A stretch of 64,000 bases of DNA from Candidatus Zhuqueibacterota bacterium (GTDB lineage Bacteria > Zhuqueibacterota > Zhuqueibacteria > Oleimicrobiales > Geothermoviventaceae): positions 36,653 through 100,652 of the forward strand of contig JAPDPT010000005.1 of NCBI GenBank assembly GCA_034506315.1. The letters are read 5' to 3'. Numbering within the stretch: position 1 is the first letter of the stretch; each line of letters opens with the position of its first letter. The notes under the pieces are model-generated. The model saw nothing but the letters and a program-made list of their open reading frames with translations. It was not told the origin of the DNA and made no database searches. Shown one piece after another: positions 1 to 64,000 of the stretch. Position numbers and translations under genes: made by a program.

Positions 1-1045
1 GGATCCCCTTCTTGAGGCAACGGACGGTGAGATCGTAGAGGGTCTCGGGCGACGTGAGATTCAACCCGTAGTTACTCGGATCGTCTGCGTACGGTTCGAA
101 AAGCAGCGCTCCGCGCGAGCCCATGGCTCCGTCGGCGAAGAGCTTGAGCGCGCGGGCCATTAGCATGTCCCTACCGGGATCCAGAATAGGCCCTTGTGCG
201 AGCAGCAGATCGAGCAGGGGCCCCGGCGAGGCCATTACGTAGACGCGGATCTTAGCCTTCCCCTCCCGGACAAGCTTCCTGTACGCAGCGAACGTGGGGG
301 AGTCGACGCCTGCGTCGTGGACGCACGTCAGACCGAGCGAGGCAAAGTGGTCCATCGCCCGAGCCAGGTAGCGCTCAAGGTCCTCCGGCGTCGGCTGCGG
401 AAGGACGCGGCTCACGAAGTCCATCGCGTTGTCAATGAGAATGCCGCTCGGCTCCTGGGTGCCTTCCACCCGCCCGATGACTCCCCCCGGTGGATCCTTC
501 GTAGAAGCGTCGATGCCGGCAAGAGCAAGGGCGCGAGAGTTCACCCACACGACGTGTCCGTCGATCCGCCAGAGACATACGGGATGCGCAGGAGCGACCC
601 TGTCCAGGTCCATTTTCGTGGGAAACGACTTTACCGGCCAATCATTGTGATCCCAGCCGCGGCCGAGAATCCACTTTCCCTCTGGGATGCGCCGGGCCGC
701 CTCGGCCACCGCCTCGAGGGCCTCCTCCAGACTCCCCTTGCCAACCAGATCCACTTCCTCCAGCGATCGCCCGATCTCCGCAACGTGGACATGGGCGTCC
801 AGAAAGCCGGGGTAGACCACGAGTCCCGGGGGCAGCTCAAGCCGCTCGCGGGCGGCCTCTACCTCCCGCCGAAGAGATTGCCGATCCCCCACCTTGAGGA
901 TCTTTCCGTCACGAATGAGCATCACCTCAGCGATCGGCTTTTCCCTGCTCATGGTCACGATCTTCTCCGCGACCACGGCCAGGTCAGCCTGCTCCCGGCA
1001 TCCCACCGCGGCTGTCAGAACCAGCATTGCCAAGAAGCTCCGCAT
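1..1045 (-). CDS. Amidohydrolase-family (amidohydrolase-3 / YtcJ-like metal-dependent hydrolase) lipoprotein; the 3' end is cut by the window edge
   Basis: Manual minus-strand translation from the ATG at 1043-1045 gives MRSFLAMLVLTAAVGC (lipoprotein signal with lipobox Cys) followed by ...VYPGFLDAHVHVAEIGRSLEEVDL...WRIDGHVVWVNSRALALAGI...ADGAMGSRGALLFEPYADD, and stays open to position 1. It is missing from the ORF track because there is no stop inside the window. The plus-strand ORF 194..1075 is its antisense shadow. Confidence 0.65.
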   Translation of the reverse strand, partial: MRSFLAMLVLTAAVGCREQADLAVVAEKIVTMSREKPIAEVMLIRDGKILKVGDRQSLRREVEAARERLELPPGLVVYPGFLDAHVHVAEIGRSLEEVDLVGKGSLEEALEAVAEAARRIPEGKWILGRGWDHNDWPVKSFPTKMDLDRVAPAHPVCLWRIDGHVVWVNSRALALAGIDASTKDPPGGVIGRVEGTQEPSGILIDNAMDFVSRVLPQPTPEDLERYLARAMDHFASLGLTCVHDAGVDSPTFAAYRKLVREGKAKIRVYVMASPGPLLDLLLAQGPILDPGRDMLMARALKLFADGAMGSRGALLFEPYADDPSNYGLNLTSPETLYDLTVRCLKKGI

Positions 1046-1146
1046 TTTGTTCCTCTCCTCATGGAGGACCCTTGATGGGCATCCCACGGACTTAGAGGTC
1101 TTCCCAGTAGAGCGCGCGTCTCCCGGACGCCCCAGATGCCGCTGGC

Positions 1147-2946
1147 CTACCGGACCACCGCCACCTTTGTCACCCGCGTCTGTCCTCCTGCGATGACGTG
1201 CACCAGGTACACGCCGCTGGCCACTGGCTCCCCATCTCTGTTCCGGCCATCCCAGCGGTACATTCGTCGCAGGCCCTCGGGCTGGGAACCCAGGGATTCC
1301 TCGCGCACAACGCTGCCAAGGGCATCGGTGACGGCGATACGCACCTCCGAGGGCTGATCCAGCACGTACTCAAGGTAGACAAACCCGTGTTCCTCCGGAC
1401 GGAAGGGATTGGGGGCTGGGTCCAGGATCTGGAAACGAGGTGTGTAGCCCGAAGGGCGAAGCTGCACACGAATCTGAAAGCGGAGGCGGGAGGTGCCGAG
1501 CCCCATTCCGTGGCTGACGTTCACCGGAACGACCAGGAAGGTGGACGAACGGCCGAGGTAACCCAGGTCCAGGTCGCGAGCCCCGAGGGGGGTTTGCGCC
1601 CAGTGGAGGCCATCGGCGTCCCACACCGCGACTCCGCAGATCCAAGCCGAGGGCAGATCGAAGTCCAGGGAAGCCATCCAGCGCCCTGTGACCCCGGTGC
1701 GGAAATGCAGAAAGGTACCTGCCAGCTTCTCCGTGGAATCGGCCAGGGTCACCGCGCTATCCACTTCGACCTCATGGTTGAAACGAAGTTCGGGATACGC
1801 GTGCCCCTCGGGGTAGAAGCGCGTGGTGTCGGCTCGGCTTGCGGTGAAGTAGTTCCAAACCTGAAACTCAGCCAGTGCGCGCTCGAAGCCGTCGCCGTGT
1901 TGTTTCAGGACCGCCGTCATCGCATCGATGGCGGAGAGGTTGACCATTCGCTCCCAGATCTCGCGCAGAACTTCACGCCCATACACTCGCTCCAGCATCT
2001 TGTTCCAGAGGGAAAGCCCGTACTCGTGCCAGCCATCTGCGGTCGGGAACGGCTTGTCGGGGTGGGCAAAAAAGGAGGGGAGATACTGGTAGTAGTCGTT
2101 CACTTCGTCGTAAACGACGTCTTCCATCCAGACGCCGGAGGCCTCGTAAAAAAAGACGTCCTCCTGCCGGTAACAGCGGTAGCCGAAGTGAATGGCGTGG
2201 AAGAGCTCGTGGGCAGCGGTTACCTTCAGGGCCTGGATCCCGCGGGTGAAGTACCGGGGCCCCGAGAAATCGTTGTCCACAACGATGAACGACGTCCAGT
2301 CGTCCTGGGGCGTTTGGGGAATTTCGCTTTCCGCCGTTGTGTAGCCATAGTCGTTGATGTTCATGATGTAGACGTCGTACTCTGGGCCGTCCACGCCCTG
2401 GTCGTCCGGGGGCGGTCGAAAACCGAGCTCCCCTACCTCCACATCCCAGCAATGCTCGAAAATTTCGGCCGCCGCTTCCACGAAGGAGGTCGTGGTGGCG
2501 TGCGAGCCGGAAAGCGTGTAATGGATCCGAAAACGGCCCTTCGGGCTCACGATTGCAAGGGGAAGAACGGAAGCCGGAGGCCGGCTGGAAAGCTCCTGGA
2601 CAGTCTTCCGGAGAGCGGGCGGGAGGTCCTGGCAGTGCTGCCCGAGTTCGTATAGGAGGGGCGTGGTTCCGCGCGGTGCCACCGAGACGAAAGGACGAAT
2701 GGACTCGGGTATGGCCTCCGGCTTTACCACCCAGAGAAATTCGTATGCGAGAGCTTCGGCGTAGCTGATGCCGAACCGCTCCGCCAGCTGTAGCGTCTGC
2801 GTGCGGGCAGCCCATCCCTGGCCCCAACTCGCAAGGCAGAGAACGGCAACGATGCCCGCCGCGCGGAGTAGGGGTGCTCTCCGTGTCCCTCTGCGCCCAT
2901 CGGATCGGTCGGGATCCGCACCGCGCCTGGACTTGTCTTTCGCCAG
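1147..2946 (-). CDS. Secreted zinc metallopeptidase (HExxH) with a type IX secretion C-terminal sorting domain; start codon uncertain (the ORF-track maximum is 1147..3093)
   Basis: The motif TAAHELFHAIHFGY is a zincin HExxH site. The C-terminus ...RDGEPVASGVYLVHVIAGGQTRVTKVAVVR is a T9SS CTD. A signal-like segment RRAPLLRAAGIVAVLCLASWGQGWAA is present. The annotated Met at 3093 would overlap der (which ends at 2969) by 125 nt, and there is no in-frame ATG/GTG/TTG before the signal peptide; an in-frame CTG lies at 2946. Confidence 0.7.
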   Translation of the reverse strand: MAKDKSRRGADPDRSDGRRGTRRAPLLRAAGIVAVLCLASWGQGWAARTQTLQLAERFGISYAEALAYEFLWVVKPEAIPESIRPFVSVAPRGTTPLLYELGQHCQDLPPALRKTVQELSSRPPASVLPLAIVSPKGRFRIHYTLSGSHATTTSFVEAAAEIFEHCWDVEVGELGFRPPPDDQGVDGPEYDVYIMNINDYGYTTAESEIPQTPQDDWTSFIVVDNDFSGPRYFTRGIQALKVTAAHELFHAIHFGYRCYRQEDVFFYEASGVWMEDVVYDEVNDYYQYLPSFFAHPDKPFPTADGWHEYGLSLWNKMLERVYGREVLREIWERMVNLSAIDAMTAVLKQHGDGFERALAEFQVWNYFTASRADTTRFYPEGHAYPELRFNHEVEVDSAVTLADSTEKLAGTFLHFRTGVTGRWMASLDFDLPSAWICGVAVWDADGLHWAQTPLGARDLDLGYLGRSSTFLVVPVNVSHGMGLGTSRLRFQIRVQLRPSGYTPRFQILDPAPNPFRPEEHGFVYLEYVLDQPSEVRIAVTDALGSVVREESLGSQPEGLRRMYRWDGRNRDGEPVASGVYLVHVIAGGQTRVTKVAVVR

Positions 2947-2968
2947 GGAACAGGACTGAGGCTCGGAG

Positions 2969-4300
2969 CTACTTGCGCCGGAAGGTGAGAACAAGGGGCA
3001 CTCCCTGAAAGCCAAATCGCTCGCGCAGCCGATTCTCGAGGTATTGCCGGTACGACGCCTTAATGCCCTTGGGAATGTTGCAGAAGAAGGCAAAGACCGG
3101 AGGGCCAGTGGCCACCTGAGCTGCGTATTTGATCTTGACGTACTTGGTCCCGTACGCGGGTGGGGGGTAAGCTGCCAGCGCTTCCTGCAGAAAGCGGTTC
3201 ACCTCGTGGGTGTCGATGCGTTTGCGGAGTTCCTGGGACACGGCAAGGGCAGCATCCAGCACATCGGTCACCCGCCAGTTCCGGAGAGCGGAGGTAAACA
3301 CGATTGGCACGTAACTGTAGATTCGGAGCTCCTCCTGTAGCGCCTTCCGGTACCTCTCGGCCAGCTCCGTGTCTTTCTGGAGAAGATCCCATTTGTTGAC
3401 GGCCAGGACGGCACCGCGTTTGGCCTCCAAGATCTCCTCCAGGATCCGCTTGTCCTGGGCAGCCAGGCCCTCGTCGGCGTCGATCATGAGGACGACCACC
3501 TCGCTGCGCCGGATCGCCCGGTGGGTCCGGACAGTACTGTAGAACTCCACCGCCTCGCGAATGCGGGAACGCCGGCGCAGCCCAGCGGTATCGATGAGCG
3601 TGATCCTCTGCCCGCGGTATTCGACGAGGGTATCGATGCTGTCGCGGGTGGTCCCGGGAATCTCCGTGACAATCAGCTTGGGCTGACCGAGCACGGCGTT
3701 GATGAAGCTCGATTTGCCCACATTGGGACGTCCCACCACGGCAATCCGGACGGACTCGTCCGCCGCCCCAGCCGAAGCGCGCGGCTGCGGCGGAGGGAAA
3801 AGGCTGACCAGACGATCGAGAAGATCCCCAATCCTGCGCCCGAGGGTGGCCGAGATGGGTACCGGGTCTCCCAGACCAAGCTGGTAGAACTCGTAGCCGT
3901 CCAGCTCCCGCCGCGCGCTATCGGCCTTATTGGCCACCAGAATGACCGGCTTACCCCTACGGGAAAGATCGCGGGCGATCTGCTGATCGAGGGGGGTCAC
4001 ACCGACCTGAGCGTCGCACACAAAAAGGATCGCCGTGGCTTCTTCGAGGGCGTACTGGACCTGCTCGCGCACGGCCTGCTCGATCAGGTCCTCGGTCTCG
4101 GGAACGTATCCCCCGGTGTCGATCAGAACGAAGCGCCGTCCTCCCCACTCGGCCTCCCCGTAGAGGCGATCACGGGTCACACCGGGCTGGTCGTCCACGA
4201 TAGCCAGCTGCTGGCGGAGAATGCGGTTGAACAGAGTGGACTTGCCGACGTTCGGCCGCCCAACGATGGCTACCACAGGTTTGTCCAGTTCCTGATTCAT
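2969..4300 (-). CDS. der: Ribosome-associated GTPase Der (EngA), tandem GTP-binding domains
   Basis: MNQELDKPVVAIVGRPNVGKSTLFNRI (first G1/P-loop), a second P-loop IAVVGRPNVGKSSFINAVLG, and DTGG/DTAG with NKAD/NKWD motifs. An ATG at 4298-4300 is preceded by GGAAGG. The ORF-track N-extension (TTG at 4369) was rejected. Confidence 0.9.
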   Translation of the reverse strand: MNQELDKPVVAIVGRPNVGKSTLFNRILRQQLAIVDDQPGVTRDRLYGEAEWGGRRFVLIDTGGYVPETEDLIEQAVREQVQYALEEATAILFVCDAQVGVTPLDQQIARDLSRRGKPVILVANKADSARRELDGYEFYQLGLGDPVPISATLGRRIGDLLDRLVSLFPPPQPRASAGAADESVRIAVVGRPNVGKSSFINAVLGQPKLIVTEIPGTTRDSIDTLVEYRGQRITLIDTAGLRRRSRIREAVEFYSTVRTHRAIRRSEVVVLMIDADEGLAAQDKRILEEILEAKRGAVLAVNKWDLLQKDTELAERYRKALQEELRIYSYVPIVFTSALRNWRVTDVLDAALAVSQELRKRIDTHEVNRFLQEALAAYPPPAYGTKYVKIKYAAQVATGPPVFAFFCNIPKGIKASYRQYLENRLRERFGFQGVPLVLTFRRK

Positions 4301-4381
4301 CGACACCGCCTTCCAGCCCGCCGCCGTCGCCGGCCATTCCTTCGCCGCGCCAAAGGATTCTCCCCGCAAAACGCGTTGTCT

Positions 4382-5728
4382 TCAGGGCCGAACGGAACGC
4401 TTCACCCACCTGGCCCTCTGCGACCCGACTCTGGTCCCTCTCCCACTCAGCACCCGCAGCACCTCGCGCAAAGACTGTCCCACCGGAATTACCTCTGACC
4501 CGATCGCTTTTTCCAGACGTGGTACGGTCCAGTCGTCCAGAAAGAGACCGTCGGGATTCAGCGCGTTCCCGGGGATAAGGACGAGATCGGGGGTTCTGCG
4601 GAAGAGTTGGCCCTCCGCGGCCAGGTCCGCCCCAACCAAAAGTCCGGACACTGATACGCTATCCCCGAAGAAGCGGTTCCTCACCGCCCGAATCTCCACC
4701 TCGAGGCCTTCGATGGCGCTCAGCGCCGGGAGCACCCTCTCTCGCAGGATCGGGGCCATGAGTTCCCCGGTCAGGATGCCGAGGGTCCGGGCTCTTGGAA
4801 GACGCTTCGGGAACTGCGGTGCCTCCATGGCAAGGACGTCCAGAAAGCTGCGGAGCATCCCCACGCCGTTTTCGACCTGGGGGAAGTCGTCGTAGCGCTC
4901 ACTGGGCGGTATGGGTAGGCCCGCAAGCAGGTACAATTCGTCGGCCAGGTAGATCCAGTGCCTGCCCAGGGTTCGCCGCAGCTCCCGGGCGATGGGCTCC
5001 AATGCCTCCACCACCTGCGCGGCCAGGCTCGAGTCCACGGGCCGCAGTTCCGGCAACCCCTGCCGGTAGCGGGTCAAACCTACGGGAACCACAGCTACCG
5101 AGGCAAGACCGGGGGCCATCTGGCGGAGATCTTCCAGGGTGCGCAGCAGCACCTCGCCGTCGTTGTAGTCTGGGACCAGGACGATCTGCGCGTGGATCTC
5201 GATTCCGCCCTCCACCAGCTCCTGGAGCTTTGCGAGGAGACCATCGTCCCTTCGAATCCCCAGGAGCTTGGTGCGAACGAAGGGATCAGTCGCGTGCACG
5301 CTCACGTACAGCGGAGAAAGCCGCTGCTCGATGATCCGTTGCAGATCGCGCCGGCCCACGTTCGTCAAGGTCACGTAGTTGCCGTGAAGGAAGCTGAGCC
5401 GATAATCCTCGTCCTTGAAGTACAGGCTTGGGCGCAAACCCGGGGGGTTCTGGTCGACGAAGCAGAAGATGCAGTGGTTGCCGCACGAGCGGTATTTTAT
5501 CTCTTCAAAGGCAATTCCCCACGGCTCACCGAAGCGGCGCCTACCGGAAAGCTCCAGCACCTCCCGCCCGCGCAGCACGCGCAAACGAACCTCTTCCTCC
5601 GACCCGTAGAATTGGAAGTCGATTTCGTCCCGGACGGGGGAGCCATTCACCTGCAGGATACGGTCGCCCTCGACCAGGCCCAGCCGGCGCGCGGTTCCCC
5701 TTCGCGCTACGTTACGTACCACCAGCAT
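4382..5728 (-). CDS. DUF512-family protein with an N-terminal PDZ domain (radical-SAM-like Cys cluster CGNHCIFCF)
   Basis: The N-terminus has a PDZ-like GLVEGDRILQVNGSPV. CGNHCIFCFVD and the overall 448-aa layout match the DUF512/TIGR03279-type family that often neighbours der. The ATG at 5726-5728 has a GGAGGG RBS 6 nt upstream. Confidence 0.65.
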   Translation of the reverse strand: MLVVRNVARRGTARRLGLVEGDRILQVNGSPVRDEIDFQFYGSEEEVRLRVLRGREVLELSGRRRFGEPWGIAFEEIKYRSCGNHCIFCFVDQNPPGLRPSLYFKDEDYRLSFLHGNYVTLTNVGRRDLQRIIEQRLSPLYVSVHATDPFVRTKLLGIRRDDGLLAKLQELVEGGIEIHAQIVLVPDYNDGEVLLRTLEDLRQMAPGLASVAVVPVGLTRYRQGLPELRPVDSSLAAQVVEALEPIARELRRTLGRHWIYLADELYLLAGLPIPPSERYDDFPQVENGVGMLRSFLDVLAMEAPQFPKRLPRARTLGILTGELMAPILRERVLPALSAIEGLEVEIRAVRNRFFGDSVSVSGLLVGADLAAEGQLFRRTPDLVLIPGNALNPDGLFLDDWTVPRLEKAIGSEVIPVGQSLREVLRVLSGRGTRVGSQRARWVKRSVRP

Positions 5729-6989
5729 CGCTTCCCTCCACCTGCCTTGCCCGGAGGTAGTCCAGGGCGAGTTCCTTGAGGACCGCCGCCACCGGCACAG
5801 CCACGAATAGCCCCACGACGCCCATCAATCGAGAGAACACTATAACGGCCAGCATCACCCACACGGGGTGAAGCCCAACTCTGTTGCCCACGATCCGTGG
5901 GCTGAGAACGGTACTCTCAACGATCTGGACGCCCTCAATCACCAGGATCGTTTTGAGCACGGTGGACCAGGGGTACGGGTCGAAGAGACCGATGAGTACC
6001 GCGACGATCAGGGTCACCGTGATCCCAACGTACGGGACAAGGTTCAGCACCCCCGCTAAGATCCCAAGCGCCAGGCTGTAACGGATCCCCGCGACGAAAA
6101 GACCAAGCGCCGTCAAGGAACCGACGAGCAAACACACCAGCAGTTGCCCCCGGACAAACCCGCTCACGACCCGATCGATGCGCCGATAAATGGCCACCGC
6201 CGCCGGCCGGTGGCGAGCCGGGACGAGGAGCTCTTTGGTCCCCTGACGAACCTTCTCGAAATCCCGCAGCAGGTAAAACGTCACGAAGGGCACCAGGACC
6301 AGGGTAAGCAACTGCCCGAGCAAGTTGGAAAGCCCCGTGCCGGCGCTCACGAGGCCGTTGAAGAGAACGCGCAACAGTCCCTGGGATCGCTGGGGCAGAG
6401 AACCGATCAGCTCCTGGACCAGCCGGGACGAGTCCAGGCCGAAACGGCTCAGGTACGGACCGACCTGATTGGTGTACCATTCCTGGAGGGCAGGGGCCTG
6501 ACTGACCATCTGCTCCACCAGCGAGCCTACCTCAGCGAGAAGCTTGGGGATCAGCAGAGCCACAACGGCCACGATGGCTCCCAGAGCCAGGGCGTCGAGG
6601 AGGAGGATCGTCAGGGTTCGCGGAAGTCCCCTTCGGGCCAGGATCCCCACCAGGGGGTCGAGAAGATAGGCCAATCCCAACGACAGAACGAAGGGAAACA
6701 GGACTGTCTTCAGAACCACGACAAGCTGGACGCAGAACACGAGCGAAATCGCCCACAGGGCCAGACGGACGCCCTGGACTCTCCGGTAGGGGTACAGGAG
6801 GACCCACGCCGCCAGCGCAAGCAGGGCTGGCGAAATCGACTCACGCAGGCGGTAGAGGGCAGCCCCCACTGCGATCAGCACAAGGCCCACGACCAGAGCA
6901 AGGAACTCGTGCCGGGCTGACCGAGCCTGCGACCTCGTCAACGCCTTCTCGCCCCCGATCGGAAACTCTGGTTGGTTCAGAGCTGCCAT
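5712..6989 (-). CDS. AI-2E family transporter (PerM/UPF0118)
   Basis: Polytopic membrane protein; the stretch ...LSNLLGQLLTLVLVPFVTFYLLRDFEKV... is typical of PF01594. The internal ATG at 6987-6989 (MAALNQPEF...) was chosen over the non-ATG ORF-track start at 7133. Confidence 0.75.
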   Translation of the reverse strand: MAALNQPEFPIGGEKALTRSQARSARHEFLALVVGLVLIAVGAALYRLRESISPALLALAAWVLLYPYRRVQGVRLALWAISLVFCVQLVVVLKTVLFPFVLSLGLAYLLDPLVGILARRGLPRTLTILLLDALALGAIVAVVALLIPKLLAEVGSLVEQMVSQAPALQEWYTNQVGPYLSRFGLDSSRLVQELIGSLPQRSQGLLRVLFNGLVSAGTGLSNLLGQLLTLVLVPFVTFYLLRDFEKVRQGTKELLVPARHRPAAVAIYRRIDRVVSGFVRGQLLVCLLVGSLTALGLFVAGIRYSLALGILAGVLNLVPYVGITVTLIVAVLIGLFDPYPWSTVLKTILVIEGVQIVESTVLSPRIVGNRVGLHPVWVMLAVIVFSRLMGVVGLFVAVPVAAVLKELALDYLRARQVEGSDAGGT

Positions 6990-7014
6990 CGATTCCCACC
7001 ATTTGTCCCCATGG

Positions 7015-7674
7015 TTAATCCCTTCGTTTCCTCGAGGCCTTCCGGCGCGACTCCAGAGGACGCGCCAGCACGCGTACGGGGGAACCGTCCCCCTCCTCGA
7101 GCCGAAGAGGAATAGCCAGGACGAAGTAGACACCGTCCTCCAGGGCGCTGAGTTCGAGCATTTCCAGCACCGGGATCCCCTGCTCGAGGAGAATACGATG
7201 GGCGGGAAGGGAAAGATCGTCCACAGGGTCCACCGAATAACTGTCGATCCCGAAGAGCTGGATCCCCGCTGCTACAACCCAGCCCGCAGCTTCCGGCTCC
7301 AAGTAAGCGCGCGTCGGGGCAGGGGCCCCGGAACCGGCTGTGCGGACAAACAGGCGCTCCACGCCCTCCGGCACTCTGGCTTCCAGATCCACGCGCCGAA
7401 CGGCTCCCGAGCTCGGTACGGACACTACGTACGTCTCCCCGATAAAACGATCCGCCGGGATCTTGTCGATCGTCACCCCGCCTGGGATCACGTGAGCAGG
7501 AGCGTCCACATGGGTGGCCACGTGGCCGGTGAGCGTGTAGCGCCTCAGCCTGTACCCATCCCCTCTCTGGAAATCGGCTACCGCTTCGACCACGGGCGGC
7601 GACTCTCCTGGGAAAACGGGCGCGCACCGACCGATGGGGAACGAAAGCTCCATCCAGGATTCAGACTCCTGCAA
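7015..7674 (-). CDS. Cyclase-family protein (kynurenine formamidase / arylformamidase-like, PF04199)
   Basis: The motif HVATHVDAPAHV matches the HxGTHxDxPxH metal-binding motif of the putative-cyclase/KynB family. TTG start at 7674 with a GGGAGG RBS; an alternative ATG lies at 7653. Confidence 0.7.
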   Translation of the reverse strand: MQESESWMELSFPIGRCAPVFPGESPPVVEAVADFQRGDGYRLRRYTLTGHVATHVDAPAHVIPGGVTIDKIPADRFIGETYVVSVPSSGAVRRVDLEARVPEGVERLFVRTAGSGAPAPTRAYLEPEAAGWVVAAGIQLFGIDSYSVDPVDDLSLPAHRILLEQGIPVLEMLELSALEDGVYFVLAIPLRLEEGDGSPVRVLARPLESRRKASRKRRD

Positions 7675-7721
7675 TGCCGTGACCTCCCAGAACGGTCTTG
7701 CTGCGTTGTACTCCCCGCCCT

Positions 7722-9152
7722 TCAGACCGAGGGATTGACGACTACGAGCTTCAGCTCGGTCATCTCCTCAATGGCCCAGCGAAGACCCTCTCGTCCGAAG
7801 CCGGATTCCTTGACGCCGCCGTAAGGCATATGGTCCACACGGTACGTAGGCACATCGTTCCAGATCACTCCTCCCACTTCCAGTCGATCCGCGGCGAGCA
7901 GGAGGTTCCGGATGTCGGCGGTGAAGACCCCTGCCTGGAGTCCGAAACGGGAATCGTTCACCAGGGCGATGGCCTCCTGGAAGCGGTTGTAGGGCTCGAT
8001 CACGGCTACTGGCCCGAAGACCTCCTCCGCGTACACTTCGCAGCTGTGGTCCACACCTTCCAGGAGAGTGGGAAGGTAGAAAGGCGGCTCGGCCCGTCCT
8101 CCAAGAAGCACCGTGGCCCCCTTCTTCACAGCATTGCCGACCCAGGTTGCCACGCGCTGGAGATTGGCGCTATCGATCATCGGCCCCACCCGAGTAGCTG
8201 GATCGAGTGGGTCGCCCACGGGAAGTGCCTGGCTGGCGCGGATCAATCGGGCTTTGAAGTCGTCGTAGATAGGCCGGTGCACGAAGATTCTCTGAACGGA
8301 AATGCAGACCTGCCCGGCCGATCCGAACGCGCCGATGGCGATCCGCTGGGCCGCGTACTCCAGATCCGGTGCGTCGGAGTGGACGATGACACCGGCGTTT
8401 CCTCCGAGCTCGAGTACCACCTTCTTGCGCCCAGCGATCGACTTCAGGTACCAGCCGACGGCTGCACTTCCGGTGAAGCTGACCAGGCGCAGGCGATCGT
8501 CGCGCACCAGCCGTTCCGCCACTTCGACGCGGGCGGGCAATACGCTCAGGGCGCCTTTGGGCAGGCCAGCCTCCTCGAACAGCTGGGCCAAGCGCAGGGC
8601 CGTGCACGGAGTGTGCGGCGAAGGCTTAATGATCACCGGATCCCCCGCCGCGATCGCCGGAGCCAGCTTGTGAAGTACAAGGTTGAGAGGGAAATTGAAG
8701 GGCGTGATTCCGAGCACGGGCCCAAGAGGAACCCGGCGCGTAAAAGCCCACCGCCGCTCCGAGCCGCGCAGCAAGTCGAGGGGGATTACCTCCCCGCCGA
8801 TGCGCTTTGCCTCCTCGGCAGCCGTCGTCAGCGTGTGGATTGCCCTCTCTACCTCCATGCCCGTGAAGAAACGCGGAATGCCCGCCTCACGGCTCATTAG
8901 GTCTACGAAGGCCTCCTTCTCCTGGGACAGGGAAGAGGCCACGCGAAGCAGGATCTCCGCTCTCCGGTAGGCCGGCAGATCGCGGAGGGACTCGGCGGCC
9001 TCCATTGCCTCACGGACGGCAAGCTCCGCCTCCGACTCACCCGCCTGACAGACGAGTCCGAGCAGGCTGCCATCGAAGGGATTACGATCTTCGAGCTTCT
9101 CGGCTGTTTCGCGCCATTCACCCGCGAGGTAAAGGGGAAAAACTTCCGCCAT
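7722..9152 (-). CDS. NAD(P)+-dependent aldehyde dehydrogenase
   Basis: The ALDH glutamate motif VVLELGGNAG and catalytic Cys context GSAGQVCISVQRIFVH are present. Start ATG at 9150-9152 (MAEVFPLYLAGEW). Confidence 0.85.
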   Translation of the reverse strand: MAEVFPLYLAGEWRETAEKLEDRNPFDGSLLGLVCQAGESEAELAVREAMEAAESLRDLPAYRRAEILLRVASSLSQEKEAFVDLMSREAGIPRFFTGMEVERAIHTLTTAAEEAKRIGGEVIPLDLLRGSERRWAFTRRVPLGPVLGITPFNFPLNLVLHKLAPAIAAGDPVIIKPSPHTPCTALRLAQLFEEAGLPKGALSVLPARVEVAERLVRDDRLRLVSFTGSAAVGWYLKSIAGRKKVVLELGGNAGVIVHSDAPDLEYAAQRIAIGAFGSAGQVCISVQRIFVHRPIYDDFKARLIRASQALPVGDPLDPATRVGPMIDSANLQRVATWVGNAVKKGATVLLGGRAEPPFYLPTLLEGVDHSCEVYAEEVFGPVAVIEPYNRFQEAIALVNDSRFGLQAGVFTADIRNLLLAADRLEVGGVIWNDVPTYRVDHMPYGGVKESGFGREGLRWAIEEMTELKLVVVNPSV

Positions 9153-9259
9153 GGCCTTACCCTCTCGATCCTCTCCCGAATCGGCCCCCTGGCGTCTCCC
9201 TTCCCGGGCCCAACAACGGCGGCGAGCGTGGGCGGTCCCGTAACGGCTCGGAGGGGACT

Positions 9260-10612
9260 TCAAAGCCCGTATTCCTCGGGCAAGAAAAGATGGCGGTAGG
9301 CCTCAAAGCCCAGCCGGACCGCCTTCTCCTCCGTGTCGCAGGCCGCCAGCGCCTCCTCGATGCGATCCAGCCAGTCCCACTCTCGATCCCCGAGGGGTAG
9401 ACTTCCCTGTTCTTTCGCCTCCCGCAGAATCCGGCAAGCTTCCAGTCCGGCCGCACGGGTCCGGGCGAAGTCGTCGTTTTCGGCTGCCATGGCTCGCGCA
9501 ATCCGAAAGGCACCCTGGGGCGAGATGATCCACGCCTGCGGAGAGCCGACGAGGTCACTCTCCACCAGCCACTGGATGAGGGAGGCCTCCTGTCCGTCCT
9601 GAAGGGCCCGATTGAAGAGCCGGCAATCGTAGACCAGCATCTCCAGAAAGGCCACAGGCGCCGGCCCCGAAAGAAGCTGCACATTCTGCACGGACTCGTT
9701 GCTCCACAGATCACACACCGCGGCGGCCACGTTGCCGACGTGGCTCAGGTGTGCGCAGGCGGCCGTCTTCCCCTCCATTGAGATGGGGATACCCAGAAGG
9801 GCCTTGAGGATGGGCCCCTCGTAGGCGCAATCCTTGCTCGGCCCCACGGCTCCCTCGAGATAGGCGACCAGGCTCCGGGCCGCTCCCATCGCCCGATCGA
9901 CGGCCGCCAGCGTCTGCGGCAAGTATCCTCGATCCGCAAGGACCATGGCGGTGTTGGCGAAGCCGCAGGCCGTGTCGCCGGCCGGCACACTGCCGGATGC
10001 GCGTGCCACGTCCACAATAAAGCGCCACAGGTGGTGCATATCGCGACACCCGAGGACCCCAAGGGAGAACAGGATCCCCTCGACGTTTCCCTCCATCAGG
10101 GCGACGTCATGCACCTCCTTGCCACCGGTGCTTTCGATGGAGAGCATGGCCGCACCCGCTCGTGCATTCCGATCGAAGGCCCGGCGCATCAGATCCCAGT
10201 TGGTACCAGTCCTCATCCGGGGAGGCCTATCCATATCGCGGAGGTCAGACACGGTCACGCGCAATGCCGCCGGGATGCCCGTGCGCGCTGAGAAGTCCGC
10301 GATGCGTTGCGCGGTCTGCCTTGTGATCTGCACGCCGATGTCCACCTCCTGGGTCAGTGCTGGCAGGTGCTCGAACTCGAGGACCAGAGCCGGAGGCTTG
10401 AGGGCGGCCGCGCGGTCCAGCAGACTCTGCACGATCTCGTCGAATTGCCTCTCTACCTGCTGGCGAGACTCGCGCGAGATCAACATCGGGGGCAGCGTGT
10501 AGTTGATCTCGGGGATGACCAGCCCCTGGCCCATGCTGACCCCTCCAGCTTGCACCGGCCTCCGGGCTTTCCCCATCCGCATCTCCGTCCAATCCCGGTA
10601 CGCAAGTTCCAT
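9260..10612 (-). CDS. MtaB-like protein (methanol:corrinoid methyltransferase B-subunit family), orphan
   Basis: 451 aa. The N-terminal block EMRMGKARRPVQAGGVSMGQGLVIPEINYTLPP resembles, from memory, the MtaB N-terminal signature (...EMTFG...PV.AG....G.G..IPEINY). Several conserved Cys/His/Glu are candidate Zn ligands. ATG at 10610-10612 with a strong AGGAGAGG RBS. No MtaC/MtaA partner genes are nearby. Confidence 0.4.
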   Translation of the reverse strand: MELAYRDWTEMRMGKARRPVQAGGVSMGQGLVIPEINYTLPPMLISRESRQQVERQFDEIVQSLLDRAAALKPPALVLEFEHLPALTQEVDIGVQITRQTAQRIADFSARTGIPAALRVTVSDLRDMDRPPRMRTGTNWDLMRRAFDRNARAGAAMLSIESTGGKEVHDVALMEGNVEGILFSLGVLGCRDMHHLWRFIVDVARASGSVPAGDTACGFANTAMVLADRGYLPQTLAAVDRAMGAARSLVAYLEGAVGPSKDCAYEGPILKALLGIPISMEGKTAACAHLSHVGNVAAAVCDLWSNESVQNVQLLSGPAPVAFLEMLVYDCRLFNRALQDGQEASLIQWLVESDLVGSPQAWIISPQGAFRIARAMAAENDDFARTRAAGLEACRILREAKEQGSLPLGDREWDWLDRIEEALAACDTEEKAVRLGFEAYRHLFLPEEYGL

Positions 10613-10694
10613 ATCCCTCTCCTTCCGTGCGGATCTGACGGCACCCCGTCCCGAACTTGGCGACAATTCCCAGGCGGCAAGCAGGCCCTTTCGT

Positions 10695-12644
10695 TCACCG
10701 GAGCAGCAGAATCTTGCGATAACGAACGTCCGATCCCGCCTGCAGGCGGCAGACGTAGGTACCCGTGGCGAGCTCCCGCGCGTCGAGACGAACCGAGTGG
10801 CGCCCGGCCGAGAATCGTCCCTCACAGACTCTGGCCACGACCCTGCCGCGACTGTCGAACACTTCGATCCGAACCAGTTCGTCCCTTGGGAGCTCGAATT
10901 CAAGAAGAGTCCAATCGTTGAACGGATTCGGCCAGTTGGGACCAAGTTCCACCCTTGCCGGGACGTCGGCGGCCAGCTCCTCGACACCGGTGAACAGGGG
11001 CTTCTCCATCAGGATCCAGCCCTCCGGGTCGATCTGCACCTCGTCTCCCGCGTTCACCCGGAGGGTGGCCGAGCCGGGGCTCATGTCCACGCGAATGATC
11101 CTCCTCCCGGCCTGCACTTCCACCGGCATGGGGAAAGGCAGGTCGTTCGGCACCTGCCAGCGGAGACGTATCGAAACAGCGGATCGCTCGACAACGAGCT
11201 GGGGAAGACGAGGCTGACGAAGATAGACCTCGAAAAACCAATCCAGATCTTCGCCAGCGATCGACTCGGCCAATTGAACGATGTCCTCGGTGGTGGCGAA
11301 GCGGCACTGCGCTCCGTCGGTCACCTTCTCCAGACTAGAGTCTGGGTAGACGACCCGCCGCAAGAAGGTGCGGAACTCTCCGTCCCCAAGCAAGAAGCGT
11401 AACGTGTGCAGGACCCAGGCCCCCTTGTAGTAGATGTCCAGGCTGTACATTTCGCGGGTAGATTTCGATTCGCGAGGGGCCAAAGGGACATGGTTCTGGA
11501 TTGAGCCCCGAAAGCCGGCCAGGTAATTCTTGTAGGCCTGGCGCCCACCGAGGGACTCCGCGTAGAGAGCCTCCAGGTACGTGGCAAAACTCTCGTGAAT
11601 CCAGAAATCCTTCCAGTCGGCAGCCGTCACGCAGTTGCCGTACCATTCATGGGCCAGTTCGTGGAAATGTAGCTCGTCGAATCCGTACGAATTCGTCCGG
11701 AAGCGGTTCCCGTAGGCGATGATCGTCTGGTGCTCCATGCCCAGGTAAGGCGCTTCGGCAACGCCGTACTTGTCGCGGCGGAAGGGATAGGGGCCGGCCA
11801 CTGACTCCAGGAAGCGCAGATCCTGATGGATTCGGCTCAGGAACGTCTGGCCCTGCGCCACGTGCTCCGGTAACACCCAGAAAAACGTGGGGATGGTATC
11901 CCCCGCCAGGCTGACGTAGGGAGCCTCAAGCTGGACGTACGGCGCAGCGTAGAAGCTTATCCCGTAGTTATTGATCGGGGTCGAAACGAACCAGTGGTAG
12001 GTTCGTGTGTGGTCCGCATTCTCGGTGGTGCCCAGGAAACGGCCGTTGGCCACACAGACCAGATCGGCGGGCACAGTGAAATGCAGCGCTACCGAATCGG
12101 GCTCATCCGAGGGATGGTCCTTGCACGGCCACCAGACGTCAGCCCCCTCGAGCTGGCAAGCCACTCCGATCCAAGGGGCTCCGGACGGCGTACGGGACCA
12201 TACAAGCCCGCCGTCCCATGGAGGATTCGGGGCAACCCTCGGGCGGCCCCCGTAGAACACCCTTGTCCTGACCGAGGCCCCCGACCTACCTTGCCCCATC
12301 AGAGAAACGCTGAGGTAGGGCCCTCGCTGCCGGAAACCGGATCGCTCGAATCCCCCGGCCTCGCTGGCAACCCACACGGAATCCACCTTCAGCAGCGGAT
12401 CCAGGTTCAGCAGGAGGGAGTCGCATGGGGTGATCAGGACAGCCTCCACCGTGACGGAGCCACGCAGTGTCCGCTGCACCGGATCGATCCGGAGGTCCAG
12501 GTCGTAGAAACGTACGTCGTAGGTAGCCTGCTCGGGGAGAAGCGGCCCACCGCTGTCGTACGGCTGCAGGACCAGGCCCGCAGCCATCAGACATGGCGCT
12601 CCCACCCCCACCACCAGGCTGCGCCACACCGCGCGCCGACTCAT
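10695..12644 (-). CDS. Secreted M1-family zinc aminopeptidase with T9SS C-terminal sorting domain
   Basis: HELAHEWYGNCVTAADWKDFWIHESFATY is the gluzincin HExxH-x18-E motif of M1 peptidases. Signal peptide MSRRAVWRSLVVGVGAPCLMAAG (ATG at 12642-12644). The C-terminus ...GTYVCRLQAGSDVRYRKILLLR is a T9SS CTD. Confidence 0.8.
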   Translation of the reverse strand: MSRRAVWRSLVVGVGAPCLMAAGLVLQPYDSGGPLLPEQATYDVRFYDLDLRIDPVQRTLRGSVTVEAVLITPCDSLLLNLDPLLKVDSVWVASEAGGFERSGFRQRGPYLSVSLMGQGRSGASVRTRVFYGGRPRVAPNPPWDGGLVWSRTPSGAPWIGVACQLEGADVWWPCKDHPSDEPDSVALHFTVPADLVCVANGRFLGTTENADHTRTYHWFVSTPINNYGISFYAAPYVQLEAPYVSLAGDTIPTFFWVLPEHVAQGQTFLSRIHQDLRFLESVAGPYPFRRDKYGVAEAPYLGMEHQTIIAYGNRFRTNSYGFDELHFHELAHEWYGNCVTAADWKDFWIHESFATYLEALYAESLGGRQAYKNYLAGFRGSIQNHVPLAPRESKSTREMYSLDIYYKGAWVLHTLRFLLGDGEFRTFLRRVVYPDSSLEKVTDGAQCRFATTEDIVQLAESIAGEDLDWFFEVYLRQPRLPQLVVERSAVSIRLRWQVPNDLPFPMPVEVQAGRRIIRVDMSPGSATLRVNAGDEVQIDPEGWILMEKPLFTGVEELAADVPARVELGPNWPNPFNDWTLLEFELPRDELVRIEVFDSRGRVVARVCEGRFSAGRHSVRLDARELATGTYVCRLQAGSDVRYRKILLLR

Positions 12645-12935
12645 GTCTTGCCTTCCTTTTTTCCTGCCCCGGCGATGGCCCAAACCCGACGCAATCTACA
12701 CCATTCTTCCCTCTTTACCAAGCCGTTGTGGTTCGTGAGACGTCCGCCTGGGCACCCGGAACGTTCGGGCAAATCTGCGATCGGGAATCGGCGCGTCCTA
12801 TTTGCATTTCCGCCGCGTGGGCGCTACCTTTGGATCCGTTAGCCCGATGGGCTCCCTGCCCCTTGGGGTAGGGCCCAGAGCTCGGGGGCTCAAAGCGCAC
12901 GGCTCTCCGCTATCATTGGACGCAAGGACGGACGA

Positions 12936-13979
12936 ATGGACCTACCTGAGACGATTGCAAGCGTAGAACAGCTGGAGGAGTTCCTGTCTCGGCCCTCCGA
13001 GCGCCTGATCGCGAGCGTCCGCAGACTGGACGACGGCGATCTGCTGCTCTTGGGGGCTGGCGGGAAAATGGGCCCTACCCTGGCGCGGATGGCGCTGCGG
13101 GCCTTCCGCGAATCCGGAGATTCGAGGCGCGTGTACGCAGCCTCCCGTTTTTCCGCGCCGGAGGTCGAAGCCAGACTACGCGAGTGGGGCATCTGTACTC
13201 TGCGGGGGGATCTCTTGGACCGCGAGTTCGTGCGCCGGCTCCCGGATGCACGCTACGTCGTCTTCATGGCCGGGCGCAAGTTTGGAACAGCCGGCGATCG
13301 TTCCCTGACGTGGGCCCTGAACGCTCTGCTGCCCGGCCTGATCGGCGAAAGGTTCCGCCAGGCCAGAATCATCTGCTTCTCCACCGGAAATGTCTATCCG
13401 CTCGTCCCTTTGACATCGGGCGGTGCCACTGAGGACACACCCACAGCCCCGGTCGGGGAATACGCACAATCCGCCCTCGCGCGCGAGCGGATCTTTGAAT
13501 ACTTCTCCCGGCGCCACGGGGTGCCGGTCTCGATCATTCGCCTTAACTACGCGGTCGAAATGCGCTACGGCGTCGTTCTGGACATCGCCACGAGGGTCTG
13601 GCAACGCCAGCCTGTGTCCCTGGCCATGCCAGCGGTGAACGTGATCTGGCAGGGCGACGCCTGCGAGTACACCCTACGCTCCTTCGAGATCTGCGCGTCC
13701 CCGCCCGCGGTCCTCAATGTGACCGGGCCCGAACTGGTGTCCGTTCGCTGGCTCGCCCGCGAGCTGCACCGACGGCTGCACGAGGAAGGCGAACCGGAGT
13801 TCATCGGTTCGGAGCCCGAGAGCGCCCTTCTCAGCAACGCCGCGCGCTGCTTCGAGCTGTTCGGCTACCCAAATGTGCCGCTCGGAAAAATCCTACAGTG
13901 GACGTGCGAGTGGGTGCGCGCCGGGCTTCCCACACACGACAAGCCTACCCACTTCGACGTTCGGGACGGAGAGTTTTAG
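12936..13979 (+). CDS. NAD(P)-binding Rossmann-fold protein, epimerase/dehydratase-like (atypical extended SDR)
   Basis: LLLGAGGKMGPTLARMAL is a GxGGxxG dinucleotide-binding motif and the ~347-aa size fits. The ATG at 12936 is preceded by AAGGACGGA. One of only two convincingly plus-strand genes in the window. Confidence 0.5.
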   Translation: MDLPETIASVEQLEEFLSRPSERLIASVRRLDDGDLLLLGAGGKMGPTLARMALRAFRESGDSRRVYAASRFSAPEVEARLREWGICTLRGDLLDREFVRRLPDARYVVFMAGRKFGTAGDRSLTWALNALLPGLIGERFRQARIICFSTGNVYPLVPLTSGGATEDTPTAPVGEYAQSALARERIFEYFSRRHGVPVSIIRLNYAVEMRYGVVLDIATRVWQRQPVSLAMPAVNVIWQGDACEYTLRSFEICASPPAVLNVTGPELVSVRWLARELHRRLHEEGEPEFIGSEPESALLSNAARCFELFGYPNVPLGKILQWTCEWVRAGLPTHDKPTHFDVRDGEF

Positions 13980-14003
13980 GCTTTCGGCAATCGGAGGGTC
14001 ACC

Positions 14004-15080
14004 ATGGCGATGCCCCTGCCCCCAGAAGACATCCTCCAGGCTCTGCGAAAAGGGACGGTCATCCCAGCCCATCCGCTGGCCCTGAACGCGAAAAGACAAT
14101 GGGACCCGCGTCGCCAGCGCGCCCTCACCCGATACTACCTCGAGGCGGGGGCCGGTGGCATCGCCATTGGCGTGCACACCACCCAGTTCGCGATCCGTGA
14201 TCCGAAGATCGGCCTGTACCAGCCTCTGCTGGAGTTCACGGCGCAGATCATCGATGATTTTGAGCGGCGCACAGGGAAGAGAATCATCCGCATCGCCGGG
14301 ATCGCCGGGAAGACGGAGCAGGCCGTTCGGGAAGGCTCCCTGGCGGCCCGTCTCGGCTACCACGCAGGGCTCCTGAGTCTGGCTGCCTTGCCGCAGGCGT
14401 CCATCGATGAGCTGATTGACCACTGCCGCCGCGTGGCCGAGGTCATCCCGCTGATGGGGTTTTACCTCCAGGAAGCGGTGGGAGGCCGTCCCCTGCCTTA
14501 CCCATTTTGGAGGCGGCTCTGCGAAATCGACAATCTGGTGGCCATCAAAGTGGCGGCCTTCAACCGCTACCACACGCTGGATGTACTTCGCGCCGTGGCC
14601 GACTCCGGTCGCGCCGCTGAGATCGCCCTCTACACGGGCAACGATGACCACATCGTGTTGGATCTTCTCACCCCCTTCCGTTTCGAGACGCAATCGGGCA
14701 GCGTGGAGGTGCGCTTCGTGGGGGGACTTCTGGGACAGTGGGCCGTCTGGACGAAAAGAGCGGTGGAGCTCCTGGAGGAAATTCACGCCGTCGTGCAGGC
14801 TGGGGAAGCAATCCCGGTCCGCCTGCTTGTCCTCGCTCATCAGCTTACCGATGCCAACGCCGCGATTTTCGACGCCGCCAATGGCTTTCGCGGGGTGATC
14901 GCGGGCGTGCACGAGGTTCTCCGTCGCCAGGGCCTCCTGGAAGGAAGGTGGCTCCTCGATCCGGACGAAGACCTTGGGCCCGGTCAAATGGCCGAAATCG
15001 ACCGCGTTTACCAGGCCTATCCTCACCTGAACGACGACGACTTTGTCCGGGAGCACCTCGACCGCTGGCTCGCTGATTAG
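14004..15080 (+). CDS. DHDPS-like TIM-barrel protein (DUF993-type)
   Basis: 358 aa with no signal peptide. Composition and motifs suggest the dihydrodipicolinate-synthase-like aldolase clan. ATG at 14004 after GGAGGG. Forms a close pair with the upstream epimerase-like gene. Confidence 0.4.
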   Translation: MAMPLPPEDILQALRKGTVIPAHPLALNAKRQWDPRRQRALTRYYLEAGAGGIAIGVHTTQFAIRDPKIGLYQPLLEFTAQIIDDFERRTGKRIIRIAGIAGKTEQAVREGSLAARLGYHAGLLSLAALPQASIDELIDHCRRVAEVIPLMGFYLQEAVGGRPLPYPFWRRLCEIDNLVAIKVAAFNRYHTLDVLRAVADSGRAAEIALYTGNDDHIVLDLLTPFRFETQSGSVEVRFVGGLLGQWAVWTKRAVELLEEIHAVVQAGEAIPVRLLVLAHQLTDANAAIFDAANGFRGVIAGVHEVLRRQGLLEGRWLLDPDEDLGPGQMAEIDRVYQAYPHLNDDDFVREHLDRWLAD

Positions 15081-15198
15081 GGGAGTAGCCGAGGCGGCCC
15101 TAACTTCTGCGCAAGTGCCCTCTGGCCCCTCGCCCGGCCGCGACGAAGTCAGCGAGCCCTTGCTGCCCCAATCGCAGGACGGGATTCTGACGCTCCGG

Positions 15199-16344
15199 CT
15201 ATTCCTCTACCTTCACCTTCAAGCGAACGGTCGTCCGTAGACCCTGTCCCGGTGCGACGAGGACGTTCTTCACCACGTAGGGCAGCTCCACCTCCTTCCT
15301 CCCCGTCCAGTTCGCTCCTGCCTTCCGGAGAGGGAGGAGGACGGTGCGACCGGCCCACAAGTCGACGCTATCGGGGAAGGAAACTCCTTCAACCGTGCCC
15401 GCGGCGGCGAGGTGGAAGTCGACGTCGGACGAGTTGTAGACTTGTGCGTAGGAAGCACCCTTCGGTTTCAGCGGTACCTCGGGCGTTTTCAGTTCAATCG
15501 AACGCTCGAACAGGGGCCGCACGAATTCCTCCTTCCCGATGAGCAAGCCGTTGAAGAGCACCGCGGTACGTCCGGCGAAAAGCGCCTCGCGAATGGCCTC
15601 GGCGCTCCGCTTCTTGGCAAAGACCAGCGTGATGGGACGACGCTGCCCTCCGGCCGGGTCGTATTCCATGGCCACAGGGGCGTGGATATCGGAGTTGCCC
15701 ACTACCGTGAGTTTCTTCTCCAGGCACCAGCCGAATACCTCCGGGTAGTACGTATCGCTATTCACAACCTCCAGACCCTTCAGGAGGCCGAGACGGAAGA
15801 GGGTGTCCTGCTGGGCGTACCAGACCGAGCGGTTGCCTGGCTGTTTCCATCCCGGATGGTTCCAGAACACAAAGGCTCCTTGGCGGTTGGCTTCGCGCAC
15901 AGCGTCCTTGTAGTCGGGGCAGTTCAGGGCGCCAATGTCCTCTACAAAGATGGCATTGAAATGGCCGGGGGGTTCACCTTTGGTGATCTCCGCTCCGCGG
16001 ATCAAGATGATGTCGAGCTCCTGAGCCCTCCCCAGGGCCAGCTCGTAGGGGCGCCCGAAATTGGTGGGCACGTCTTTGGCGTGAGGCTGATACTCAATGT
16101 GATCTGTGATGGCGATGGCATCGAGTCCCTCGCGCCACGCCTCTTCGATCCGAACCGGAGGCCAGACCTCACCGTCGGAGAACACGGTGTGGACGTGAAA
16201 ATCGCACTTGAGGGTCAGGTACCCGGGCGGATCCGGAAGTCGGATCTCCCTCCGCGCGTTCCACTGACCCGACGCAGGCGTTCCGACCAAGGTCCCCAGG
16301 ACGACAACCGCGATCACGGTGTTCAGGGGAGCTCGCCACTTCAT
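15199..16344 (-). CDS. Secreted PHP-domain metal-dependent phosphoesterase
   Basis: CDFHVHTVFSDGEVWP is the PHP (polymerase/histidinol-phosphatase) HxH...D motif, followed by AITDHIEY. Signal peptide MKWRAPLNTVIAVVVLGTLVGTPASG from the ATG at 16342-16344, with a GGAGGTG RBS. Confidence 0.7.
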   Translation of the reverse strand: MKWRAPLNTVIAVVVLGTLVGTPASGQWNARREIRLPDPPGYLTLKCDFHVHTVFSDGEVWPPVRIEEAWREGLDAIAITDHIEYQPHAKDVPTNFGRPYELALGRAQELDIILIRGAEITKGEPPGHFNAIFVEDIGALNCPDYKDAVREANRQGAFVFWNHPGWKQPGNRSVWYAQQDTLFRLGLLKGLEVVNSDTYYPEVFGWCLEKKLTVVGNSDIHAPVAMEYDPAGGQRRPITLVFAKKRSAEAIREALFAGRTAVLFNGLLIGKEEFVRPLFERSIELKTPEVPLKPKGASYAQVYNSSDVDFHLAAAGTVEGVSFPDSVDLWAGRTVLLPLRKAGANWTGRKEVELPYVVKNVLVAPGQGLRTTVRLKVKVEE

Positions 16345-16413
16345 GTCCCACCTCCACGGTTTTGGTTCGAACAGGGAGCGGACCGAGCACATCGGACGCC
16401 TTTTCTCCGGGCC

Positions 16414-19200
16414 TCAACCCGATCGCTCCAGCCGCAGACGGCGAAGCGGGATCAGCCGTACGGGACCGAGGAGACCCGAGTCCACAGGCTCCCAGTCGCT
16501 CGCGTCGAAGGGGCGGTACCGGAGGTTCACGAAGTTGATGTCGTAAAAGATCTTCCAGGGAATTCCCCGCCGATCGACATCGCGGATGCGGTTGGCCGCG
16601 AGGTTGGTAACCTCCAGCTCCAGCGAATTCCAGCCCCGCTTGTACCCGTCCGTAAGGACCACTACGAAGGGCAGCGCCCACGCCACGCCGATGTCTATTC
16701 CGTTCAACCGCACACGCGCGCTCTCCCGCACGTCTCCGAGGTCGAGAAGCCAAGCGTCGGCAGCGGCACCCGGCCAGCGGAAGGTCGTAGCGTAAAGGGC
16801 CGTCCCGGCAAACCGCTCCGCTTCGGGATCGCCCAGGCGAGTCCACGACCCCAATCTCTCTGTCTCAAATCCAGCAGGGAGAGTCGGCCCCCCTTCGACG
16901 AAGGTCACCCGCCAGGGCCCGGGTACTTCGAACGTGTCCGGTTGCGCCTTCCAGTAGTCCCAGTACGGGCCCTCCGGCCGGGCTGTCTGAAACGTTCGCA
17001 GGATGGCCGATTGTCCCGGCCGAAGCTGGACGTAGACCTCCGGGCAGGGTCCCGCACCTCGAACGGCAGCTTTGCCCCATTTCCCCGTGAGCGGATCAAG
17101 GAAATAGGCGTGCCGGAAAGGCCTCGCGAGCTTTACCCATCGGTCCACCTCCCTGTCGCCAAGATTGGCCAGGAAATAGAAATGCCCGTCCGGAACTCTA
17201 CGACGGATCACGCCCACTCCGAGCTGGATCAGCTCCTCAGCCTGGACTCCGGCTGCCCCGAGAAGTGTGGCCCCCTGTTCCCCAACAACGAGCTTACCCT
17301 TGCCGAGGCGAGCAACCGCAAGGTCCCCTTCTCTGCGAAACGCCAATCGGCCCTGAGCCTGGCGCAGAGCAAGCCGCCTCCGCTCCAGGTTGGCCAGCCC
17401 CGGTACGTCCTGAGGCAGATGGCGATGGAAGAGCACGCAGGCACCTTGGCGGGCCAGGGCCTCCAGTCTGCGCCACGTCTCCAGGGGTAACAGGCGGCAC
17501 TCCGGGACAACAAGAGCTTCGTAGCTCGTCCCGCCCAGCAGGATCCTTCCGGACTCGACCGAGGCGGCGCCCAACAGGCCATCGGAAACGAAGTCGAAGG
17601 TGTATCCCAGGCTCAGGAGCTCCTTGGCCAGAGCCCCGTAGGGCAGGCTATCGACCCAGGCCGTGAAGTGGACCGTGAGCTGCCGCTGGTACCCTGTGGT
17701 GTCGTGCCAGATGTCGTGCACGGGCCAGTAGAAGAGGACGTCATTGTCTGGAAGGCCCGCTTGCAGGACTGCCTGACACCTCTGGACATACGCGTTCAGG
17801 GCCGGCAAATCTCGCCAGATGGGGTTCGTGGGCTGGAAATGGACCGAGGCGTAAAAAAGCCAGCCAGGCCATGGTGCCTCGGCGGGGGAGTAAGCCGTTC
17901 CGTGGTACTGAACGTGGTTGATCCCCGCCAGGAACAGCTGGTCGATCTCGGGCTTGATCATCGAAAGAGCTGTCCGGAAGTGCTCGCGGAGCCAGGTGCA
18001 GGTCTCGGCCGCTACCAGGCGCCGACCGCTCACGTGGGCGGCGGAGGAGGCGAACCGGAGGATGAGAGGGTTGGGCACCTCCTCTCGCACATCTCCGGGG
18101 AGGCGGCGCAGACCCGGAATCGGGAAGGGTGTAGATCCGAAGGTCTCGGTCTCCGGAATGTCGGCGGCAGCGTAAAGGTCCAGCAGGTTGGCCGGGGCGC
18201 CGTGAGCCTCGTTTCGTGTCCGACTCCCGTGGGCGCGCGCCCACTCCACCCATGTCCGAAGGTAATCGAGGTGAAGCTCGGAGAGGGTAGCTCGGTAATC
18301 CGCCTTGACGCGCGCCACCGTATCCGGCGCCCCCAAGCCGGCGAAGGCCGGGAGGTGATCCTCCAAGCGATAGCCCCGCCGGACCTCGAATTCGCGCAGG
18401 AGATCGTCCGTCCAGTTGGCGCCGTAATATTCGTAGGAGTCGTGGTAGTGGCATCGGGGCCAAGGTGAGCCGTGGACAGCGAAGGCGGTGTCGAAGCGCT
18501 GAAGGTAGTAGCGCATTGCCCGCGGCGAGAAGGGATCGAGCACCCAACCCTCGTTTCCTGGCGCTGCGCGCTTGACGCGCTGGCCCGTTCCCTTCTGCAG
18601 AAGGACCACGATCTGCCACGTGCCGGAGGGCGGGCACCACTTCAGCCGTGCACTCTGGGCAAGCTGGGCAAGCAGGCTCTGCCGCGAGCCGTCCGGCCCG
18701 TAGGCCTCAGCGGCGCGCACCGAGGTCGGATCTACTTCGAGCTCCGCGGGATGGTCAAGTGCGGCAGTCATCCGCACAAGCTGAAAACCCTTGGCCGCGA
18801 ACTCCGGCCGAACATGGGAACCACCGAAAGGCCAGCCTGTGCCCGTGCTCATGTCCAGCCACATGCCCAGGCTCTCCGCAACGGCGACCGCGTAGGAGAA
18901 CAGGGCCATCCACCGCGGGCCCAGGAAGTCCACGAACTGTGCCTCGTACCCGCGCACGCCGTAGATGGGGATCACCAGAACTCCGCCGATCCCCGCCTGG
19001 TGTAGTTGCAGGAGGTTGTGGCGCAAATGGGTAGAATCGACCGCGCTGCCCATCCACCACCAGTACGTGCCCGGCCTCGACTCTCGGGCCATCTCGGGCC
19101 AGATCTGCGCCGACGAGGGGGAAAAGGGTCCCACCGTGGCGATCGCGAAAATTGCCCCCATGAGCAATCCCAGGGCACCACACTTGCCCCTGCCGAGCAT
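16414..19200 (-). CDS. Large secreted glycoside-hydrolase-like protein, family uncertain (GH2-sugar-binding / GH106-like architecture)
   Basis: About 930 aa with signal peptide MLGRGKCGALGLLMGAIFAIATVGPFSPSSAQ. The C-terminal end ...NLRYRPFDASDWEPVDSGLLGPVRLIPL is a beta-sandwich-like terminal strand common in GH2/GH106-type enzymes. No T9SS CTD. Family assignment is a guess. Confidence 0.45.
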   Translation of the reverse strand: MLGRGKCGALGLLMGAIFAIATVGPFSPSSAQIWPEMARESRPGTYWWWMGSAVDSTHLRHNLLQLHQAGIGGVLVIPIYGVRGYEAQFVDFLGPRWMALFSYAVAVAESLGMWLDMSTGTGWPFGGSHVRPEFAAKGFQLVRMTAALDHPAELEVDPTSVRAAEAYGPDGSRQSLLAQLAQSARLKWCPPSGTWQIVVLLQKGTGQRVKRAAPGNEGWVLDPFSPRAMRYYLQRFDTAFAVHGSPWPRCHYHDSYEYYGANWTDDLLREFEVRRGYRLEDHLPAFAGLGAPDTVARVKADYRATLSELHLDYLRTWVEWARAHGSRTRNEAHGAPANLLDLYAAADIPETETFGSTPFPIPGLRRLPGDVREEVPNPLILRFASSAAHVSGRRLVAAETCTWLREHFRTALSMIKPEIDQLFLAGINHVQYHGTAYSPAEAPWPGWLFYASVHFQPTNPIWRDLPALNAYVQRCQAVLQAGLPDNDVLFYWPVHDIWHDTTGYQRQLTVHFTAWVDSLPYGALAKELLSLGYTFDFVSDGLLGAASVESGRILLGGTSYEALVVPECRLLPLETWRRLEALARQGACVLFHRHLPQDVPGLANLERRRLALRQAQGRLAFRREGDLAVARLGKGKLVVGEQGATLLGAAGVQAEELIQLGVGVIRRRVPDGHFYFLANLGDREVDRWVKLARPFRHAYFLDPLTGKWGKAAVRGAGPCPEVYVQLRPGQSAILRTFQTARPEGPYWDYWKAQPDTFEVPGPWRVTFVEGGPTLPAGFETERLGSWTRLGDPEAERFAGTALYATTFRWPGAAADAWLLDLGDVRESARVRLNGIDIGVAWALPFVVVLTDGYKRGWNSLELEVTNLAANRIRDVDRRGIPWKIFYDINFVNLRYRPFDASDWEPVDSGLLGPVRLIPLRRLRLERSG

Positions 19201-19220
19201 TTCCGACCCCGAGTTCCACC

Positions 19221-20267
19221 CTACCCAGAGAAGCCCAGCCCCCACGTGGCATCTACCAGCGCGTGGACGATGGCCGCTGTTGTCACCTTGCCCGTGCGGA
19301 GATACGCCAGCCCGTAGAAGACCCCCGCGATAGTCGCCAGCACAATGTAAACCCAGGGAACCGAAAGACTACCCAGCGGGCCAAGGGACCAGTGGAGCAG
19401 GGGCGGGACACGGTTGTTCACGTGAGCCCAGCCGAAGATCACGCTGGTAACCACAAGCGAAACGGGTTTCCACCGCGACTGCTCCCCCAGCCTCTGAGCC
19501 AGCAGATTCTGGATGAGACCCCGGAAAAGCACCTCCTCCGGAACCCCGGTGAACAGGAAAATAGCCACGACGGTTAGCACGACCCGAGCAGCGGAGGGGG
19601 CCTGCGTCGACGGCCGGATGAATCCCGTGGGTAACCCGAGCGCCAGGGCGAAGGGGACAAAGGCGAGAAAGTAAAGTACCGCCCACTTCAGATCCTCTCT
19701 CCGGAAATCGAGGCGAAACCCGACGCCGCTGACCGCCCGGACCGACAGAAACGTGTACAGGGCAAACGGCATGGCCAGCATCGACCCAAGACCGATCACC
19801 CCCTTCGCTGGAGGAAGAGGGGGTCCTGAAATCCAGTCCAACTCCACCGGAAACCAGATGGCCAGGATGGCGAGAAGATCTCCGACGTTCGGGCGTTCAC
19901 CCAGCCGATTGGCAAGCTTTGCCAGCGCCACGGGGAGCAGCCCGTAGAAAAGAACTGACAGGGGAAGGGCCGAACGGGCGAAAACTGCACCGTACACCAG
20001 GGCCACCGCCCACACGGCCAAGGGGAAGAACCAGACGCGTGCGCCGCCCCTCCGCCCAAGATTCCGCAAGGCCTGGACAAAACGGAAATCCGTGAACGCC
20101 AGAGTAACCAGAAGGGCCAGGCCAAAAACCGCCGCAGCTACAGCCGTCTCTGCTGCCCTTGCTCCCGCCGATGCCGCACGCCAGGAGAATCCGCCCACAG
20201 CGAGGGTCAGCAGAACCAATGCCACCCACGCATTCCGACCGGGGAGAAAATCCGATTCACGGGCCAT
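19221..20267 (-). CDS. CPBP-family intramembrane metalloprotease (CAAX protease / Abi family)
   Basis: GVPEEVLFRGLIQ (EExxxR) and VIFGWAHVNN (FxxxH) are the two signature motifs of PF02517. Multi-pass membrane protein. ATG at 20265-20267 (MARESDF...) with a GGAGGGAGG RBS. Confidence 0.8.
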   Translation of the reverse strand: MARESDFLPGRNAWVALVLLTLAVGGFSWRAASAGARAAETAVAAAVFGLALLVTLAFTDFRFVQALRNLGRRGGARVWFFPLAVWAVALVYGAVFARSALPLSVLFYGLLPVALAKLANRLGERPNVGDLLAILAIWFPVELDWISGPPLPPAKGVIGLGSMLAMPFALYTFLSVRAVSGVGFRLDFRREDLKWAVLYFLAFVPFALALGLPTGFIRPSTQAPSAARVVLTVVAIFLFTGVPEEVLFRGLIQNLLAQRLGEQSRWKPVSLVVTSVIFGWAHVNNRVPPLLHWSLGPLGSLSVPWVYIVLATIAGVFYGLAYLRTGKVTTAAIVHALVDATWGLGFSG

Positions 20268-20610
20268 TTCCGTCCTCCCTCCAAGGGAAACTCCCTCGCG
20301 CGCCACACACTGGGCTTTTCATCCCGTCCTTCGTGGAAGGCGCGATGTCCGCGGATCGTTCGGCCCATCCCTCCGTAGGCTTTCCTTTTGAGCCGGCCCC
20401 AGAAGGACAGGGATTGCTTGGAACTCGCCCCCTTCAGACCATGCCGCCGAACCCAGACCCCGGGGTGGATCGCCCGACCGCGTTTCCGGCCGTCGTACGT
20501 GTCCATTGCGAAGCGCGAGCACCTTTTGCCCCGGCCTCTGTCCGCTGCCCCTTCTGCGATGGAGGCCAGAGCCGGCGCCAGGAGCGCTCGCCGACCTGCC
20601 TGGAACCCGT

Positions 20611-21528
20611 TCAGCTCCGGGCTGGCAGGACCCACTCGCAGCTCCGAACTAGATTCTCGATGGCCCGCACGTCCGCCTCAGGCACAGGTCTCTTTGCGCC
20701 CAGCCTCGACACAGGCTCGATGGGAAGACCCAGAGCCCTAAGCGCGAGCTTGCCGCTCGTAGGCCAGGGCACCTGGGCTAGCCCGTCGTTCAACTCGATC
20801 ACCCTGAACTGGAGCTTCCGGGCTGTTGTCCAGTCTCCAGCGCCGAATGCCTCTTGGAGCGCAGCCAGCAGATTGGGCCAGATGTTGGCGCCCCCACCCA
20901 CTACGCCCACCGCGCCGTAGGCCAAGTCGCTCAGATACACGGTCTCAACCCCGCTCAGCACCTGGATGTGCTCGCCCACCTCGCGGCACATCCGAGCCAT
21001 CCGCTCGGCATCGGTGGTGCGGTACTTGAGGGCCACGACGCTCGGCACCTCTTCGGCGATCCTTCGCATTGTGGCAGGGGTAGGGCTACGCGGGCCCTCC
21101 CCACGTGGGTCGTAGAGCAGGACCGGGACCTCACACTCGCGGCACACCGTCGACACAAAGGCGAGAATGCCATCCTGGGATGGTCGGATTGCCTCGGGGA
21201 TGACGACCCCGACGGCCGGGACCCCTACGTGAATAGCGAAATCGCGAAGCCTCAACGTGTCCCGCAGGTCCTCGCAGCCGATGTTGGGCACAAGGGGGAT
21301 CGAGCCGCTTGCGTGCACCGCTACGTCCACGAGTTGCTTTCGCTCTGAGAACGAGAGGGCCTGCCATTCGCCGGAACCGCCCATCAGGAAGAACACATTT
21401 ACCTTCTGGCCGGATAGCCATTCGAGGAGCTTAGGCAGGGTCTCCAGGTCCACAGCCCCCGCAGCCGTGAAAGGAGTGAAAACCGGAACGACGACCCCCT
21501 CGAACAGTCCCTCGCGCCGCGCCTCCAT
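20611..21528 (-). CDS. Dihydrodipicolinate synthase / N-acetylneuraminate lyase family protein (DapA-like class I aldolase)
   Basis: GVVVPVFTPF...LMGGSGEWQALSFSERKQLVDVAV is the typical N-terminal pattern of the DHDPS/NAL family. ATG at 21526-21528 (MEARREG...). Confidence 0.7.
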   Translation of the reverse strand: MEARREGLFEGVVVPVFTPFTAAGAVDLETLPKLLEWLSGQKVNVFFLMGGSGEWQALSFSERKQLVDVAVHASGSIPLVPNIGCEDLRDTLRLRDFAIHVGVPAVGVVIPEAIRPSQDGILAFVSTVCRECEVPVLLYDPRGEGPRSPTPATMRRIAEEVPSVVALKYRTTDAERMARMCREVGEHIQVLSGVETVYLSDLAYGAVGVVGGGANIWPNLLAALQEAFGAGDWTTARKLQFRVIELNDGLAQVPWPTSGKLALRALGLPIEPVSRLGAKRPVPEADVRAIENLVRSCEWVLPARS

Positions 21529-21789
21529 GGGATTCCCTGTAGGCAACCAGGTGTCCGGTGGTCCCTCGTAGCGGCCGAAGTTGCTCTATGGCCGAGAGAA
21601 AAGCAAGGAAAATCCTGTGCGCTGCCCCGCTTGCGACCCTCGGGCCATCCCACACCGCGAACACGGACCCCTTGCCTTCGACCTCCGGGCGGGGTGGAAC
21701 GACGAAAGGTCACTTGCTCGCAACTCGAAGCGAGACTCTGTGGGAGCCGGAATCCCCCTTTGATTCCGCTTGGCCCTCGGGGAAGACCC

Positions 21790-23589
21790 CTACTTGACCA
21801 CCACCACCCTTTGCGTGAGGAACTCTTCCCCGCCTCGCTCGTCCGCAAAGCGGATGTGGTAGAAGTACGTGCCGCTCGGTACCCGGGGAAGCCACCGAAA
21901 CAGATGTTCACCGGGCTCGATGCGGGGAATCCACTGCCGTTCCACCACTCGGCCCCGGATGTCCAGCACGCTGATCTCCAATTCACCGGGGCTGTAGACC
22001 TCACAGACCAACTTCGCGTCGCCACGAGCGGGGTTGGGATAGCTCGGCAAGATGGAAAAGCCCCGCGGCGCCAGTGCCTGCCCCTCGATCCCGGTGGCGA
22101 TGGGCTCCACTTCCAGACCATTGAGCAGAGCGTAGTCCCTTTCTGCGCCGAAGTGGATGTTCAGTTCCCCGTCGAGAACCGGGGTGACCACCTCGATCGT
22201 CAGGGCGGCGTGATTTCCCACCCTCTGGTAGATGTCCAGATCATCGACCACCAGGCTATCCTCGACATGGATATCGAAGATCCTCTTGCCAGGTTGATCG
22301 AAGTAGTTTTCCGCCAGGTGCAGGCGCAGGCGATAGATCCCGGGGGCGAGGCGAACGTTGTAGCGTGCCAAGCCCCAGCGCTCGCTGCGGTAGATTGGGT
22401 CGAGGTCGGTGCCCGCGATTTCCAGAAGCGGCGATTGGCTGAAGCTGGTCCCCTCCTCGTAGCCGTAGAGGCTCGCCTCGGACCACGGCTGGTCCGCCAG
22501 GAATCCCGCTACCGCGTTCCCTCCCGCATTGATGCGCAGCGGGAAGGAAGGGACCTCCGGAACGGCGACCGAAACGACCTGTCCTTGCAGGGTATTGGGC
22601 GGATCGGCCACGTCCCGGATCCCCGATACAGCCAGGCTGTACGATTGCCCAAGGCGCAAGCTGTCGATGTCCAGCAGGACGGAGCGGCCATCGGGGCGCA
22701 GGTGAGCGGCGTGCACCCGTACCCCCGGGAACACGGCGTAACGGGCGGGATCGGCGGCCGACCTCTCGTCTACCCGCTCCGAAAACTGGACAAGGAGGCG
22801 TCCCCATTCGTAGCGAGCCCAGAGCACCTTGGGCGGGTTTCTGTCCACGTACCCGGTGTGGGTGGGGTCCGTAAGGCAAAGGATCATCAGCCCGTCGCGG
22901 AAGACCGCGTTGTCGGGGGTGAAGTCACAGTTATTGCCGTCCCAGGTATGGGTTGCCTTCTGCCAGCGGCTCTGGTTCCAGGAGTCGAAATCGTCTTTCC
23001 ACTGGAGGGTGAAATTGTTGTCGGTTCCCGTATTGCCCCTGCCGGGCGTGTAGGAAGCATAGCTGACGTAGTCGTAGTAAGCGAAGGCGGGCAGCACCGC
23101 GGGATCCCATTTGCCCGCCCAGTCCACATAAGCAGGCTGCCAGATGTTCATCATGATCTTCTGGGGGCGGTTCAAGGCGAGGACGTGGGTTCCCGTTTGC
23201 CTGTGCACTTCCACCCCGTCCACAAACCACGCCACGTAATGGTCGGTCCACTCAATGGCGTAGACGTGGAAATCGAGGCTCGGATCGAAGGGGACGAACT
23301 GGTGGTGCACGTGATTCAGACGATCGGGGGGAATGATGTTAAACTGCACGTCGTCGGGGTAGCGCCCCAGGATCTCGATGTCGATTTCGTTCCAGCGCGA
23401 GTTGGGGTCCACGTCGTTGTAGGTGAAGAACGAGGACAGCAAACCACTTCCCCAGGCGGCTTTCATCCGCACTTCAAAGCGGCCATAGAGGTAGGATTCG
23501 CGGGTGCGGAGCTCAGCCCCACGATAGTCCTTGGCCCATGTCAGGACTGGGACCAGGCAGGTGGCAACCAGCAACAGACGACGTTCCAT
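21790..23589 (-). CDS. GH16 beta-glucanase (laminarinase/licheninase type) carrying a malectin-like (CBM57-like) domain and a T9SS C-terminal sorting domain
   Basis: The catalytic ExDxE motif is WNEIDIEILG in a GH16 jelly-roll context (GAELRTRESYLYGRFEVRMKAAWGSG). The downstream ...RIFDIHVEDSLVVDDLDIYQRVG is malectin-like. The C-terminus ...GTYFYHIRFADERGGEEFLTQRVVVVK is a T9SS CTD. ATG at 23587-23589 with a GAGGGA RBS. Confidence 0.85.
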   Translation of the reverse strand: MERRLLLVATCLVPVLTWAKDYRGAELRTRESYLYGRFEVRMKAAWGSGLLSSFFTYNDVDPNSRWNEIDIEILGRYPDDVQFNIIPPDRLNHVHHQFVPFDPSLDFHVYAIEWTDHYVAWFVDGVEVHRQTGTHVLALNRPQKIMMNIWQPAYVDWAGKWDPAVLPAFAYYDYVSYASYTPGRGNTGTDNNFTLQWKDDFDSWNQSRWQKATHTWDGNNCDFTPDNAVFRDGLMILCLTDPTHTGYVDRNPPKVLWARYEWGRLLVQFSERVDERSAADPARYAVFPGVRVHAAHLRPDGRSVLLDIDSLRLGQSYSLAVSGIRDVADPPNTLQGQVVSVAVPEVPSFPLRINAGGNAVAGFLADQPWSEASLYGYEEGTSFSQSPLLEIAGTDLDPIYRSERWGLARYNVRLAPGIYRLRLHLAENYFDQPGKRIFDIHVEDSLVVDDLDIYQRVGNHAALTIEVVTPVLDGELNIHFGAERDYALLNGLEVEPIATGIEGQALAPRGFSILPSYPNPARGDAKLVCEVYSPGELEISVLDIRGRVVERQWIPRIEPGEHLFRWLPRVPSGTYFYHIRFADERGGEEFLTQRVVVVK

Positions 23590-23602
23590 GCGGTTCCCTC
23601 AC

Positions 23603-25117
23603 TCACGATCCTTGCATCTTACGGCCGTAATCCAAGCGATCATGGGTCGTCAGGATCGGGAAGGCCGGTACCAGCACCGGGAAGGGGACGTTCTTCTGCA
23701 GCACGAACATGTCGATGCGGGTCAGCTTGATTTTCTCGAAAGCATCGGTGTTGATCTCGATCTGGCCCTGGTACTTCCGCCTGAGCTCCGCGACATAGGG
23801 GTTCAGATACTCCTCGAGCACCGCCATCGTCTGTTTGTAATATTCCCCCTTCTTTCCCACAGATTCCAAATACCTGTTCCGCTGGTAGGTGGCCAGGAGG
23901 TAGTCTTTCCACATGGCCACGTGGCGTTCTACCACATTGACCTGATCGTAACCGCGCCGGTAGGCCTCCTTGGTGACGTAGTAGTCGCGAATGAGGTCGG
24001 CGATCGCCAGCCGGAACTGTTCAGGAAACTCCCTGCGGGTCATCCTTCGCTTGCGAAAGACGAGGGGATGGCGAAGCAGCTCTTTCTCGAACCGCTCCAC
24101 GGTCCACACTTCGCCATCGACCCGGAAAAACGGCCGCTGCCGCAGCGCAGCAATCCGCGCCTCAAAGTCCGGCGACGGAACCAAATCGCTCTTCTTCCCC
24201 CAGAACCTCTCGTTAAAGGCCTCCTCTTTCTCCTCCTGGCTGTGCAAATACAGCGGACGCATCAGGTCGGCCATGGTCGGGAACACTTCGGGGTCAAACT
24301 CCAGGCGCTTGCCCTTCATCACCTTGCGCACGAACGCCCGGTAGCTGTTGGCAGCGTGGCGCAGGCGCACCTGTTTCTCCGCGTCCTCCCATCGCTGCTG
24401 GATCGCCATCTCCCCCGCGATCACCTGATCGATCCAGCCTTGGACACGGATGACGGTCACCGAACCGTCCTCGTTCTCCAGCGGCCCCACCAGTTGGCCC
24501 TTCTTGAGCGGCCGGGTGAACAAGGAATCGAGGACAAGCTCGTCTTCCTCCTGCGACCAGGTAACCTCACGCGTGGGGAGAGGGCCCAGGCCCCCTATCT
24601 CCCGGTGCAGGGAGTCCAGGCTCACACCCTCTGCCAGCCGGCGTCGCAGAAGCGCAATCCGAGCGCTGTCGTCGACGGTCAGGTATTCAACGCGATACTT
24701 CCTCCCGAGCAAGACGTAGGCCTTCTTCAGTTCGGCGCTGTCCACCTTTACCCGACGGTAGAAGTCGTGGTAGAATAACCATTCCCGCATTGCCTGTTCC
24801 CTGCGGCCTGCCAGGTAGGCCTGGAACTGTTCGTTGCGCGTCAGTTCGTTGTCCTCGCCCGCCTCCAAGGCGAGGAGCTTCTCCGCGATCAGGCTATTGA
24901 GAACGATCTTGCGGTGAATGTAGTTGTCGCCCTTGCAGTAGGGTGGCCGGATGGTGTACTCCGCCCTGCGGATGAACTCGTTCACGGAAATGGTCTTCGG
25001 CCCCACACGCGCTAAGATCACCTCTTTAGGCTGTTCCGGACGTCTGGCGCACGCGAGTGTGAGGACTAAGGCAGCCGAAATTGCAACCCACAACCGACCC
25101 CGCACTCCGCTTTTCAC
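23603..25117 (-). CDS. Hypothetical lipoprotein (possible SurA-like chaperone N-domain), function unknown
   Basis: Lipoprotein signal ...AISAALVLTLACA. 504 aa, basic, helix-rich. GTG start at 25117. Sits between the PorV-like gene and GH16. Confidence 0.35.
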   Translation of the reverse strand: MKSGVRGRLWVAISAALVLTLACARRPEQPKEVILARVGPKTISVNEFIRRAEYTIRPPYCKGDNYIHRKIVLNSLIAEKLLALEAGEDNELTRNEQFQAYLAGRREQAMREWLFYHDFYRRVKVDSAELKKAYVLLGRKYRVEYLTVDDSARIALLRRRLAEGVSLDSLHREIGGLGPLPTREVTWSQEEDELVLDSLFTRPLKKGQLVGPLENEDGSVTVIRVQGWIDQVIAGEMAIQQRWEDAEKQVRLRHAANSYRAFVRKVMKGKRLEFDPEVFPTMADLMRPLYLHSQEEKEEAFNERFWGKKSDLVPSPDFEARIAALRQRPFFRVDGEVWTVERFEKELLRHPLVFRKRRMTRREFPEQFRLAIADLIRDYYVTKEAYRRGYDQVNVVERHVAMWKDYLLATYQRNRYLESVGKKGEYYKQTMAVLEEYLNPYVAELRRKYQGQIEINTDAFEKIKLTRIDMFVLQKNVPFPVLVPAFPILTTHDRLDYGRKMQGS

Positions 25118-25189
25118 CTCCCTGAGCGTTTGTCCTGACCCTTACTTCAGGGTGAATCTACCGCTCTTTGCTTTGGAAGACAACCCCAA

Positions 25190-25234
25190 GCTCATACAAA
25201 AGCCCCTACCGCCCGGGCCTGGGAGCGGTAGGGG
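25190..25234 (-). terminator. Putative intrinsic terminator downstream of the PorV-like gene
   Basis: Perfect 10-bp GC-rich inverted repeat CCCCTACCGC / GCGGTAGGGG (25203-25212 and 25225-25234) with a 12-nt loop. On the minus-strand transcript it is followed by GCUUUUGUAU. Confidence 0.5.
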
Positions 25235-25375
25235 CACCTAAGGGAGGGCCTCCGCGAACGCCTCCATCGGTGTTGGGACACTGCGCTTACCGAGTCCTCC
25301 CTCCTCCCTTTGCCCGCTTGGCTCCCCCGACCACCGAAATCTCCTGATGCCCGGATGCGAACCTCAGGCTATCCT

Positions 25376-26449
25376 TCAGAAGAGCACACCGAATGAGTAG
25401 GCGTGAACCCGTCCGAGAATCCCGATGTTCCGATAGGCGTACTCCACGCGCACCGCCGCGTTGTTCATCATCCGCAGGACCATTCCGCCGCCGAAAGAGA
25501 GTCCATACTCGGAGTCCGGCATGAACAGGGCCTTGTACCCAGCCCGCAGGTAGAAGGTGCCCGTACTGGGCAGGGTCACGCGGTACTCCCCACCCACGTT
25601 GACGCTCTCGCTATTGTTGTTGGGGTGAATGGCATCGGCGGCGAGGGTAAGCTCCTGCCTCTCGCTGTAGAACGGTTTCACGGAGAAGCCGATGCGGAAC
25701 AAGAGCGGCAGTTCCCACGACTCCAGGCGGAACTGCCCGGGCACATCTCGATAGTTCCCCTGCTCGTAGGGCAGGATGTCGATCGGCTGAATCAGGTCGA
25801 TGCCGTCGTAGCGCATCTTCGTGCCGTAGTTGGAGATGCTCATCCCAATGGCCATCCCCTGCTCACGGTTGCCGGTGGGCGAAAAGAAGTGTGTCTGGAC
25901 GATCACCCCAAGGTCGAAGGCCAGAGCTGTGGCATGCGTGTGCCAGATCTTCGACGAGACGTATTTTCCGGTCGCTCCGAACCCGAACCATTGGGCCAGT
26001 CTGCGCGCATAGGAGAATCCGATGGCGAGATCGGTGGCACTGTACTTCTCGCCGGTCCCTTCCTGGTACTCGACCGTGGTCACGTCCATGTCCCCGTAGT
26101 CGACCTGGATGAGGTTTAACCCGAGGGTCCCGACGCGCGGAATGACCAATCCAACGGCTGTGAAGGCGGTGTTGATGTCCACCAGCCAGGGCTGGTAGCT
26201 GAATACGACCTCGCTCTGCTCCATGTAGGACATCCCAGCCGGGTTCCAGTAGACGGAGGAGACATCGCGGAGCATGCTCACCGCCGCGTCGCCCATCGCG
26301 GTTCCCGAGGTGCCGTAGCCGATCTCCAGGAAGTTGGCGGTGGTGGTTCCCATCCGGTAGGGTTTCTGCGCTTGCGCCACCCCTGCCAGCATGAAAACCG
26401 CCGCAAGTGGCACCAGCAAAAGCCACGAGCTTTTTCGTGCTCCTTTCAT
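25376..26449 (-). CDS. porV: PorV/PorQ-family type IX secretion outer-membrane beta-barrel protein (PorV-like)
   Basis: The N-terminal block TTTANFLEIGYGTSGTAMGDAAVS...VYWNPAGM matches the L.I..ARs.GMG.A PorV/PorQ signature. Alternating beta-strand pattern with an aromatic C-terminal strand ...HAYSFGVLF. Signal peptide MKGARKSSWLLLVPLAAVFMLAGVAQA from the ATG at 26447-26449. Confidence 0.6.
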   Translation of the reverse strand: MKGARKSSWLLLVPLAAVFMLAGVAQAQKPYRMGTTTANFLEIGYGTSGTAMGDAAVSMLRDVSSVYWNPAGMSYMEQSEVVFSYQPWLVDINTAFTAVGLVIPRVGTLGLNLIQVDYGDMDVTTVEYQEGTGEKYSATDLAIGFSYARRLAQWFGFGATGKYVSSKIWHTHATALAFDLGVIVQTHFFSPTGNREQGMAIGMSISNYGTKMRYDGIDLIQPIDILPYEQGNYRDVPGQFRLESWELPLLFRIGFSVKPFYSERQELTLAADAIHPNNNSESVNVGGEYRVTLPSTGTFYLRAGYKALFMPDSEYGLSFGGGMVLRMMNNAAVRVEYAYRNIGILGRVHAYSFGVLF

Positions 26450-26480
26450 TCCAAGCTCCCTTCCGGCATGATCGTTGGCC

Positions 26481-29400
26481 TCACTTAATGATCGCAAACT
26501 TCCCCATCTTTACGTCCCCCGTGACGTCGGACCGCACGTGGTAGATGTACATGCCCGCGGCCACCTCCAGGCCCTCCTTCGTCTGGAGGTCCCAGTGTAC
26601 GATCCCTTCGTCGCTCGGATTATCGACGTGAATCTCGTCGACGAGCACACCGCTCACCGTGAAGATGCGGATCGTACACTTGGCGGGAATGTGGGTGAAC
26701 ATCAGGCGTCGCCTCTGGCTCTTCTGGTAGCTGGCCACCGAAGGCTCCATCGCGTTGGTCGCCACATAGGGATTTGGCACAACCTTGATCCGCTCCATCG
26801 TCTCCCGCAGACTCTTGCGGTCGAGCCCCTCGCCTTCCCGCACGGTGAAGCGGTAGGCGTCGGTGGTGAAGAACGGACGTACGAAACTCACCCGGTACAC
26901 ATCGTTCGGCTTGGGAAGGTTGGCCGGGTCCCGCACGGGGGCGAAGTCGATGACGAAGACCGTCCCGGCCCAGCGATTATCCGTGGTCAGCGCCCCGACC
27001 AGAACGCGGTCCTCCAGGATGTCGAACTGCCCATTGCGGTTGCGGTCGTGGACCACCAGGTCCATCAACACCGGCTTCCCGTCCGGGCCCCGCACCGAGC
27101 GATTCTCTACGCGGAAGTTGAACCGCTGGCCGGTGAGCAAGACCGTTCGATCCAGCCGTACGCCTCGCTCATCGCGCATGGTCTTGGTCGTCGCCCGGCC
27201 TACGTAGGCGGAATCGTCGCCTGTGAACACGATGTCGTAGTCCCATGGGAAGAGAACCGCCTCACGGGAGGAGGGGATCACGAGGATGGGAGCGGAACCC
27301 TTTACCCAGCCCGAGTGCAGGGCATCGAACTGGGCGGTCAGCACCGGAATCTGAATCCGCAAGCGCAGCCCGTCAAAGATGTCCGACGCGATCTCTTTTC
27401 CGGGCGGGATGTACCAGACGTCGAGGGAATCGTCGTAGGTGATGTTGTTGAAGGCGAAGCGCTCCGGAGACTCCTTGTAGACCAGCCGGTTGCTGTCCGT
27501 CACGTCGTAGACGGCGAATCCCTTATCAAGGTATCGAATCCCATACGGACATCCGGCCACCGTCTCCAGCGTGTCTACCAGGAACCTGACTTCATAGGTG
27601 TGGCCGTACTTGAGATCGCCGCGTGCCAGAATCTCGGGTCTTATCTTGCCCGAGCCCAGGGTTACCCCCGTGGAGTCTGTCGCAAGGCTCGGGGGCTGGT
27701 AGCCCGCAGCCATCTGGTGCGGTACGACAATCTGCACATTCTGCCCGATGCGCCGGATGTTCTCATCCTCGTCCAGTTCGATGACCACGTTGTTTTCCGA
27801 AGGCGCCACCCCCGGCCCGATGTCCGGCGCCCCGTAGTCGTAGGCGACCAGCGCGTAGTAATAGGTCCGACCGTTCTGGACGTTGCGATCGATGAAGTAA
27901 TGCACGATCCCGGTCTCGTTGCCGAGGTAGTAGCCCATCCCGTTGACCAGGCCGTAATTGGTGAAGCCCTCGCGCCCGTCGATCACGTCGCATTGGAAAA
28001 TGGGCTTCTTGAACATGGGGGTGCCGAACCCGTCGGTAATGACCTCCGCGTCAGCCATTTTCTTGTCCGTGGCCCGGAAGAGCTTGTAGCCCTCGAAGTC
28101 GTTGATGTTGCCCATGAAGGGATCGCGCGTCTTGGTGTCCGCCACGTCGTCCCAGGTGAGGATGACGTAGCCATCGCCCGCCGTGGCCCGCAGCGTGGGC
28201 ATCTTCGGCGGCATGGCGAACCGGTAGTCCTTCTCGTAGATGACCTGCGCGATCTGCTTCAGGCGGAAAAGGGCCGGCGCCGAGTGCTCCTCCGAGTTGA
28301 GGCCGGAGAGGGGATCATACGCGTGCAGGAGGGCCATGGAGATCCGCTCCGTGCGCCCCTTGTAGAGCGGGAAAGGACCGGAAGCGAAGGTCTCGATCAG
28401 GTTCGAGATCCGACCCAGATATTCGATCAGGGTGTCCTGACCGAGCACCTCCCACATGGACTTGTCCCCTCGGAACCAGTGGTACTCCGAGGCATGGCTG
28501 GGCACTGGGAACATCATGAACGAGGTGAGGCCGACCATGTCGGACTCGGAAACGTCCGTTTCGGCGAAGTTGGGTTCACAGCCAAGTCCTTCCACATAGT
28601 CCGGCTTATGGTTGCACTCTCCCTCATCCGGACCGTTGTAGTTCAATTCCAGCGGTCCGACGCCGTCCAGCCCCACGTCGTCGCCGGCGTCTTCGCCAGG
28701 CTCGTAGACCCCGTTGCCGTCGGAGTCGTGGCCGTCCTGCCAGTCCTGATCCTCATCGGCGTCCCAATGCGGATGCAGGTCCTCCGGCTTCAACCGATAG
28801 AAGCTCAGGAACGCGTTCAAGTCGGCGATCCCGTCCGTAGGGCCGATGATTCTCTCGGCTTCGTTGTCGCGTTTTTCGTCGATGAGGCCGTCTTCGTCAT
28901 TGTCGATTCCATCGAAGGGCAAACCCGGGCTCTCCAGATAGGCGAACCCCATCACGCCGGTGGGGAATCCCCCTTGGCCGATGCCGTTAATGTCCCAGGA
29001 ATAGGCCATGTCCTGCTTGCGGTCGAAGAAGCCGAGGTCGTCGTCCTCCCCTGCTCCCGGCACCATATCGCCGATGGCGTTGTCGACCCAGTATCCGAAG
29101 GCCACCTGGGGCAGGTCATAGTTGGAGATGTTGGAGATGTTGTATTCCCAGAAGATGGCGTCGCGGGCCTGGGGGTTGTTCCATTGGAAGCCGCGCACTT
29201 CCACCCGGATACCCAGACCACCCCAAGGTTTCCCTTTTTGGATGGTGATCTTGTGGGGTAAGATGTCCCCAATTCGCACACCCGGCCGTGGGTAGTACCT
29301 GACCTTGTCCTCCGGCCCGAGGTACTCCTGATCCTGCGCGTCGTTGGCCACAAAATACGTCTCCAGGTCGGCGTAGATTACACCGCGGCCAAAGCGACCA

Positions 29401-29948
29401 TCCCATTCACCGGGCCACTTTCGACTGCGGCCTTGGGCCGGCCATCCCTCTGGAGGCCAGGAGCTGGGCAGGTTGGACATCGCTGGGTAGTCGCTCGCCT
29501 CATTGAAGTACCCAAAACAAGGATACAGTCCCCACTCCACGGTCCCGGTCGGGTCCCGGTCCATCTCCTCACGGTAGCTGGTCTGGCAGAAATAGAGGGT
29601 GTCCAGATCCTTGCGGGTGGCGATCTCCACCGGATCCGTCACCGGGATCGTGTCGTTCGCGATGAACACGCGAGCCCCGATGAGGAGCGCCACCCCGTCC
29701 AGCATCTTGGTGCCCTCGAAGGTATTCGGCCACTTGGACACGTCCACCCGCGGCCAGTCGGAAAGCTCCGTCGTGTTCCGGAAAAAGAGGAAGACGCGGT
29801 TACCGGTCATGTACCCTTCGCGCTCGGCGGCGATGTCGCCTGCCTCGTCGTCCGGGCCCTCGTACTTTCTCCCCTGCGACCAGGCCGCAGGACTCACCAG
29901 CGTCAAGGCCAGGGCTGCGCCGACCAAGATTCTCAGGACCTGCCTCAT
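26481..29948 (-). CDS. Large (1155 aa) secreted T9SS cargo protein with Asp-rich calcium-binding-type repeats, in the PorU position upstream of the PorV-like gene
   Basis: Signal peptide MRQVLRILVGAALALTLVSPAAWSQG. Repeats DGIDNDEDGLIDEKRDN and HWDADEDQDWQDGHDSDGNGVYEPGEDAGDD resemble thrombospondin-type-3 / EF-like motifs. The C-terminus ...GMYIYHVRSDVTGDVKMGKFAIIK is a T9SS CTD. No recognisable C25 Cys/His motifs. Confidence 0.55.
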   Translation of the reverse strand: MRQVLRILVGAALALTLVSPAAWSQGRKYEGPDDEAGDIAAEREGYMTGNRVFLFFRNTTELSDWPRVDVSKWPNTFEGTKMLDGVALLIGARVFIANDTIPVTDPVEIATRKDLDTLYFCQTSYREEMDRDPTGTVEWGLYPCFGYFNEASDYPAMSNLPSSWPPEGWPAQGRSRKWPGEWDGRFGRGVIYADLETYFVANDAQDQEYLGPEDKVRYYPRPGVRIGDILPHKITIQKGKPWGGLGIRVEVRGFQWNNPQARDAIFWEYNISNISNYDLPQVAFGYWVDNAIGDMVPGAGEDDDLGFFDRKQDMAYSWDINGIGQGGFPTGVMGFAYLESPGLPFDGIDNDEDGLIDEKRDNEAERIIGPTDGIADLNAFLSFYRLKPEDLHPHWDADEDQDWQDGHDSDGNGVYEPGEDAGDDVGLDGVGPLELNYNGPDEGECNHKPDYVEGLGCEPNFAETDVSESDMVGLTSFMMFPVPSHASEYHWFRGDKSMWEVLGQDTLIEYLGRISNLIETFASGPFPLYKGRTERISMALLHAYDPLSGLNSEEHSAPALFRLKQIAQVIYEKDYRFAMPPKMPTLRATAGDGYVILTWDDVADTKTRDPFMGNINDFEGYKLFRATDKKMADAEVITDGFGTPMFKKPIFQCDVIDGREGFTNYGLVNGMGYYLGNETGIVHYFIDRNVQNGRTYYYALVAYDYGAPDIGPGVAPSENNVVIELDEDENIRRIGQNVQIVVPHQMAAGYQPPSLATDSTGVTLGSGKIRPEILARGDLKYGHTYEVRFLVDTLETVAGCPYGIRYLDKGFAVYDVTDSNRLVYKESPERFAFNNITYDDSLDVWYIPPGKEIASDIFDGLRLRIQIPVLTAQFDALHSGWVKGSAPILVIPSSREAVLFPWDYDIVFTGDDSAYVGRATTKTMRDERGVRLDRTVLLTGQRFNFRVENRSVRGPDGKPVLMDLVVHDRNRNGQFDILEDRVLVGALTTDNRWAGTVFVIDFAPVRDPANLPKPNDVYRVSFVRPFFTTDAYRFTVREGEGLDRKSLRETMERIKVVPNPYVATNAMEPSVASYQKSQRRRLMFTHIPAKCTIRIFTVSGVLVDEIHVDNPSDEGIVHWDLQTKEGLEVAAGMYIYHVRSDVTGDVKMGKFAIIK

Positions 29949-29983
29949 CCTTGGGTATCCTCCTCTACCTAAGGTGACGATGG

Positions 29984-32668
29984 CTAGAACATCAGGCTCA
30001 CACCGAACTTGACCAGGCGCGGCGCCGAGTACATAGACGGATCCTGGACCCGATCGATGTACTCGTTGAAGTCGCTGCGGTGGCCCGCAATATCCGTCTC
30101 CCGGATGATCGCCGTGTACGCCCGCCCGGTCTGCGGATTAACCCGCACCTCGTTGAGCCGGTCCAGGAGGTTGTAGACGTTCATCTCAAAGCGAAGCCGC
30201 AAATCACCCCGCAGCGGGACATCGTAATACCCAGTGAAGTCCACACTGTAGGTGCTCGGCTGCCAGGAATTGTTCGGAAGCAAGTTCACCCGGGCCAGCG
30301 TGCTGGCCGAAATCGGTTGCCAGGTGAAGGGCGTACCGGAGTTGTAATAGGCGGTCAGGGTGGCTCCGTAGTTTTCGGTGTGGTAGCCCACCGTGGCATT
30401 CAGGGTGTGGCGCTGGTCCCAGCTCATCGGGATGAGAATGCGGATCGGGTCCAGGTTCTGCCCCTCGCGGTTGAAATTGTACGTTGGGTAGTCGGCATTG
30501 CCGCGTGTGTACTGCAAGGTGTAGTTCACCATCGCCGTCACGTTGCGCCAGCGGAAGTCGTACTTGACCTCCAGCCCGCGCGCATTTCCATAGTCCTTGT
30601 TGCTGTAGAGCCCATAGCGGATCTGATTGTAAGTGGTGATCACGCTTGTGCTCAAGAGGTCGTAGATATCGCGATAGAACAGAGCGACCTCAAGGGCCAT
30701 GGCATCGGTCAGCTGCTGCCAGAGACCCACCTCGTACTGGACGGTCTTCTGGGCATGGATCTCAGCATTGCCCATCGTGGTGGAGTAGTTGTTCGGGGCC
30801 ACCCGGAAGGCGTGATTCTGGTACATCGCGTAGAGGGGCGGCATCTGGAAGAAGTGGCCGTAGCTGAAGTGGAGCAGGGCCGTTTGCGCCAGCTGATACG
30901 AAAGCCCAAGACGCGGGGAGACCTGGTACTTCGCATGGGCCTTGGGATAGGTGGACATGCGCATCGGGTCGTCGAAGTACAGCTGATTAGCCGGGTTGCG
31001 CCGGTTGGAGGGGTACACGTGATTGGGATCGAAGTAGTCGAACCGGACCCCGACGTTGATCACCATCTCGTCGAATTCCATTTTGTCCTGGACGTAGGCC
31101 GAGAACTCGCGCGGCTTGACCCGGTAGATATCTGAGTAGATGGAAGAGTCGGGAAGGGTGATCGGCTCGTAGAAATCCTGCTCCCGATCGGTGCCGTAGT
31201 ACTTGTTTCGGATCTCCTTATATTGCTCGTCCAGGTCGTGCTGAATGAACTGCGCCCCCGTCTTGATGCTGTGGTTCTTGTTCACCTGCCAGGTGAGGTC
31301 AAATTTGGCGTTGTAGTCCCGCAGCCACCGCTCGTCGTGCCCTTTCTGCTGTCCTCCCGTGTAGAAGCCGGGGTCGGATCGGAAATACTTGTCGTGCACG
31401 TAGCGGGGGTCTTGAGGATCCTTGTAGACGTACCAGCCGTGGTACTGGTACGCATAAGAAAGCTTAAGTTCGTAGAAGAGCCGTGCCGAGAGCATGTGAT
31501 TGAGTTCGTACGCCAGCAGGTAGGAATTGCGGTGGGTAGCCGCCATCCCATCGGGATTGTATTTGAACATGTGGTTGTAGTCGTGCCACTCGTCCTGATT
31601 GGCGGTCCAGACCAAGGACATCTTCACGTCGGAGAACGGACGAGCGGTGAGCTTGGCCAGGTACGAAAGGTTCTTGCTACGGTTCATTGGGACGTAGGCG
31701 CTATCACCCGTGTGCTCCGAGTACCAGAGCGTCGAGTCGTCGGCCTCGAAGTTGCTGTAGTCGTCCACGCGGAACCGGCGCACCCCATTGAGGTGATTCT
31801 TGTTGTCCTGCCAGCGGAAGTTGGTGAAGAACGTAAGCTTGTCACGCAGAACCGGTCCGCTCAGCTGGAAGCGGAGGTCTTTGTTGCGGTCGAATTCGTC
31901 GTCGCGCAGACCGATGAAGATGTTCTTGTGGGGCGTGAGGTAATTGGCGAGGCTGAAGTAGATGGAACCGTCGAAGCGATTCGTCCCGTCTTTGGTGACC
32001 GCGTTCACCACGCCGCTCATCGCCCGCCCGTACTCGGCGTTAAAGGTCCCGGTGATCACCTCCAGATCCTTGATGCTCTCCGGTTCCAGATCGACAATCC
32101 GACCGGTGCCGCCGAAGGGCTCGGTCACGGGCAGTCCGTCGATCAGATAGGCCACCTCGGAGAGGCGTCCGCCCCGGAAATGCCCGTGCACCACTCCAGG
32201 CTGAAGGGCAATGATGGCGCCCATGCTTTCCACAGGCAGTTTATCGATGTCGTCGGCAGAGACGTTGCGGATGGAGCTGGTCTGGTCTTTCTTCATTTCG
32301 ATGCGCTCGGCCTGTACCACCACAACCTGCCCCTCGATGGCTGTCGGGTTCATCTGGACTTGCACATTGGTGGTGCGATTGACCGAGACGCGTACATGCT
32401 CCATGCGCACCGTCTCGTAGCCGATCATTCGTACCGCGAGGGTGTAGTCGCCGGGAGGTACGTTCAGAATCACAAACTCCCCATTCTCGTCGGTGGCCGC
32501 ACCCCGCGTAGTCCCTTCCAGGATCACGTTCGCGGCAGGTAAGGGCTCGCCATTGGTCGCGTCGACCACCTTGCCCGCAATCTTCCCTGTGGTCTGCCCT
32601 TGGAGACCGCTGGCCAGAATGTGGAGCACTAGTCCCACGAGGACGAATCTCGACACTCGCCGCTTCAT
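29984..32668 (-). CDS. TonB-dependent outer-membrane receptor with N-terminal carboxypeptidase-regulatory-like domain
   Basis: The N-terminal stretch AGKVVDATNGEPLPAANVILEGTTRGAATDENGEFVILNVPPGDYTLAVRMIGYE is a CarbopepD_reg-like domain. It is followed by plug and barrel sequence, and the protein ends ...LVKFGVSLMF (terminal aromatic residue). ATG at 32666-32668. Confidence 0.85.
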   Translation of the reverse strand: MKRRVSRFVLVGLVLHILASGLQGQTTGKIAGKVVDATNGEPLPAANVILEGTTRGAATDENGEFVILNVPPGDYTLAVRMIGYETVRMEHVRVSVNRTTNVQVQMNPTAIEGQVVVVQAERIEMKKDQTSSIRNVSADDIDKLPVESMGAIIALQPGVVHGHFRGGRLSEVAYLIDGLPVTEPFGGTGRIVDLEPESIKDLEVITGTFNAEYGRAMSGVVNAVTKDGTNRFDGSIYFSLANYLTPHKNIFIGLRDDEFDRNKDLRFQLSGPVLRDKLTFFTNFRWQDNKNHLNGVRRFRVDDYSNFEADDSTLWYSEHTGDSAYVPMNRSKNLSYLAKLTARPFSDVKMSLVWTANQDEWHDYNHMFKYNPDGMAATHRNSYLLAYELNHMLSARLFYELKLSYAYQYHGWYVYKDPQDPRYVHDKYFRSDPGFYTGGQQKGHDERWLRDYNAKFDLTWQVNKNHSIKTGAQFIQHDLDEQYKEIRNKYYGTDREQDFYEPITLPDSSIYSDIYRVKPREFSAYVQDKMEFDEMVINVGVRFDYFDPNHVYPSNRRNPANQLYFDDPMRMSTYPKAHAKYQVSPRLGLSYQLAQTALLHFSYGHFFQMPPLYAMYQNHAFRVAPNNYSTTMGNAEIHAQKTVQYEVGLWQQLTDAMALEVALFYRDIYDLLSTSVITTYNQIRYGLYSNKDYGNARGLEVKYDFRWRNVTAMVNYTLQYTRGNADYPTYNFNREGQNLDPIRILIPMSWDQRHTLNATVGYHTENYGATLTAYYNSGTPFTWQPISASTLARVNLLPNNSWQPSTYSVDFTGYYDVPLRGDLRLRFEMNVYNLLDRLNEVRVNPQTGRAYTAIIRETDIAGHRSDFNEYIDRVQDPSMYSAPRLVKFGVSLMF

Positions 32669-32741
32669 CGCTCATTCCCTACCTTTAGCGTTCACCCCCA
32701 AGCCCGGAGCCTTGCCGACCTTATTGCCCCTCCCCCCGGCG

Positions 32742-32796
32742 AAATCCCTCACCGCAGGGATTTGCCCCTGGGGCGGCCGTGGGTCGCCCCAGGGGC
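32742..32796 (-). other. Two adjacent perfect hairpins between the binding-protein gene and the TonB receptor gene (attenuator/terminator-like)
   Basis: Hairpin 1 is a 12-bp perfect stem GCCCCTGGGGCG (32764-32775) / CGCCCCAGGGGC (32785-32796) with a 9-nt loop, starting 10 nt after the stop at 32806. Hairpin 2 is an 8-bp stem AAATCCCT (32742-32749) / AGGGATTT (32756-32763) with a 6-nt loop. There is no clean U-tract. Confidence 0.4.
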
Positions 32797-32805
32797 TACG
32801 TTGCC

Positions 32806-35304
32806 TTAGCGGATCAGGACCATCTTCTTGGTCGCGGTGAAGTCGCCGGCCTGCATGCGGTAGAAGTATACACCGGAGGGCAGGTCGGAAGCGTTGACCT
32901 GCACCGTGTATTCACCGGCCTGCTTGAACTCGTTCACCAGGGTCTTCACTTTCTGGCCGAGGGCGTTGTACAGCTCGATCTTCACCACTCCTGGCTTGGC
33001 GACGCTATAGGTCACCGTGGTCGCCGGGTTGAAGGGGTTCGGATAGTTCTGCGACAGGGAGAAGCTGGTGGGGACACCCTTCCCAACGTCACTCACCGCC
33101 GACACGTGGGTGGTGTCGCCAATCCAGGTGTACTCCCACTCACGCGGGTCCTGCCAACCGTGGTCGGTGTTGTACGGCGAGCGACCGAGGTTCCCCTCCC
33201 AGCCTTTGCCGTCGTTGTCGTGGAAGTACAGCTCCAGCGGGATCCTCATACCGCGCTGGGGGTGGAAACGCCGGTCATTGGCGTTGTAGGAAATGGCGAG
33301 GGTATCCAGGGAGATCTTCGCTTCGAACACATAGTCCGCACCGCCCAGATCGGTGAAGAAGTACCTGCCGTCACCCGGGGTCCCGAGGACGTAATGAGTG
33401 CCTTCTGCAAATAGCTCTCCCTGCACGAAGATCAGACTGTAGTCCGGCTGATCTCCGCGCTTGTAGGAGGCGTGCTTGGCCCCTCGGAGGTCGTACATGC
33501 CGATGAAGAACTGGAAGGCATCCTGCTCCCACCAGTTCCCGGGACCAAAGTGGTACACGTCGTCTACGATATCGCCGGCGACGTAGAGGTAGTTGTCGTC
33601 GATGGCGAGGTACACTGTGGCTTTCAGATCACTGCTATCATTGATGCTCCCCACGACGACATAGTCCGTCTCCGGCTTGAGGACAAACGGCCGGATCCCG
33701 CTCTGGTCCCATTCGCTCAGGTCGCCATCGGCCGCGAAATTGGCCGGCGGGTTCAAGGAGATCGTCGGGATGCCCTTCGCCACATTGGTGGTCGGTACGG
33801 AGGTTGCGCCAAAGGACTTGCTCACATTCCCGGCCTCGTCCGTACAGGTGACGGCGTAGTAGTACTGGACCTCCTTGTCCTTGAGCGGATAGTAGAGCCA
33901 GTGGACGGCGCTCCGGGTGTCCTCCGGGACATTGGCGGCCACCAAGTCCACATCCGGATCGTTCAGGTCGGTAATGGGCTTGGTGGAAGCGTAGACCGTG
34001 TACTTCTCACCCGACTCGCCCGGTACATCCTGCCAGAACACCAAGTTGTAGTACTCGGCCGCCATGGCCCCCACACCAGTGGGCGCCGCGGGCGGAATCA
34101 CGTCGATCACCGGGCTATCCGTCCAAATGAAGTCAATCCAGACCACTTTGCCTGCCACACCTGTGCCGTTGGCCATGAACTGGAGGACCTTCACATTGGA
34201 GGGGTTGAAGTTCGAGGTCCCATCCTGGTATTCCAGCTCGCTGAGCTTGAAGGCGTAGTCGTGCCACTGCTCGTCGTCGATGGGCTGGAATACCTTACCC
34301 ACCTTGGCCTGGCCATCTTCCAGCTGGACCCGCAGCGCGCCGACGCCAGGATCCGTCTTCATGCGGAATTTCAGGGTATCCGTTTCCCACACCGCCGACA
34401 TGTCAAAGGGCGGATTGATATTCCATCCCGCGCCGGTCCAGCCATTGCCCCATTCGTTGCCCTGCGTCCACTTCAGGGCGTTGGTTTCGTTCGTCCCGGC
34501 CCCCTCAACCAGTTCCAGGGTCGACTGGCCCCAGGTGAACTGGGAAAGCCGGGTGGAGAGCGTCTTGCCATTGAAGAAGATGTAAGCCACGCGCTTCAGT
34601 CCGCGCAGCTCCATATGGTCCAGGACGATGGTCCCGAACACATGGTCCCCTTCTCCGCCGCCGCTCACAGAAAACTCAAAACCGAAGCCCTTGATGCGGT
34701 CGAGGTCCAGCTTGTTGTTGCCCCAGATTCCAGCCCATCCGGTGAGATTAAAGCCCTCGCCTCCCCACTCGTCCAGCTTCGGGTCCATTCGGGCGTCGAC
34801 CATTAGCATCCGGATTTGGTGCCAACCAGGCGCATTATCCAGGACGTAGTGGAACGAGTACCACAGCTCGCCCTGATTGGCATTATAGGTGTTTGCTCCC
34901 GTCGCCGCATCGCTCACATCGTAGAATTGGATGCGCAGGTGAACGCGTCCTGGCTTCGACGCAGGCGCGATATTGTAGTACCAGATGGTGAGGGTGTCGT
35001 ACATGGAGAAGTCGTAGGTCTTGGTGGAATCCGGGTGCCAGTGCTCGATCTTAGAGAATCCGCCCCAGCTCTCCATGTTGTGTACGGAATAGTCCAGCCG
35101 CATCGCCCCGGTCCCAACCTTCACCGGGTCCGTCACGTAGCTCACGTGAACGTACCCTTTGGAGGTGTCCGCGTGCTGGTTGATTACGTGGATCCAGTAG
35201 TTCGGATCCGTCGGGGCTTCGTCAAAGCTCTCCACCACCAGTTGCGCCGCTGCCCATGTCGGGAAAAGCAGGAGCATCGGCACGATCCACCACGGCTTTC
35301 TCAT
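32806..35304 (-). CDS. Secreted multi-domain carbohydrate-binding protein (CBM9-like / beta-sandwich domains, non-catalytic) with T9SS C-terminal sorting domain
   Basis: Signal peptide MRKPWWIVPMLLLFPTWAAAQ from the ATG at 35302-35304, with a strong GGAGGTGG RBS. Aromatic-rich beta-sandwich modules (...DGDLSEWDQSGIRPFVLKPE..., ...HDNDGKGWEGNLGRSPYNTDHGWQDPREW...) resemble CBM9. No catalytic motifs were seen. The C-terminus ...GVYFYRMQAGDFTATKKMVLIR is a T9SS CTD. Confidence 0.55.
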   Translation of the reverse strand: MRKPWWIVPMLLLFPTWAAAQLVVESFDEAPTDPNYWIHVINQHADTSKGYVHVSYVTDPVKVGTGAMRLDYSVHNMESWGGFSKIEHWHPDSTKTYDFSMYDTLTIWYYNIAPASKPGRVHLRIQFYDVSDAATGANTYNANQGELWYSFHYVLDNAPGWHQIRMLMVDARMDPKLDEWGGEGFNLTGWAGIWGNNKLDLDRIKGFGFEFSVSGGGEGDHVFGTIVLDHMELRGLKRVAYIFFNGKTLSTRLSQFTWGQSTLELVEGAGTNETNALKWTQGNEWGNGWTGAGWNINPPFDMSAVWETDTLKFRMKTDPGVGALRVQLEDGQAKVGKVFQPIDDEQWHDYAFKLSELEYQDGTSNFNPSNVKVLQFMANGTGVAGKVVWIDFIWTDSPVIDVIPPAAPTGVGAMAAEYYNLVFWQDVPGESGEKYTVYASTKPITDLNDPDVDLVAANVPEDTRSAVHWLYYPLKDKEVQYYYAVTCTDEAGNVSKSFGATSVPTTNVAKGIPTISLNPPANFAADGDLSEWDQSGIRPFVLKPETDYVVVGSINDSSDLKATVYLAIDDNYLYVAGDIVDDVYHFGPGNWWEQDAFQFFIGMYDLRGAKHASYKRGDQPDYSLIFVQGELFAEGTHYVLGTPGDGRYFFTDLGGADYVFEAKISLDTLAISYNANDRRFHPQRGMRIPLELYFHDNDGKGWEGNLGRSPYNTDHGWQDPREWEYTWIGDTTHVSAVSDVGKGVPTSFSLSQNYPNPFNPATTVTYSVAKPGVVKIELYNALGQKVKTLVNEFKQAGEYTVQVNASDLPSGVYFYRMQAGDFTATKKMVLIR

Positions 35305-35393
35305 GGCTTCCACCTCCTCAAGATTGGCTCTCTTCCGTTCCCTCTTCTCCTCGGCCTCCAAAAGACGCAGCTCTCACCTCCCTTCCAGAGCGT

Positions 35394-36782
35394 TTATCTC
35401 GAAACCCGACCGAGTCCCCTCTGCTTGAGCCCCCTCGGTAACGACAGTCGCGACAAGTGGCCGTATACCACTGCTCCGGCGGCCGTAGCCGCCACAGAAA
35501 TCGGCACAAAAAGGTGCCACTGGGTAAGTACGGGGGAGCTGAACACGGGTGTAGTCCCCAATCCGTACCGGGCAATCACATGGCTGCACCCCAGAAGGAG
35601 CCCAATCCCCAAGGCAAAGCGGCAGCCCCACACCGAGAGACCCGGTCGAAGAACCTCCGTCCAGCGGACCGCAGCCACAGGTGGTACGAGGACTGCCACC
35701 ATCGAGGCCACCAGCCCCGCTGCCGCTCCGGGACGCTTAGCCGCCAGCTGCACAATTGGCAGCATTGCTACCAGTACAGCCAGGGCCGCCAGCTGCGCTC
35801 GCAGAGGCTCCGCCTGCCCTTCGGCCCCCTGCCCTGACCTGGCCCCGCCCGCCAGTTGGGCACCCGCAAACAGCATCGCCCGCAACGAAGCGCTCATCCC
35901 CGACAGGACGCCGCAGAGCGCCATCAGGACCACTGCGGCTCGCACCACTGCCGTAGCATCGGAAAACAACACCGGCCCGCCCTGCACAGCAACTGGCGTG
36001 ATCCGCACGAGGGCTGGGCCCAGGACAATCACCAGAGCCAGCTGGGCACCGGAAAGCCGCAAGCCCCGACCCTGTACACGGACGCTTCCTGCCCGGAAAG
36101 CTCGGATGTAGGCATCGTCCGACCAGAACCAGACGCTTAGGAGAATGGCTGCCAGAAAGAAAAACAGTAGCCCAGATCCCTGGAGTGCGCTCACACTATC
36201 CGGCACTTCCATCCCTGCGCCGGGAAGCCGCGCTTGGGCTCCCAGAACACAGAGGGCTGCGACCGCCACCAAGAGAGCGTGCAGAAGGTCCACCCTCGCC
36301 GAAGCCGCCCTGCCCACGGGCAACGTCATTAGCCCCACTGTGACCACAAAAAGCACCGATGCCAGGGCAGGATGGAAACCCAGAGCCGCCGCCAGAAGGG
36401 ATCCGCCGAGGACCGCGAACACCACAAACCGCCCCGCGGCCAGCAGGAGGGAGACTCCGTCCCGTAAGCCCAGGATCAAGGGGAAACTGGGGTTATGGCC
36501 TTGGTCCTGGAACTCGGCGAGAAGCGGTAGGAGTATGAGGGCGGAAGCCACTGAGGAGAGAAGCAGGATGGCAATCACCTGCCACCCCGTGACGGCCGCT
36601 CCGGCAAGAAGGAAAAGCGCTGGCGTACCGATGAGCGCCGGTAGAGCCAGCGTCGGCGCCTCCCACCGCCCAAGCAGACCTACCTCCTCAGGGTAGACCG
36701 TCGCACGCCTCCCGCGCGCTGGGTAGTAGGCGATGGTCAGCGCACCCAAAAGGTATCCGATTGTGACGGTTCGCTCGATCAC
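35394..36782 (-). CDS. Polytopic inner-membrane protein, probable transporter (family unresolved)
   Basis: About 460 aa, Ala/Leu-rich, with at least 10 predicted TM helices. The GTG at 36780-36782 with an AGGGGA RBS was preferred over the ORF-track TTG at 36821. Preceded by a sigma-54-type promoter and tandem palindromes. Confidence 0.5.
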   Translation of the reverse strand: MIERTVTIGYLLGALTIAYYPARGRRATVYPEEVGLLGRWEAPTLALPALIGTPALFLLAGAAVTGWQVIAILLLSSVASALILLPLLAEFQDQGHNPSFPLILGLRDGVSLLLAAGRFVVFAVLGGSLLAAALGFHPALASVLFVVTVGLMTLPVGRAASARVDLLHALLVAVAALCVLGAQARLPGAGMEVPDSVSALQGSGLLFFFLAAILLSVWFWSDDAYIRAFRAGSVRVQGRGLRLSGAQLALVIVLGPALVRITPVAVQGGPVLFSDATAVVRAAVVLMALCGVLSGMSASLRAMLFAGAQLAGGARSGQGAEGQAEPLRAQLAALAVLVAMLPIVQLAAKRPGAAAGLVASMVAVLVPPVAAVRWTEVLRPGLSVWGCRFALGIGLLLGCSHVIARYGLGTTPVFSSPVLTQWHLFVPISVAATAAGAVVYGHLSRLSLPRGLKQRGLGRVSR

Positions 36783-36830
36783 CCGTCCCCTACCCGGGCG
36801 TTCCCACTCACGGCCTCGCAACCCTTACGA

Positions 36831-36850
36831 AGGGCAACAAATATGCCGCC
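36831..36850 (-). promoter_or_regulatory. Sigma-54 (-24/-12) promoter-like element for the transporter gene
   Basis: Minus-strand sequence cGGCAT-ATTTG-TTGCc matches the TGGCAC-N5-TTGCW consensus: GG at 36847/36846, GC at 36835/36834, with the exact 10-nt spacing between GG and GC. It lies about 50 nt upstream of the GTG start. Confidence 0.5.
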
Positions 36851-36911
36851 CTTTCCGGAAGGCCTAAGTCCAGAATTTTCGAAACGACGAGCATCCCCGC
36901 CCGCCCCGCTC

Positions 36912-36950
36912 ATTATCACGGTGATAATGACCCATTATCAGGCCGATAAT
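36912..36950. promoter_or_regulatory. Tandem 17-bp palindromes ATTATC-N5-GATAAT (candidate enhancer / UAS for the sigma-54 response regulator)
   Basis: ATTATCACGGTGATAAT (36912-36928; an 8-bp perfect inverted repeat around one central nucleotide) and ATTATCAGGCCGATAAT (36934-36950). Centres are 22 bp apart. They are AT-rich islands in a 64% GC genome, 65-105 bp upstream of the -24 element. Confidence 0.55.
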
Positions 36951-36963
36951 ACCCCACGCCAGG

Positions 36964-39213
36964 TCACCGGCCGACACCCAGCTCGAACTGGGCCGACAGC
37001 GGGCCCACAGAGACCCTGAAATCGCCAGGCTCAACGTTTGGACGGTTGTCCAGACCGATAAACGCCAGATCGTCCTTCGTCAGACGGAACAGGACTGTCT
37101 TCTCCTGACCTGGGGCCAGGCTCACCTTCTCGAAGCGCTTCAACTTCCGAACCGAAGGGGTAACGGAGGCGTAGAGGTCACTCACGTAAAGTTGCACTAC
37201 TTCCGCTCCTTCCCGCGCGCCTACGTTCCGCACCTTGACCCGCACGGTGAGGGTGTCGTTTAGGGACATACGGCTCGGGAAGACTTCGAGGTCCGCAAAT
37301 TCGAATCGGGTGTAGCTCAGACCATGGCCAAAGGGCCACTCCGGGTTGTAACGGTTGTACGGGCCGTTTTCTTCGCTGTACTTGTGATCGTAGAGGGTGA
37401 GGTCGTTTGGATGACGCGGGTAGGTGATGGGCAGCTTCCCGCTCGGATTCACGTCGCCGAAAAGGATGTCCGCTATGGCCTGGCCCCCTTCCAGGCCGGG
37501 AAGGTAGGCCATCAGGATCGCCCTCGCGCCGTCCACGATCCGGCGGATCACACGGGGTCTACCTTCCACAAGTACCACGACGACCGGCACACCGGTTCGC
37601 TCCAGCGCTTCCACCAGTCGGAGCTGCGCCTCGGGCAGGTTGAGATCGAGAATGTTGCCTGGGGTCTCGCAGTAAGGAGCCTCGCCCACACAGGCGATCA
37701 CCACGTCCACTCCTGCTGCGGCCTTCACGGCCGCCTTTACGTCGATCTCGCGATCAAACGTGGCCCCCGGAACGTAACGCACCCTCCTTTCCCCCACTTT
37801 CTGCTGGATGGCCTCCAGGATGGTCAGCTTCTCCTGCGGGTAGAGGTCCTCGCGGTTCCCTTGCCAGGTGATCGTCCACCCGCCGTTCAGACAGCTCAGA
37901 CAATTGGCCGCAGGACCGGTGACCAGTACGCGGGCCGTCTTCTTCAAGGGCAAAAAGTCCCCGGCGTTTTTGAGGAGCGTAATTGATTCTTGCGCTGCCT
38001 GAAGAGCTACTCTCCGGAACTCCCTATGGCCGATCTCTCCCCTGCGCGCCGCATCGGGATAGGGATTCTCGAAGAGCCCGAGCTCGAACTTGAGGCGCAA
38101 GATTCGCCGTACAGCTTCATCGATCCGCGCTTCCGGAACTTCGCCCTCGCGCGCGAGCTCCAGAAGCAGCTCGTAAAAACTGAAATCCTCCGGGACCATA
38201 CTCATGTCCACTCCGGCCAGAACGGCCATTTTCACCGCCTCTTTCTGGGTGGACGCCACGTGGTCCCGGTAGTGCAGGTTGTTGATGTCCGCCCAATCGG
38301 AGACCAGCAGGCCATTGAATCCGAGCTCGCCCCGCAACAGATCGGTCAAGATGAACTTGTTGGCGTGCACCGGCCTCCCGTTGACCTCGCCGCTGTTGGC
38401 CATGACGGTGTGCACTCCTGCTTGGATCGCCGCCCGAAAGGTCGGCACGAAGTACTCCCGCAGCATGTTCTCGGGGATCCAGGCTGGGGTTCGGTCTTTG
38501 CCGGTAAGAGGGAAGCTGTAACCGAGATAGTGTTTCGCACAGCCTGCGACCCGGCCCGGCGCCGCCACGTAGTTGTCTTCCCCTTCGAGACCCTTCACGT
38601 AGGCCGCCCCCATGGTTGCGGCGAGGTAGGGATCTTCCCCGAAGGTCTCGAAGAGCCGAGGCCAGAGGGGCTGGCGTCCGATGTCCAGGACCGGTGAGAA
38701 GTTCCAGGGGATCCCGCAGGCTCGCACCTCAAAAGCCGTGATCTCTCCGTTCTTCCGCACGAGCTCCGGGTTCCAGGTGGCCGCCATCCCAAGGTTGTGC
38801 GGGAAAATTGTGGCGCCGACTGTGTAGTTTGCTCCGTGGACGGCATCGATCCCGTACAGGATGGGGATACCGAGCCTTGACTCCTTGGTGGCCACATCCT
38901 GAATCTGGGTGATGATGCGATGCCACTGATCCACCGTGTAGGCGGCGTTCACCACATTGAGGATCGAGCCCACATGGTAGTCCAGTATGGCCCTGCGCAG
39001 CTTCTGGGGGTCAAGTACATCGTCCGAAGAGTCCGCAGCGACCACCTGAAGGGTCACCTGCGTCATTTGTCCCACTTTCTCTTCCAGCGTCATCTGGCGC
39101 AGTAGATCATCCACCTTGCGCTCGATTTCCTCGCGGCTGGGACGATCGGACCCCACCGCCTGGCTTCCGAAAAGCAGGACCATACCCAGTGCGCAGATCC
39201 AAGCATTCTTCAT
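36964..39213 (-). CDS. GH3 family beta-glucosidase (BglX-like), periplasmic/secreted
   Basis: GIPILYGIDAVHGANYTVGATIFPHNLGMAATWNPEL and the catalytic nucleophile context GFNGLLVSDWADI (SDW) are present, along with C-terminal GH3 domains. Signal peptide MKNAWICALGMVLLFGSQAVG from the ATG at 39211-39213. Confidence 0.9.
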   Translation of the reverse strand: MKNAWICALGMVLLFGSQAVGSDRPSREEIERKVDDLLRQMTLEEKVGQMTQVTLQVVAADSSDDVLDPQKLRRAILDYHVGSILNVVNAAYTVDQWHRIITQIQDVATKESRLGIPILYGIDAVHGANYTVGATIFPHNLGMAATWNPELVRKNGEITAFEVRACGIPWNFSPVLDIGRQPLWPRLFETFGEDPYLAATMGAAYVKGLEGEDNYVAAPGRVAGCAKHYLGYSFPLTGKDRTPAWIPENMLREYFVPTFRAAIQAGVHTVMANSGEVNGRPVHANKFILTDLLRGELGFNGLLVSDWADINNLHYRDHVASTQKEAVKMAVLAGVDMSMVPEDFSFYELLLELAREGEVPEARIDEAVRRILRLKFELGLFENPYPDAARRGEIGHREFRRVALQAAQESITLLKNAGDFLPLKKTARVLVTGPAANCLSCLNGGWTITWQGNREDLYPQEKLTILEAIQQKVGERRVRYVPGATFDREIDVKAAVKAAAGVDVVIACVGEAPYCETPGNILDLNLPEAQLRLVEALERTGVPVVVVLVEGRPRVIRRIVDGARAILMAYLPGLEGGQAIADILFGDVNPSGKLPITYPRHPNDLTLYDHKYSEENGPYNRYNPEWPFGHGLSYTRFEFADLEVFPSRMSLNDTLTVRVKVRNVGAREGAEVVQLYVSDLYASVTPSVRKLKRFEKVSLAPGQEKTVLFRLTKDDLAFIGLDNRPNVEPGDFRVSVGPLSAQFELGVGR

Positions 39214-39236
39214 CGCCATCCCCTTGCCTTTCAGCC

Positions 39237-42209
39237 CTACTTGAGCACAAGCCACTTCCTGACCTCCACGGAGCCTCCCAGTGCAGCCTTCAGCAGATAC
39301 ACCCCCGTCGGTAGCCGATCCGCGCCCTCTAGGACCTGGCCAAGAGCCAAACGGAGGCGACCGGCCTTGGCCCTGAGTGGGGCGGACTCCATCACTTTCC
39401 TGCCTCGGAGATCAAACACGGCAATCGCCACTTCCCCCTGATGTGGCACGGCAAGCTGCAGATAGCAATCGTCTGCCCTGCAAGCCGAAGGCCTCCAGGG
39501 GTTGGGATAGAGACTCTCAATGGCAAACCGTCGCGGGATTTGCTGCGGGGAGGATTCGTTCTCCGCACCAGAAGGGCCACGGTAGATCTTCAGGCCGTAC
39601 CACACGGTGCGGTCTTTGGCCTGGTCCAGCTCGATCCGGAACCGACCGCCCACCACGGGCGCCCGCCACGAGCGCGCCAGCTCGGACTCGCCCTTGCGCG
39701 AGAGCGGGAAAATCCGCACGGAGTCCGCCGGAGTGGCAAGCTCCAGGACCACGCGCCGGGGCTCTACAAACGTGGGAGGCCTCCCCCATTGGTCATGGAC
39801 CGTACGCACGCCATCCCAGATCATGCCGTCATTCTGCACCCGGGAGGCCAAGGCTACAAGTACGCGATTGGTCGAATCGAAGGGCAAGCTGTCCACACAA
39901 ACAGCCGTCAGGGTCGTAAACCCGTCTGCGGACACCACCCTCCACGGACCGGTCTCCAAGCCTGCAAAGCGATCCAGCATCCCCGTGAAGGCCAAGAAGC
40001 GCGGACTAGCCACCCGCAGAAGGCCCAAGGGGTCCCACAGGATCTCTCCCGTATCCGAAAGGTACGGAGGACCGGACACGGCCGGAAGATGGCTCGCATC
40101 CAGGGGGGAGGGGCTCTGGAAGTCCACATTGCGCAGGCTATGGAGTAGGGCCAAACGCGGGTCCACAGGGGAGGGACCTTCCCATCCTCGGTAGCCCCGG
40201 CTTGGCTCCAGCAGCACATCCTCCCTATAGCTGTAGGCCAACGGAATCACCTGCCGCGCGGGCGCGACAAACCCCGCCCGGAGAGCGAGGGCGCAGGTGG
40301 GCATGTGAGCCATAATCGCTGTATTTCGGTGGTCGCTGAAAAAGCCGCGGACCAGATCGGTCTCCCAGTCGTCGCTGGTGCTCGCGTACTCGAAGAACAT
40401 GAAGCCGTCCGCGTCGTGGAACGCCGAGTAGGCCGTGATGAAGACCACGCCCTCCGTCTGATAGCGATTGGGGAAGGGATGGTCGTATTCACTGACTGTG
40501 TAAGGCTTGCCGGCCCAGGCTCTCCCGGCAAACAGCCGGCCGATTGTGGCGCCATTCGTCTCGAGCACCATCGCCGTGTTGTTGATGAACCAATCCACGG
40601 GTGACCAGGGCTCTCCTGGAAACTGAGGGTGGTCCCAGTACGCATGGTTGTCCACGTAATCCGCCTGCGACTGCACGTAGAGGTCCACCAACCCGAAGTT
40701 CCAGTTCGTGCGCACGATCGGCACCTTGACGCCGACCTCCGTTCGGAGGTAATTCTCCATGTCCGAGAAGAAACTCTCCTGGAGGCGGATGTAGAATTCC
40801 GTCTGGTCGGCTACCCGCGCGTCGCTGTAGGAGGGGCAGGCAGAGAAGGGGATGCGCCGCACCGTGCCTGCTTCGAGGCGCTCATCCTCAGCAAGACCAT
40901 AGCGAAGGCCTTCGTAGAGGTGCAGATCGTCAAACCAGTACGTACCTCGGGAGGCCCCCAGGAAAAAGCTCACCCGGAGATTGGTGTACTCCTGATCGGG
41001 CCTCCAGCTCATCGAAAAGGTCTGCCAATTGGGTTCGAGACGGAAACGACCGTAGGCGTACGTCGTCCAGGGGTCCGCGTTTTTCATGATGACCACGGTG
41101 ATGTCGCGGGGCGCGTCGGCTCGAGCCAGGAACTGCAGGACGTAGACGGAGTCCCTGTGCACGGCCAGACCGGCCTGCTGCCATTGCACGTGCCAGTCCA
41201 CGCCGTCTGTGGCCGTTACCACGACCCGTGCCGAGAGCCTTCCTTCCGCGGGGTCGGATGTGTCCACTGCCTGGTTGGCGGCTGCTGGGGAATGCACTTC
41301 GAGTCTCCAATTGCGAAGCGCCGGATCGCTATCGATCGTTCCGCCCTTCAGGAGATCGCGAGCAGCTCGCAGCTCGGCACCCCCCCACGCAAGACGCAGG
41401 TTCTCGGTGCTCCCGTACTTGTCCCTTAGAAACTGGCACCAAAGGCTGTCCAGAAGCCGGGCGTGGTAGTAGGTCAAGTTACCCCCCTCTCGAATGGGGG
41501 CCAGCAGGTCCTGACGCCACATGTAGTAGAGCGAGTTCTCGTTGGTGATCTCCACCATGGCCATCACCGGGTCGTCCTTCAGCGGGAGACGGGTGTAAGG
41601 GTTCACGTGGGTCAGGAGCTGGCGCGCGTATTCCTTCTGAAGCTCGATCAGACGGCGATCGAAGAGGCTAACCCCCTTGGCGAAATCGCGCAACGAATCA
41701 GCGTAGGGAACGCCGTCCTCCCTCCGGAAGGTACGGCTCACGTGAAGATTGACGTTGACGCGAATGCCATTGCGCTTCAGGTGAGCGATCAGATACTCCA
41801 GCCTGTCCAGCGTGACCGGGTTCAGGTGTCGTGTGTCAGAGCCCTGCTGAAACAGACTGCCCGGGCTCCACGGATTGTCCATGTGGTGCAGGCGGACCAG
41901 ATTGAAACCCATCTTTCGCAGCCGGGCCGCAATCCAGGGGGCCTTCGACTTGACCGGGAAGCAGCCATCGGCCACCAGATTCGTGCCGAAGAAGCGGAGC
42001 CGCTTGCCGCCTGCGGCGAAGTGGCCCTCCCCGTTGATGGTGACGAATTCGCCTGGACGGACAGCCTCGCTAAACGAGGGCCAACACTCCTGGAACGAAC
42101 TGTCCTCGGGCGGAAGGTAGAACGAGAATCCCCCGGTGAACTCCTGAGGAAAGGCCAGCCCCACCGCAACGAACAGCCCCGTTACCGCGATGGTAACCGC
42201 TCTGGTCAT
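39237..42209 (-). CDS. Large clan GH-A (GH5-like) glycoside hydrolase with T9SS C-terminal sorting domain
   Basis: The (beta/alpha)8 N-terminal region NLVRLHHMDNPW ... VMAMVEITNENSLYY has an NE acid/base-like strand-4 motif as in GH5. About 990 aa with beta-sandwich C-terminal modules. The C-terminus ...GVYLLKAALGGSVEVRKWLVLK is a T9SS CTD. ATG at 42207-42209 (MTRAVTIAVTGLFVAVGLA). Confidence 0.6.
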   Translation of the reverse strand: MTRAVTIAVTGLFVAVGLAFPQEFTGGFSFYLPPEDSSFQECWPSFSEAVRPGEFVTINGEGHFAAGGKRLRFFGTNLVADGCFPVKSKAPWIAARLRKMGFNLVRLHHMDNPWSPGSLFQQGSDTRHLNPVTLDRLEYLIAHLKRNGIRVNVNLHVSRTFRREDGVPYADSLRDFAKGVSLFDRRLIELQKEYARQLLTHVNPYTRLPLKDDPVMAMVEITNENSLYYMWRQDLLAPIREGGNLTYYHARLLDSLWCQFLRDKYGSTENLRLAWGGAELRAARDLLKGGTIDSDPALRNWRLEVHSPAAANQAVDTSDPAEGRLSARVVVTATDGVDWHVQWQQAGLAVHRDSVYVLQFLARADAPRDITVVIMKNADPWTTYAYGRFRLEPNWQTFSMSWRPDQEYTNLRVSFFLGASRGTYWFDDLHLYEGLRYGLAEDERLEAGTVRRIPFSACPSYSDARVADQTEFYIRLQESFFSDMENYLRTEVGVKVPIVRTNWNFGLVDLYVQSQADYVDNHAYWDHPQFPGEPWSPVDWFINNTAMVLETNGATIGRLFAGRAWAGKPYTVSEYDHPFPNRYQTEGVVFITAYSAFHDADGFMFFEYASTSDDWETDLVRGFFSDHRNTAIMAHMPTCALALRAGFVAPARQVIPLAYSYREDVLLEPSRGYRGWEGPSPVDPRLALLHSLRNVDFQSPSPLDASHLPAVSGPPYLSDTGEILWDPLGLLRVASPRFLAFTGMLDRFAGLETGPWRVVSADGFTTLTAVCVDSLPFDSTNRVLVALASRVQNDGMIWDGVRTVHDQWGRPPTFVEPRRVVLELATPADSVRIFPLSRKGESELARSWRAPVVGGRFRIELDQAKDRTVWYGLKIYRGPSGAENESSPQQIPRRFAIESLYPNPWRPSACRADDCYLQLAVPHQGEVAIAVFDLRGRKVMESAPLRAKAGRLRLALGQVLEGADRLPTGVYLLKAALGGSVEVRKWLVLK

Positions 42210-42219
42210 AGCTCCTGCC

Positions 42220-45200
42220 CTATCTGACAAGCACGAGCTTCACACTCCGCACGTACTCCTCCGAGCCGCGCGCCGCCCTGATCCTGCACACGTAGACTCC
42301 CGAGGGGAGCCCGCGCGGGGACCACCGGGCCAGGTGCCACCCTGCTGCCTGGGGACCGTCGAAAAGTCGCTCCACCTCGCGTCCCCGCGAGTCGAACACC
42401 TGGACGGTAACCCGGGCTGGCCACGGGAGCCGATACCGCAGCGCCGTCGCTTCATTAAAGGGGTTCGGACAACCGGGTAGCAGAGTGAAATGGCCCGGGG
42501 CAACGCTGGCCTCCGGAGGAGATTCTGTGCCGCTTGTTCCAGCGAACGGGTCTTTGATTTCCAGGAGAAGCTCCCAGATGGCCCGGGGTCGCTGATACTG
42601 GGGAGCGCGGTACCTCCGGGGATCGCTGAAATGCCATGCTTCTGGGGTGTTGAAAAAGTAAGCGGTCTCCTCATTGACCCAGGTCTGGTAGTACACGCCG
42701 TAGGCGGTCTGCAGAGCCCGCTGACACAGGAGCTCGTCGCCCAGTTCCTTGCCCCAGTGGTACATCATGGCCGCGACGAAGTAGCTGCTGCCCGTCCACA
42801 CCTCATCTGCCTGGCCATTGCCCACGGCGGTGCCATCGGGCCTGCGGCCGTTCACGGCGCCCATGTCCCCCACCCCGTCACCCGTGAAGTCGCGGAGCGG
42901 AGCCACGCACAGCTCGAAAACCTTGTGGAGATGGGAGGCCATGCGCTCCGGAGGCAAGATCGGGGGCAAACCGTTCGTCTCGCAGTACCGGCTGCCGTTG
43001 AGCCCATCGGCCATGATTACGTCCGAGGTCTGATCCAGACGATAGTAGCCCCCTCCTTCCACCCAGAGAATCGCGTTCGCGGCTACTCGGGCGAGGGAAA
43101 GTCGGCGGCGCACATCGTTCAGAAGCACGCCGTCTCCTTTTTCCTCGGCCAGCTGCTCCAGTGCCTCCAGCGCTCCGATCCACAATCCGCTGGCCAAGAG
43201 ATTGTCTCCGTGAAATCCCCAGGCATCGTAGGTCGTGTTGCCAACATCGGGCAGGCCGTTGCCATTGGTGTCCTTGGTTTTCATGTACGCGAAGGTTTTC
43301 TTGCACGCCGGCCAGACGAAGTCGAGGAACGCGCGATCGCGTGTCGTACGGTAGTAGGCGTAGACCTGCTGGATGAACTTGCTGGGCATATCCTGCCAGT
43401 CGCCGCCGTAGCCGCTGAACCGGAAGAACGGGTCCTGGCTTGGCATTCCGGCGTCGTGAGGAGCTTTCCCGTCCGGATCGTTGGCGATGTAGTCCGCGAA
43501 CCAGCGCAGCACATCCCTTTCAATCTCCGGCCAAAGCACTAAGTAATGGCGGCACTCGTAGTGCCGGACGTCGAAGGTTTCGCAGAAGGGGTAGGCCTGG
43601 CACTCCATGGAGAAGTACTTGTGGTCGGAGGGCGGAAGCGTGCCGTAGGAGGACTCCTCCGGCTTCGTGAGGCAACCGTTTTCCCAGAACACGCCGCCGA
43701 AGGTATCGTAGTAGAGTTCGTTCAGGGCAGCCTGCTTGAGCCAGTCGGGGTAACACGGTTCGGACAGGATCCTGTCCTGCCAGGCGTCCACCATCGCCTC
43801 CCAGTTGGTGTAGTTTCTCAGAGCTTCGGAGGCGATGTCGAAGGAGTTGTCGGCCTGGGTGTCAAAGTACTCTGTATAGCGGCGGTACCACTGGGTGCCC
43901 GCTCCGAATTCCACGATCGGGAAATCCCATGCCAGAGCAAAGGGCACACTCCATACCTCTCCCGGAGCCAGGCGTTTCCGAACGGCAATCGCCGCTGCTT
44001 CGGCGTCCGGATGGAGGCTGCGATTGCTGAGGAGCCCGTCGTCCCCGAAGTCGGTGTAGAAATCCGCGCCGTCGCCTCGTCCGTTCCAGGAGGTGCAGTA
44101 GCTCACCTCCTCCTCGGGGCTGAGGCGGCGGGTGGCAATGCACCACTCCGTCCCCTCCGTGGCGCGGCGGTTGGACGGACTGGTCGCGTCGAGGATCACT
44201 CCGAGGATATCGCCCTCCGTCCGCAGCACAGATCGCTTTCCGTAGCGTGGCCAATCCCCGTAGTCTGCATTGGGAAACGTAAGGGCAAAGGCTACCCGAA
44301 CCGTCTCGGTCGTCGCGTTGCGCACCACCGCTTCGAACACAGCCACCGGGAAGCTGCTCTCCCGGTAATTGTGAGGAATCACGGGCGTGAAGTGCCGCAG
44401 CGCCACCTCCACAGGCAGACCGTGGTACAGGAACCAGGCTTTGGGGTAGAGGGCAGCGTATATCCCTTCGCCGGGAAGTAGGCGTCGCCAGGCAGGCAGG
44501 ACATCCTCCGTGGCCAGGGTCGCCACCTGCGGCGCCTGGTGCCCCTGTTGGATCCACAAGTGGAATGCCCCGGCCGAGAGGAATTTCTCTTCGTGCAGCC
44601 CGGTCCGGAATTCCCACGGACCGAAGGTGCCGCACAGGTTGAACATGAAGTTGCCAGCCCCGATCCCACCCAGGGGGACTCCCCGTTTCGCATGGCCCGT
44701 AGCCCCGACCGGGTAATCTCCGATGGGCCGCGTCCAGGCAACCTCCGGGATCCTGGCCAGCTGCTCGGAAGGACGGCTGGCGATCACGGTTACCGGCTCG
44801 CTCCACGGACTGGCGTTGCCGAACACGTCCAGAGCGCGCACGCGGTAGCGGTAGGTTCGACCAACGACCACGGCGCTGTCCGCTGCGCGCACAATCGCAC
44901 TAACGCCTTTGATGATCTCTGGACCAAGCGCCTCCCACGCGCCTTCTTCCCCCACAGCTCGCTGGAGCTGGTAGCCGTCGAGGTCGGGCTCTCGATTGCG
45001 TTTCCAAGAAAGCCAAATCCTGCCCTGCCAGAAGGAGCCACGCAGCCCTTCTGGGACCGAGGGAGGCTGGTCGTCGGGCACGGCAGGAACGATGGCGATG
45101 GCTGCGAACTTGGCATAGTCCACCTTGACCTCGGGGACGGTGATGTCGATGCGGCCGTCGCGGACCCGCACAAAGACGGAGGTGTCTAACGCGGCATCGT

Positions 45201-45645
45201 GTCCAACCTGGGAGAAGATGTCGAAGTCATCCAGGAAGAGCAGCCCGTTGACGGCGACATCGAAGACCCGACGACCCGGTGCTGTCCAGTAGAGCTCGCA
45301 GAACTTGAACAGGATCCGGTACACCCCATTGTCCAGCCCCTCGTACCGGTAATGGAGATCCGGCCCGTAGCGTTCGGTACGATAGAGCTCGTCGTCGAGG
45401 GTACCGGAGATTTCGTCCGCCGTAGTCGCCGTGCCGACGCCTGCGCTCAGATAGCCCCAGCTTCCGGGGCGAAAGGCCCGATCGGCCTCCCACAGTTGAC
45501 CTGCTCGGTCCCGGTAAGCCACGGCCGTCCCGCAGCGGTGTCGGATCTCGACCGCCCACCCCGTGCTCATGGTCCACGCGACTACGAAGACGGCAACCCA
45601 CCGGGCAGCTGTTGACCAACGGACTCTACCCGACACCCCGCGCAT
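42220..45645 (-). CDS. GH116-family beta-glucosidase (GBA2/glucosylceramidase-like) with N-terminal malectin-like (CBM57-like) and FN3 domains and a T9SS CTD
   Basis: RGVPLGGIGAGNFMFNLCGTFGPWEF is the characteristic GH116 N-domain motif. The malectin-like stretch is YRILFKFCELYWTAPGRRVFDVAVNGLLFLDDFDIFSQVG. An FN3-like segment (...GRIWLSWKRNREPDLDGYQLQRA...) follows. The C-terminus ...SGVYVCRIRAARGSEEYVRSVKLVLVR is a T9SS CTD. The ATG at 45643-45645 has an AGGAG RBS 9 nt upstream. Confidence 0.7.
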   Translation of the reverse strand: MRGVSGRVRWSTAARWVAVFVVAWTMSTGWAVEIRHRCGTAVAYRDRAGQLWEADRAFRPGSWGYLSAGVGTATTADEISGTLDDELYRTERYGPDLHYRYEGLDNGVYRILFKFCELYWTAPGRRVFDVAVNGLLFLDDFDIFSQVGHDAALDTSVFVRVRDGRIDITVPEVKVDYAKFAAIAIVPAVPDDQPPSVPEGLRGSFWQGRIWLSWKRNREPDLDGYQLQRAVGEEGAWEALGPEIIKGVSAIVRAADSAVVVGRTYRYRVRALDVFGNASPWSEPVTVIASRPSEQLARIPEVAWTRPIGDYPVGATGHAKRGVPLGGIGAGNFMFNLCGTFGPWEFRTGLHEEKFLSAGAFHLWIQQGHQAPQVATLATEDVLPAWRRLLPGEGIYAALYPKAWFLYHGLPVEVALRHFTPVIPHNYRESSFPVAVFEAVVRNATTETVRVAFALTFPNADYGDWPRYGKRSVLRTEGDILGVILDATSPSNRRATEGTEWCIATRRLSPEEEVSYCTSWNGRGDGADFYTDFGDDGLLSNRSLHPDAEAAAIAVRKRLAPGEVWSVPFALAWDFPIVEFGAGTQWYRRYTEYFDTQADNSFDIASEALRNYTNWEAMVDAWQDRILSEPCYPDWLKQAALNELYYDTFGGVFWENGCLTKPEESSYGTLPPSDHKYFSMECQAYPFCETFDVRHYECRHYLVLWPEIERDVLRWFADYIANDPDGKAPHDAGMPSQDPFFRFSGYGGDWQDMPSKFIQQVYAYYRTTRDRAFLDFVWPACKKTFAYMKTKDTNGNGLPDVGNTTYDAWGFHGDNLLASGLWIGALEALEQLAEEKGDGVLLNDVRRRLSLARVAANAILWVEGGGYYRLDQTSDVIMADGLNGSRYCETNGLPPILPPERMASHLHKVFELCVAPLRDFTGDGVGDMGAVNGRRPDGTAVGNGQADEVWTGSSYFVAAMMYHWGKELGDELLCQRALQTAYGVYYQTWVNEETAYFFNTPEAWHFSDPRRYRAPQYQRPRAIWELLLEIKDPFAGTSGTESPPEASVAPGHFTLLPGCPNPFNEATALRYRLPWPARVTVQVFDSRGREVERLFDGPQAAGWHLARWSPRGLPSGVYVCRIRAARGSEEYVRSVKLVLVR

Positions 45646-45672
45646 CGGTCGTTAGGCTCCTATCGGAAGGCC

Positions 45673-47697
45673 TTAATGGACAACGGTGAGCTTTTGCACA
45701 AGCTTGCGGCCACCGCTCTCCAGCACACAGACGTACACGCCACTGGGGACGCGCTGGAACTCCGCATTCCGACCGTCCCAGGTTACGTTCCGCAGCCCTG
45801 CTCTGACCTCCCCCGAGTGTACGGTGGCCACCAGTCCCCCCATCGAGTCGAAGATCTGCACACGCAGTGGCATCTCCTCATTGGAGAGAACCGGTATGGC
45901 CAGGCGCTCTCCCACCGGATTGGGGTGAGGCCGTCCGATCCAGAGCCCGCTCCTCAGCTCCTGGAACATGCCCATCTGCTTCACGCTGGCCCCAGCGATC
46001 CGGAAATCAACCAAGTTCAGGTTGAAACCGCCGGTGGGGAAGAGGAGCTTCAGCACGTGCCGGCCGGAAGGCAACGTCACCGTGGGGCCGTCAATGTACT
46101 GCCAATTTTTCCAGCCGCCCGTGGAGGGAATGGCTATGGGGCCAGCCAGAGGCGAATCGTCCAGGAAGAGCTGGACGCTGCCCGTCGCCTGAGGGGAGGC
46201 CACGCGTAATCGGACCGTGTACGTTCCTTCCACGTCCACCTGGACGGTGAACTTGAGCCATTCGCCTGCCTCGATCCAGCCGACGCTGTAGCCGTTTCCC
46301 TCTGTGTCTCCACTGGCCTCGATATCGACCCCGTCGTTGCGAAAGACGGAGCCTCGGTTCCATTGCTCGCCGCTTGTGAGGCCTTTGGTCTTCCAGTAAT
46401 CTGTGTCGTGATAGGCCACGCCCTCGTTGCCCATGTCGTACTCAACCGCCAGCAGCCGGCCCGGAAGCCGGTGCTCCGAGTAGGGAACCGGTTCGGTTGT
46501 GAACCCGGGTCGGAGGAGGGCGTCCACCACATCTGGGTGGTACACGCAGTTCTCGAGCTTCAGCTGCTCCGCCATCCCGAACAAGGCGCGACGGGCCAGC
46601 TCGGCATCGGGCCGGGCGGCTCTCCCATTCCAGTAATCGAGCACCCGCTGGTACTCGGCGGTGATGGGGGCCGAGAACGGGCTGGTGAGGGTCTGGAACT
46701 TCTTATGGGTCCACCAGCACCAGCCGATTTTGTTCTGTTCCATGAGCCGGATGCAGGTGCCGAACCAGGGGTTGGAGTTCTCTCCGGACTCGCCAAGCCA
46801 GAGGGGAGTGTGGTAACGCCTTCGGATGTCAAGCAGGTACTGGATGGTCGGCAGGGTCGGCTCGTTCCAGTACTTGTGGAAGCTGTAGCAGAGATTGACG
46901 TCGAAGGGGGGCGTGAGATTGCTGAAATCTGTGGCGTACCAGTTCCCTTCGATGAAGACCATGTGGTTGGGGTCCACTTCGCGGATCGCCTGCGTGATCC
47001 GCATGTACAGAAGACGAAGCTCGGTGGTGCTGTGGCCCGAAGGAAGCACAGGCTCATTGAGGAGGTCATAGCCTCCGATCCACTCCTCCTGCGCGTACCT
47101 CTCGGCGATACGGCGCCAGATGTCCACCACCCGATCCTGATTCGAGGGGTCGGTCCAGAGGCGGGCCTCGATCCCGTCCGAATCGCTATGGTTCTCTTTG
47201 TTCTGCCCACCGGGGGCGCAATGCATATCCAAGATCAGGTAGAGGTGATACTTCCTGCACCACTCCACCACCCGGTCGAGGAGCTGGAATCCCTCCTCTA
47301 AGTACACACCGGGCTGGTCGGGCGGTGTGAGAAGCGCGTAATGAAAGGGCAGCCTGATGGAGTTGAACCCCCACTGGGCAATCCGCGCCACATCCTCCTC
47401 CGCCACGTAGTGGGCGCGGTATTGCTGGAAGAACTCATCGGTCAACTGGGGACCCAGCAGGTCGGCGATGAGATTGCGAATGGACGTCGGGGAGCCGAAT
47501 CCGGGCACTCTCAGCATGTAGCCCTCGGGAACCAACCAGCCGCCAAGTCCCAGGCCCCGTAGGATGACCTCCTCCCCGGTACGGGTGTCGATGATGCGCT
47601 CGCCTTGGGCCTTCAGAAAGGCGAGAGAAGGCACCGGGAGGAGACCGCACAGCAAGACCCCCGTCAGCGCACTCCAAAGTCGCGCATTCGGCTTCAC
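45673..47697 (-). CDS. GH5 family beta-glucanase with C-terminal CBM6/35-like module and T9SS CTD
   Basis: FNSIRLPFHY...LILDMHCAPGGQN...GYDLLNEPV (NEP acid/base motif) identify GH5. The C-terminal beta-sandwich GEWLKFTVQVDVEGTYTVRLRVASP...GGWKNWQY resembles CBM6. The C-terminus ...SGVYVCVLESGGRKLVQKLTVVH is a T9SS CTD. GTG start at 47695-47697 with a GGAGGTGGG RBS, giving signal peptide MKPNARLWSALTGVLLCGLLPVPSLA. Confidence 0.8.
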   Translation of the reverse strand: MKPNARLWSALTGVLLCGLLPVPSLAFLKAQGERIIDTRTGEEVILRGLGLGGWLVPEGYMLRVPGFGSPTSIRNLIADLLGPQLTDEFFQQYRAHYVAEEDVARIAQWGFNSIRLPFHYALLTPPDQPGVYLEEGFQLLDRVVEWCRKYHLYLILDMHCAPGGQNKENHSDSDGIEARLWTDPSNQDRVVDIWRRIAERYAQEEWIGGYDLLNEPVLPSGHSTTELRLLYMRITQAIREVDPNHMVFIEGNWYATDFSNLTPPFDVNLCYSFHKYWNEPTLPTIQYLLDIRRRYHTPLWLGESGENSNPWFGTCIRLMEQNKIGWCWWTHKKFQTLTSPFSAPITAEYQRVLDYWNGRAARPDAELARRALFGMAEQLKLENCVYHPDVVDALLRPGFTTEPVPYSEHRLPGRLLAVEYDMGNEGVAYHDTDYWKTKGLTSGEQWNRGSVFRNDGVDIEASGDTEGNGYSVGWIEAGEWLKFTVQVDVEGTYTVRLRVASPQATGSVQLFLDDSPLAGPIAIPSTGGWKNWQYIDGPTVTLPSGRHVLKLLFPTGGFNLNLVDFRIAGASVKQMGMFQELRSGLWIGRPHPNPVGERLAIPVLSNEEMPLRVQIFDSMGGLVATVHSGEVRAGLRNVTWDGRNAEFQRVPSGVYVCVLESGGRKLVQKLTVVH

Positions 47698-47732
47698 GCT
47701 CCCACCTCCTCGCCTTGTTACCTTGGGTGATG

Positions 47733-47752
47733 TGAACAAAATCCAGGCCGGA
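47733..47752 (-). promoter_or_regulatory. Weaker sigma-54-like -24/-12 element for the GH5 gene
   Basis: Minus-strand cGGCCTG-GATTT-TGTTc: GG at 47749/47748 with correct spacing, but the -12 element is TTGT rather than TTGC. It sits about 35 nt upstream of the GTG start and 75-115 bp downstream of the tandem palindromes, the same geometry as at 36.8 kb. Confidence 0.3.
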
Positions 47753-47824
47753 CTGCGGACGGAAAACGGTGCCTTGAATTGCAACGACTTAACGGGCCGG
47801 CGCACACGGAGGCCGGCCCCGGCA

Positions 47825-47864
47825 ATTATCGCCATGATAATGGGACGTTATTGTTCTGATAACG
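47825..47864. promoter_or_regulatory. Second pair of ATTATC-N5-GATAAT-type palindromes (candidate UAS), upstream of the GH5 gene and adjacent to the sigma-54 regulator gene
   Basis: ATTATCGCCATGATAAT (47825-47841) is a perfect ATTATC-N5-GATAAT site. CGTTATTGTTCTGATAACG (47846-47864) is a degenerate GTTAT-N7-ATAAC site. Centres are 22 bp apart, identical to the pair at 36912-36950. Confidence 0.5.
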
Positions 47865-48053
47865 CCACGAGGGAGGAGTCTCGTCGCCCCTGAGCCCAAG
47901 GGGACAAAGGATGCGCGGTGTCACTTGGACAGCCGTGCGTGAAGGGGTTCTCTTGCAGCGCTCCGGGGAGACCCGTCCGCGATGAGGGGCAAGACGCAGC
48001 TTGCGCGGAACCTCCCCCCACTCCGGCCGGGAGCTGGTAGCCAGAGGGTCCCG

Positions 48054-49514
48054 TTACTTGAGCCCGAGATCGCGGCACATCCGATGGAAGTTCGGTGGTG
48101 CCAGACCGAGCATCCGGGCGGCTTCTGCATCGGAGGAGCAGATCTTTCGCACGTAGCGGAAGTACTCCTCGCGGAAGCGCCTCTCCATTTCGCGCCAGGG
48201 GAGAATCTTCCCGTCGCCCGCGCGCCGTAACCAGTCCTCGATCTCCACCTCTTTGCGAAGCCGGATCTGGAAACCAAGAGCCTCCTCTACGTCCTCCCGG
48301 TCCAGACGCGGCTTCCCGGTCAGGAGAAGCCGCTGTATCACGTTCTGCAACTGGCGCACGTTCCCAGGCCAGGGATAGCCCAGCAGGACTTCCATGGCTG
48401 CCGGGCTCAGCTCCGGCGGGAGGCGGCCCATCTCGTCGCTATACCGCTTGAAATAGTGATCTGCCAAGAGGGGGATGTCCTCCCTTCGTTCGGCAAGGGG
48501 GGGCACGTAGATCGTCAGGACATTGAGGCGGTAGTACAGGTCCTCCCGGAAACGCCCTTCGCTGACCTCGCGCTCCAGATCTCGATTGGTGGCCGCGATC
48601 ACCCGCACGTCAACTTTCACGCGCCGCGTTCGTCCGATCTTGTCGATCTCCCCCTCTTGGATCACACGCAGCAGCGTGGACTGGGTGCTGAGGGGCAGCT
48701 CCGTGATCTCGTCCAGAAAAACGGTGCCCCGATCGGCCAGCTCGAAAAGGCCAGGCTTGTTGGCTTCCGCCCCCGTAAAGGCGCCCTTCTCGTACCCGAA
48801 GAGCTCACTTTCGATGAGGTTCTCCGGCAAGCTCCCGCAGTTTATGGGGAGGAAGTTTTCGAAACGGCGGCGACTGAGGTAATGGATATGAGTCGCCACC
48901 AGCTCCTTACCGGTACCGGAGGCGCCTCGGATCAATACCGTACTGTCGGTTTCAGCACACTGGCGGATCTGCTCGCGCAGGCGCTGAATGGCCGGCGATT
49001 GTCCCACAATGACCCGTTGGGCCAGGATATCCTCGATGCTCTTCTCCAGGCGAGCCGCGGAACGCCGCTTCTCCAGTTCCAGGCGCCTCTTCTCATAGGC
49101 ATTGAAGATGCTCAGAATAAAGTCCGTGGGCTGGTAAATGAAGTCGTCGATGTCGGCGGGGTACTTGGTGCAGTACCAGGTGGCCCCGGCTTCCAGGAGG
49201 CGATTGGCGAATTCGTAGTCGGTCATGTTGATGGTCATCTTGGTCACCACGATGATCTGGAGCGCCGGGTCAATCTCTTTGATGCGGCGGATGAGCGGCT
49301 CTCCCATGAGGCCGCCCGCGATCTGGAAGTCCATGATCACCACGTCGTACGAGCTCGGCGACTTGGCCAATTGCTCCAATGCCAGCCGCCCGTTAGCGAA
49401 CACGTCCACGATCTTGATCCGGTCTGCGAAGGGTTCGAGCGTACGTCGGATGCGGCGCACGTCGAACTCCTCGTCCTCGATCAACATGACCCGGATCGTA
49501 TGGCCCTTGCCCAT
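48054..49514 (-). CDS. Sigma-54-dependent two-component response regulator (NtrC family: receiver - AAA+ - Fis-type HTH)
   Basis: The receiver domain is IRVMLIEDEEFD...VVIMDFQI. The AAA+ sigma-54 activator domain has Walker A GASGTGKE, the GAFTGA sigma-54 contact loop (YEKGAFTGA) and an ESELFGY motif. The C-terminal HTH is AARMLGLAPPNFHRMCRDLGL. ATG at 49512-49514. Confidence 0.9.
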   Translation of the reverse strand: MGKGHTIRVMLIEDEEFDVRRIRRTLEPFADRIKIVDVFANGRLALEQLAKSPSSYDVVIMDFQIAGGLMGEPLIRRIKEIDPALQIIVVTKMTINMTDYEFANRLLEAGATWYCTKYPADIDDFIYQPTDFILSIFNAYEKRRLELEKRRSAARLEKSIEDILAQRVIVGQSPAIQRLREQIRQCAETDSTVLIRGASGTGKELVATHIHYLSRRRFENFLPINCGSLPENLIESELFGYEKGAFTGAEANKPGLFELADRGTVFLDEITELPLSTQSTLLRVIQEGEIDKIGRTRRVKVDVRVIAATNRDLEREVSEGRFREDLYYRLNVLTIYVPPLAERREDIPLLADHYFKRYSDEMGRLPPELSPAAMEVLLGYPWPGNVRQLQNVIQRLLLTGKPRLDREDVEEALGFQIRLRKEVEIEDWLRRAGDGKILPWREMERRFREEYFRYVRKICSSDAEAARMLGLAPPNFHRMCRDLGLK

Positions 49515-49518
49515 GGGC

Positions 49519-51009
49519 TCAGCTCCTGCTCTCATTGGGGATGGTGATCACAAACTGGCAGCCGCGGGAGAGGTTCTCGGCGTCGATCCTCCACCCGCAG
49601 CGCTGCGTGGCAATCTCGTAGGCGATGTAGCAGCCATAGCCGCTCTGATGGGCTGTGGTCTTGGTCGACACGTTCTCCAGGAACAGCCGTTTCACCCCAT
49701 TTTCCTCCAGAAGAAGATCCGGACGGATCCCCACCCCGTTGTCCCCGATGTAAACCTTGGACTCGCCTTTTTCCGGATCGTATACGGTCCGAATGTGTAC
49801 GGTGACCTGCCCATCGCCGGCGTGGTCCAGGCTATTCTGGATCAGCGGCTCAAAAACCTCCCACACGACGAACTCATTGACGTGGACCACAGGCAGATTC
49901 GGGTCCAGGTCCAGCTGGAACTGGTAGTCGCCAAGCGGGGCCGAGACGCGGCGGAAGATGTTGTCCACCAGGAACTGCAAGAGCTCGTTGATGTCCGTTC
50001 GGAACATCGGCCCTCGGATGGCCTGAATTGGCGGGTCGTAGGTCTTCATGTCGTAGATCACGCGGGAGATGAAATTAGCGTACTTGGACACGCGGTACTT
50101 GACCTCCTGGATGTTCTCCACGGACAGGCGCCGGAGATCTTCTTTGATGAAGCCCATGATCTTCTCGGCTTTGTGGTGGGTGTGGTAGATCCGCTTGGCG
50201 AAGAGGGCTTCCTTTTGGTGGTGAATTCGTTCCCGCAGTTGGCGCTCGCGTTCCTCGAAAAGCTGGCGCTGGGCCTCATCCCTCTCCTTGACCGTGTAGG
50301 ACGAGATGTAGAACATGGCAAGCAGGCCAAAGAAAATGAGGCCGGTGAAGATGAGGCTGCTTTCGTTGTAGCTGGAGACGATGCCGCTGGTTACGATCCC
50401 GAAGTCCGGGGCGTACTTCATGTAAAGGGCACCCATCAGCTCGCCCTTCGGGACGAAGGGGACGAAAACGTGGAACGTCCGCGGCGGTTCGACGAGGCTC
50501 CGGATCTGCTCCTGGGAGATGATTTCATCGAAATGCTCACGGTAGAGCTGGAGGGCGCGCGCGTAGGTCGTGTCGTTATCCGCCGGGGGCTCCATTCCCC
50601 AGAAAAGGGTTGCGAACAGCTGCTGCCCGTTGTCCACCGGATGGGCGTTGGCGCCATCGCCCAGAAGCAGGCAGACCTGCTGCACATGGTGCTGGAGCAG
50701 CTGCTCGCTCAGAATGATATTGAAAGCCTGGATGATCTTCTTCGCTTCGTCGTCGCTGACGAAAGGACGGCTCTCAAGGCTCGTCTCCAGAAGCAACTCA
50801 AGGGAAGTTGCGGTGAGATTCGCCAGCTTCTCCGCGAAATCGCGTTGGTACCACTCCTGTGTGTTCACGAGAAACTTCTGCAGGGAGACCTTATGGATAA
50901 ACGACACTAACACCTGGAAGAAGACGAGCACCGAGAGGAGCACCATCAGGTGTTTCAGCTCGAAGTGATAGGGCCTCACCTTATCCATTAACTTCTGCAC
51001 GTACCTCAT
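49519..51009 (-). CDS. Sensor histidine kinase (membrane-anchored, HATPase_c)
   Basis: N-terminal TM segment MVLLSVLVFFQVLVSF. The C-terminal GHKL ATPase stretch is ...LIQNSLDHAGDG...IGDNGVGIRPD...GYGCYIAYEIATQRCGW. Its stop lies 5 nt before the regulator start, so the two are operonic. Confidence 0.75.
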   Translation of the reverse strand: MRYVQKLMDKVRPYHFELKHLMVLLSVLVFFQVLVSFIHKVSLQKFLVNTQEWYQRDFAEKLANLTATSLELLLETSLESRPFVSDDEAKKIIQAFNIILSEQLLQHHVQQVCLLLGDGANAHPVDNGQQLFATLFWGMEPPADNDTTYARALQLYREHFDEIISQEQIRSLVEPPRTFHVFVPFVPKGELMGALYMKYAPDFGIVTSGIVSSYNESSLIFTGLIFFGLLAMFYISSYTVKERDEAQRQLFEERERQLRERIHHQKEALFAKRIYHTHHKAEKIMGFIKEDLRRLSVENIQEVKYRVSKYANFISRVIYDMKTYDPPIQAIRGPMFRTDINELLQFLVDNIFRRVSAPLGDYQFQLDLDPNLPVVHVNEFVVWEVFEPLIQNSLDHAGDGQVTVHIRTVYDPEKGESKVYIGDNGVGIRPDLLLEENGVKRLFLENVSTKTTAHQSGYGCYIAYEIATQRCGWRIDAENLSRGCQFVITIPNESRS

Positions 51010-51021
51010 GGCGGACCCTTC

Positions 51022-52362
51022 CTACTTGAGTACAAACTGGTTGGAAAAAATGGCGGCCTGCGCCTTTTCCAAAGCCTCTGCCACCGACATTTCCCCCCGA
51101 ATGGCCAGGTTTGCGTAATAGGAGAGGATATCCGACACCTGCGTGTAGCGCTCAATGTAGGGGCGGTGCACGCCGTGCTCCATCAGCCTTCGGTACAGGG
51201 ATAGATCTGGGTGCGCCGCGAGGAACGAGGTGTCTGCGTAGATGGACTGCAAGACGGGGATGTACCCGGAGGTTTCGTAGAGGATCTTCTGGTTCTGCTC
51301 TTCAAGGAGGAAACGCACAAAAGTCAGGGCAGCCCTCCCGTTGCGGGAGAATCGCGAGATCATCAGGTTCCATCCGCCGAACACGAAGGCGGGCCGCCCC
51401 CCGGCAAAGTGCGGAAGCGGCGCCAGACCGAAGTTCGACAAGGGAGCGGTCCTTTCAATCTGTTCCCGGTAGTGGAGGAGAAACCCTGGCCAGCCGCGGA
51501 AGAAGATCGCGTTGTGATCCAAGGCGTACATGTAGCTCAGGATCTCGTCGAAGAAGACCACCTTGGGCGGCGTGGCGCGGTAGCGATGGACCAGGTCGGC
51601 GAGGAGCTGCAGGCTGCGCCGGGCCGCGGGCGTATTGACCCGAATCCTCCCCTCGGCATCCACGAGGGAATCCCCCAGGCTCATCACTCCCTCCACGAAA
51701 CTGCAGATGAGCCCCTCGTAGTTGTCCGCCGCGAAGAGGTAGTACGGGCTCGTCTTGGGGCTCCAGCGCTCGAACGCGGCTAAGAATTCTTCCCAGGAGA
51801 TCGAGCGCTGGACCTTCTCCTGGAGCGCCGGCCAGTCCGGAAGTTGTTGCAGGAGGTCCTTGCGGTAGTACATCAGGCCGATGTCCAGGTAGAGGGGCAC
51901 GGCCATCAGCCTTCCCTGGTAGTAGCAGGAGGTCAAAGCATAGGGCAGAAGGCGCGCGCGATCTGCGTGCGTGAAGTAGGCGTCGAGCGGCTCCCCCCAC
52001 TTGGCGAAGCGCGGTACCCAGATGACGTCCACCGAAAACACGTCGATGCGGTCGCTCTTGCTGCGAAGGGCCCGTGCCAGAAGCTCCTTGCGTTCGTTGG
52101 TGCTGAAGCGGGTGAAGGGCAAATGGACCGTAATGACCTGGTAACGATTGCGGTAGCGTTCGTTGAAGCGCCGCACAATCTCCTGGTGGGCAGGGGAAAT
52201 GTTGTCTGCGTAGTAGATTTTCACCACAGGCGGGCGCGCCGGTGAGGTCAGAATCGCCGGACCGACGATAATGGCCAAGATCGCCACCCCAATCACCGCA
52301 AACGTGACCCCCCAGAGCACGCGGCGCCCAAACTTCTCCTCCTGTTGCTCTTCCATGGGCAA
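51022..52362 (-). CDS. Extracellular solute-binding protein (family-1 sugar ABC-type SBP) with no cognate permease; likely a sensor-associated ligand-binding component
   Basis: N-terminal membrane anchor/signal VLWGVTFAVIGVAILAIIVGPAIL. An SBP_bac_1-like body follows (...VDVIWVPRFAKWGEPLDAYF...). TTG start at 52362 with a GGAGGTG RBS. Directly followed by the kinase and regulator genes. Confidence 0.7.
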   Translation of the reverse strand: MPMEEQQEEKFGRRVLWGVTFAVIGVAILAIIVGPAILTSPARPPVVKIYYADNISPAHQEIVRRFNERYRNRYQVITVHLPFTRFSTNERKELLARALRSKSDRIDVFSVDVIWVPRFAKWGEPLDAYFTHADRARLLPYALTSCYYQGRLMAVPLYLDIGLMYYRKDLLQQLPDWPALQEKVQRSISWEEFLAAFERWSPKTSPYYLFAADNYEGLICSFVEGVMSLGDSLVDAEGRIRVNTPAARRSLQLLADLVHRYRATPPKVVFFDEILSYMYALDHNAIFFRGWPGFLLHYREQIERTAPLSNFGLAPLPHFAGGRPAFVFGGWNLMISRFSRNGRAALTFVRFLLEEQNQKILYETSGYIPVLQSIYADTSFLAAHPDLSLYRRLMEHGVHRPYIERYTQVSDILSYYANLAIRGEMSVAEALEKAQAAIFSNQFVLK

Positions 52363-52366
52363 GAGC

Positions 52367-53131
52367 TCACCTCCTGCGGAAAATCTGAACGTGGTCGTAC
52401 AGAGCCTGGGCTGGGAGGTTGCTGTCGTCTCTGGGCCCCGCCCAGGCCACCGATTCCGAATACCAGAGGTTCATCATCACCTGCATCCGCAGATCGGGCA
52501 CGTGCGTCGTGTCCGCCACCTGATGGATCAGCTTTCCGTCGGCGTACCAGCGTACCACCCCCTCCTCCCATTCGATCGAATACTCGTGAAAGTCGGCCGC
52601 GGCATCGAACGGCAGAGCGATGACCTTGGGCCATTGGTGCCCGGCGTCCCCCGCATTGTTCGCAGCGCCCTCAGGCCCCGGATTGTAGTAGATATTCAGG
52701 TGGATCTTGCGTGTATCCTTGCCCAGGAACTCGATGTCGATTTCCTGCCAGGGATTGTACCGGTAGAGGAAAAACGAGCTAACGATCCCGCTCCCCCGCG
52801 CAGCCTTCATCCGCACAGAAAACCTACCGTACAGGTATGAGGAACGCGTCCGAAGCTCCCCGCCGGTGTAGTTCCGGTCCAGGTAGAACTCGGGTCGGAG
52901 CGTGAGGACGAGTTTACCGTCCTGCACTGTGACGTTCTCCGGCTTGAAACGGGCCGCGTTGTACGGGAAGGTGTGAGTGGCTTTCTCCCAGCGCGTTTCG
53001 TTGAGCGTGTCGAAGGGCTCGTCGAGGATGAGTTTCCAGGGCGATGGCTCAGGTGCAGTGGACGATTTCGAACATCCCCACGCAAACAAGACCCACGTGA
53101 TCCAAAGGACCGGCCCCACGCGCTTGCCCAT
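52367..53131 (-). CDS. GH16 beta-glucanase lipoprotein (paralogue of the CTD-bearing GH16 at 21790..23589)
   Basis: Lipobox ...VLFAWGCSKSS. GGELRTRSSYLYGRFSVRMKAARGSG and the catalytic WQEIDIEFLG (ExDxE) are present. 254 aa with no CTD. ATG at 53129-53131 with a GGGAGG RBS. Confidence 0.85.
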   Translation of the reverse strand: MGKRVGPVLWITWVLFAWGCSKSSTAPEPSPWKLILDEPFDTLNETRWEKATHTFPYNAARFKPENVTVQDGKLVLTLRPEFYLDRNYTGGELRTRSSYLYGRFSVRMKAARGSGIVSSFFLYRYNPWQEIDIEFLGKDTRKIHLNIYYNPGPEGAANNAGDAGHQWPKVIALPFDAAADFHEYSIEWEEGVVRWYADGKLIHQVADTTHVPDLRMQVMMNLWYSESVAWAGPRDDSNLPAQALYDHVQIFRRR

Positions 53132-53285
53132 CGTTTACCTCCCGCCGGATTTCCGTTCGAAAGATAGTCAAGGAGCCAGCGGAAGGCAAACGGAAAACCT
53201 CCCGTTCGGATCGGAGCCCTTCGGGACAGGTTGCGAGTCTACTCGGAGAGCCCGAGCATCGTCGGGGTCTTGTCCCCGGCACAGC

Positions 53286-54020
53286 TCAGATGAAACGTTC
53301 TCGCTTCTGCAGGTTTCGGAGGCCAAAGAGGATCGCGAGGAGCGAGGCGGCCGTAAGGTACAGGCGGTTCTGGGCCACAAGGCTCGCCCACACCACCTCG
53401 TTCAAGCCGGAGGGGATCTGGTACGGATTCAGGAACACATTCCACTTGCTCGCCGCCAGAGGCTCGGCGGCGAGGAAGCAGCCAATGCCCAGGGCAACCA
53501 TGACCACCGCGGTTCCACTGCCACTGCGGAGCACCGTTGAAAGCATGAAGGCCAGGCTCCCCCAGAAGACCACGGGGAACATCACCTGCACTGCCATCGG
53601 CAGCACGGCCACGGGCATCACCGTGAGCGAGGCCAGCGCCCCCAGGGCCAGGAGGGTAGCCAGCGCCAGGACAAACATCATCACCAGACGGACGAGCCAC
53701 ACCTTGTACCGGTAGTCCGGGATCCCGAAAAGGATCTCGATCATTCGCACGTCGACGTCGCTCTGCAAGCCAAACGTCGACGGATAGAAGACCACCAGCA
53801 GCCCAGGAAAGAGCAGGTAGTAATACACCAGCCCGGGGCTCGGGGCAGCATCGGAGAACACAAAGATCCCATTGAGCAAGAGGAAGAACGCGACCGCCGC
53901 CAGGAAAAACAGCGGGAACTTGTTCCCGAAGATGATCTTCAGGTTGTAGCGGGCCATCCGGCTCACCAGGTCCGCATGGCTTGCCCAGCGACGGACAGCC
54001 ATCCTTCTCACCGTACTCAT
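53286..54020 (-). CDS. ABC-2 family transporter permease (GldF/NosY-like six-TM subunit)
   Basis: 244 aa with six hydrophobic segments. The N-terminal ...FFLLLNGIFVF is typical of ABC-2 permeases. The ATG at 54018-54020 overlaps the upstream stop in an ATGA arrangement, indicating translational coupling. Confidence 0.75.
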   Translation of the reverse strand: MSTVRRMAVRRWASHADLVSRMARYNLKIIFGNKFPLFFLAAVAFFLLLNGIFVFSDAAPSPGLVYYYLLFPGLLVVFYPSTFGLQSDVDVRMIEILFGIPDYRYKVWLVRLVMMFVLALATLLALGALASLTVMPVAVLPMAVQVMFPVVFWGSLAFMLSTVLRSGSGTAVVMVALGIGCFLAAEPLAASKWNVFLNPYQIPSGLNEVVWASLVAQNRLYLTAASLLAILFGLRNLQKRERFI

Positions 54021-57000
54021 GAATCCCCTTTGCGCTTCCCTTGGCTCAGGAGCCAGAGATAGGCGTCCTCCAGCGTCGGCCTTACGGGCACGGCTTCCGG
54101 AGCGGGTTGGATCTCGGATAGGCACCGGACCCGGATCCGATCCCGATCCCTCATATGGTGGACGATAAGCAGGCGTTGGCGAAGGGAATCGAGCTCTTCC
54201 GGGGCCGCGTACAGTTGCCACACACGCCCCTCCGCTTGGCGCGCCATGTCGCCAGGGGTTCCCGTGTAGATCAGCCGTCCGCCATTCAGCACTACGACCT
54301 GATTGCAGGAGCTGGAGATATCCTCGATGATGTGCGTGGAGAACAGCACGATACGGTTGCGGCTGAGTTCGACGAGCAAGTTCCGGAATCGAATGCGTTC
54401 GCGCGGATCCAGCCCCGCTGTAGGTTCGTCCACCACCAGAATGCGTGGCAGATGGAGGAGGGTCTGGGCGATGCCTATCCGCTGCTTCATCCCGCCGGAA
54501 AAGGAGCCGATGCGCTCGTGTTTGTGCTCCTCCATGTGCACAGCGCGCAGAACCTCGTCGATCCGCTTCTCCCGCTCCTCCCGATCCACCAGTCCCTTGA
54601 GGATCGCCTGATAGCTCAGGAACTCGTACGCGGTCATGTTTTCGTACACGCCGAATTCCTGTGGGAGATAGCCGATCAATGCCTGTAGCTCTTCCCGGCG
54701 CTCCTGGGTATCCACGCCGTTGATCCACACTTTGCCGTAGCTCTGTTCGAGGATCCCGCAGATGATCCGCATCAGCGTGGTCTTGCCTGCACCATTGGGC
54801 CCCACCAGACCAATCATGCCCTCACCTATCTCCAGGGAGACCCGGTCCAGAGCCTTAAACGGTCGTTTCCGGCGCCCCAGAATGGGGATGGACATCACGA
54901 GGCGGTAAAGGCCCTTCCGGAAACCCGCAAACCTGCCCTGGATCCGGGCAAGGCTCACCTCCTGGGCGTAAAGTCGCGCCGAGGCCTGATGGATCGCCAG
55001 GGCCAGATACCACACGAGGCCGGCAAAAAGCACCACCAGGGGTTGCCGCCAACGGAAGAAAAAGAACGTCAGGTTCAAGAAGGGGAAGCCCCAGAGAAAG
55101 ACGGGGCGAAAGATCCTGCCCGCACCTGCCGCCCACCGACCACCACCCCTCTCGGCCGAAAGACGGACCAGGGGCTCCACTTCACGCCACAGGTGCAGGA
55201 CGTAGAAGAAAACCGCCTGCGCCAGGAGAAGCTGCCAGATTCGAGAGCGCAGGTAGAAGTACACGAAGTACACCAGGAAGCCGAGCAGAGGCAGTTTCCA
55301 GATCCAGGTCTCCAGATCGCGCCACCGCTGAGCAACCCGACAGTCGCGCTGGCTCAAGCGCTGGCCCTTTTTCCACTCGCGGACAAAGCGAGAATCCCAG
55401 TCGTAGATCTTGACCAGGTTACGCACTCGAATGCGCAGGCTCTGGCCCTCCTCGAGCACGGATCGGTCGGCCCGCCGCAAGCTGGTCAGCCCAAAGTAGG
55501 TCAAAGCGGGAATTCCCAGCGCCAGCAGGACCAGGTCGGCCAGTCTCCAGACCGTCGTGTGGACGTGCGCGTAGATCTGCCAGGCGCCCATTGCAAAGGC
55601 GCCGTACTGCAGAGCCTTGAGCCGCCAGTCCAGACCCCGGAACCACTGCAAGGCCGTTTCCAGGCCGGTGTAAACCGTCGGGATGAAGACCAGGGTGAAC
55701 AGCGTGCTCACTGCCAGGCCCCCGATTACGGTGATGGCAAAAGGGGCCCCGATCTGCGCCACGTACTCCACCTGCCCCATCGCTAGGGGTAGCATGGCGA
55801 TCATCGTCGTGATGGCCGTGATCAGAATGGGACGCACACGCGCTTGCCCCGCCACCATCAGGGCACGAGATCGACGGAATCCCCGCTGCCGCAGGATGCG
55901 AGTGAAATCGATCAGGATGATGCCGTTGTTTACCACTACCCCGATCAGGATCAGAAAGCCCGTCAGCGTGTTCGCATTGAACAAAGAATTCTTGGTGAGG
56001 ATCAGGGCCCAGAGGGAACCCGTAGCTGCCAAGGGGATGGTGAACATCATCACCAGGGGGGTCACGGCAGATTCAAACACGGACGCCAGGATCATGTAGA
56101 TCAGAATGAGGGCGGCCGCGGTCAGGAAATAGAACTCGCCGAGCTCGGTCTCCTGATGGATGATCTGCACCGCAATTCCAGCAGGGAAAGACAAGCTGCC
56201 AAGGACTCGATCCACCTCGGCCCTGGCGGACTCCAGCAACGGCTTGGAGCTGTTCACATCCGGGAGAAATTGGTACACCACCTCGATCTGCTTTTCCTGA
56301 TTCAGCCTGCGGATGCTGCCCCGCCCGCTGGCAAGGACGATGCGGCTGAGCTCCTCCAGGGTCAGGAAGGCCTCGTCGCCAGCGCCCACGACGAGGCTAC
56401 GCAGGTCGTCCAGAGAGCGTTCAGTGACTCTCTCCTCCCCTCTCTCCTGGACCCGGATGGTGATGTCGTATTCCTCCGTCCCCTGCCGGTACCGCATCCC
56501 AGAGGAGAACTCGGTGCCAAACGTCGCCAGCTCCGCCGCCACCTGAGCCAGGGTTAGGTTGTACTGGCTCATCACGTTCTGGTCGAAGTAAAGGTGGACT
56601 TCGGGGCGGGCCCCGGACACGTTCAACCGCACGGTCTGCACGAAGGACAAGTTCTCCAGATAGTACCGGATGTCGTCCGCCACACGGAGCATCTGATCGA
56701 AGTCCTGGCCCCGGATTACCACCCTCTCCTGCTGCGTCCCGATGCCCAGGAGACGCTCCAGCTGCGCGGCAGGGTTGCTCATGCCGCCCCCCACCCGGAA
56801 CCGCCGGCTGGAGGCAGGCTGCTCGAAGCTGATTTCCGCCGTCCGGAAATCCTTCAAGCGGTTCTGAATCTCCTCCTTAACCTGCGCCAGATCTCTTCCC
56901 TTGATCTTGCGGTAGTTCTCCTTGAGGCGCACGGTGACCACCGCTTCATCTTCGTAGATCCGGCTGATGACGTCCTGTTTCTCCTCCAGGTTCTCCAGCC

Positions 57001-58753
57001 GGGCCTCAACCTCCCGTACGAGGCCGTCCGTGTTTTCCAGCGTGCTTCCCTGTGGCATCGTGACGTAGAGGGTGAGCTCGCTGGTGTCCACCTCGCGTGT
57101 CACGTTCAGGCTCACCGCCAGGGCAATAAAGATGGAGGCGAAAAAGGCTACCAGGGCAACAACGACGGTGCGCGCGGGGAATCGCAGGCACGACTTCAAC
57201 AGGAGGAGGTAAATCTGCATCAGGCGGTTCGTCCGCCGCACCTGGTAGAATTCCGCACCCCCGCTTCTTCCCGTCCTCGCGAGGTAAGAATGGACGATCA
57301 TTGGGACGAGAAGCAGAGCAACCAGGAGCGACACACTGAGGGTGGACACGATGGACACGCCGATCTGGCGGCCGATGAGCTTCACCAGAAAGTTTGAGGA
57401 GAAGGCGAAGGGCAAGAAGACGACCATCGTCGTGAGCGTGGAGGCCACGATCGACCTCCACACTTCGCTCGTCCCTTGGATCACCGCACGGTCGACGGGC
57501 TGGCCACGGCTCCGCAGGCGGTAGATGTTCTCGAGTACCACCACGCTGCTATCCAGGAGCATCCCCACGGCCAGGGCCATGCCGACCAGCGTCAGGCTGT
57601 TCAGGGACACGTGCAACGCGTAGAGCAGATTGAGGGCGGCCAGGATCGAGATGGGAATGGCGAGGGCGATGATCACCACCAGGCGCAGGTTCCGCAGGAA
57701 CACCCAAAGCACTCCGACGGCGAGTAGCCCTCCGGTCAGCGCGAGCTGCTTAATCAGCTGGATGTTGCGCTCCATCAGCTCAGCGGCGTCGCTCTGGACC
57801 ACGATCTCCAGCCCCTGCCACCCCAGCTGGCGATTGAGGTCGGCGATCACCCGCCGGGTGGCGTGGGCCAGCTGGATCAGATTGGTCTGCGCATCCCGCA
57901 CCAGAACGACGCTGACCGCCTCCTTGCCATTGACGCGACTGAGGGAGGTCTGCTCCTTCGTGCCGAAGTAGACCTGGGCCACGTCCTTCAGAAGGACAGG
58001 CCCTTCCTGCCTCACCACCAGGTTCTCCAGATCGCGGACGTCCGTGTAATCGGCCACCACGTTCACGAAATATTTCCGGTCCGCCCCGTACACATGGCCG
58101 ACAAAGGTGCGCTGGGCGCCGCTCTGGCGAATCAGGTTGCGGATTTGCGAGGGGGTCAGGTTGAAGGCCCGCAGGGCCTCAGGATCGAGGATGATCTCTA
58201 CGGAACGCTGCCTGCCGCCGAAGACCTGTACGCTGGCGATGCCGTCGATGCTCTCCAGCTTTGGGACGATCTTGTCGTCCACCACGTACCGAATCCAGTC
58301 GACATCCCCCGAGCCGCGAACCTGCAGGGTCATGAACTGATTGGTGAGCTGCTCGGTGTCCACCTTGTACACGTCCACCGAGAAGATCTCCGGAAGCTGC
58401 GCCCGCACCTGGTCCACCCTCTCCTGCAGACGCAGATAGGCGTACTTCATCTTGACGTTCGGGTTGAAGTAGACCACGATCATCCCCTGGCGTTGCTCGG
58501 CAAAGGATTCGATCCGGTCGATTCCCTCAAGGCCGCCGATCACACCCTCCAGGGGGATGATCGCCTGGCTTTCCAAGTATTCGGGGTCTACCTCCTGGCT
58601 GGCCGTGACCCGCACGATCAGGTAAGGAAGATCGGCCGAGGGGTACAGCTCCATGGGAAGCTGCCGATAGGAGATGTACCCCAGCATCGTCACGCCCACA
58701 AAGAGCATGCTCACCAGCGTTTTCCGGGAGATCACGAAGCGGATCAGGCCCAT
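54017..58753 (-). CDS. In-frame fusion: complete RND (AcrB/CzcA-type) efflux permease + about 6 additional TM helices + complete ABC ATPase domain
   Basis: The N-terminal ~1040 aa carry 12 RND TM segments with the two large periplasmic loops (MGLIRFVISRKTLVSMLFVGVTMLGY ... AITVIGGLAVSTLFTLVFIPTVY). Extra hydrophobic helices follow (WIWKLPLLGFLVYFVYFYL, IWQLLLAQAVFFYVLHLW, IFRPVFLWGFPFLNLTFFFF, LVVLFAGLVWYLALAI). The ABC domain is complete: Walker A GPNGAGKTT, Q-loop, signature FSGGMKQR, Walker B ILVVDEPTAGLD and H-loop STHII. There is no stop codon between the parts. ATG at 58751-58753; the ORF-track maximum is 58882 (TTG). Confidence 0.7.
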   Translation of the reverse strand: MGLIRFVISRKTLVSMLFVGVTMLGYISYRQLPMELYPSADLPYLIVRVTASQEVDPEYLESQAIIPLEGVIGGLEGIDRIESFAEQRQGMIVVYFNPNVKMKYAYLRLQERVDQVRAQLPEIFSVDVYKVDTEQLTNQFMTLQVRGSGDVDWIRYVVDDKIVPKLESIDGIASVQVFGGRQRSVEIILDPEALRAFNLTPSQIRNLIRQSGAQRTFVGHVYGADRKYFVNVVADYTDVRDLENLVVRQEGPVLLKDVAQVYFGTKEQTSLSRVNGKEAVSVVLVRDAQTNLIQLAHATRRVIADLNRQLGWQGLEIVVQSDAAELMERNIQLIKQLALTGGLLAVGVLWVFLRNLRLVVIIALAIPISILAALNLLYALHVSLNSLTLVGMALAVGMLLDSSVVVLENIYRLRSRGQPVDRAVIQGTSEVWRSIVASTLTTMVVFLPFAFSSNFLVKLIGRQIGVSIVSTLSVSLLVALLLVPMIVHSYLARTGRSGGAEFYQVRRTNRLMQIYLLLLKSCLRFPARTVVVALVAFFASIFIALAVSLNVTREVDTSELTLYVTMPQGSTLENTDGLVREVEARLENLEEKQDVISRIYEDEAVVTVRLKENYRKIKGRDLAQVKEEIQNRLKDFRTAEISFEQPASSRRFRVGGGMSNPAAQLERLLGIGTQQERVVIRGQDFDQMLRVADDIRYYLENLSFVQTVRLNVSGARPEVHLYFDQNVMSQYNLTLAQVAAELATFGTEFSSGMRYRQGTEEYDITIRVQERGEERVTERSLDDLRSLVVGAGDEAFLTLEELSRIVLASGRGSIRRLNQEKQIEVVYQFLPDVNSSKPLLESARAEVDRVLGSLSFPAGIAVQIIHQETELGEFYFLTAAALILIYMILASVFESAVTPLVMMFTIPLAATGSLWALILTKNSLFNANTLTGFLILIGVVVNNGIILIDFTRILRQRGFRRSRALMVAGQARVRPILITAITTMIAMLPLAMGQVEYVAQIGAPFAITVIGGLAVSTLFTLVFIPTVYTGLETALQWFRGLDWRLKALQYGAFAMGAWQIYAHVHTTVWRLADLVLLALGIPALTYFGLTSLRRADRSVLEEGQSLRIRVRNLVKIYDWDSRFVREWKKGQRLSQRDCRVAQRWRDLETWIWKLPLLGFLVYFVYFYLRSRIWQLLLAQAVFFYVLHLWREVEPLVRLSAERGGGRWAAGAGRIFRPVFLWGFPFLNLTFFFFRWRQPLVVLFAGLVWYLALAIHQASARLYAQEVSLARIQGRFAGFRKGLYRLVMSIPILGRRKRPFKALDRVSLEIGEGMIGLVGPNGAGKTTLMRIICGILEQSYGKVWINGVDTQERREELQALIGYLPQEFGVYENMTAYEFLSYQAILKGLVDREEREKRIDEVLRAVHMEEHKHERIGSFSGGMKQRIGIAQTLLHLPRILVVDEPTAGLDPRERIRFRNLLVELSRNRIVLFSTHIIEDISSSCNQVVVLNGGRLIYTGTPGDMARQAEGRVWQLYAAPEELDSLRQRLLIVHHMRDRDRIRVRCLSEIQPAPEAVPVRPTLEDAYLWLLSQGKRKGDS

Positions 58754-58844
58754 CGTCAACGAAGCTCGTTTTCGTCCGTCGCCGTACCTTCCGTCACCGC
58801 CTACCCCCTCGGAGGTAGCTGCTTTGCCGACCTCTGCGGGCAAC

Positions 58845-61800
58845 TCAGCTCTCTCTCGCCCGTCGCGGGCGGAGATGGTCAAGGACGTCGTACACGCACG
58901 GGATGACCACGAGGGTCAGCAATGTCGAGCTGGTCAACCCGCCGATCACCGCAAGGGCCAGAGGAGATCGGAGCGTTGCCCCTTCCCCAAGGCCGAAACT
59001 CAGAGGTAAGAGAGCCAGGATGGTCGTCAGACTGGTCATCAGGATTGGACGAATGCGCCGGGCACCAGCCTCGAGGATCGCTTCTTGCCGGGACATTCCC
59101 TCCCTGCGCAGCTGATTGATTGCGTCCACCAGGATGATCGAGTCGTTCACCGCAATCCCGGCCAGCACGATCATTCCGATGTAGGCAATGATGTTCAGGG
59201 GTCTGCCCAGCAAGTAGAAGAGCCACACCGATCCCACCAGCGCCAGAGGGATGGTGAGGAGAATCGTAAAGGGATGAACCAGGGATTCGAACTGGGAGGC
59301 TAGAACCATGTACACGAGCACGACCGAGAGGACCAGGGCGAACGAAAGGCTCCGAAACGCATCCTGTCGCTTTTCCTCCTCTCCGGTCACCGCCAGGCGA
59401 TAGTCTGGAGGCAGGGGCAAGTCCGCCAGCCTGCGCTCAACCTCTTTCACGACGTGGTCGAACGGACGGCCGCTCCGGACGTGGGCGGAGATCTTGCCGA
59501 TGCGGGTCTGGTTCCGCCGATGGATCTCCCGCGGCGCATAGCCCATCTCGATCCGGGCCACCTCGTCCAGCCTCACCTTCTCCGAACCTTGGGTGAGGTA
59601 AATATCCTCGAGCTGAGAAAGCGGAACCTTCGGTAGGCGCAGGGTGATGTCCCGTAGCTCTCCGCCCGCTTCCCACTGATCCACCACCCTGCCCTGCAAA
59701 ATGTCCCGTAGCTGCGAGGCGACCTGGCTTACCCCGAGGTTGTAAAGGCCGGCGCGCAGGCGGTCGACGACCACGTTGACCTCGGGCCTTCCCTTCTCGA
59801 AAGAAGTCTCGAGGTTAAAAAGATCGGGTACCGAGGCAAGCCGGGTTCTGGCCTCTTCGGTCAGCTTCTCCAGCTCGTCCAGGTCCTCGCCGCGAATCTC
59901 CACTGCCAGAGGCGCTTCTTCCGTCCCCAGAGCCAGGCGCAACGCTACCTGCTCCTGCACGAATTCCGCCTGTAGATCGGGCACCTCCGAAAGCACTTTT
60001 CCCAGCCTGGCAATGGCCTCTTCCGTTCGAATGCCCCCCTGCTTCTTCAGCCGCACGTAAACGGTGGCGGTATTCTCATCCTCAAAGACGGCCGTCTCGC
60101 TGGCGCTGATGTCCTCCGACGGCCCTATGTGGCTGTAGACAAGCTCCACCCCATCACCCAGGACCTGGCCGATCAGGGTCTCCACGTCCGAAACCGTTGC
60201 CTCCGTCCGAGCAAGCTCCGTCCCCTCAGGCAGGCGAAGGCGAATGGAGAATTCGCGCAGGTCAGCCCGAGGGACGAACTCCTTGCCGACATGGGGCAGG
60301 ATCAAGACCGTGAGGACCACGAGCAGGATGCTGGCCGCGATCACCTGCCCCTTGCGTCGGAGGATTTGCGCCAGCACTCCACGATACCAGGAGAAACGGA
60401 AGGAGCGAATGGGGGCCGTCGTCCGTGGTTGCAAGAAGCGCGCGCTGAGCACAGGAATCACCAGCATGGCTACAGCAAGGGAAGCGAGCAACGAGAAGGC
60501 TACCGTCCAGGCCTCGTCCCGGAACAGCTGTGCCGAGAACCCGTGCAGATAGACAATGGGCAGGAAAACCACTACAGTGGTCAAGGTAGAGGCTGTGATG
60601 GCGCCGCCGACCTGCGCTGCGCCCTCGACGACCGCCTCCCGTAAAGGTCGCCCCCGCTCCAGCAGCCGCGAGATGTTCTCCACCACCACAATGGCGTTGT
60701 CGACAAGCATGCCCGCCCCAAGGGCCAGGCCGCCGAGCGTCATAAGGTTCAGTGTCAGCCCGTTGAAATACATCATGTTGAAGGTGGCAATGATTGAGAT
60801 GGGGATAGCCAGGCTCACCACCAACGTGGAGCCGATCCTCCGCAGGAACACGTAGAGCACCATGACCGCCAGGACAATCCCCACCGCTGCGGTCTGCTTG
60901 ACTTCCCCAACGGCCTGGCGGATGAACTCGCCCTGGTCGCGCACGACTTCGATCCGGTAGCCGGGAAGCGCCCTGCGCAATTCCTCCAGCTTTTCGAGGA
61001 CCGCCCGCACCGCCTCCACCGTGTTGAAGCGCGTCTCTTTGTACACCGAAAGCCCCACACAACGCCGGCCGTTCAAGTGAACGAGGTTGTACGGATCCTT
61101 CGTCCGGTAGGAAATACGCGCCACGTCTTTCAGGTAGATCGGTGTACGGACCCCGGTCGCGTTCCCCGCAAGATCCGTCTCCTGACGGTAGCCGACGATG
61201 GCGCTGCCAAAGTCCTCCAGAGTCCGGAAGCTCCCCACTCCCCGAATCACGTATCGCAGGCCGAATTCGACTACGGAACCCCCGGAAACCTCGCGGTTCA
61301 GAGCCTGAATACGGGAGCTCAGGGCATCCAGGCTGAGACCGTAGGCCTCCAGAAGGTACGGATCCGTCTCGATGGCCACTTCCTTCTCTTCTTGCCCCGA
61401 CAGCCGTACCTCCGCAATCCCCTCCAGACGGATCAGCTCGTTCCGGAGGGTGTTCTCCGCCACTTTCCGCAGCTCGTCCAGATCCTCAATCTCCGGGTGC
61501 CAAAGGGCAAGTACCAGGATCGGCTCCGCGTTGGGGTCGTGCTGGCTGATGGTCAGTTCTTCGATATCCGGGTTCTGCGCGTACGGGGATAGGGTTTTCT
61601 GGAGGTCCAGAAAAGCCTCGTCCATGTCCGTGTTCCACGCGTACTCCACGGTCACCTGGGCTACCCCCACGCGGCAGATCGAGGAGACGTCCACCACGCC
61701 CCTCTGGCGGATGGCCAGCGCCTCGATCCCATCGACGAACAGCTTCTCCATCTCCTCGGGTGGCCTCTCGCCGGCCTTGACCTCCACGTAGATGCGCGGG

Positions 61801-61928
61801 TTGGTGTAGGCGGGGAAAAGATCCACCCCCAGGCGGCGGAAGGAAAGGTAACCCAGCAGGAGTACCGCCAGGACGGCCATCAGGACGGTGACGGGATAAC
61901 TCACGGCTGCGGAAACGAGTCTACGCAT
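58845..61928 (-). CDS. RND family efflux transporter permease (HAE1/AcrB-like), paralogue of the RND part of the downstream fusion
   Basis: 1027 aa with the canonical 12-TM topology and two periplasmic loops (MRRLVSAAVSYPVTVLMAVLAVLLLGYLSF...; ...AIVVVENISRL...). ATG at 61926-61928. Confidence 0.9.
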   Translation of the reverse strand: MRRLVSAAVSYPVTVLMAVLAVLLLGYLSFRRLGVDLFPAYTNPRIYVEVKAGERPPEEMEKLFVDGIEALAIRQRGVVDVSSICRVGVAQVTVEYAWNTDMDEAFLDLQKTLSPYAQNPDIEELTISQHDPNAEPILVLALWHPEIEDLDELRKVAENTLRNELIRLEGIAEVRLSGQEEKEVAIETDPYLLEAYGLSLDALSSRIQALNREVSGGSVVEFGLRYVIRGVGSFRTLEDFGSAIVGYRQETDLAGNATGVRTPIYLKDVARISYRTKDPYNLVHLNGRRCVGLSVYKETRFNTVEAVRAVLEKLEELRRALPGYRIEVVRDQGEFIRQAVGEVKQTAAVGIVLAVMVLYVFLRRIGSTLVVSLAIPISIIATFNMMYFNGLTLNLMTLGGLALGAGMLVDNAIVVVENISRLLERGRPLREAVVEGAAQVGGAITASTLTTVVVFLPIVYLHGFSAQLFRDEAWTVAFSLLASLAVAMLVIPVLSARFLQPRTTAPIRSFRFSWYRGVLAQILRRKGQVIAASILLVVLTVLILPHVGKEFVPRADLREFSIRLRLPEGTELARTEATVSDVETLIGQVLGDGVELVYSHIGPSEDISASETAVFEDENTATVYVRLKKQGGIRTEEAIARLGKVLSEVPDLQAEFVQEQVALRLALGTEEAPLAVEIRGEDLDELEKLTEEARTRLASVPDLFNLETSFEKGRPEVNVVVDRLRAGLYNLGVSQVASQLRDILQGRVVDQWEAGGELRDITLRLPKVPLSQLEDIYLTQGSEKVRLDEVARIEMGYAPREIHRRNQTRIGKISAHVRSGRPFDHVVKEVERRLADLPLPPDYRLAVTGEEEKRQDAFRSLSFALVLSVVLVYMVLASQFESLVHPFTILLTIPLALVGSVWLFYLLGRPLNIIAYIGMIVLAGIAVNDSIILVDAINQLRREGMSRQEAILEAGARRIRPILMTSLTTILALLPLSFGLGEGATLRSPLALAVIGGLTSSTLLTLVVIPCVYDVLDHLRPRRARES

Positions 61929-61952
61929 GGGATTGACTTCTCGCCTTTCCGG

Positions 61953-63005
61953 TTAGCGGATGATCTTGACCTGCGAACCGTCGCGCAGGGTTTCGAAGCC
62001 CTTTACCACCACGCGTTCGTTCTCTGCCAGACCCCGCACTACCTCCACCTGGTCGGGATTCTCCAGGCCGAGCTGCACGAGGCGCTCACGTGCCACCCCT
62101 CGCTCAACCACGTACACCACCTTCCCACGGCTGCGCGACAATACAATGTCCTTCGGGATCACCACCACCCCCTCGTGGCGCTCCACGATGATCTCCCCCT
62201 TCACGAACATTCCTGGGCGCAGGGTCCACTCCGGATTGTCGACCAGGATCGTCACTTTGAACGAGCGGGTATCCGGATCCAGAGCCGGTGAGACCTGGGT
62301 CACCCGCCCCTGTAACGTGTCCCGCGACGAGGCGTAATTCATGACGCGAACGGGCTGCTCCACTCTTACCCGACCAAGCTCCTTTCCGGGGAGATTCACC
62401 TCCAGGATCAGCTGATGATAGTCCATCAGACTGACCATGGGCTGGTTGGCGTTGACCTTCACCCCGGGCGTGTAGTAAGGCAGGTCCACAATCACTCCGT
62501 CGAAGGGCGCCCGTACTTCCAGTTTGCCCAGCTGGAGCTGAGCGTACTGGTAGTTGTACTGAGCGTCCATCAGGGCTTTCTCCGCCTCGCGCAGTTCCCG
62601 CAGGGTCACGCCCCCCTTCTCGTACAGGGATTTCTGCTTCTCGTATTCTTGCTTCGCAATGTCCAGGTTCAGCTTTTGGCTCTCGATCTTGATGTTGTTT
62701 TCCAGCTCGGGATTCTCCAGCCGAATGATAAGCTCGCCCTTCTTGGCCAGATCTCCGAGGGCGTAGGGCTTCTGGGTGCGCGGATTCCTCTGCAGGTGGT
62801 AGAATCCTTCGGTCTCTGAGACAAGCTGAGCTTCACGCACCGCGCGCACCGTTCCGGTGACGACCACAAACTCCTCAATGGAGCCCAGTTCGACGTCCAT
62901 GACTGAAACCGGAACGGCGATCTCCGCCCCCGTCTGTACCTCTTGGCGGCCACAGGCGACGCCCAGACTCAGCACCAAAATCCCGATGAGCAGGTTCTTC
63001 CTCAC
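61953..63005 (-). CDS. Efflux RND periplasmic adaptor subunit (membrane fusion protein, HlyD/AcrA family) lipoprotein
   Basis: A lipoprotein signal ...RKNLLIGILVLSLGVACG runs from the GTG at 63003-63005, with a GAGGGAG RBS. The body has coiled-coil and beta-barrel MFP features (...LGKLEVRAPFDGVIVDL...). Confidence 0.8.
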   Translation of the reverse strand: MRKNLLIGILVLSLGVACGRQEVQTGAEIAVPVSVMDVELGSIEEFVVVTGTVRAVREAQLVSETEGFYHLQRNPRTQKPYALGDLAKKGELIIRLENPELENNIKIESQKLNLDIAKQEYEKQKSLYEKGGVTLRELREAEKALMDAQYNYQYAQLQLGKLEVRAPFDGVIVDLPYYTPGVKVNANQPMVSLMDYHQLILEVNLPGKELGRVRVEQPVRVMNYASSRDTLQGRVTQVSPALDPDTRSFKVTILVDNPEWTLRPGMFVKGEIIVERHEGVVVIPKDIVLSRSRGKVVYVVERGVARERLVQLGLENPDQVEVVRGLAENERVVVKGFETLRDGSQVKIIR

Positions 63006-63053
63006 GGAGCTCCCTCGCACTTCAGTCCATGCCGCAGCAGTTTCCAAGCGATG

Positions 63054-64000
63054 TCACCGTCGGTCCACACTCAGCACCGATCGGCCTTTCTCGAAGTCCC
63101 ACAACGACTGCACTTTCAGGTCCAGCAAGGCAATCTTGTAGTCGATCAGGGACTTGACCAGATTTAGCTTGGCCTGCGAGAGCTGGTTCTGATAAAGGCT
63201 CAGGTCCATGCTGGTCAAATCCCCGTTCCGGTAGCGCTCCAGGTTGATGTCGTAGGTGAGCTGGGCGTTGCGGACGTTCTGCTGGGCGATCTCCACCTGG
63301 ATTTCCAGATTCTTGAGCTGGCGGTACGCCTGGCGAATGCCGATCACAATGTTGGTCTGAGTCTCTTCCATCGACAGGCGGCGCGTCTTCACAACTGCCT
63401 CCGAGGCGCGGATCCGCGATTCCTTCTCTCCCCAGTCCCACAGAGGGATCTCGAGGGAAAGGGAGACCCGCTGGTTCTTGGTGGGAACCTCAAAGATGTC
63501 CCGCACGCTCTCGTCTGTCCCGATCACCCCGTAGGAAAGCGTGATATTGCCGCGGAACTCGTTCTGGGCCGAGACCTGGATCAGATCAAAAAGCGAGTTC
63601 TGAATGTCGATCTGCCTCTGGCGAAGCTCCATTCGGTACCGAAGCCCGTGGGCAACCGCCAGCTGCAGATCCACCGGCACCACCCGATGGGCGATGTCGG
63701 CCGTCACGGCCACAGAGTCCTCCAATGGCAGGCCGATGAGGTACTTGAAGTTGTCCAGAAGGTTTTCGTACGTGGTCTGCTCGTTGAAGACCTTGGAGCG
63801 GCTTGTGGCCAGGTTGAGCTCCGCCTGGTAGAGCTCCTCTTCCGCCGCGAGCCCAGCCTGCACCTTGTTCTGAATGATCCCGTAGCTGATCTCCTGATTT
63901 TGGAGCTCCTCTTGGGCGATGTCCACCCTCATCTTCTGCAGGTACAGATTGTAGAAAGCCTGGGTGACCTCCTTTTCCAGCGCAAGCCTCTGGATGTCGT
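63054..64000 (-). CDS. Outer-membrane efflux protein (TolC/OEP family), N-terminal part beyond the window edge
   Basis: Heptad-rich alpha-helical repeats typical of the OEP family (...LQNQEISYGIIQNKVQAGLAAEEELYQAELNLATSRSK...AQQNVRNAQLTYDINLERYRNGDLTSMDL...). The reading frame remains open to position 64000. The stop at 63054 is immediately upstream of the adaptor gene. Confidence 0.75.
   Translation of the reverse strand, partial: DIQRLALEKEVTQAFYNLYLQKMRVDIAQEELQNQEISYGIIQNKVQAGLAAEEELYQAELNLATSRSKVFNEQTTYENLLDNFKYLIGLPLEDSVAVTADIAHRVVPVDLQLAVAHGLRYRMELRQRQIDIQNSLFDLIQVSAQNEFRGNITLSYGVIGTDESVRDIFEVPTKNQRVSLSLEIPLWDWGEKESRIRASEAVVKTRRLSMEETQTNIVIGIRQAYRQLKNLEIQVEIAQQNVRNAQLTYDINLERYRNGDLTSMDLSLYQNQLSQAKLNLVKSLIDYKIALLDLKVQSLWDFEKGRSVLSVDRR

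Follow-up and report, generated by a model that had tools for sequence, protein, structure and literature searches.

A gene of the MtaB (methanol:corrinoid methyltransferase) family lies on the minus strand at 9260..10612 of the window, by which we mean the whole 64-kb stretch of DNA that was analysed. Judged by its sequence, the product may well be a working methyl-donor:cob(I)amide methyltransferase, a zinc-dependent enzyme of the MT1 type from a bacterial MtaB branch, using a corrinoid supplied from elsewhere. We favor this explanation with modest confidence. It is suggested by the protein's full-length match to PF12176, its zinc triad, the conservation of its near-invariant columns, a predicted model close to a known MtaB structure, native codons, a low dN/dS, its place in a bacterial super-clade with acetogen MtaB, and the partner sets present in related loci, in sister clades, and in the KSB1 relative L005 (L numbers denote related loci).

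The MtaB gene and its product

The gene, its ribosome-binding site, and the codons of its putative zinc ligands are as follows:

9260..10612, minus strand: MtaB-family coding sequence, 450 aa plus stop (451 codons), from the ORF and its translation
10615..10624, minus strand: Shine-Dalgarno-like AAGGAGAGGG, GGAG core 6 nt 5' of the ATG, by sequence inspection
10133..10135, minus strand: Glu160 codon, aligning with zinc ligand Glu164 of Methanosarcina barkeri MtaB (2i2x_A)
9965..9967, minus strand: Cys216 codon, aligning with zinc ligand Cys220 of M. barkeri MtaB
9827..9829, minus strand: Cys262 codon, aligning with zinc ligand Cys269 of M. barkeri MtaB

The coding sequence begins with the ATG at 10612 and ends with the stop codon at 9260-9262. 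An earlier note on this DNA had placed a clean ORF with a strong ribosome-binding site here; the frame is indeed intact and the site is present. The coordinates it gave hold, and its length of 451 aa is corrected to 450 aa plus the stop. The product is 100% identical to the NCBI entry [quoted passage not shown] and residues 10-42 read EMRMGKARRPVQAGGVSMGQGLVIPEINYTLPP. A 575-aa reading from a GTG at 10987 was rejected because it overlaps the peptidase gene upstream. Homologues align with the shorter, 450-aa form from its residue 1-3 onward, and the ATG at 10612 is therefore taken as the start. In codon usage and GC3 the gene is like its neighbors, i.e., native. With these values, nearest relatives among KSB1/FCB bacteria, and a position syntenic with that in another KSB1 MAG, a recent horizontal gain from a methanogen or acetogen was dismissed.

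The MtaB identity proposed in the earlier note is confirmed by the Pfam profile PF12176 (E 3.9e-149; 497.8 bits against a cutoff of 25), with residues 2-448 of the protein aligning to profile positions 6-459 of 460. MtaB is the sole Pfam and NCBIfam match, and M. barkeri MtaB (2i2x_A, E 5e-83) is the sole sequence match in the PDB. The AF2 model (pLDDT 94.1, pTM 0.93) is matched to 2i2x_A by Foldseek at E 3.4e-39, with a TM of 0.94/0.92 and an rmsd of 1.7 Å; the predicted protein has the TIM-barrel fold of 2I2X chain A, and the runner-up fold reaches a TM of 0.33. An unrelated TIM-barrel family was considered and rejected on these same sequence and fold matches. The methanogen equivalog model NF040651 (MtaB_Meth, NCBIfam) gives 404.8 bits against a cutoff of 720, and by this score the protein is not a methanogen-type MtaB equivalog. 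The Glu/Cys/Cys zinc triad, which had been singled out as the site to look at, is conserved as E160/C216/C262. In the alignments these three ligands are invariant in 44 close homologues and kept in nearly all family representatives.

Beyond the zinc site, 114 columns are near-invariant (at least 95% conserved in 42 MtaC-adjacent homologues), and the 450-aa protein is identical at 109 of them. The five departures (F/Y, Y/F, G/A, M/L, and I/L) are all conservative. With these positions kept, neither O-demethylation nor repurposing is indicated by the sequence. Orphan loci keep the 114 columns about as often as MtaC-linked loci do. In the ALDH-paired MtaB subclade (ALDH, aldehyde dehydrogenase), whose orphan lineages share 64-66% mutual identity, dN/dS is about 0.05-0.16, an estimate that is indicative only since dS is saturated; it shows an orphan MtaB gene apparently under purifying selection.

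Relation to known systems

In a neighbor-joining tree of family representatives, which is built on BLOSUM distances without support values and is indicative only, the window MtaB falls in a bacterial super-clade together with the Eubacterium maltosivorans cluster. The methanogen MtaB clade is separate, at 31-37% identity. In a tree of related loci built in the same way, orphan and MtaC-linked loci are interspersed. The protein resembles M. barkeri MtaB in its Pfam family over the full length, its predicted fold, its zinc ligands, and the motifs SxESxGGKE, GDTxC, GPxKDCxYE, and WSNES. It differs from it in being 36% identical, in belonging to the bacterial clade, and in having no adjacent mtaC; moreover, its host is a T9SS glycan degrader, whereas M. 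barkeri is a methanogen. With the acetogen MtaB of E. maltosivorans (WP_096920796.1) it shares the super-clade, the zinc ligands, and 44-45% full-length identity, but the two are in different sub-clades. The acetogen entry is the representative of a 50%-identity cluster and is annotated as “methanol--corrinoid methyltransferase,” methanol activity being putative for that paralogue. Acetogens pass methyl-corrinoid on to the Wood-Ljungdahl pathway, and their mtaB stands together with mtaC, whereas the window has neither Wood-Ljungdahl genes nor an mtaC beside mtaB.

The earlier note had also raised O-demethylation. In the Mtv/Odm-type O-demethylases of acetogens and Desulfitobacterium, a substrate-specific MT1 moves an ether methyl to a Co(I) corrinoid protein whose cobalt is kept reduced by an activase. 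The window MtaB would share this overall logic if the O-demethylation idea were right. However, the MT1 of those systems is not known as a PF12176 member and would belong to a different protein family, and we know of no MtaB-family member shown to cleave methyl ethers.

Genomic neighborhood and partner genes

The following neighbors are needed to compare the locus with its relatives:

2972..4294, minus strand: EngA/Der GTPase (Pfam MMR_HSR1 x2 and KH_dom-like), a synteny anchor with L005
4382..5728, minus strand: PDZ/radical-SAM-like/DUF512 gene (Pfam), a synteny anchor with L001 and L005
7015..7674, minus strand: cyclase/arylformamidase-like gene (Pfam PF04199; TIGR03035 below cutoff)
7722..9152, minus strand: ALDH, 476 aa from the ATG at 9152 (Pfam Aldedh, E 2.2e-145)
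10695..12683, minus strand: M1 peptidase with a T9SS C-terminal sorting domain (Pfam Peptidase_M1, Por_Secre_tail)

The aldehyde dehydrogenase and secreted peptidase that had been named as neighbors are both found by Pfam, and both lie on the same strand as the MtaB gene. The ALDH gene is 104 nt downstream, and its sub-typing by NCBIfam gives lactaldehyde (best), sulfoacetaldehyde, and GAPN-type dehydrogenases, all below cutoff. The M1 peptidase gene is 82 nt upstream, in the slot that is the mtaC position in about half of related loci. An AI-2E gene is also downstream of MtaB, in the order ALDH-cyclase-AI-2E. Elsewhere, the window holds a GH106 rhamnosidase, two GH16, GH3, GH116, and GH5 proteins, PorV, and DHDPS-like aldolases. 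No terminator-like site was seen between the peptidase and MtaB genes, in a scan whose sites were at shuffled expectation; the region 6900-13000 has as many terminator-like sites as shuffled sequence would give, and a promoter scan of the same region found no promoter-like sites. These scans are therefore uninformative as to operon structure.

The partner searches covered 64 kb of a 104.6-kb contig. Within this window, Pfam searches of the called genes found no B12-binding protein, URO-D, RACo, or DUF1638, and neither tblastn with 100+ partner proteins nor profile HMMs run on every six-frame ORF detected any partner gene. The statement that no MtaC or MtaA flanks the gene thus extends to the whole 64 kb. 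Over the same window there is no cobalamin riboswitch or other Rfam family, the tRNA scan found nothing, and no pectin methylesterase, THF-C1, or Wood-Ljungdahl genes were seen. When a KSB1 MtaC was used as query, no locus tag of the source MAG appeared among the best 120 matches. Another part of the genome could still encode the partners. The “non-methylotrophic context” of the earlier note therefore claims more than 64 kb can establish, and L005 has a full cluster at the syntenic position.

L005 (JACKDE010000001.1, the KSB1 MAG HK-STAS-KSB1-1) has the gene order RACo - MetH-activation-like - UROD - MtaC - MtaB - URODx4 - DUF512 - Der - c52. The DUF512 - Der - c52 block also lies downstream of MtaB in the window, which places the window MtaB at the same chromosomal position. 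The window DUF512 protein is 45% identical to L005 gene 20 and 66% identical to its L001 counterpart (tblastn), and the window Der is 50% identical to L005 gene 21. Since this DUF512-Der block follows a full cluster in L005, the MtaB locus has probably lost its MtaC, URO-D, and RACo genes in the KSB1 lineage, and the orphan state looks like a secondary loss of neighbors.

Related loci and ALDH pairing

More than 7000 MtaB relatives were scored, and 88 related loci with at least 3 kb of sequence on both sides were surveyed. In about half of related loci, mtaC is directly upstream of mtaB. A B12-binding corrinoid protein lies no more than 300 nt from MtaB in 41 of the 88, and where MtaC is present it is nearly always this close (41/44 loci). 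URO-D is found within 3 kb of MtaB in 52 loci and RACo in 20. The corrinoid protein is absent and URO-D present in 18 loci (20%), and in another 25 (28%) the corrinoid protein, URO-D, and activase are all absent from the fetched locus. Complete partner sets occur in the sister clades L003, L005, L006, and L010. In the bacterial mtaC-mtaB/URO-D/RACo clusters (FCB, PVC, Acidobacteriota, and KSB1), the corrinoid proteins are PF02310+PF02607, and URO-D methyltransferases, often with RACo, adjoin mtaB. The window MtaB is 47-54% identical to their MtaB proteins and shares the near-invariant residues; unlike these clusters, the window has the M1 peptidase upstream and ALDH-cyclase-AI-2E downstream in the partners' place. 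Two large proteins flanking mtaCB in Bacteroidota and Ignavibacteria loci (c5 and c6) match no Pfam or NCBIfam family.

An MtaB in a glycan degrader had been put forward as a possible sign of methoxyl chemistry or of a repurposed enzyme. By sequence, however, MtaB homologues are not rare among FCB, PVC, and Acidobacteriota bacteria that degrade glycans or are heterotrophic: there are over 7000 relatives, and complete mtaC/URO-D sets (with or without RACo) occur in about half of related loci. The presence and expression of MtaB in non-methanogens, KSB1 included, is known at the annotation level (PMC12343361, PMC10805028). In the literature we found no assay of any member of the FCB/PVC/Acidobacteriota MtaB clade, and annotation-level mentions only of its function or of a link to methylated sugars or pectin.

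MtaB is followed by ALDH in three lineages: the window, L001/L088, and L089/L092. An ALDH orthologue of 67% identity comes after MtaB in L001/L088 and L089, across a spacer of 20-21 nt that carries a GGAGGGG ribosome-binding site, and in L092 an ALDH also begins after MtaB. Across the paired loci, ALDH and MtaB identities are matched (67% and 64-66%). The window cyclase-like protein is 38% identical to the copy near MtaB-ALDH in L001/L088. Neither MtaC nor UROD nor RACo was found within +/-10 kb in L001/L088 and L089. The orphan state thus appears to be stable over about 35% divergence, a pattern compatible with an altered mode of action. Relatives at 59-62% identity occur in conserved loci with GH38, DUF4185/DUF5005, and a sugar ABC transporter. 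These loci also have CobW, a VOC protein, a flavin reductase, and URO-D genes, three to four in number, and B12-binding proteins are absent from the +/-10 kb around MtaB. The link to sugars that these GH38, sugar-ABC, and URO-D loci provide is circumstantial. Another orphan MtaB setting is inside a ThiI-PALP-ThiF operon.

Proposed mechanism and alternatives

By homology, the zinc bound by Glu/Cys/Cys would polarize the C-O bond in methanol or in some other small O-methyl donor closely related to it, and a Co(I) corrinoid would then accept the methyl group. Beside the gene there is no MtaC, no URO-D-type second methyltransferase, and no reductive activator; it now stands paired with an aldehyde dehydrogenase gene, in an arrangement that is conserved. 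The corrinoid would come either on a protein encoded elsewhere in the genome or as free cobamide. Sauer and Thauer reportedly found in 1999 that free cob(I)alamin is accepted in vitro by M. barkeri MtaB. The likely physiological role would be the salvage of methyl groups released or exposed during the degradation of methylated polysaccharides. Counted against a functional MT1 are the absence of partners in 64 kb and the low equivalog score.

Canonical methanol methylotrophy would instead mean that mtaC and mtaA lie outside the window and complete an MtaABC system, and that free methanol, supplied for instance by pectin de-esterification, is the carbon or energy source. This account overlaps with the one we favor and differs from it only in the methanol substrate and the dedicated partner. 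In known systems mtaA is commonly unlinked, which is in its favor, as is the full system of L005. So is the transcription of Acidobacteriota mtaB in peat, read as methanol use (PMC10805028). We nevertheless consider it distinctly unlikely: mtaC is almost always beside mtaB in characterized or predicted systems, as the MtaC-bearing loci of our survey illustrate, a Brockarchaeota study has the two “always colocalized” (PMC8065059), and the genes for methanol release and C1 metabolism listed above were not seen in the window. A decayed mta cluster could also have left MtaB behind as a relic, with no current function or a marginal one. The partner loss indicated by the L005 synteny and the empty 64-kb window would agree with this, but it seems very unlikely for an intact ORF with a good ribosome-binding site and native codon usage, whose catalytic and near-invariant residues are all kept or conservatively replaced, whose indicative dN/dS is so low, and whose orphan form persists in lineages that are 64-66% identical.

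Rather than on methanol, MtaB and ALDH could act as a two-step module on, for example, an O-methylated sugar, a methyl glycoside, or a methoxy-aldehyde set free when glycans are broken down. MtaB would remove or transfer the methyl via free cobamide or an unlinked carrier, and ALDH would oxidize the unmasked or neighboring aldehyde. The MtaB-then-ALDH order conserved in three lineages, with short spacers, ribosome-binding sites, and matched identities, argues for such a module, as do the lack of MtaC, UROD, and RACo in all ALDH-paired loci, the relatives in GH38/sugar-ABC loci without a B12-binding protein, and a window rich in glycoside hydrolases that include the GH106 rhamnosidase, with DHDPS-like aldolases and an ALDH nearest to lactaldehyde dehydrogenase (sub-threshold). 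However, no residue change points toward a new substrate or a lost corrinoid interface, and orphan loci keep the near-invariant columns like the MtaC-linked ones among which they are interspersed. The ALDH adjacency could just be conserved synteny, since the cyclase, AI-2E, and DUF512 genes are retained too, and we did not find such chemistry described for the MtaB family in the literature. Such repurposing thus seems fairly unlikely. More doubtful still is the idea that the ALDH-paired orphans and the GH38-locus relatives form an MtaB branch outside methanol methylotrophy, removing O-methyl groups from sugars or methyl glycosides in carbohydrate catabolism. That this branch would use a free or shared cobamide or an unrecognized carrier, with ALDH processing the product, is equally doubtful. 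If true, it would be an anaerobic, corrinoid- and zinc-based counterpart of the P450 sugar demethylases.

Concluding remarks

As far as sequence comparison goes, the window gene is a variant of a widespread bacterial gene group, with an ALDH neighbor replacing the usual B12-protein partner. MtaB genes are routine markers of methanol methylotrophy in metagenome surveys (PMC10805028, PMC12343361, PMC11264602), and this gene and the 88 related loci show that partner genes do not always accompany the marker. Orphan MtaBs appear to be under purifying selection in stable non-C1 settings, whether beside ALDH, in GH38 glycan loci, or in the ThiI-PALP-ThiF operon. Their clade is without a characterized member and is experimentally tractable. 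Should the orphans rely on cobamides that are unlinked or free, the scavenging of methanol and methyl groups by polysaccharide degraders may exceed current estimates; if they do something else, marker-gene surveys would overcount methylotrophs.

The MtaB gene and its family

The MtaB-family gene is real and native to the genome. Both the frame and the ribosome-binding site that the earlier note had read from the sequence are found, and the protein has 450 residues, the peptide quoted there being residues 10-42:

9260-10612, (-): MtaB-family CDS, ATG at 10612, stop 9260-9262, 450 aa
10615-10624, (-): ribosome-binding stretch AAGGAGAGGG, upstream of the MtaB ATG

GC content by codon position (0.69/0.47/0.79) and codon usage do not differ from those of neighbouring genes, and the product matches [quoted passage not shown] at 100% identity. 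A 575-aa form with a GTG start extends into the upstream gene and is unsupported, because homologues begin aligning at residue 1-3 of the 450-aa form.

The protein was correctly recognised in that note as MtaB-like. Its one Pfam match runs end to end (MtaB, PF12176; E 3.9e-149, 497.8 bits, profile 6-459/460), and the sole solved structure matched by its sequence is the MtaB subunit of the Methanosarcina barkeri MtaBC complex (2I2X chain A; E 5e-83, 36% identity), reportedly the work of Hagemeier and colleagues in 2006. In the alignment, the zinc ligands Glu164/Cys220/Cys269 of 2I2X correspond to Glu160/Cys216/Cys262, preserving the Glu/Cys/Cys triad. An AlphaFold2 model built from 44 homologues (pLDDT 94.1, pTM 0.93) superposes on 2i2x_A with a TM-score of 0.94 and an rmsd of 1.7 Å; the runner-up fold reaches only 0.33. 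On these results no unrelated TIM-barrel family fits better, the outcome that would have refuted the earlier note. NCBIfam offers one match, the methanogen equivalog MtaB_Meth, but the score of 404.8 bits falls short of its 720-bit cutoff; the protein belongs to the MtaB family without being an equivalog of the methanogens' enzyme.

The 90%-clustered collection contained more than 7000 scored relatives. At 50% clustering the family is compact (465 representatives at E<=1e-3, 106 at E<=1e-30). P0264, a family representative of 1238 aa, is a fusion protein in which the MtaB domain (residues 796-1237) follows an N-terminal part of 800 residues. Among genomes and metagenomes, the top hits share 47-66% identity and span a broad range of bacteria, including MAGs of KSB1, Calditrichota, Bacteroidota, Ignavibacteriota, Acidobacteriota, Verrucomicrobiota, Planctomycetota, Chloroflexota, NC10 and Armatimonadota. 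By neighbour-joining, the named family representatives fall into two groups. The archaeal clade (Methanosarcina, Methanomethylophilus, Methanobrevibacter/Methanosphaera, Hodarchaeota) is 31-37% identical to the window's protein, and the bacterial super-clade unites this protein with a cluster represented by the acetogen Eubacterium maltosivorans. The nearest relative with a plausible methanol role is therefore the acetogen MtaB, which is closer than the crystallised archaeal enzyme (44% vs 36% identity).

An orphan in a glycan-degrading setting

The earlier note's description of the surroundings is accurate, with an ALDH and a T9SS-tailed peptidase flanking MtaB and glycoside hydrolases and PorV in the window:

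10695-12683: M1 peptidase with T9SS tail (Pfam), flanking MtaB
7722-9152, (-): aldehyde dehydrogenase (ALDH), flanking MtaB downstream
4382-5728, (-): PDZ/radical-SAM-like/DUF512 gene, downstream block
2972-4294, (-): Der GTPase, downstream block
1147-3093: FlgD_ig protein, downstream block

Pfam also finds GH106, two GH16, GH3, GH116, GH5, CBMs, a SusC-like receptor and PorV. Partner families were drawn from related loci and confirmed by Pfam on representatives: the corrinoid protein (PF02310 + PF02607), URO-D (PF01208), RACo (PF14574 + PF17651 + Fer2) and, as a fourth, DUF1638. By Pfam, no called gene of the window encodes a B12-binding domain, URO-D, RACo or DUF1638, and neither tblastn with all partner-family members nor profile HMMs on every six-frame ORF detects a partner gene in the 64 kb. 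Orphan status thus stands at the scale of the window, where no cobalamin riboswitch or other Rfam family is found either.

Several other features of the window were recorded. Within 12 kb of one another lie an NAD-dependent epimerase/dehydratase-family gene, two DHDPS-family aldolase-like genes, the GH106 alpha-L-rhamnosidase and the ALDH, nearest to lactaldehyde dehydrogenase (coordinates for the set: 12936-15080 (+), 16414-19245 (-), 20611-21546 (-), 7722-9152 (-)); we infer that they would fit a non-phosphorylative deoxy-sugar (rhamnose/fucose) catabolic route. Three large ORFs of 1155, 504 and 475 aa without a Pfam match (26481-29948, 23603-25117 and 35394-36821, all (-)) sit within the PorV/SusC-like/GH16/CBM9 glycan-utilisation stretch, and codon usage deviates more strongly in the 475-aa one than anywhere else in the window (KL 0.22). 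At 54017-58882 (-), a single 1621-aa ORF joins a complete AcrB/RND transporter (residues 47-1072) to an ABC-transporter ATPase (1345-1489), and is either an unusual fusion or two genes merged by a missing stop or frameshift. It is followed at 58845-63932 by a second RND gene, a membrane-fusion protein and an outer-membrane factor.

Origin and frequency of the orphan state

The genes that follow MtaB downstream in the window are, in order, the ALDH, a cyclase, an AI-2E transporter, the PDZ/radical-SAM-like/DUF512 gene, Der and the FlgD_ig protein. In the related locus L005, from another KSB1 MAG (JACKDE010000001.1), the order is RACo, a MetH-activation-domain-like protein, URO-D, MtaC, MtaB, four URO-D, DUF512, Der and a FlgD_ig-type protein. 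Upstream gene order differs, whereas the DUF512-Der-FlgD_ig block is common to both, with shared order and orientation and 45%, 50% and 37% identity, respectively. The sister clades (loci L003, L006, L010) have MtaC and URO-D, and RACo in most. The parsimonious reading is that the full cluster once stood here in an ancestor and shed its partner genes in the window's lineage; the reverse, a gain of the partner cluster in L005, is conceivable. The 217-aa protein of L005 (7515-8165), between RACo and URO-D, resembles the MetH B12-reactivation domain (PF02965), which suggests that two distinct corrinoid reactivation routes occur together in that cluster.

Related loci were examined in a set of 168 non-redundant ones, and counts come from the 88 whose flanks reach 3 kb or more on either side. 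A corrinoid protein lies within 300 nt of MtaB in 41/88, typically directly upstream on the same strand; URO-D is found within 3 kb in 52/88 and RACo in 20/88. None of these three occurs in 25/88, URO-D is present without a corrinoid protein in 18/88, and orphan and partner-linked loci are interspersed in the tree. Orphans are thus a sizeable minority of the bacterial clade, and the ALDH-paired arrangement is uncommon, yet not unique.

MtaB homologues in heterotrophic bacteria are already known. mtaB is taken as a methanol marker and has been noted in non-methanogens (PMC12343361, PMC4842900, PMC10805028): in KSB1 and others from Solar Lake mats (PMC12343361), in an Opitutus-like tundra bin (PMC4842900), and expressed by Acidobacteriota in Stordalen Mire (PMC10805028). 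In Brockarchaeota, the genes for corrinoid proteins are described as invariably located with mtaB (PMC8065059). Two genomics papers on KSB1/Zhuqueibacterota mention neither methanol nor corrinoids, and our literature search returned no biochemical work on the bacterial clade.

Possible function

By analogy with the family, zinc would activate the C-O bond of methanol or a similar O-methyl donor, and the methyl group would pass to Co(I) of a corrinoid. According to Sauer and Thauer, M. barkeri MtaB reportedly accepts free cob(I)alamin in vitro; an unlinked corrinoid protein or free cobamide could therefore serve an orphan enzyme. Zinc-dependent methyl transfer to such an acceptor is probably what the window's protein performs. 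A fully canonical methanol system, whose partners would lie just beyond the window, is rather unlikely. A non-functional relic, as partner loss might leave behind, is improbable. Of 114 columns at least 95% conserved in 42 MtaC-adjacent homologues, 109 are identical here, and the five deviations are all conservative (F/Y, Y/F, G/A, M/L, I/L); conservation of these columns in the orphan group overall is 0.93-1.0. Within the subclade, dN/dS of 0.05-0.16 (Nei-Gojobori; indicative only, as dS is saturated) points to purifying selection, and branch lengths in the trees are not conspicuously long. The sequence thus appears free of decay or a remodelled active site, and gives no hint of new chemistry.

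A repurposed module, in which MtaB and the ALDH would act on methylated substrates derived from carbohydrates, is possible though not likely. The MtaB of L001/L088 is 64% identical to the window's and is followed, across 21 nt that include a GGAGGGG ribosome-binding site, by an ALDH with 67% identity to the one here; the hydrothermal-vent contig L089 (MtaB 66% identical) has the same arrangement with a 20-nt spacer, and in L092 the start of the same ALDH follows MtaB. L089 is almost the same as L092, and L088 shares 80% identity with both, which makes three MtaB-ALDH lineages, including the window's. The window's spacer is 104 nt, with no terminator-like site seen in it. Its ALDH has no NCBIfam equivalog, the best sub-threshold matches being lactaldehyde, sulfoacetaldehyde and GAPN-type dehydrogenases. 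Because L001 also keeps the cyclase, AI-2E and DUF512 genes nearby, the pairing may reflect shared synteny instead of a functional link.

Contexts of close relatives

Homologues P0004-P0007 (59-62% identity; another KSB1 MAG is represented) share a locus of ~15 genes that is conserved among them:

L081-L085 and L090, for example L081 1-21332 with MtaB at 10001-11332: GH38 locus

It comprises GH38, DUF4185/DUF5005, a sugar ABC transporter, URO-D, flavin reductase, a VOC-family PF06983 protein and MtaB, then a giant GH38/beta-helix protein, a URO-D-thioredoxin-like fusion, CobW and a further URO-D. Three to four URO-D paralogues are present, one fused to two thioredoxin-like domains, and no B12-binding protein is found within 10 kb either side of MtaB. 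Glycan-linked methyl transfer with no recognisable corrinoid carrier is a possible function of the locus. In P0011 and P0012 (56-57% identity), MtaB belongs to an Rrf2-Hexapep-NadA-NifU-ThiI-MtaB-PALP-ThiF operon, its frames overlapping or abutting:

L086 6566-13395 and L091 4077-10672: Rrf2-ThiF operon

The two contigs are independent and share this conserved sulfur-relay type context, near which copper ATPase/YHS genes lie; P0016 adjoins a Cu-type P-ATPase. In Bacteroidota/Ignavibacteria, URO-D-MtaC-MtaB is flanked by two conserved large proteins (~777 and ~747 aa) that have no Pfam or NCBIfam match, and galactokinase/glycerate kinase genes are close by:

L013, L021, L024, L027, L041, L044 and others, for example L021 5909-8239 and L044 5050-7290: loci with the two large flanking proteins

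These contexts lend circumstantial support to a link between the bacterial clade and carbohydrate metabolism. That the orphan and glycan-locus branches serve in carbohydrate O-demethylation is conceivable but rather unlikely. The finding itself is real, and the gene adds a new and uncharacterised member to a known enzyme family.

What the first reader, a model, noticed from the sequence alone, without database searches (positions are those of the whole stretch)
21790..53131. A 31-kb co-oriented beta-glucan utilisation locus built on T9SS cargo and a TonB receptor: a PUL analogue without SusD
All genes are on one strand with tiny intergenic gaps: GH16 (CTD), the PorV-like barrel, a 1155-aa CTD protein, a TonB-dependent receptor, a CBM9-like binding protein (CTD), a transporter, GH3, a GH5-like enzyme (CTD), GH116 (CTD), GH5 with a CBM6-like module (CTD), the regulatory module and GH16 (lipoprotein). 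The enzyme set (GH16 endo-beta-1,3(4)-glucanases, GH5, GH116 and GH3 beta-glucosidases) is coherent for laminarin or mixed-linkage glucan. Surface display via the T9SS CTD replaces the lipoprotein SusD/SusE/F logic of Bacteroides polysaccharide utilisation loci. A CBM protein immediately upstream of the TonB receptor is a functional SusD analogue.
Basis: partly seen in the sequence, partly recalled or inferred. Interest (0 to 1): 0.75.

Follow-up and report, generated by a model that had tools for sequence, protein, structure and literature searches.

The report
SusD-free beta-glucan uptake locus
A bacterium of candidate division KSB1 carries a 31-kb gene cluster for digesting and importing beta-glucans in which the classic Bacteroides SusC/SusD pair is replaced by a conserved four-gene outer-membrane module, found across three related phyla and absent from the literature I could search.

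Summary
Window 21790-53131 carries 15 minus-strand genes whose families converge on beta-glucan: two GH16, GH5+CBM6, GH116, a GH-A-like protein with CBM4, GH3 and a CBM9 protein. It also carries a TonB-dependent receptor, a PorV-family barrel and an SBP/kinase/sigma-54 regulator. No SusC-family or SusD-family protein is present.

- One gene was missed, a 504-aa SurA/PrsA-like lipoprotein.
- Four gaps are 137-258 bp, and one holds a strong terminator.
- Both GH16 are lichenase-type (EIDIE motif), which points to mixed-linkage or beta-1,3(4)-glucan rather than laminarin alone.

The main new result is a module: receptor, then the 1155-aa CTD protein, then a PorV-like barrel, usually with the lipoprotein. 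It was adjacent in 71/71 (receptor) and 71/75 (barrel) evaluable loci from KSB1, Calditrichota and Marinimicrobia. Paralogous copies sit in non-glucan contexts.

The 1155-aa protein has no Pfam family. Its model shows a galactose-mutarotase-like sandwich, and its CTD is unusually conserved. It sits where SusD would, so it is a better SusD-analogue candidate than the CBM9 protein.

A conserved palindromic operator and one sigma-54 promoter support co-regulation.

Verdict: a new variant of a known kind. The mechanism is inferred, not shown.

The parts
52367..53131 (-). GH16 endo-beta-1,3-1,4-glucanase (lichenase type), 254 aa. It has a signal peptide with a Cys lipobox (FAWG|C) and no CTD, so it is probably a periplasm-facing or membrane-tethered enzyme.
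   Evidence: Pfam GH16 at 2e-36. The best PDB matches are lichenases: 3wvj at 1e-37 and 1byh. Catalytic motif EIDIE at residue 130. N-terminus read.
51022..52356 (-). Membrane-anchored family-1 solute-binding protein. It is the probable oligosaccharide sensor that partners the kinase.
   Evidence: Pfam SBP_bac_8 at 6e-17 and SBP_bac_1. One N-terminal hydrophobic segment. Conserved with the kinase and regulator in L045, L048 and L052. The start at M3 is inferred.
49519..51009 (-). Sensor histidine kinase with two membrane segments flanking a periplasmic stretch of about 170 aa.
   Evidence: Pfam HATPase_c. Hydrophobic segments at 16-43 and 216-238. Its 3' end overlaps the regulator gene by 17 nt.
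48054..49535 (-). NtrC-class response regulator: receiver domain, sigma-54 AAA+ domain and C-terminal HTH.
   Evidence: Pfam Sigma54_activat at 7e-71, Response_reg and AAA_lid_14. NCBIfam matches to the NtrC/AtoC/NifA class.
47825..47863 (.). Two tandem 17-bp palindromes, ATTATC-N5-GATAAT and a one-mismatch copy, 22 bp apart. They are the candidate binding sites (upstream activator sequence) of the sigma-54 regulator, ahead of the GH5 operon.
   Evidence: Three perfect matches in 64 kb against 0.29 expected even when 2 mismatches are allowed. The fourth, one-mismatch copy was found. The annotated ATG at 47835 lies inside the palindrome.
45673..47697 (-). GH5 endoglucanase with CBM6 and a T9SS type A CTD. 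The probable true start is the GTG at 47697, just before the signal peptide.
   Evidence: Pfam Cellulase at 2e-30, CBM_6 at 3e-22, FlgD_ig and Por_Secre_tail. PDB matches for the catalytic domain: CelC 1cec and 9ku5. PDB matches for the CBM6: 1uxz, 1w9s and 5fui, which are beta-glucan binders. NEP acid/base motif.
42220..45645 (-). Malectin-like module, GH116 beta-glucosidase and T9SS CTD.
   Evidence: Pfam Glyco_hydr_116N at 5e-71, DUF608 at 4e-65 and Malectin at 2e-27. TIGR04183 at 23.9 bits against a cutoff of 23.
39237..42209 (-). Large CTD protein. It has an N-terminal domain that may be a clan GH-A (GH5-like) glycosidase, a CBM4 module, and about 470 uncharacterised residues.
   Evidence: Pfam CBM_4_9 at 2e-11. 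The Cellulase hit is only E 5e-4, below threshold. The CBM4 matches Thermotoga Lam16A CBM4-2 (1gui) at 7e-16. ITNEN motif. CTD alignment.
36964..39219 (-). GH3 exo-beta-glucosidase with a signal peptide and no CTD, so it is periplasmic.
   Evidence: Pfam GH3 N-terminal and C-terminal domains plus Fn3-like. The best NCBIfam matches are exo-beta-1,3/1,6-glucosidase and BglX.
36912..36950 (.). Two perfect tandem palindromes ATTATC-N5-GATAAT, 22 bp apart. They are the candidate upstream activator sequence for the uptake operon.
   Evidence: The same arrangement occurs in the relative L001 at 2987 and 3009. It also lies just after the regulator gene in 9 of 12 regulator-bearing loci from other genomes.
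36834..36847 (-). Candidate sigma-54 promoter (-24/-12 element), GGCATATTTGTTGC.
   Evidence: It is the only perfect minus-strand match to GGCAY-N5-TTGC in the window. It lies 65-100 bp downstream of the palindromes. It is conserved as GGTATGTTTGTTGC in L001.
35394..36821 (-). Polytopic inner-membrane protein, probably a divergent SSF-type sugar symporter. The true start is probably downstream of 36821, because the promoter abuts the listed start.
   Evidence: About 10 hydrophobic segments. No Pfam or NCBIfam hit. 24% identity over 171 aa (pairwise E 7e-7) to the SSF symporter that occupies the same position in L005.
32806..35304 (-). Surface protein with an N-terminal region of about 540 residues that has no database match (an FN3-like stretch seen only by eye), a CBM9 module and a type A CTD. 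It is a probable accessory glycan-binding protein.
   Evidence: Pfam CBM9_1 at 2e-11 and Por_Secre_tail at 1e-11. TIGR04183 at 51.6 bits. Weak match to Thermotoga Xyn10A CBM9-2, 1i82. Present upstream of the receptor in 35 of 51 evaluable loci.
29984..32668 (-). TonB-dependent receptor with an N-terminal carboxypeptidase-regulatory-like domain, a plug and a barrel. It is not a SusC-family member.
   Evidence: Pfam. TIGR04056 at 77 bits against a cutoff of 368, N-terminal part only. Adjacent to the 1155-aa gene family in 71 of 71 evaluable loci.
26481..29948 (-). 'P1155', a 1155-aa secreted protein. In order it has a galactose-mutarotase-like beta-supersandwich with an Asp-rich insert (DxDxDG-type motifs), an FN3 domain, two beta-sandwich domains, and a variant, highly conserved T9SS CTD. 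It is the proposed surface partner of the receptor.
25376..26449 (-). PorV/PorQ-family (FadL-like) outer-membrane barrel, distinct from both the PorV and the PorQ equivalogs. It is the proposed private anchor for the CTD of P1155.
   Evidence: NF033709 at 207 bits against a cutoff of 90. The PorV and PorQ equivalog models score below their cutoffs. F. johnsoniae PorV 6h3i_F at 2e-8. Next to P1155 in 71 of 75 evaluable loci.
25202..25235 (-). Intrinsic-terminator-like hairpin (13-bp stem, 10 GC pairs, T-rich tail) that closes the uptake operon.
   Evidence: The sequence is shown.
23603..25117 (-). 504-aa lipoprotein of SurA/PrsA type (chaperone with a parvulin-like region). It is not SusD-like.
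   Evidence: Lipobox LTLAC. A family profile hits B. subtilis PrsA 4wo7 at 6e-5. SurA_N_2 matches 6 of 18 members and Rotamase_2 matches 5 of 18. Present in 43 of 55 evaluable loci.
21790..23589 (-). GH16 lichenase of the circularly permuted Fibrobacter type, with a malectin-like module and a T9SS CTD.
   Evidence: Pfam GH16 at 1e-29 and Malectin at 2e-20. PDB 3axd and 1mve at 1e-53 to 1e-54. EIDIE at residue 68. TIGR04183 at 24.1 bits against a cutoff of 23.

Best explanation
This is a beta-glucan capture, degradation and import system of a candidate division KSB1 bacterium. It works like a Bacteroidota polysaccharide utilisation locus but uses different outer-membrane parts.

Proposed sequence of events:
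1. Enzymes and binders with a T9SS C-terminal domain are exported to the cell surface or the medium. These are the permuted GH16 lichenase, GH5+CBM6, malectin+GH116, the GH-A-like CBM4 protein and the CBM9 protein. There they cut mixed-linkage and beta-1,3(4)-glucans into oligosaccharides.
2. The oligosaccharides are taken up by a non-SusC TonB-dependent receptor. This receptor works with the 1155-aa protein encoded directly after it.
3. That protein is exported by the T9SS and keeps its unusually conserved CTD. It is held at the surface by the private PorV/PorQ-family barrel encoded next to it, as PorZ is held by PorQ and PorU by PorV. It presents a galactose-mutarotase-like sugar-binding sandwich to the receptor, so it does the job SusD does.
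4. A SurA/PrsA-like lipoprotein assists assembly of the module in the periplasm.
5. In the periplasm, GH3 and the small GH16 lipoprotein finish degradation. A divergent SSF-like symporter moves the sugars into the cell.
6. A membrane-anchored solute-binding protein senses the oligosaccharides. It signals through a histidine kinase to a sigma-54 activator. The activator binds paired ATTATC-N5-GATAAT sites upstream of the enzyme operon and the uptake operon.

Shown here: the gene content, the family assignments, the synteny, the motif conservation and the fold prediction.

Inferred: the topology, the CTD retention, the P1155-barrel and P1155-receptor contacts, sugar binding by P1155, the regulator-operator pairing and the actual substrate.
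For: Enzyme families converge on beta-glucan:
- Both GH16 are closest to lichenases and carry EIDIE.
- The GH5 resembles CelC. Its CBM6 and the CBM4 resemble modules of known beta-glucan-binding families.
- GH3 and GH116 are beta-glucosidases.

There is no SusC or SusD.

Six proteins share a type A CTD.

The module is conserved:
- P1155 is 63-70% identical across three phyla.
- The receptor is adjacent in 71 of 71 evaluable loci, the PorV-like barrel in 71 of 75 and the lipoprotein in 43 of 55. The order receptor, P1155, barrel occurs in 59 of 78 loci.
- Gene spacing is tight, 3-49 nt in most relatives.
- Paralogous modules sit in other nutrient contexts, and some loci have tandem P1155 copies.

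P1155 features:
- The CTDs of P1155 and the CBM9 protein are more conserved than the rest of each protein (68 against 58% and 49 against 42%). The enzyme CTDs are much less conserved than the rest (23-25 against 46%).

Precedents and partners:
- PorV-family barrels anchor PorU and PorZ, and the FadL-family barrel BamG binds the lipoprotein BamH (PMC5562754; PMC12611786).
- The lipoprotein is PrsA/SurA-like.

Regulation:
- Perfect palindromes occur only in the two regulatory gaps.
- A sigma-54 -24/-12 element lies downstream of one pair.
- Both features are conserved in a relative.
- The palindrome lies just after the regulator gene in 9 of 12 other loci that carry the regulator.
Against: - No experiment supports any step.
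- T9SS core genes could not be looked for, because only 64 kb of this genome is available.
- P1155 does not reach the TIGR04183 CTD model. Its CTD call rests on a weak PorZ-tail hit (21 bits), an alignment and the model.
- Foldseek TM-scores to PorZ and PorU are very low (0.07-0.12), so that resemblance is confined to small domains.
- The mutarotase-like fold also occurs in enzymes and in YidC, so sugar binding is not proven.
- High CTD conservation could reflect something other than retention.
- No convincing -24/-12 element was found upstream of the GH5 operon.
- In this genome the lipoprotein gene is separated from the module by a terminator.
- The counts of 'evaluable' loci automatically include positive cases and are therefore slightly optimistic.
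Confidence: 0.6

Rival explanations
1. The CBM9-CTD protein upstream of the receptor is the SusD-like partner that hands glycan to the receptor. P1155 and the PorV-like barrel are only further cargo and general secretion parts.
For: The CBM9 module is a recognised carbohydrate-binding family, with a weak match to Thermotoga CBM9-2. The gene lies directly upstream of the receptor in many loci. Its CTD is also somewhat better conserved than the rest of the protein.
Against: It is present in only 35 of 51 evaluable loci and is absent from the paralogous modules, whereas P1155 is always there. A 137-bp gap separates it from the receptor in this window, against 35 bp between the receptor and P1155. 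A general secretion PorV would not be expected to be encoded next to P1155 in 71 of 75 loci.
Confidence: 0.18
2. The receptor, P1155, barrel and lipoprotein module is an export or attachment device rather than an importer. In this reading the Oar-like TonB-dependent transporter, or a private PorZ/PorQ-like attachment complex, secretes or anchors the CTD enzymes of the locus.
For: The receptor has the carboxypeptidase-regulatory N-terminal domain that is also seen in Oar-type transporters. Relatives hit PF25183. Myxococcus Oar is required for protein secretion (PMC6434023, listed). The best Foldseek hits for P1155 are PorZ and PorU. A chaperone-like lipoprotein is part of the module.
Against: The module is embedded between periplasmic exo-glucosidases, an inner-membrane symporter and a sugar-sensing regulator, which fits import. 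The PorZ and PorU matches have TM-scores near 0.1. P1155 lacks the PorZ propellers and the PorU protease domain, and its largest domain is a sugar-binding-type sandwich. Paralogous modules lack CTD enzymes nearby.
Confidence: 0.12
3. P1155 is itself an enzyme acting on the glycan at the surface, for example a new glycoside hydrolase, a lyase or an epimerase-like activity. It would not be a passive binding partner.
Confidence: 0.08
4. The cluster is a chance neighbourhood of unrelated genes on a mostly one-stranded chromosome region.
For: Almost the whole window is minus-strand. There are several long gaps and a terminator.
Against: Synteny is conserved across phyla. The operator motif is confined to the locus. 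The enzyme set is coherent.
Confidence: 0.02

Closest known systems
Bacteroidota SusC/SusD polysaccharide utilisation loci, especially the mixed-linkage-glucan and beta-1,3-glucan loci of Bacteroides (PMC7157763 and PMC7974029, listed)
   Same: It has the same logic. There are surface endo-glucanases (GH16), surface glycan-binding proteins, a TonB-dependent importer, a periplasmic GH3, and a dedicated sensor/regulator. All are clustered and apparently co-regulated.
   Different: The receptor is not SusC-family and there is no SusD lipoprotein. Surface display is by T9SS CTD rather than by lipidation. The gene in the SusD position is a 130-kDa CTD protein paired with its own PorV-like barrel. 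The regulator is an SBP plus kinase plus sigma-54 activator, rather than a hybrid two-component system or SusR.
T9SS attachment complex pairs PorU-PorV and PorZ-PorQ of Porphyromonas gingivalis (PMC5562754). From my own knowledge, also SprB-SprF of Flavobacterium.
   Same: A CTD-bearing surface protein is encoded next to, and presumably held by, a 14-strand PorV/FadL-family barrel. The P1155 CTD is conserved, as expected for a retained docking domain.
   Different: P1155 has no propeller or sortase domain, and the barrel fails both the PorV and the PorQ equivalog models. The pair is tied to a TonB-dependent receptor and to nutrient loci, not to the secretion machinery. It occurs in several paralogous copies per genome.
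CUT loci (carbohydrate utilisation loci containing TonB-dependent receptors) of Xanthomonas and other Proteobacteria. This comparison is from my own knowledge (Blanvillain et al. 2007) and was not retrieved here.
   Same: They are SusD-free clusters that combine a TonB-dependent receptor, glycoside hydrolases, an inner-membrane sugar transporter and a regulator.
   Different: CUT loci have no T9SS cargo, no PorV-like barrel and no P1155-type partner.
Fibrobacter succinogenes 1,3-1,4-beta-glucanase (PDB 1mve, 1zm1, 3axd)
   Same: The 599-aa GH16 shares the circularly permuted lichenase catalytic domain (E 1e-53 to 1e-54) and the EIDIE motif.
   Different: Here the domain is fused to a malectin-like module and a T9SS CTD.
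SAR406/Marinimicrobia CAZyme inventories (PMC5596340) and the Jermuk-LamM GH16 laminarinase (PMC12296878)
   Same: [quoted passage not shown]
   Different: Those papers list components. Neither describes the receptor, P1155, PorV-like barrel and lipoprotein module, or its regulation.

Membership tests
Bacteroidota PUL (SusC/SusD type) | SusC/RagA-family TonB-dependent transporter (TIGR04056) | tested here: not met
   TIGR04056 scored 77 bits against a cutoff of 368, and only residues 29-230 matched.
Bacteroidota PUL (SusC/SusD type) | SusD-family lipoprotein encoded next to the transporter | tested here: not met
   No SusD Pfam family hit any ORF of the locus. The unknown proteins were scanned to E<=10. 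The only lipoprotein of SusD size is PrsA/SurA-like.
Bacteroidota PUL (SusC/SusD type) | Clustered CAZymes aimed at one glycan, plus a dedicated regulator | tested here: met
   Two GH16, GH5, GH116, GH3, and CBM4, CBM6 and CBM9 modules, with SBP, kinase and sigma-54 regulator.
T9SS type A CTD cargo | C-terminal sorting domain matching TIGR04183 or PF18962 | tested here: met
   Above the cutoff of 23 bits: CBM9 protein 51.6, GH16 24.1 and GH116 23.9. Just below it: GH5+CBM6 22.4 (FlgD_ig 31.8 bits) and the CBM4 protein 20.4. All align with the shared motifs. For P1155 the result is inconclusive: there is only a PorZ-tail hit at 21 bits, plus the alignment and the model.
T9SS type A CTD cargo | T9SS core machinery (SprA/Sov, PorK/L/M/N, PorU) present in the same genome | not testable with these tools
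   Only a 64-kb window is available. The window holds eight CTD proteins and one PorV-family gene, but no core component.
PorV/PorQ family (FadL-like barrel) | Match to the family model NF033709 | tested here: met
   207 bits against a cutoff of 90, full length. F. johnsoniae PorV 6h3i_F at E 2e-8.
PorV/PorQ family (FadL-like barrel) | Orthology to PorV or PorQ proper (equivalog models) | tested here: not met
   PorV scored 96 bits against 250, PorQ 84 against 220 and PorV2 54 against 325. It is a separate subfamily.
GH16 lichenase (1,3-1,4-beta-glucanase) group | ExDxE catalytic motif without the beta-bulge residue, and closest solved relatives are lichenases | tested here: met
   EIDIE is present in both proteins. 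The best PDB hits are lichenases, with laminarinases 20 or more orders of magnitude weaker. The BglS equivalog cutoff is not reached (162 and 168 bits against 300), so specificity is inferred.
NtrC-class sigma-54 two-component regulation | Receiver domain, sigma-54 AAA+ domain and HTH activator, with a -24/-12 promoter and upstream palindromic sites | tested here: met
   Domains. GGCATATTTGTTGC at 36847-36834. Paired 17-bp palindromes, conserved in relatives. No clear -24/-12 element was found before the GH5 operon. Binding was not tested.
SurA/PrsA/PpiD chaperone family | SurA-like N-terminal chaperone region with a parvulin-type domain | tested here: inconclusive
   A family profile hits PrsA 4wo7 at E 6e-5 across the parvulin region. 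SurA_N_2 matches 6 of 18 members and Rotamase_2 matches 5 of 18, all below the curated cutoffs. The window protein alone gives no hit.
GH5 / clan GH-A (997-aa protein) | Significant match to a GH5 model and conserved acid/base and nucleophile residues | tested here: inconclusive
   Pfam Cellulase gave E 5e-4 at 20 bits against a cutoff of 23.5, over 88 residues only. An NE motif is present. No PDB match was found to the N-terminal domain.

The most novel reading that the evidence does not exclude
The receptor, P1155, PorV-like barrel and SurA-like lipoprotein set may be a phylum-spanning class of TonB-dependent nutrient importer that I did not find described in the searchable literature. It occurs in KSB1, Calditrichota and Marinimicrobia/Fidelibacterota, and in some MAGs labelled Ignavibacteria or Bacteroidota. 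In it, a T9SS-exported protein keeps its CTD and is docked on a private PorV-family barrel, where it plays the part that the SusD lipoprotein plays in Bacteroidota. Paralogous copies and tandem P1155 arrays would tune the module to different substrates.
Probability: 0.35. Interest if true: 0.85.

Novelty: new variant of a known kind. Interest (0 to 1): 0.7.

Why it matters
KSB1, Calditrichota and Marinimicrobia (SAR406) are abundant in sediments, hot springs and the dark ocean. How they take up polysaccharide is largely unknown.

If the module works as proposed, three things follow:
- It gives a marker gene set for glycan uptake in these phyla. PUL predictors that rely on SusC/SusD pairs cannot detect this gene set.
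- It extends the role of T9SS CTDs and PorV-family barrels from secretion to building nutrient receptors.
- It defines a protein family with thousands of members and no Pfam model.

It also names testable parts in a cultured organism, the Caldithrix abyssi Calab_3088 locus.

Tried and rejected
- SusD identity for the 504-aa lipoprotein. I considered it because of the protein's size and lipobox. I rejected it because the family profile hits PrsA and SurA instead.
- Strict sigma-54 consensus scan (TGGCAC-N5-TTGCW with 2 mismatches). It gave fewer hits than chance and nothing useful. A wrongly spaced pattern gave nothing. The relaxed, correctly spaced pattern found one good site.
- First AF2 model of P1155, from 25 close homologues. 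It was poor (pLDDT 53), so its fold matches were not used beyond noting PorZ and PorU.
- PDB sequence and profile searches with P1155 found nothing.
- The afdb50 fold library was unavailable.
- Exact look-ups of the window protein and of Calab_3088 in the contig index failed.
- Literature searches for a description of the module in Caldithrix, Melioribacter, KSB1 or Marinimicrobia found none. One query was spoiled because 'susc' matched 'susceptible'.
- The PorZ-tail hit on P1155's CTD is not evidence of special kinship, because the GH5 CTD hits the PorZ and PorU tails equally well.

Full report
**1. Source and observation**

The window's 1155-aa protein is 100% identical to GenBank MDZ7372830.1 (ONB23_02575), from a MAG of candidate division KSB1. 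G+C is about 62%.

Between 21790 and 53131 there are 15 minus-strand genes. In the direction of transcription, Pfam and NCBIfam give:
- GH16 with a lipobox.
- A membrane-anchored solute-binding protein.
- A histidine kinase.
- A sigma-54 response regulator.
- GH5+CBM6+CTD.
- Malectin+GH116+CTD.
- A 997-aa CBM4+CTD protein with a sub-threshold GH5 hit.
- GH3.
- A polytopic membrane protein with no family.
- A CBM9+CTD protein.
- A TonB-dependent receptor.
- A 1155-aa protein with no family ('P1155').
- A PorV/PorQ-family barrel.
- A 504-aa lipoprotein with no family.
- GH16+malectin+CTD.

The flanks are unrelated. RND and ABC efflux genes lie upstream. DHDPS-like, Rce1-like and GH106 genes lie downstream.

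Four intergenic gaps are 137-258 bp. The gap after the PorV-like gene holds a strong terminator-like hairpin. Because almost the whole window is minus-strand, co-orientation by itself says little.

Several listed ORF starts are too far upstream, judging from where the signal peptides begin. The refined starts are given in the parts list and are inferred.

**2. Substrate**

Both GH16 enzymes are closest to solved 1,3-1,4-beta-glucanases:
- The 254-aa protein matches the Bacillus/Clostridium type (E 1e-37).
- The 599-aa protein matches the naturally circularly permuted Fibrobacter succinogenes enzyme (E 1e-54).
- For the 254-aa protein, laminarinases score about 20 orders of magnitude worse; none appears among the matches of the 599-aa protein.
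- Both have the EIDIE motif without the extra residue of laminarinase-type GH16. That this motif is diagnostic is established GH16 knowledge.

The other enzymes fit the same substrate class:
- The GH5 resembles C. thermocellum CelC. Its CBM6 resembles Cellvibrio CBM6, BH0236 CBM6 and the ZgLamC CBM6.
- The CBM4 of the 997-aa protein resembles Thermotoga Lam16A CBM4-2.
- GH3 scores best against exo-beta-1,3/1,6-glucosidase and BglX models.

The family calls therefore do converge on beta-glucan. The emphasis is on mixed-linkage or beta-1,3(4) linkages rather than laminarin alone.

**3. No SusC or SusD**

The receptor matches the SusC/RagA model only over its N-terminal 200 residues (77 bits against a cutoff of 368). 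No SusD family hit any ORF.

The 504-aa lipoprotein has the size of SusD, but it is PrsA/SurA-like. A profile of 18 family members hits B. subtilis PrsA (E 6e-5). Individual members hit SurA_N_2 and Rotamase_2.

**4. A conserved module**

P1155 has 2064 or more homologues in the word-indexed search. The best 120 are all 62-91% identical, all but the closest three at 70% or less. The hits that carry a name come from KSB1, Calditrichota (including Caldithrix abyssi Calab_3088) and Marinimicrobia. An exhaustive search of cluster representatives finds 3748 at E<=1e-3 and 425 at E<=1e-30.

Context in five loci with precomputed annotation shows the string CBM9-CTD, receptor, P1155, PorV-like, roughly 500-aa protein. 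It is surrounded by GH16, GH5(+CBM6), GH3, GH9, an SSF symporter and, in one Marinimicrobia genome, the same kinase and sigma-54 regulator.

A scan of one genome per species gave 276 confirmed relatives, of which 78 loci were kept. I searched their ORFs with the window's proteins and counted neighbours:

| Neighbour of P1155 | Loci with it / evaluable loci |
|---|---|
| Receptor | 71 / 71 |
| PorV-like barrel | 71 / 75 |
| Lipoprotein | 43 / 55 |
| CBM9 protein upstream | 35 / 51 |
| Beta-glucan-type GH within 10 kb | 18 / 31 |

The order receptor, P1155, barrel occurs in 59 loci, and receptor, barrel, P1155 in 7. The denominators include any locus where the gene was seen, so they lean slightly towards the positive.

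Several genomes carry two or three such loci at 50-65% identity. Some have three or more P1155 genes in tandem (L042, L047, L057, L059).

Two paralogous loci have no beta-glucanases. L082 has LacI, a hybrid sugar-binding kinase/AraC regulator, a C-type-lectin protein and a CTD protein. L079 has creatininase, an enolase-superfamily enzyme and an amino-acid permease.

The triad therefore looks like a general uptake platform. The window holds its beta-glucan version.

**5. What P1155 is**

It has no Pfam, NCBIfam or PDB sequence match.

A first model from 25 close homologues was poor. A second model, from 61 sequences that included the paralogous clade, reached pLDDT 76 and pTM 0.64.

- dextran dextrinase and glucoamylase (GH15);
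- cellobiose, cellodextrin and laminaribiose phosphorylases (GH94);
- TxGH116, GH65, GH149 and GH161;
- aldose 1-epimerases and the YidC periplasmic domain.

The sequence carries Asp-rich DxDxDG-type motifs in a low-confidence insert (residues 340-475). It then has an FN3-like domain, two beta-sandwiches and a C-terminal beta-sandwich. That last domain aligns with the other CTDs, but with a roughly 20-residue insert after the PNPY motif.

**6. CTD conservation**

Across orthologues I compared identity in the last 75 residues with identity in the rest of each protein:

| Protein | Last 75 residues | Rest of protein |
|---|---|---|
| P1155 | 68% | 58% |
| CBM9 protein | 49% | 42% |
| GH16 (599 aa) | 23% | 46% |
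| GH5+CBM6 | 25% | 46% |

This is what one expects if enzyme CTDs are disposable export tags, while the CTDs of P1155 and perhaps the CBM9 protein have a lasting job.

The known precedent is that PorU and PorZ are held on the surface through PorV and PorQ (PMC5562754). The FadL-family barrel BamG likewise binds the surface lipoprotein BamH (PMC12611786).

The barrel here belongs to the PorV/PorQ family but fails the PorV, PorQ and PorV2 equivalog models. It matches F. johnsoniae PorV at 2e-8.

**7. Regulation**

The 17-bp palindrome ATTATC-N5-GATAAT occurs perfectly three times in 64 kb, against 0.29 expected even when 2 mismatches are allowed:
- Two copies lie 22 bp apart in the gap before the membrane-protein, CBM9 and receptor operon.
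- One copy, plus a one-mismatch copy 22 bp away, lies before the GH5 operon.

A -24/-12-type element, GGCATATTTGTTGC, lies 65-100 bp downstream of the first pair. It is the only perfect minus-strand match in the window.

The closest relative keeps both the paired palindromes and the promoter.

In 9 of 12 other loci that carry the regulator, mostly labelled Marinimicrobia (Neomarinimicrobiota) or unclassified, a TTATC-N5-GATAA site lies in the gap just downstream of the regulator gene. In eight of them it is within about 100 nt of the regulator's stop codon; in L080 a pair of sites lies immediately upstream of the CBM9 gene. Background density is about 0.13 sites per kb.

This supports, but does not prove, co-regulation of the enzyme and uptake operons by the SBP, kinase and sigma-54 system. 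I found no clear -24/-12 element before the GH5 operon and no operator before the GH16-SBP-kinase-regulator unit or the lipoprotein-GH16 unit.

**8. Transporter**

The 475-aa ORF has about ten hydrophobic segments and no family hit. It aligns weakly (24% over 171 aa, pairwise E 7e-7) with the SSF symporter that occupies the same place in a Marinimicrobia locus. 'Transporter' is plausible but weakly supported. Its start is uncertain because the promoter abuts the listed start codon.

**9. Mechanism and confidence**

The general statement is that this is a SusC/SusD-free beta-glucan utilisation locus using CTD cargo and a TonB-dependent receptor. I hold it at about 0.85.

The specific mechanism is that P1155 is docked by a retained CTD on its private PorV-like barrel and serves the receptor as a glycan-binding partner, with a SurA/PrsA-like helper. 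I hold that at about 0.45.

The rivals are listed separately with their evidence:
- The CBM9 protein is the SusD analogue.
- The module is an export or attachment device.
- P1155 is an enzyme.

**10. Comparison and novelty**

It works like a Bacteroidota PUL and like proteobacterial CUT loci, but it fails the two defining membership features of the former (SusC and SusD).

The anchoring idea borrows from the T9SS attachment complex.

The components have been noticed before in SAR406 genomes: GH16 linked to 'Por C-terminal sorting domain' proteins, CBM9 and GH5/CBM6 (PMC5596340). A related GH16 has been characterised (PMC12296878).

I found no description of the four-gene module, of the P1155 family or of the operator in the searchable library. 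That library lacks most subscription journals, so prior description cannot be excluded.

I rate the finding a new variant of a known kind, with interest 0.7.

Noticed in passing
window 9260-10987 (-): A 575-aa ORF matches the methanol:cobalamin methyltransferase B subunit family (MtaB) at E 5e-149. This is unexpected in a KSB1 bacterium. Its listed 5' end overlaps the neighbouring M1 peptidase ORF by about 290 nt.
   Followed up: no
window 54017-58882 (-): A single 1621-aa ORF joins an AcrB-type RND pump (residues 47-1072) and an ABC ATPase domain (residues 1345-1489) in one frame. It could be a real fusion, a missed stop or frameshift, or simply stop-free sequence in a GC-rich genome. An overlapping 480-aa ORF (53286-54728) has membrane segments and may be the ABC permease.
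   Followed up: no
window 10695-12683 (-) and 1147-3093 (-): Two further proteins with T9SS-type CTDs lie outside the locus: an M1 peptidase with Por_Secre_tail, and a 648-aa protein with a FlgD_ig tail. CTD cargo is therefore dense in this genome, with eight examples in 64 kb.
   Followed up: partly
L042, L047, L057, L059 (loci): These loci hold three or more P1155 paralogues in tandem next to one receptor and one PorV-like barrel. The arrangement recalls the multiple SusD/E/F-like binders found in some PULs.
   Followed up: partly
L082:3700-6519 and L082:14664-15515: A paralogous module is preceded by a hybrid regulator (periplasmic sugar-binding domain, kinase, receiver and AraC HTH). It also has an extra 284-aa C-type-lectin-like gene between the PorV-like barrel and the lipoprotein. 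A similar small gene sits at the same place in L079, L076 and L068.
   Followed up: partly
window 16414-21546 (-); L001:18484-23434: A GH106 alpha-L-rhamnosidase, an Rce1-like CAAX protease and a DHDPS-family protein follow the locus. They are syntenic in the 91%-identical relative. They do not seem to belong to the beta-glucan system.
   Followed up: no
L003:6995 (Caldithrix abyssi): An ATTATC-N5-aATAAT site lies in the gap between the CBM9 gene and the receptor gene. The regulator encoded nearby is LacI-type, and no sigma-54 activator is seen within the locus.
   Followed up: no
L064 (record labelled Methanobacteriota archaeon), L044 and L061 (labelled Lentisphaeria), L007 and L011 (labelled Cytophagia): Full modules with 58-67% identical P1155 occur on contigs whose MAG labels lie outside KSB1, Calditrichota and Marinimicrobia. 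This probably reflects binning or label errors rather than real distribution.
   Followed up: no

What the first reader, a model, noticed from the sequence alone, without database searches (positions are those of the whole stretch)
32806..35304. Non-catalytic multi-CBM T9SS protein placed directly upstream of the TonB-dependent receptor
The 832-aa product has aromatic-rich beta-sandwich modules (CBM9-like among them), no hydrolase motifs and a CTD. The gene is followed within 137 nt by the TonB-dependent receptor. This pairing mimics a SusD/SusC glycan-capture couple, but the binding partner would be anchored via T9SS/A-LPS rather than lipidation. The intergenic spacer carries two perfect hairpins (a 12-bp stem and an 8-bp stem) that could set the binding-protein to receptor stoichiometry by partial termination.
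Basis: partly seen in the sequence, partly recalled or inferred. Interest (0 to 1): 0.55.

Follow-up and report, generated by a model that had tools for sequence, protein, structure and literature searches.

The report
T9SS glycan-binding protein heading SusD-less uptake cassette
This gene encodes a secreted, non-enzymatic sugar-binding protein that is the first gene of a conserved but undescribed five-gene outer-membrane sugar-uptake cassette in little-studied bacterial phyla, where type IX secretion parts seem to replace the lipoproteins used by Bacteroides.

Summary
Window 32806-35304 (-) encodes an 832-aa protein with a signal peptide, three CBM-like beta-sandwiches (CBM11-like, CBM30-like, CBM9) plus an Fn3 module, and a type A T9SS C-terminal domain. 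No catalytic fold was detected. A TonB-dependent receptor (TBDR) starts 137 nt downstream, and the spacer carries the only perfect hairpin of 12 bp or more in the 64 kb.

The protein is 100% identical to MDZ7372832.1 from a candidate division KSB1 MAG, annotated only as a "T9SS type A sorting domain-containing protein".

The pairing is not chance. In 60 of 69 related loci the homologue is followed by the orthologous TBDR. The TBDR is then followed, in 29 of 29 loci with enough sequence, by a highly conserved 1155-aa unknown protein with a PorZ/PorU-like CTD and by a PorV/PorQ-family barrel.

A strong hairpin follows the stop codon in 46 of 47 distinct spacers. It is the most stable local fold of the whole locus in 34 of 44 loci.

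The SusD analogy is only partly right. This protein resembles a CBM-type surface glycan-binding protein (SGBP-B), and the SusD position is held by the 1155-aa protein. Physical coupling, anchoring and hairpin function are inferred. I found no published description of the cassette.

The parts
32806..35304 (-). Gene for the 832-aa non-catalytic T9SS glycan-binding protein ('T832'); the stop codon is 32806-32808
   Evidence: 100% identical to MDZ7372832.1 of a candidate division KSB1 MAG.
35242..35304 (-). Sec signal peptide (aa 1-21, ...TWAAA/QL), no lipobox cysteine
   Evidence: Read from the translation. Low pLDDT helix at aa 7-18.
34591..35241 (-). Domain 1 (aa 22-238): CBM11/CIA30-like beta-sandwich
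34111..34590 (-). Domain 2 (aa 239-398): CBM30-like beta-sandwich with the GNEWGNGWTGxGW motif; it occurs in two variants across the family
33760..34110 (-). Domain 3 (aa 399-515): Fn3-like module
33115..33759 (-). Domain 4 (aa 516-730): CBM9 with the aromatic clamp W592/W717
32809..33048 (-). Type A T9SS C-terminal sorting domain (aa 753-832)
   Evidence: TIGR04183 51.6 bits (cut-off 23) and PF18962 45 bits.
32764..32796 (-). Main hairpin, starting 9 nt after the stop codon: 12-bp perfect stem (14 pairs allowing one mismatch), no U-tract
   Evidence: An equivalent hairpin is present in 46 of 47 orthologous spacers.
32742..32763 (-). Second, 8-bp hairpin (AAATCCCT/AGGGATTT); RNAfold prefers a different pairing and it is not conserved
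29984..32668 (-). TonB-dependent receptor, 894 aa (CarboxypepD_reg N-terminal domain + plug + barrel); not SusC/RagA by NCBIfam
   Evidence: The orthologue follows T832 in 60 of 69 loci.
26481..29948 (-). 'U1155': 1155-aa protein in the SusD position, with no Pfam family, acidic Ca-binding-like repeats, an Fn3-like segment and a divergent CTD most like those of PorZ and PorU
   Evidence: Always present after the receptor (29 of 29).
25376..26449 (-). PorV/PorQ-family 14-strand outer-membrane barrel (start taken as the ATG at 26449)
   Evidence: NF033709 206.7 bits (cut-off 90). Below the PorV and PorQ equivalog cut-offs. PF19572. Translation.
23603..25117 (-). 'U504': helical protein of unknown family, a frequent fifth gene of the cassette (start uncertain)
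   Evidence: Homologues of 500-515 aa sit in the same position in L003 and L165-L168.
21790..23589 (-). GH16 + malectin + CTD beta-glucanase that flanks the cassette
36964..53131 (-). Upstream part of the beta-glucan locus: GH3; GH5-like+CBM4_9+CTD; malectin+GH116+CTD; GH5+CBM6+CTD; sigma-54 response regulator; histidine kinase; solute-binding protein; GH16
   Evidence: The same set recurs in related loci.

Best explanation
[quoted passage not shown] It is a rigid string of CBM11-like, CBM30-like, Fn3 and CBM9 modules ending in a type A CTD.

It is the first gene of a conserved five-gene outer-membrane uptake cassette: T832, a TonB-dependent receptor, the 1155-aa CTD protein U1155, a PorV/PorQ-family barrel, and U504. 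The cassette lies inside a beta-glucan (mixed-linkage glucan, cello-oligosaccharide or laminarin) utilisation locus of a KSB1 bacterium.

Proposed mechanism:
1. T832 is displayed on or near the cell surface and binds beta-glucan chains and their reducing ends.
2. It holds them for the T9SS-exported GH16, GH5 and GH116 enzymes and passes oligosaccharides to the receptor. This makes it a functional analogue of the CBM-type surface glycan-binding proteins (SGBP-B) of Bacteroidota.
3. U1155 probably keeps its PorZ/PorU-like CTD and is held on the dedicated PorV/PorQ-like barrel next to the receptor, taking the SusD position.
4. The conserved GC-rich hairpin just after the T832 stop codon acts as a leaky terminator and/or a 3'-end mRNA stabiliser. 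T832 would then be made in excess over the transporter genes, which are co-transcribed by read-through.

Shown here: the domain content, the CTD, the cassette synteny and the conservation of the hairpin.
Inferred: glycan specificity, surface anchoring, physical contact with the receptor and the effect of the hairpin on expression.
For: Architecture and lack of a catalytic fold:
-.
- The CBM9 Trp clamp is conserved as W592/W717.

Cassette synteny:
- 60 of 69 homologues are followed by the orthologous receptor, and 29 of 29 receptors by U1155 plus the PorV-like barrel.
- Sampling from the U1155 side gave the same order in 4 of 4 loci, including a second Caldithrix abyssi locus with a 41%-identical paralogue.
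- Across loci, identity to the window's T832 and to its receptor co-varies (Spearman 0.71). All five domains, including the Fn3 'spacer', are about equally conserved at 53-60%.

Substrate context:
- GH16 (BglS-like), GH3, GH5, GH116 and a sigma-54 two-component system surround the cassette.

U1155 and the barrel:
- The U1155 C-terminus hits the PorZ CTD (E 1.8e-6) and the PorU CTD (2e-4) better than the generic tail model.
- Foldseek top hits for the U1155 model are PorU and PorZ.
- PorU and PorZ keep their CTDs bound to PorV and PorQ (PMC10202324).
- Genetically linked shuttle or anchor barrels are known for type B CTD cargo.

Hairpin:
- A hairpin of dG -15 kcal/mol or lower is present in 46 of 47 distinct spacers, starting a median 13 nt after the stop codon.
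- It is the strongest 44-nt fold of the whole locus in 34 of 44 loci and in the top three in 39 of 44.
- It is followed by T-runs in many AT-rich genomes.
- It ends 45 nt or less from the receptor ATG in 16 of 47 spacers, which leaves no room for a promoter of its own.
- The downstream junctions are short and have no hairpin.
Against: - There is no experimental datum for any family member.
- Nine of 69 homologues lack an adjacent receptor, for example Calab_3510 next to a GH5+CBM6 gene. The protein can therefore work without the cassette.
- A canonical type A CTD is normally cleaved. Surface retention in KSB1 is unknown, so T832 may simply be released.
- In the window itself the hairpin has no U-tract, and 73 nt lie between the hairpins and the receptor ATG. 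An independent promoter cannot be excluded here.
- The whole-spacer z-score is only -2.05.
- No promoter was located: sigma-54 motif searches were at or below chance.
- The CBM11 and CBM30 assignments rest on structural similarity at 18-20% identity. The ligand is a guess from the neighbouring enzymes.
- The U1155 model is poor (pLDDT 55.9), and the TM-scores to PorU and PorZ are about 0.07.
Confidence: 0.55

Rival explanations
1. T832 is a freely released or generally surface-attached glycan-binding protein, or an 'enzyme helper', that is only co-regulated with the locus. The hairpin is a full terminator that ends an upstream transcription unit, and the receptor-U1155-PorV-like genes form a separate operon. 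Under this reading the synteny reflects the usual clustering of a polysaccharide utilisation locus, not a functional couple.
For: - Orphan copies sit beside GH5 or GH16 genes with no receptor.
- In AT-rich relatives the hairpin with its T-run looks like a complete intrinsic terminator.
- In the window and in L003, 70-76 nt remain after the hairpin.
- Type A CTDs are normally cleaved, and many such cargoes are released (PMC10202324).
Against: - The gene order is fixed in 60 of 69 loci across at least three phyla, at 35-58% identity.
- In 10 of 47 spacers the hairpin ends 30 nt or less before the receptor ATG, and only 14 nt before it in L115 and L116. A downstream promoter cannot fit there.
- The conservation of all domains is unusually uniform for a free CBM protein.
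Confidence: 0.27
2. T832 itself is the cargo that plugs into the cassette's PorV/PorQ-like barrel. Its CTD would be retained, and T832 would form the lid or capture arm of a stable receptor complex. This would be a true SusD-equivalent partner, with U1155 doing something else such as processing or scaffolding.
For: - The cassette always carries a PorV/PorQ-family barrel.
- A review hypothesises that cognate PorV-like barrels protect CTDs from cleavage.
- Across loci, identity to the window's T832 and to its receptor co-varies.
Against: - T832 has a canonical type A CTD, whereas it is U1155 whose CTD resembles the retained PorZ and PorU CTDs.
- U1155 and the barrel are inseparable (29 of 29) and tightly spaced, whereas T832 also occurs as an orphan and is set apart by the hairpin.
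- T832 is all-beta and CBM-built, unlike SusD.
Confidence: 0.12
3. T832 carries an unrecognised catalytic activity, for example a new glycoside hydrolase or lyase family hidden in the unassigned N-terminal 400 residues.
For: - The N-terminal two domains have no significant Pfam hit in the window protein.
- They contain many invariant acidic and aromatic residues.
- Conservation is high for a plain CBM.
Against: - The best structural matches are all non-catalytic CBMs (CBM11, CBM30, CBM8, CBM29, X584) or CIA30.
- Individual homologues do hit Pfam CBM_11 and CBM30.
- No GH16-type ExDxxE or comparable motif is visible in the alignment.
Confidence: 0.06

Closest known systems
CBM-containing surface glycan-binding proteins of Bacteroidota PULs (SGBP-B, 'SusE-positioned'; for example Cf-SGBP of the Christiangramia forsetii laminarin PUL, bioRxiv 10.1101/2023.09.07.556657)
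   Same: - It is non-catalytic.
- It is a tandem of beta-sandwich CBM and Ig/Fn3 modules.
- It is encoded next to the glycan TonB-dependent transporter inside a beta-glucan locus.
- It is expected to be abundant at the surface.
   Different: - SGBP-Bs are lipoproteins encoded downstream of susC/susD, and they rarely show detectable homology to one another.
- T832 has a Sec signal peptide plus a T9SS CTD and lies upstream of the receptor.
- It belongs to a full-length family conserved at 45-58% identity across KSB1, Calditrichota and Marinisomatota.
SusC/SusD pair and 'utilisome' complexes of Bacteroides
   Same: A glycan-binding surface protein or proteins is genetically coupled to a TonB-dependent transporter that has a CarboxypepD_reg-type N-terminal domain, within a regulated polysaccharide locus.
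   Different: - No SusD homologue was seen in any cassette locus examined.
- The receptor fails the SusC/RagA model (77 bits against 368).
- The SusD position is held by an unrelated 1155-aa CTD protein together with a PorV/PorQ-family barrel.
PorU-PorV and PorZ-PorQ pairs of the T9SS attachment complex; type B CTD cargo with cognate PorP/SprF barrels
   Same: - A CTD protein is encoded beside, and presumably held by, a dedicated FadL-like PorV/PorQ-family barrel.
- The U1155 CTD is most similar to those of PorZ and PorU.
- Genetic linkage of cargo and shuttle is as described for type B CTDs.
   Different: - Here the pair sits in a nutrient-uptake operon with a TonB-dependent receptor, not in the secretion machinery.
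- The barrel is below both the PorV and the PorQ equivalog cut-offs.
- U1155 has no peptidase or PorZ beta-propeller signature at the sequence level.
CBM9 of Thermotoga maritima Xyn10A (PDB 1i82)
   Different: In T832 the module sits in a stand-alone binding protein rather than appended to a xylanase. Its ligand is untested.

Membership tests
T9SS type A CTD cargo | C-terminal Por_Secre_tail domain scoring above the curated cut-off | tested here: met
   TIGR04183 51.6 bits (cut-off 23) and PF18962 45 bits (cut-off 27).
T9SS type A CTD cargo | N-terminal Sec signal peptide | tested here: met
   MRKPWWIVPMLLLFPTWAAA/Q, read from the translation. No dedicated predictor was available.
T9SS type A CTD cargo | The host encodes a T9SS (SprA/Sov, PorK/L/M/N, PorU/V) | not testable with these tools
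   Only the window was available. It holds a PorV/PorQ-family gene and at least six CTD proteins, but no core T9SS genes were seen.
CBM9 | Pfam CBM9_1 match above the gathering score, and the CBM9 fold | tested here: met
CBM9 | Aromatic clamp equivalent to TmCBM9-2 Trp71/Trp175 | tested here: met
   W592 and W717 align to the two tryptophans. Their role is taken from PMC8280721.
CBM9 | Binding of glycan reducing ends | not testable with these tools
   Needs recombinant protein with ITC or affinity gels.
CBM11 / CBM30 (N-terminal domains) | Sequence match to the family profile | tested here: not met
   The window protein has no CBM_11 hit and only E 0.07 for CBM30. Only one of 22 homologues passes for each family.
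CBM11 / CBM30 (N-terminal domains) | Beta-jelly-roll fold superposable on family members | tested here: met
SusD / RagB | Alpha-helical TPR-based fold with a SusD Pfam match | tested here: not met
   All-beta model and no SusD family hit.
SusD / RagB | Lipoprotein encoded immediately downstream of susC | tested here: not met
   There is no lipobox Cys, and the gene lies upstream of the receptor.
SGBP-B (CBM-type surface glycan-binding protein) | Non-catalytic tandem of CBM and Ig-like modules encoded in a PUL next to the transporter | tested here: met
   Class definition.
SGBP-B (CBM-type surface glycan-binding protein) | N-terminal lipid anchor and a position after susCD | tested here: not met
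   T832 has a Sec signal peptide plus a T9SS CTD and precedes the receptor.
SusC/RagA TonB-dependent transporter (downstream gene) | TIGR04056 score above the cut-off | tested here: not met
   77.2 bits against 368.25, with only the N-terminal 200 residues matching.
Intrinsic (Rho-independent) terminator (spacer hairpin) | GC-rich stem-loop | tested here: met
   12-bp perfect stem, conserved in 46 of 47 spacers.
Intrinsic (Rho-independent) terminator (spacer hairpin) | U-tract directly after the stem | tested here: not met
   The window hairpin is followed by AAAUCCCU and was not flagged by the scan. T-runs are present in many AT-rich orthologous spacers.
PorV/PorQ family (cassette barrel) | NF033709 score above the cut-off; PorV or PorQ equivalog models | tested here: inconclusive
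   The family model is met (206.7 bits, cut-off 90). PorV (95.9 against 250) and PorQ (84.4 against 220) are not met. It is therefore a distinct subfamily.

The most novel reading that the evidence does not exclude
In KSB1, Calditrichota and Marinisomatota, TonB-dependent glycan uptake may be carried out by a 'T9SS-built utilisome'. In this model the receptor is capped by U1155, whose uncleaved PorZ/PorU-like CTD is plugged into a dedicated PorV/PorQ-family barrel. T832 is the over-expressed capture arm of the same complex. CTD-barrel pairing would then have been co-opted as a general way to anchor proteins on the surface, replacing the SusD and SGBP lipoproteins of Bacteroidota. That would be a second, independent solution to building surface-exposed nutrient-capture machines.
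Probability: 0.3. Interest if true: 0.8.

Novelty: new variant of a known kind. Interest (0 to 1): 0.62.

Why it matters
Glycan uptake through SusC/SusD and lipoprotein SGBPs is the paradigm for the FCB superphylum, but it has been worked out almost only in Bacteroidota. KSB1, Calditrichota and Marinisomatota are abundant in sediments and in the ocean, and their polysaccharide uptake is essentially undescribed.

A conserved and easily recognised five-gene cassette gives three things:
- a genomic marker for PUL-like loci in phyla where SusD-based PUL prediction fails;
- a testable case of T9SS CTD-barrel pairs used for nutrient capture rather than secretion;
- a natural example of a conserved intra-operon hairpin placed after the binding-protein gene.

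Caldithrix abyssi is cultivable and carries the cassette (L165), so the model can be tested directly.

Tried and rejected
- The genome-contig scan with the full-length alignment was wasted. I repeated the scan on metagenome contigs with an N-terminal alignment.
- Searches for a sigma-54 promoter (TGGCAC-N5-TTGC) in the window and upstream of T832 in about 60 loci gave no signal: 16 hits against 24 expected, and no enrichment over controls. No promoter could be placed. The sigma-70-type scan gave nothing convincing near the gene either.
- The AF2 model of U1155 failed for residues 20-720 (pLDDT below 50), because the listed homologues are all 62% identical or more. Only the C-terminal third could be interpreted, so the Foldseek hits to PorU and PorZ are weak evidence.
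- The afdb50 fold library was unavailable.
- The look-up of Calab_3088 (P0240) found no record.
- My perfect-stem counter under-reported hairpins with long loops or mismatches (55% of spacers). I replaced it with RNAfold-based scans.
- I checked whether the 12-bp stem is a dispersed repeat. The pattern occurs nowhere else in the window.
- I considered a BamG-like (FadL-family BAM subunit) role for the barrel. I rejected it as the main reading because the protein scores as PorV/PorQ family.
- Nine literature searches found no description of this protein family or of the cassette.
Full report
**1. What is at the coordinates**

On the minus strand an ORF ends at 32806. The ATG at 35304 follows a GAGGAGG ribosome-binding site and gives 832 aa. 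The N-terminus MRKPWWIVPMLLLFPTWAAAQ is a Sec signal peptide without a lipobox cysteine.

Pfam finds CBM9_1 at aa 545-723 and Por_Secre_tail at aa 754-829. NCBIfam TIGR04183 (T9SS type A sorting domain) scores 51.6 bits against a cut-off of 23.

The next gene downstream, 29984-32668, is an 894-aa TonB-dependent receptor with a CarboxypepD_reg domain, a plug and a barrel. It fails the SusC/RagA model (77 bits against 368).

The spacer is exactly 137 nt. It contains the 12-bp perfect hairpin at 32764-32796 and the 8-bp hairpin at 32742-32763.

The protein is 100% identical to GenBank MDZ7372832.1 from a candidate division KSB1 MAG. There it is annotated only as a 'T9SS type A sorting domain-containing protein'.

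**2. Domain anatomy**

No catalytic fold appears.

At the sequence level the window protein's N-terminal 400 residues have no significant Pfam hit. Single homologues do hit CBM_11 (E 2e-7) and CBM30 (E 1.2e-4). I therefore call domains 1 and 2 'CBM11-like' and 'CBM30-like' by fold and do not claim family membership.

In the CBM9 module, W592 and W717 align with Trp71 and Trp175 of TmCBM9-2. Those residues are the sugar-binding clamp according to PMC8280721.

All five domains, including the Fn3 module, are about equally conserved at 53-60% identity to the window protein.

**3. The family**

A search of 5.8 billion proteins gave 652 hits. The top 120 are nearly all full-length (about 815-870 aa), at 44-88% identity and with the same Pfam pattern. 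They come from KSB1, Calditrichota (Caldithrix abyssi Calab_3510), Marinimicrobia/Marinisomatota and Zhuqueibacterota.

An exhaustive phmmer search with the N-terminal two domains found only 308 cluster representatives (84 at E 1e-30 or better) among 1.84 billion. The family is compact and restricted.

**4. The pairing with the receptor is conserved and is part of a larger cassette**

I fetched 80 metagenomic loci using an N-terminal alignment and mapped the window's proteins onto them by tblastn.
- Of 69 full-length homologues with at least 600 bp of downstream sequence, 60 are followed on the same strand by an orthologue of this receptor.
- In all 29 loci with at least 5 kb beyond the receptor, it is followed by orthologues of the 1155-aa ORF (U1155, 26481-29948) and of the next gene (25376-26449).
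- A 500-aa protein (U504) or a GH16 gene usually comes next.
- Across loci, identity to the window's T832 and to its receptor co-varies (Spearman 0.71).

Sampling from the U1155 side gave the same order four times out of four. The examples include a second locus in Caldithrix abyssi, which carries a 41%-identical full-length paralogue of T832 among GH9, GH18, GH5 and GH3 genes.

There are exceptions. Calab_3510 and a few metagenomic copies lie next to GH5+CBM6 or GH16 genes with no receptor.

**5. The other cassette genes**

The gene after U1155 is a PorV/PorQ-family barrel. NF033709 scores 206.7 bits (cut-off 90), but the protein is below the PorV and PorQ equivalog cut-offs.

U1155 has no Pfam or PDB sequence match. 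It is nevertheless 62-91% identical across more than 2000 homologues in the same phyla. Its last 105 residues match the CTDs of PorZ (E 1.8e-6) and PorU (E 2e-4) better than the generic tail model, where it scores 18.7 bits against a cut-off of 23.

The AF2 model of U1155 is usable only for about aa 720-1155. Its best Foldseek hits are PorU and PorZ, with very low TM-scores.

According to the review PMC10202324, PorU and PorZ keep their CTDs and stay bound to PorV and PorQ. The authors suggest that cognate PorV-like barrels protect CTDs from cleavage. For type B CTDs, genetically linked PorP/SprF barrels act as dedicated shuttles or anchors.

By analogy, which is inference, U1155 is probably held on the cassette's own barrel next to the receptor. 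The junctions between receptor and U1155 (median 33 nt) and between U1155 and the barrel (median 15.5 nt) are short and have no hairpin.

**6. The locus**

The genes around the cassette are:
- GH16 + malectin + CTD;
- GH3;
- a GH5-like + CBM4_9 + CTD protein;
- malectin + GH116 + CTD;
- GH5 + CBM6 + CTD;
- a second GH16, best matched by BglS-type beta-glucanase models;
- a solute-binding protein, a histidine kinase and a sigma-54 response regulator.

The same set recurs in the related loci. This is a beta-glucan utilisation locus. From general CAZy knowledge, CBM9, CBM11 and CBM30 bind beta-1,4 and mixed-linkage glucans. That makes mixed-linkage glucan or cello-oligosaccharides at least as likely a substrate as laminarin.

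No SusD homologue was seen in any cassette locus examined.

**7. The hairpin**

In the window, the 12-bp stem is the only perfect stem of 12 bp or more in 64 kb. Only four stems of 9 bp or more exist, and 10 Markov simulations produced none of 12 bp or more. The stem is not a dispersed repeat.

Across orthologous loci the sequence is not conserved but the feature is.
- 46 of 47 distinct spacers carry a hairpin with dG of -15 kcal/mol or lower, starting a median 13 nt after the stop codon.
- In 34 of 44 loci it is the most stable 44-nt fold of the entire 6-22 kb locus on the coding strand, and in 39 of 44 it is in the top three.
- In AT-rich genomes it is followed by a T-run, like an intrinsic terminator. 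In the 68% GC window and in L003 it is not.
- In 16 of 47 spacers the hairpin ends 45 nt or less from the receptor start codon, in 10 of 47 it ends 30 nt or less away, and in L115 and L116 only 14 nt away. A separate promoter downstream of the hairpin cannot fit there.

The simplest reading is read-through of a leaky terminator or mRNA-stabilising stem. That would give more T832 message than transporter message.

The second, 8-bp hairpin is specific to the window, and RNAfold folds that region differently. I could not locate a promoter.

**8. Interpretation**

T832 is best described as a T9SS-exported functional analogue of the CBM-type surface glycan-binding proteins (SGBP-B) of Bacteroidota. 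It is not an analogue of SusD. SGBP-Bs are non-catalytic multi-CBM lipoproteins encoded next to susCD, are highly produced, and usually show no mutual homology.

T832 differs from them in three ways:
- its export and anchoring signal (a CTD instead of a lipid);
- its position (before the receptor and followed by a hairpin);
- its membership of a conserved cross-phylum family.

The SusD slot is occupied by U1155 together with a dedicated PorV/PorQ-like barrel.

Rival readings are weighed in the rival explanations section of this report:
- a loosely associated or released binding protein with a full terminator;
- T832 itself being the barrel's cargo;
- a hidden catalytic activity.

**9. Novelty**

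Nine full-text searches found no description of this family or of the cassette. That includes the C. abyssi genome paper and a KSB1 survey. Public annotations read 'T9SS type A sorting domain-containing protein', 'sugar-binding protein' or 'hypothetical protein'.

I rate this as a new variant of a known kind, namely a PUL-type system centred on a TonB-dependent transporter and built with T9SS parts. The library does not cover subscription journals, so prior description cannot be excluded.

Noticed in passing
window 26481-29948 (-): U1155 is a 1155-aa protein with more than 2000 homologues at 62-91% identity across KSB1, Calditrichota and Marinisomatota. It has no Pfam, NCBIfam or PDB sequence match. 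It carries acidic DxDxDG-like (Ca-binding-like) repeats, and AlphaFold2 failed on its N-terminal 720 residues. It is more conserved than the receptor it follows.
   Followed up: partly
window 36910-36950: An AT-rich palindrome, TCATTATCACGGTGATAATGA, is followed by a second near-copy, CATTATCAGGCCGATAAT. It lies in the gap between the GH3 stop codon and the next ORF and is one of only four perfect stems of 9 bp or more in the window. It looks like an operator or promoter element, and sigma-70-like hits overlap it.
   Followed up: no
window 35394-36821 (-): A 475-aa Ala/Leu/Gly-rich, membrane-like ORF lies between GH3 and T832 and has no family hit. It is only 40% identical to its counterpart in the closest relative (L003), where the flanking genes are 78-87% identical, and it is absent from most other loci. 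It may be a fast-evolving membrane protein or not a gene at all.
   Followed up: partly
window 54017-58882 (-): A single 1621-aa ORF combines a complete AcrB/RND permease (aa 47-1072) with an ABC-transporter ATPase domain (aa 1345-1489) in the same frame. It could be a gene fusion, a lost stop codon or an assembly artefact.
   Followed up: no
window 9260-10987 (-): A strong homologue of the methanol-cobalamin methyltransferase subunit MtaB (E 4.9e-149) in a KSB1 genome, next to an aldehyde dehydrogenase.
   Followed up: no
alignment A1, columns about 290-480; L165:4293-6848: Domain 2 of the family comes in two forms. One has the GNEWGNGWTG motif. The other has a W..AVWDG motif and a 20-40 residue insertion (P0054, P0077, P0112 and the C. 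abyssi paralogue in the GH9/GH18 locus). This domain may be the one that sets specificity.
   Followed up: partly
L090 and L149: Some loci carry two tandem family members: T832a, then GH16, then T832b, then the receptor. Only the second copy abuts the receptor. L149 is also one of the two loci whose spacer hairpin was not among the 15 strongest folds of the locus.
   Followed up: no
window 42220-45645 (-) and 21790-23589 (-): Malectin domains are fused to a GH116 enzyme and to a GH16 enzyme, both with T9SS CTDs. This pairing recurs in related loci.
   Followed up: no
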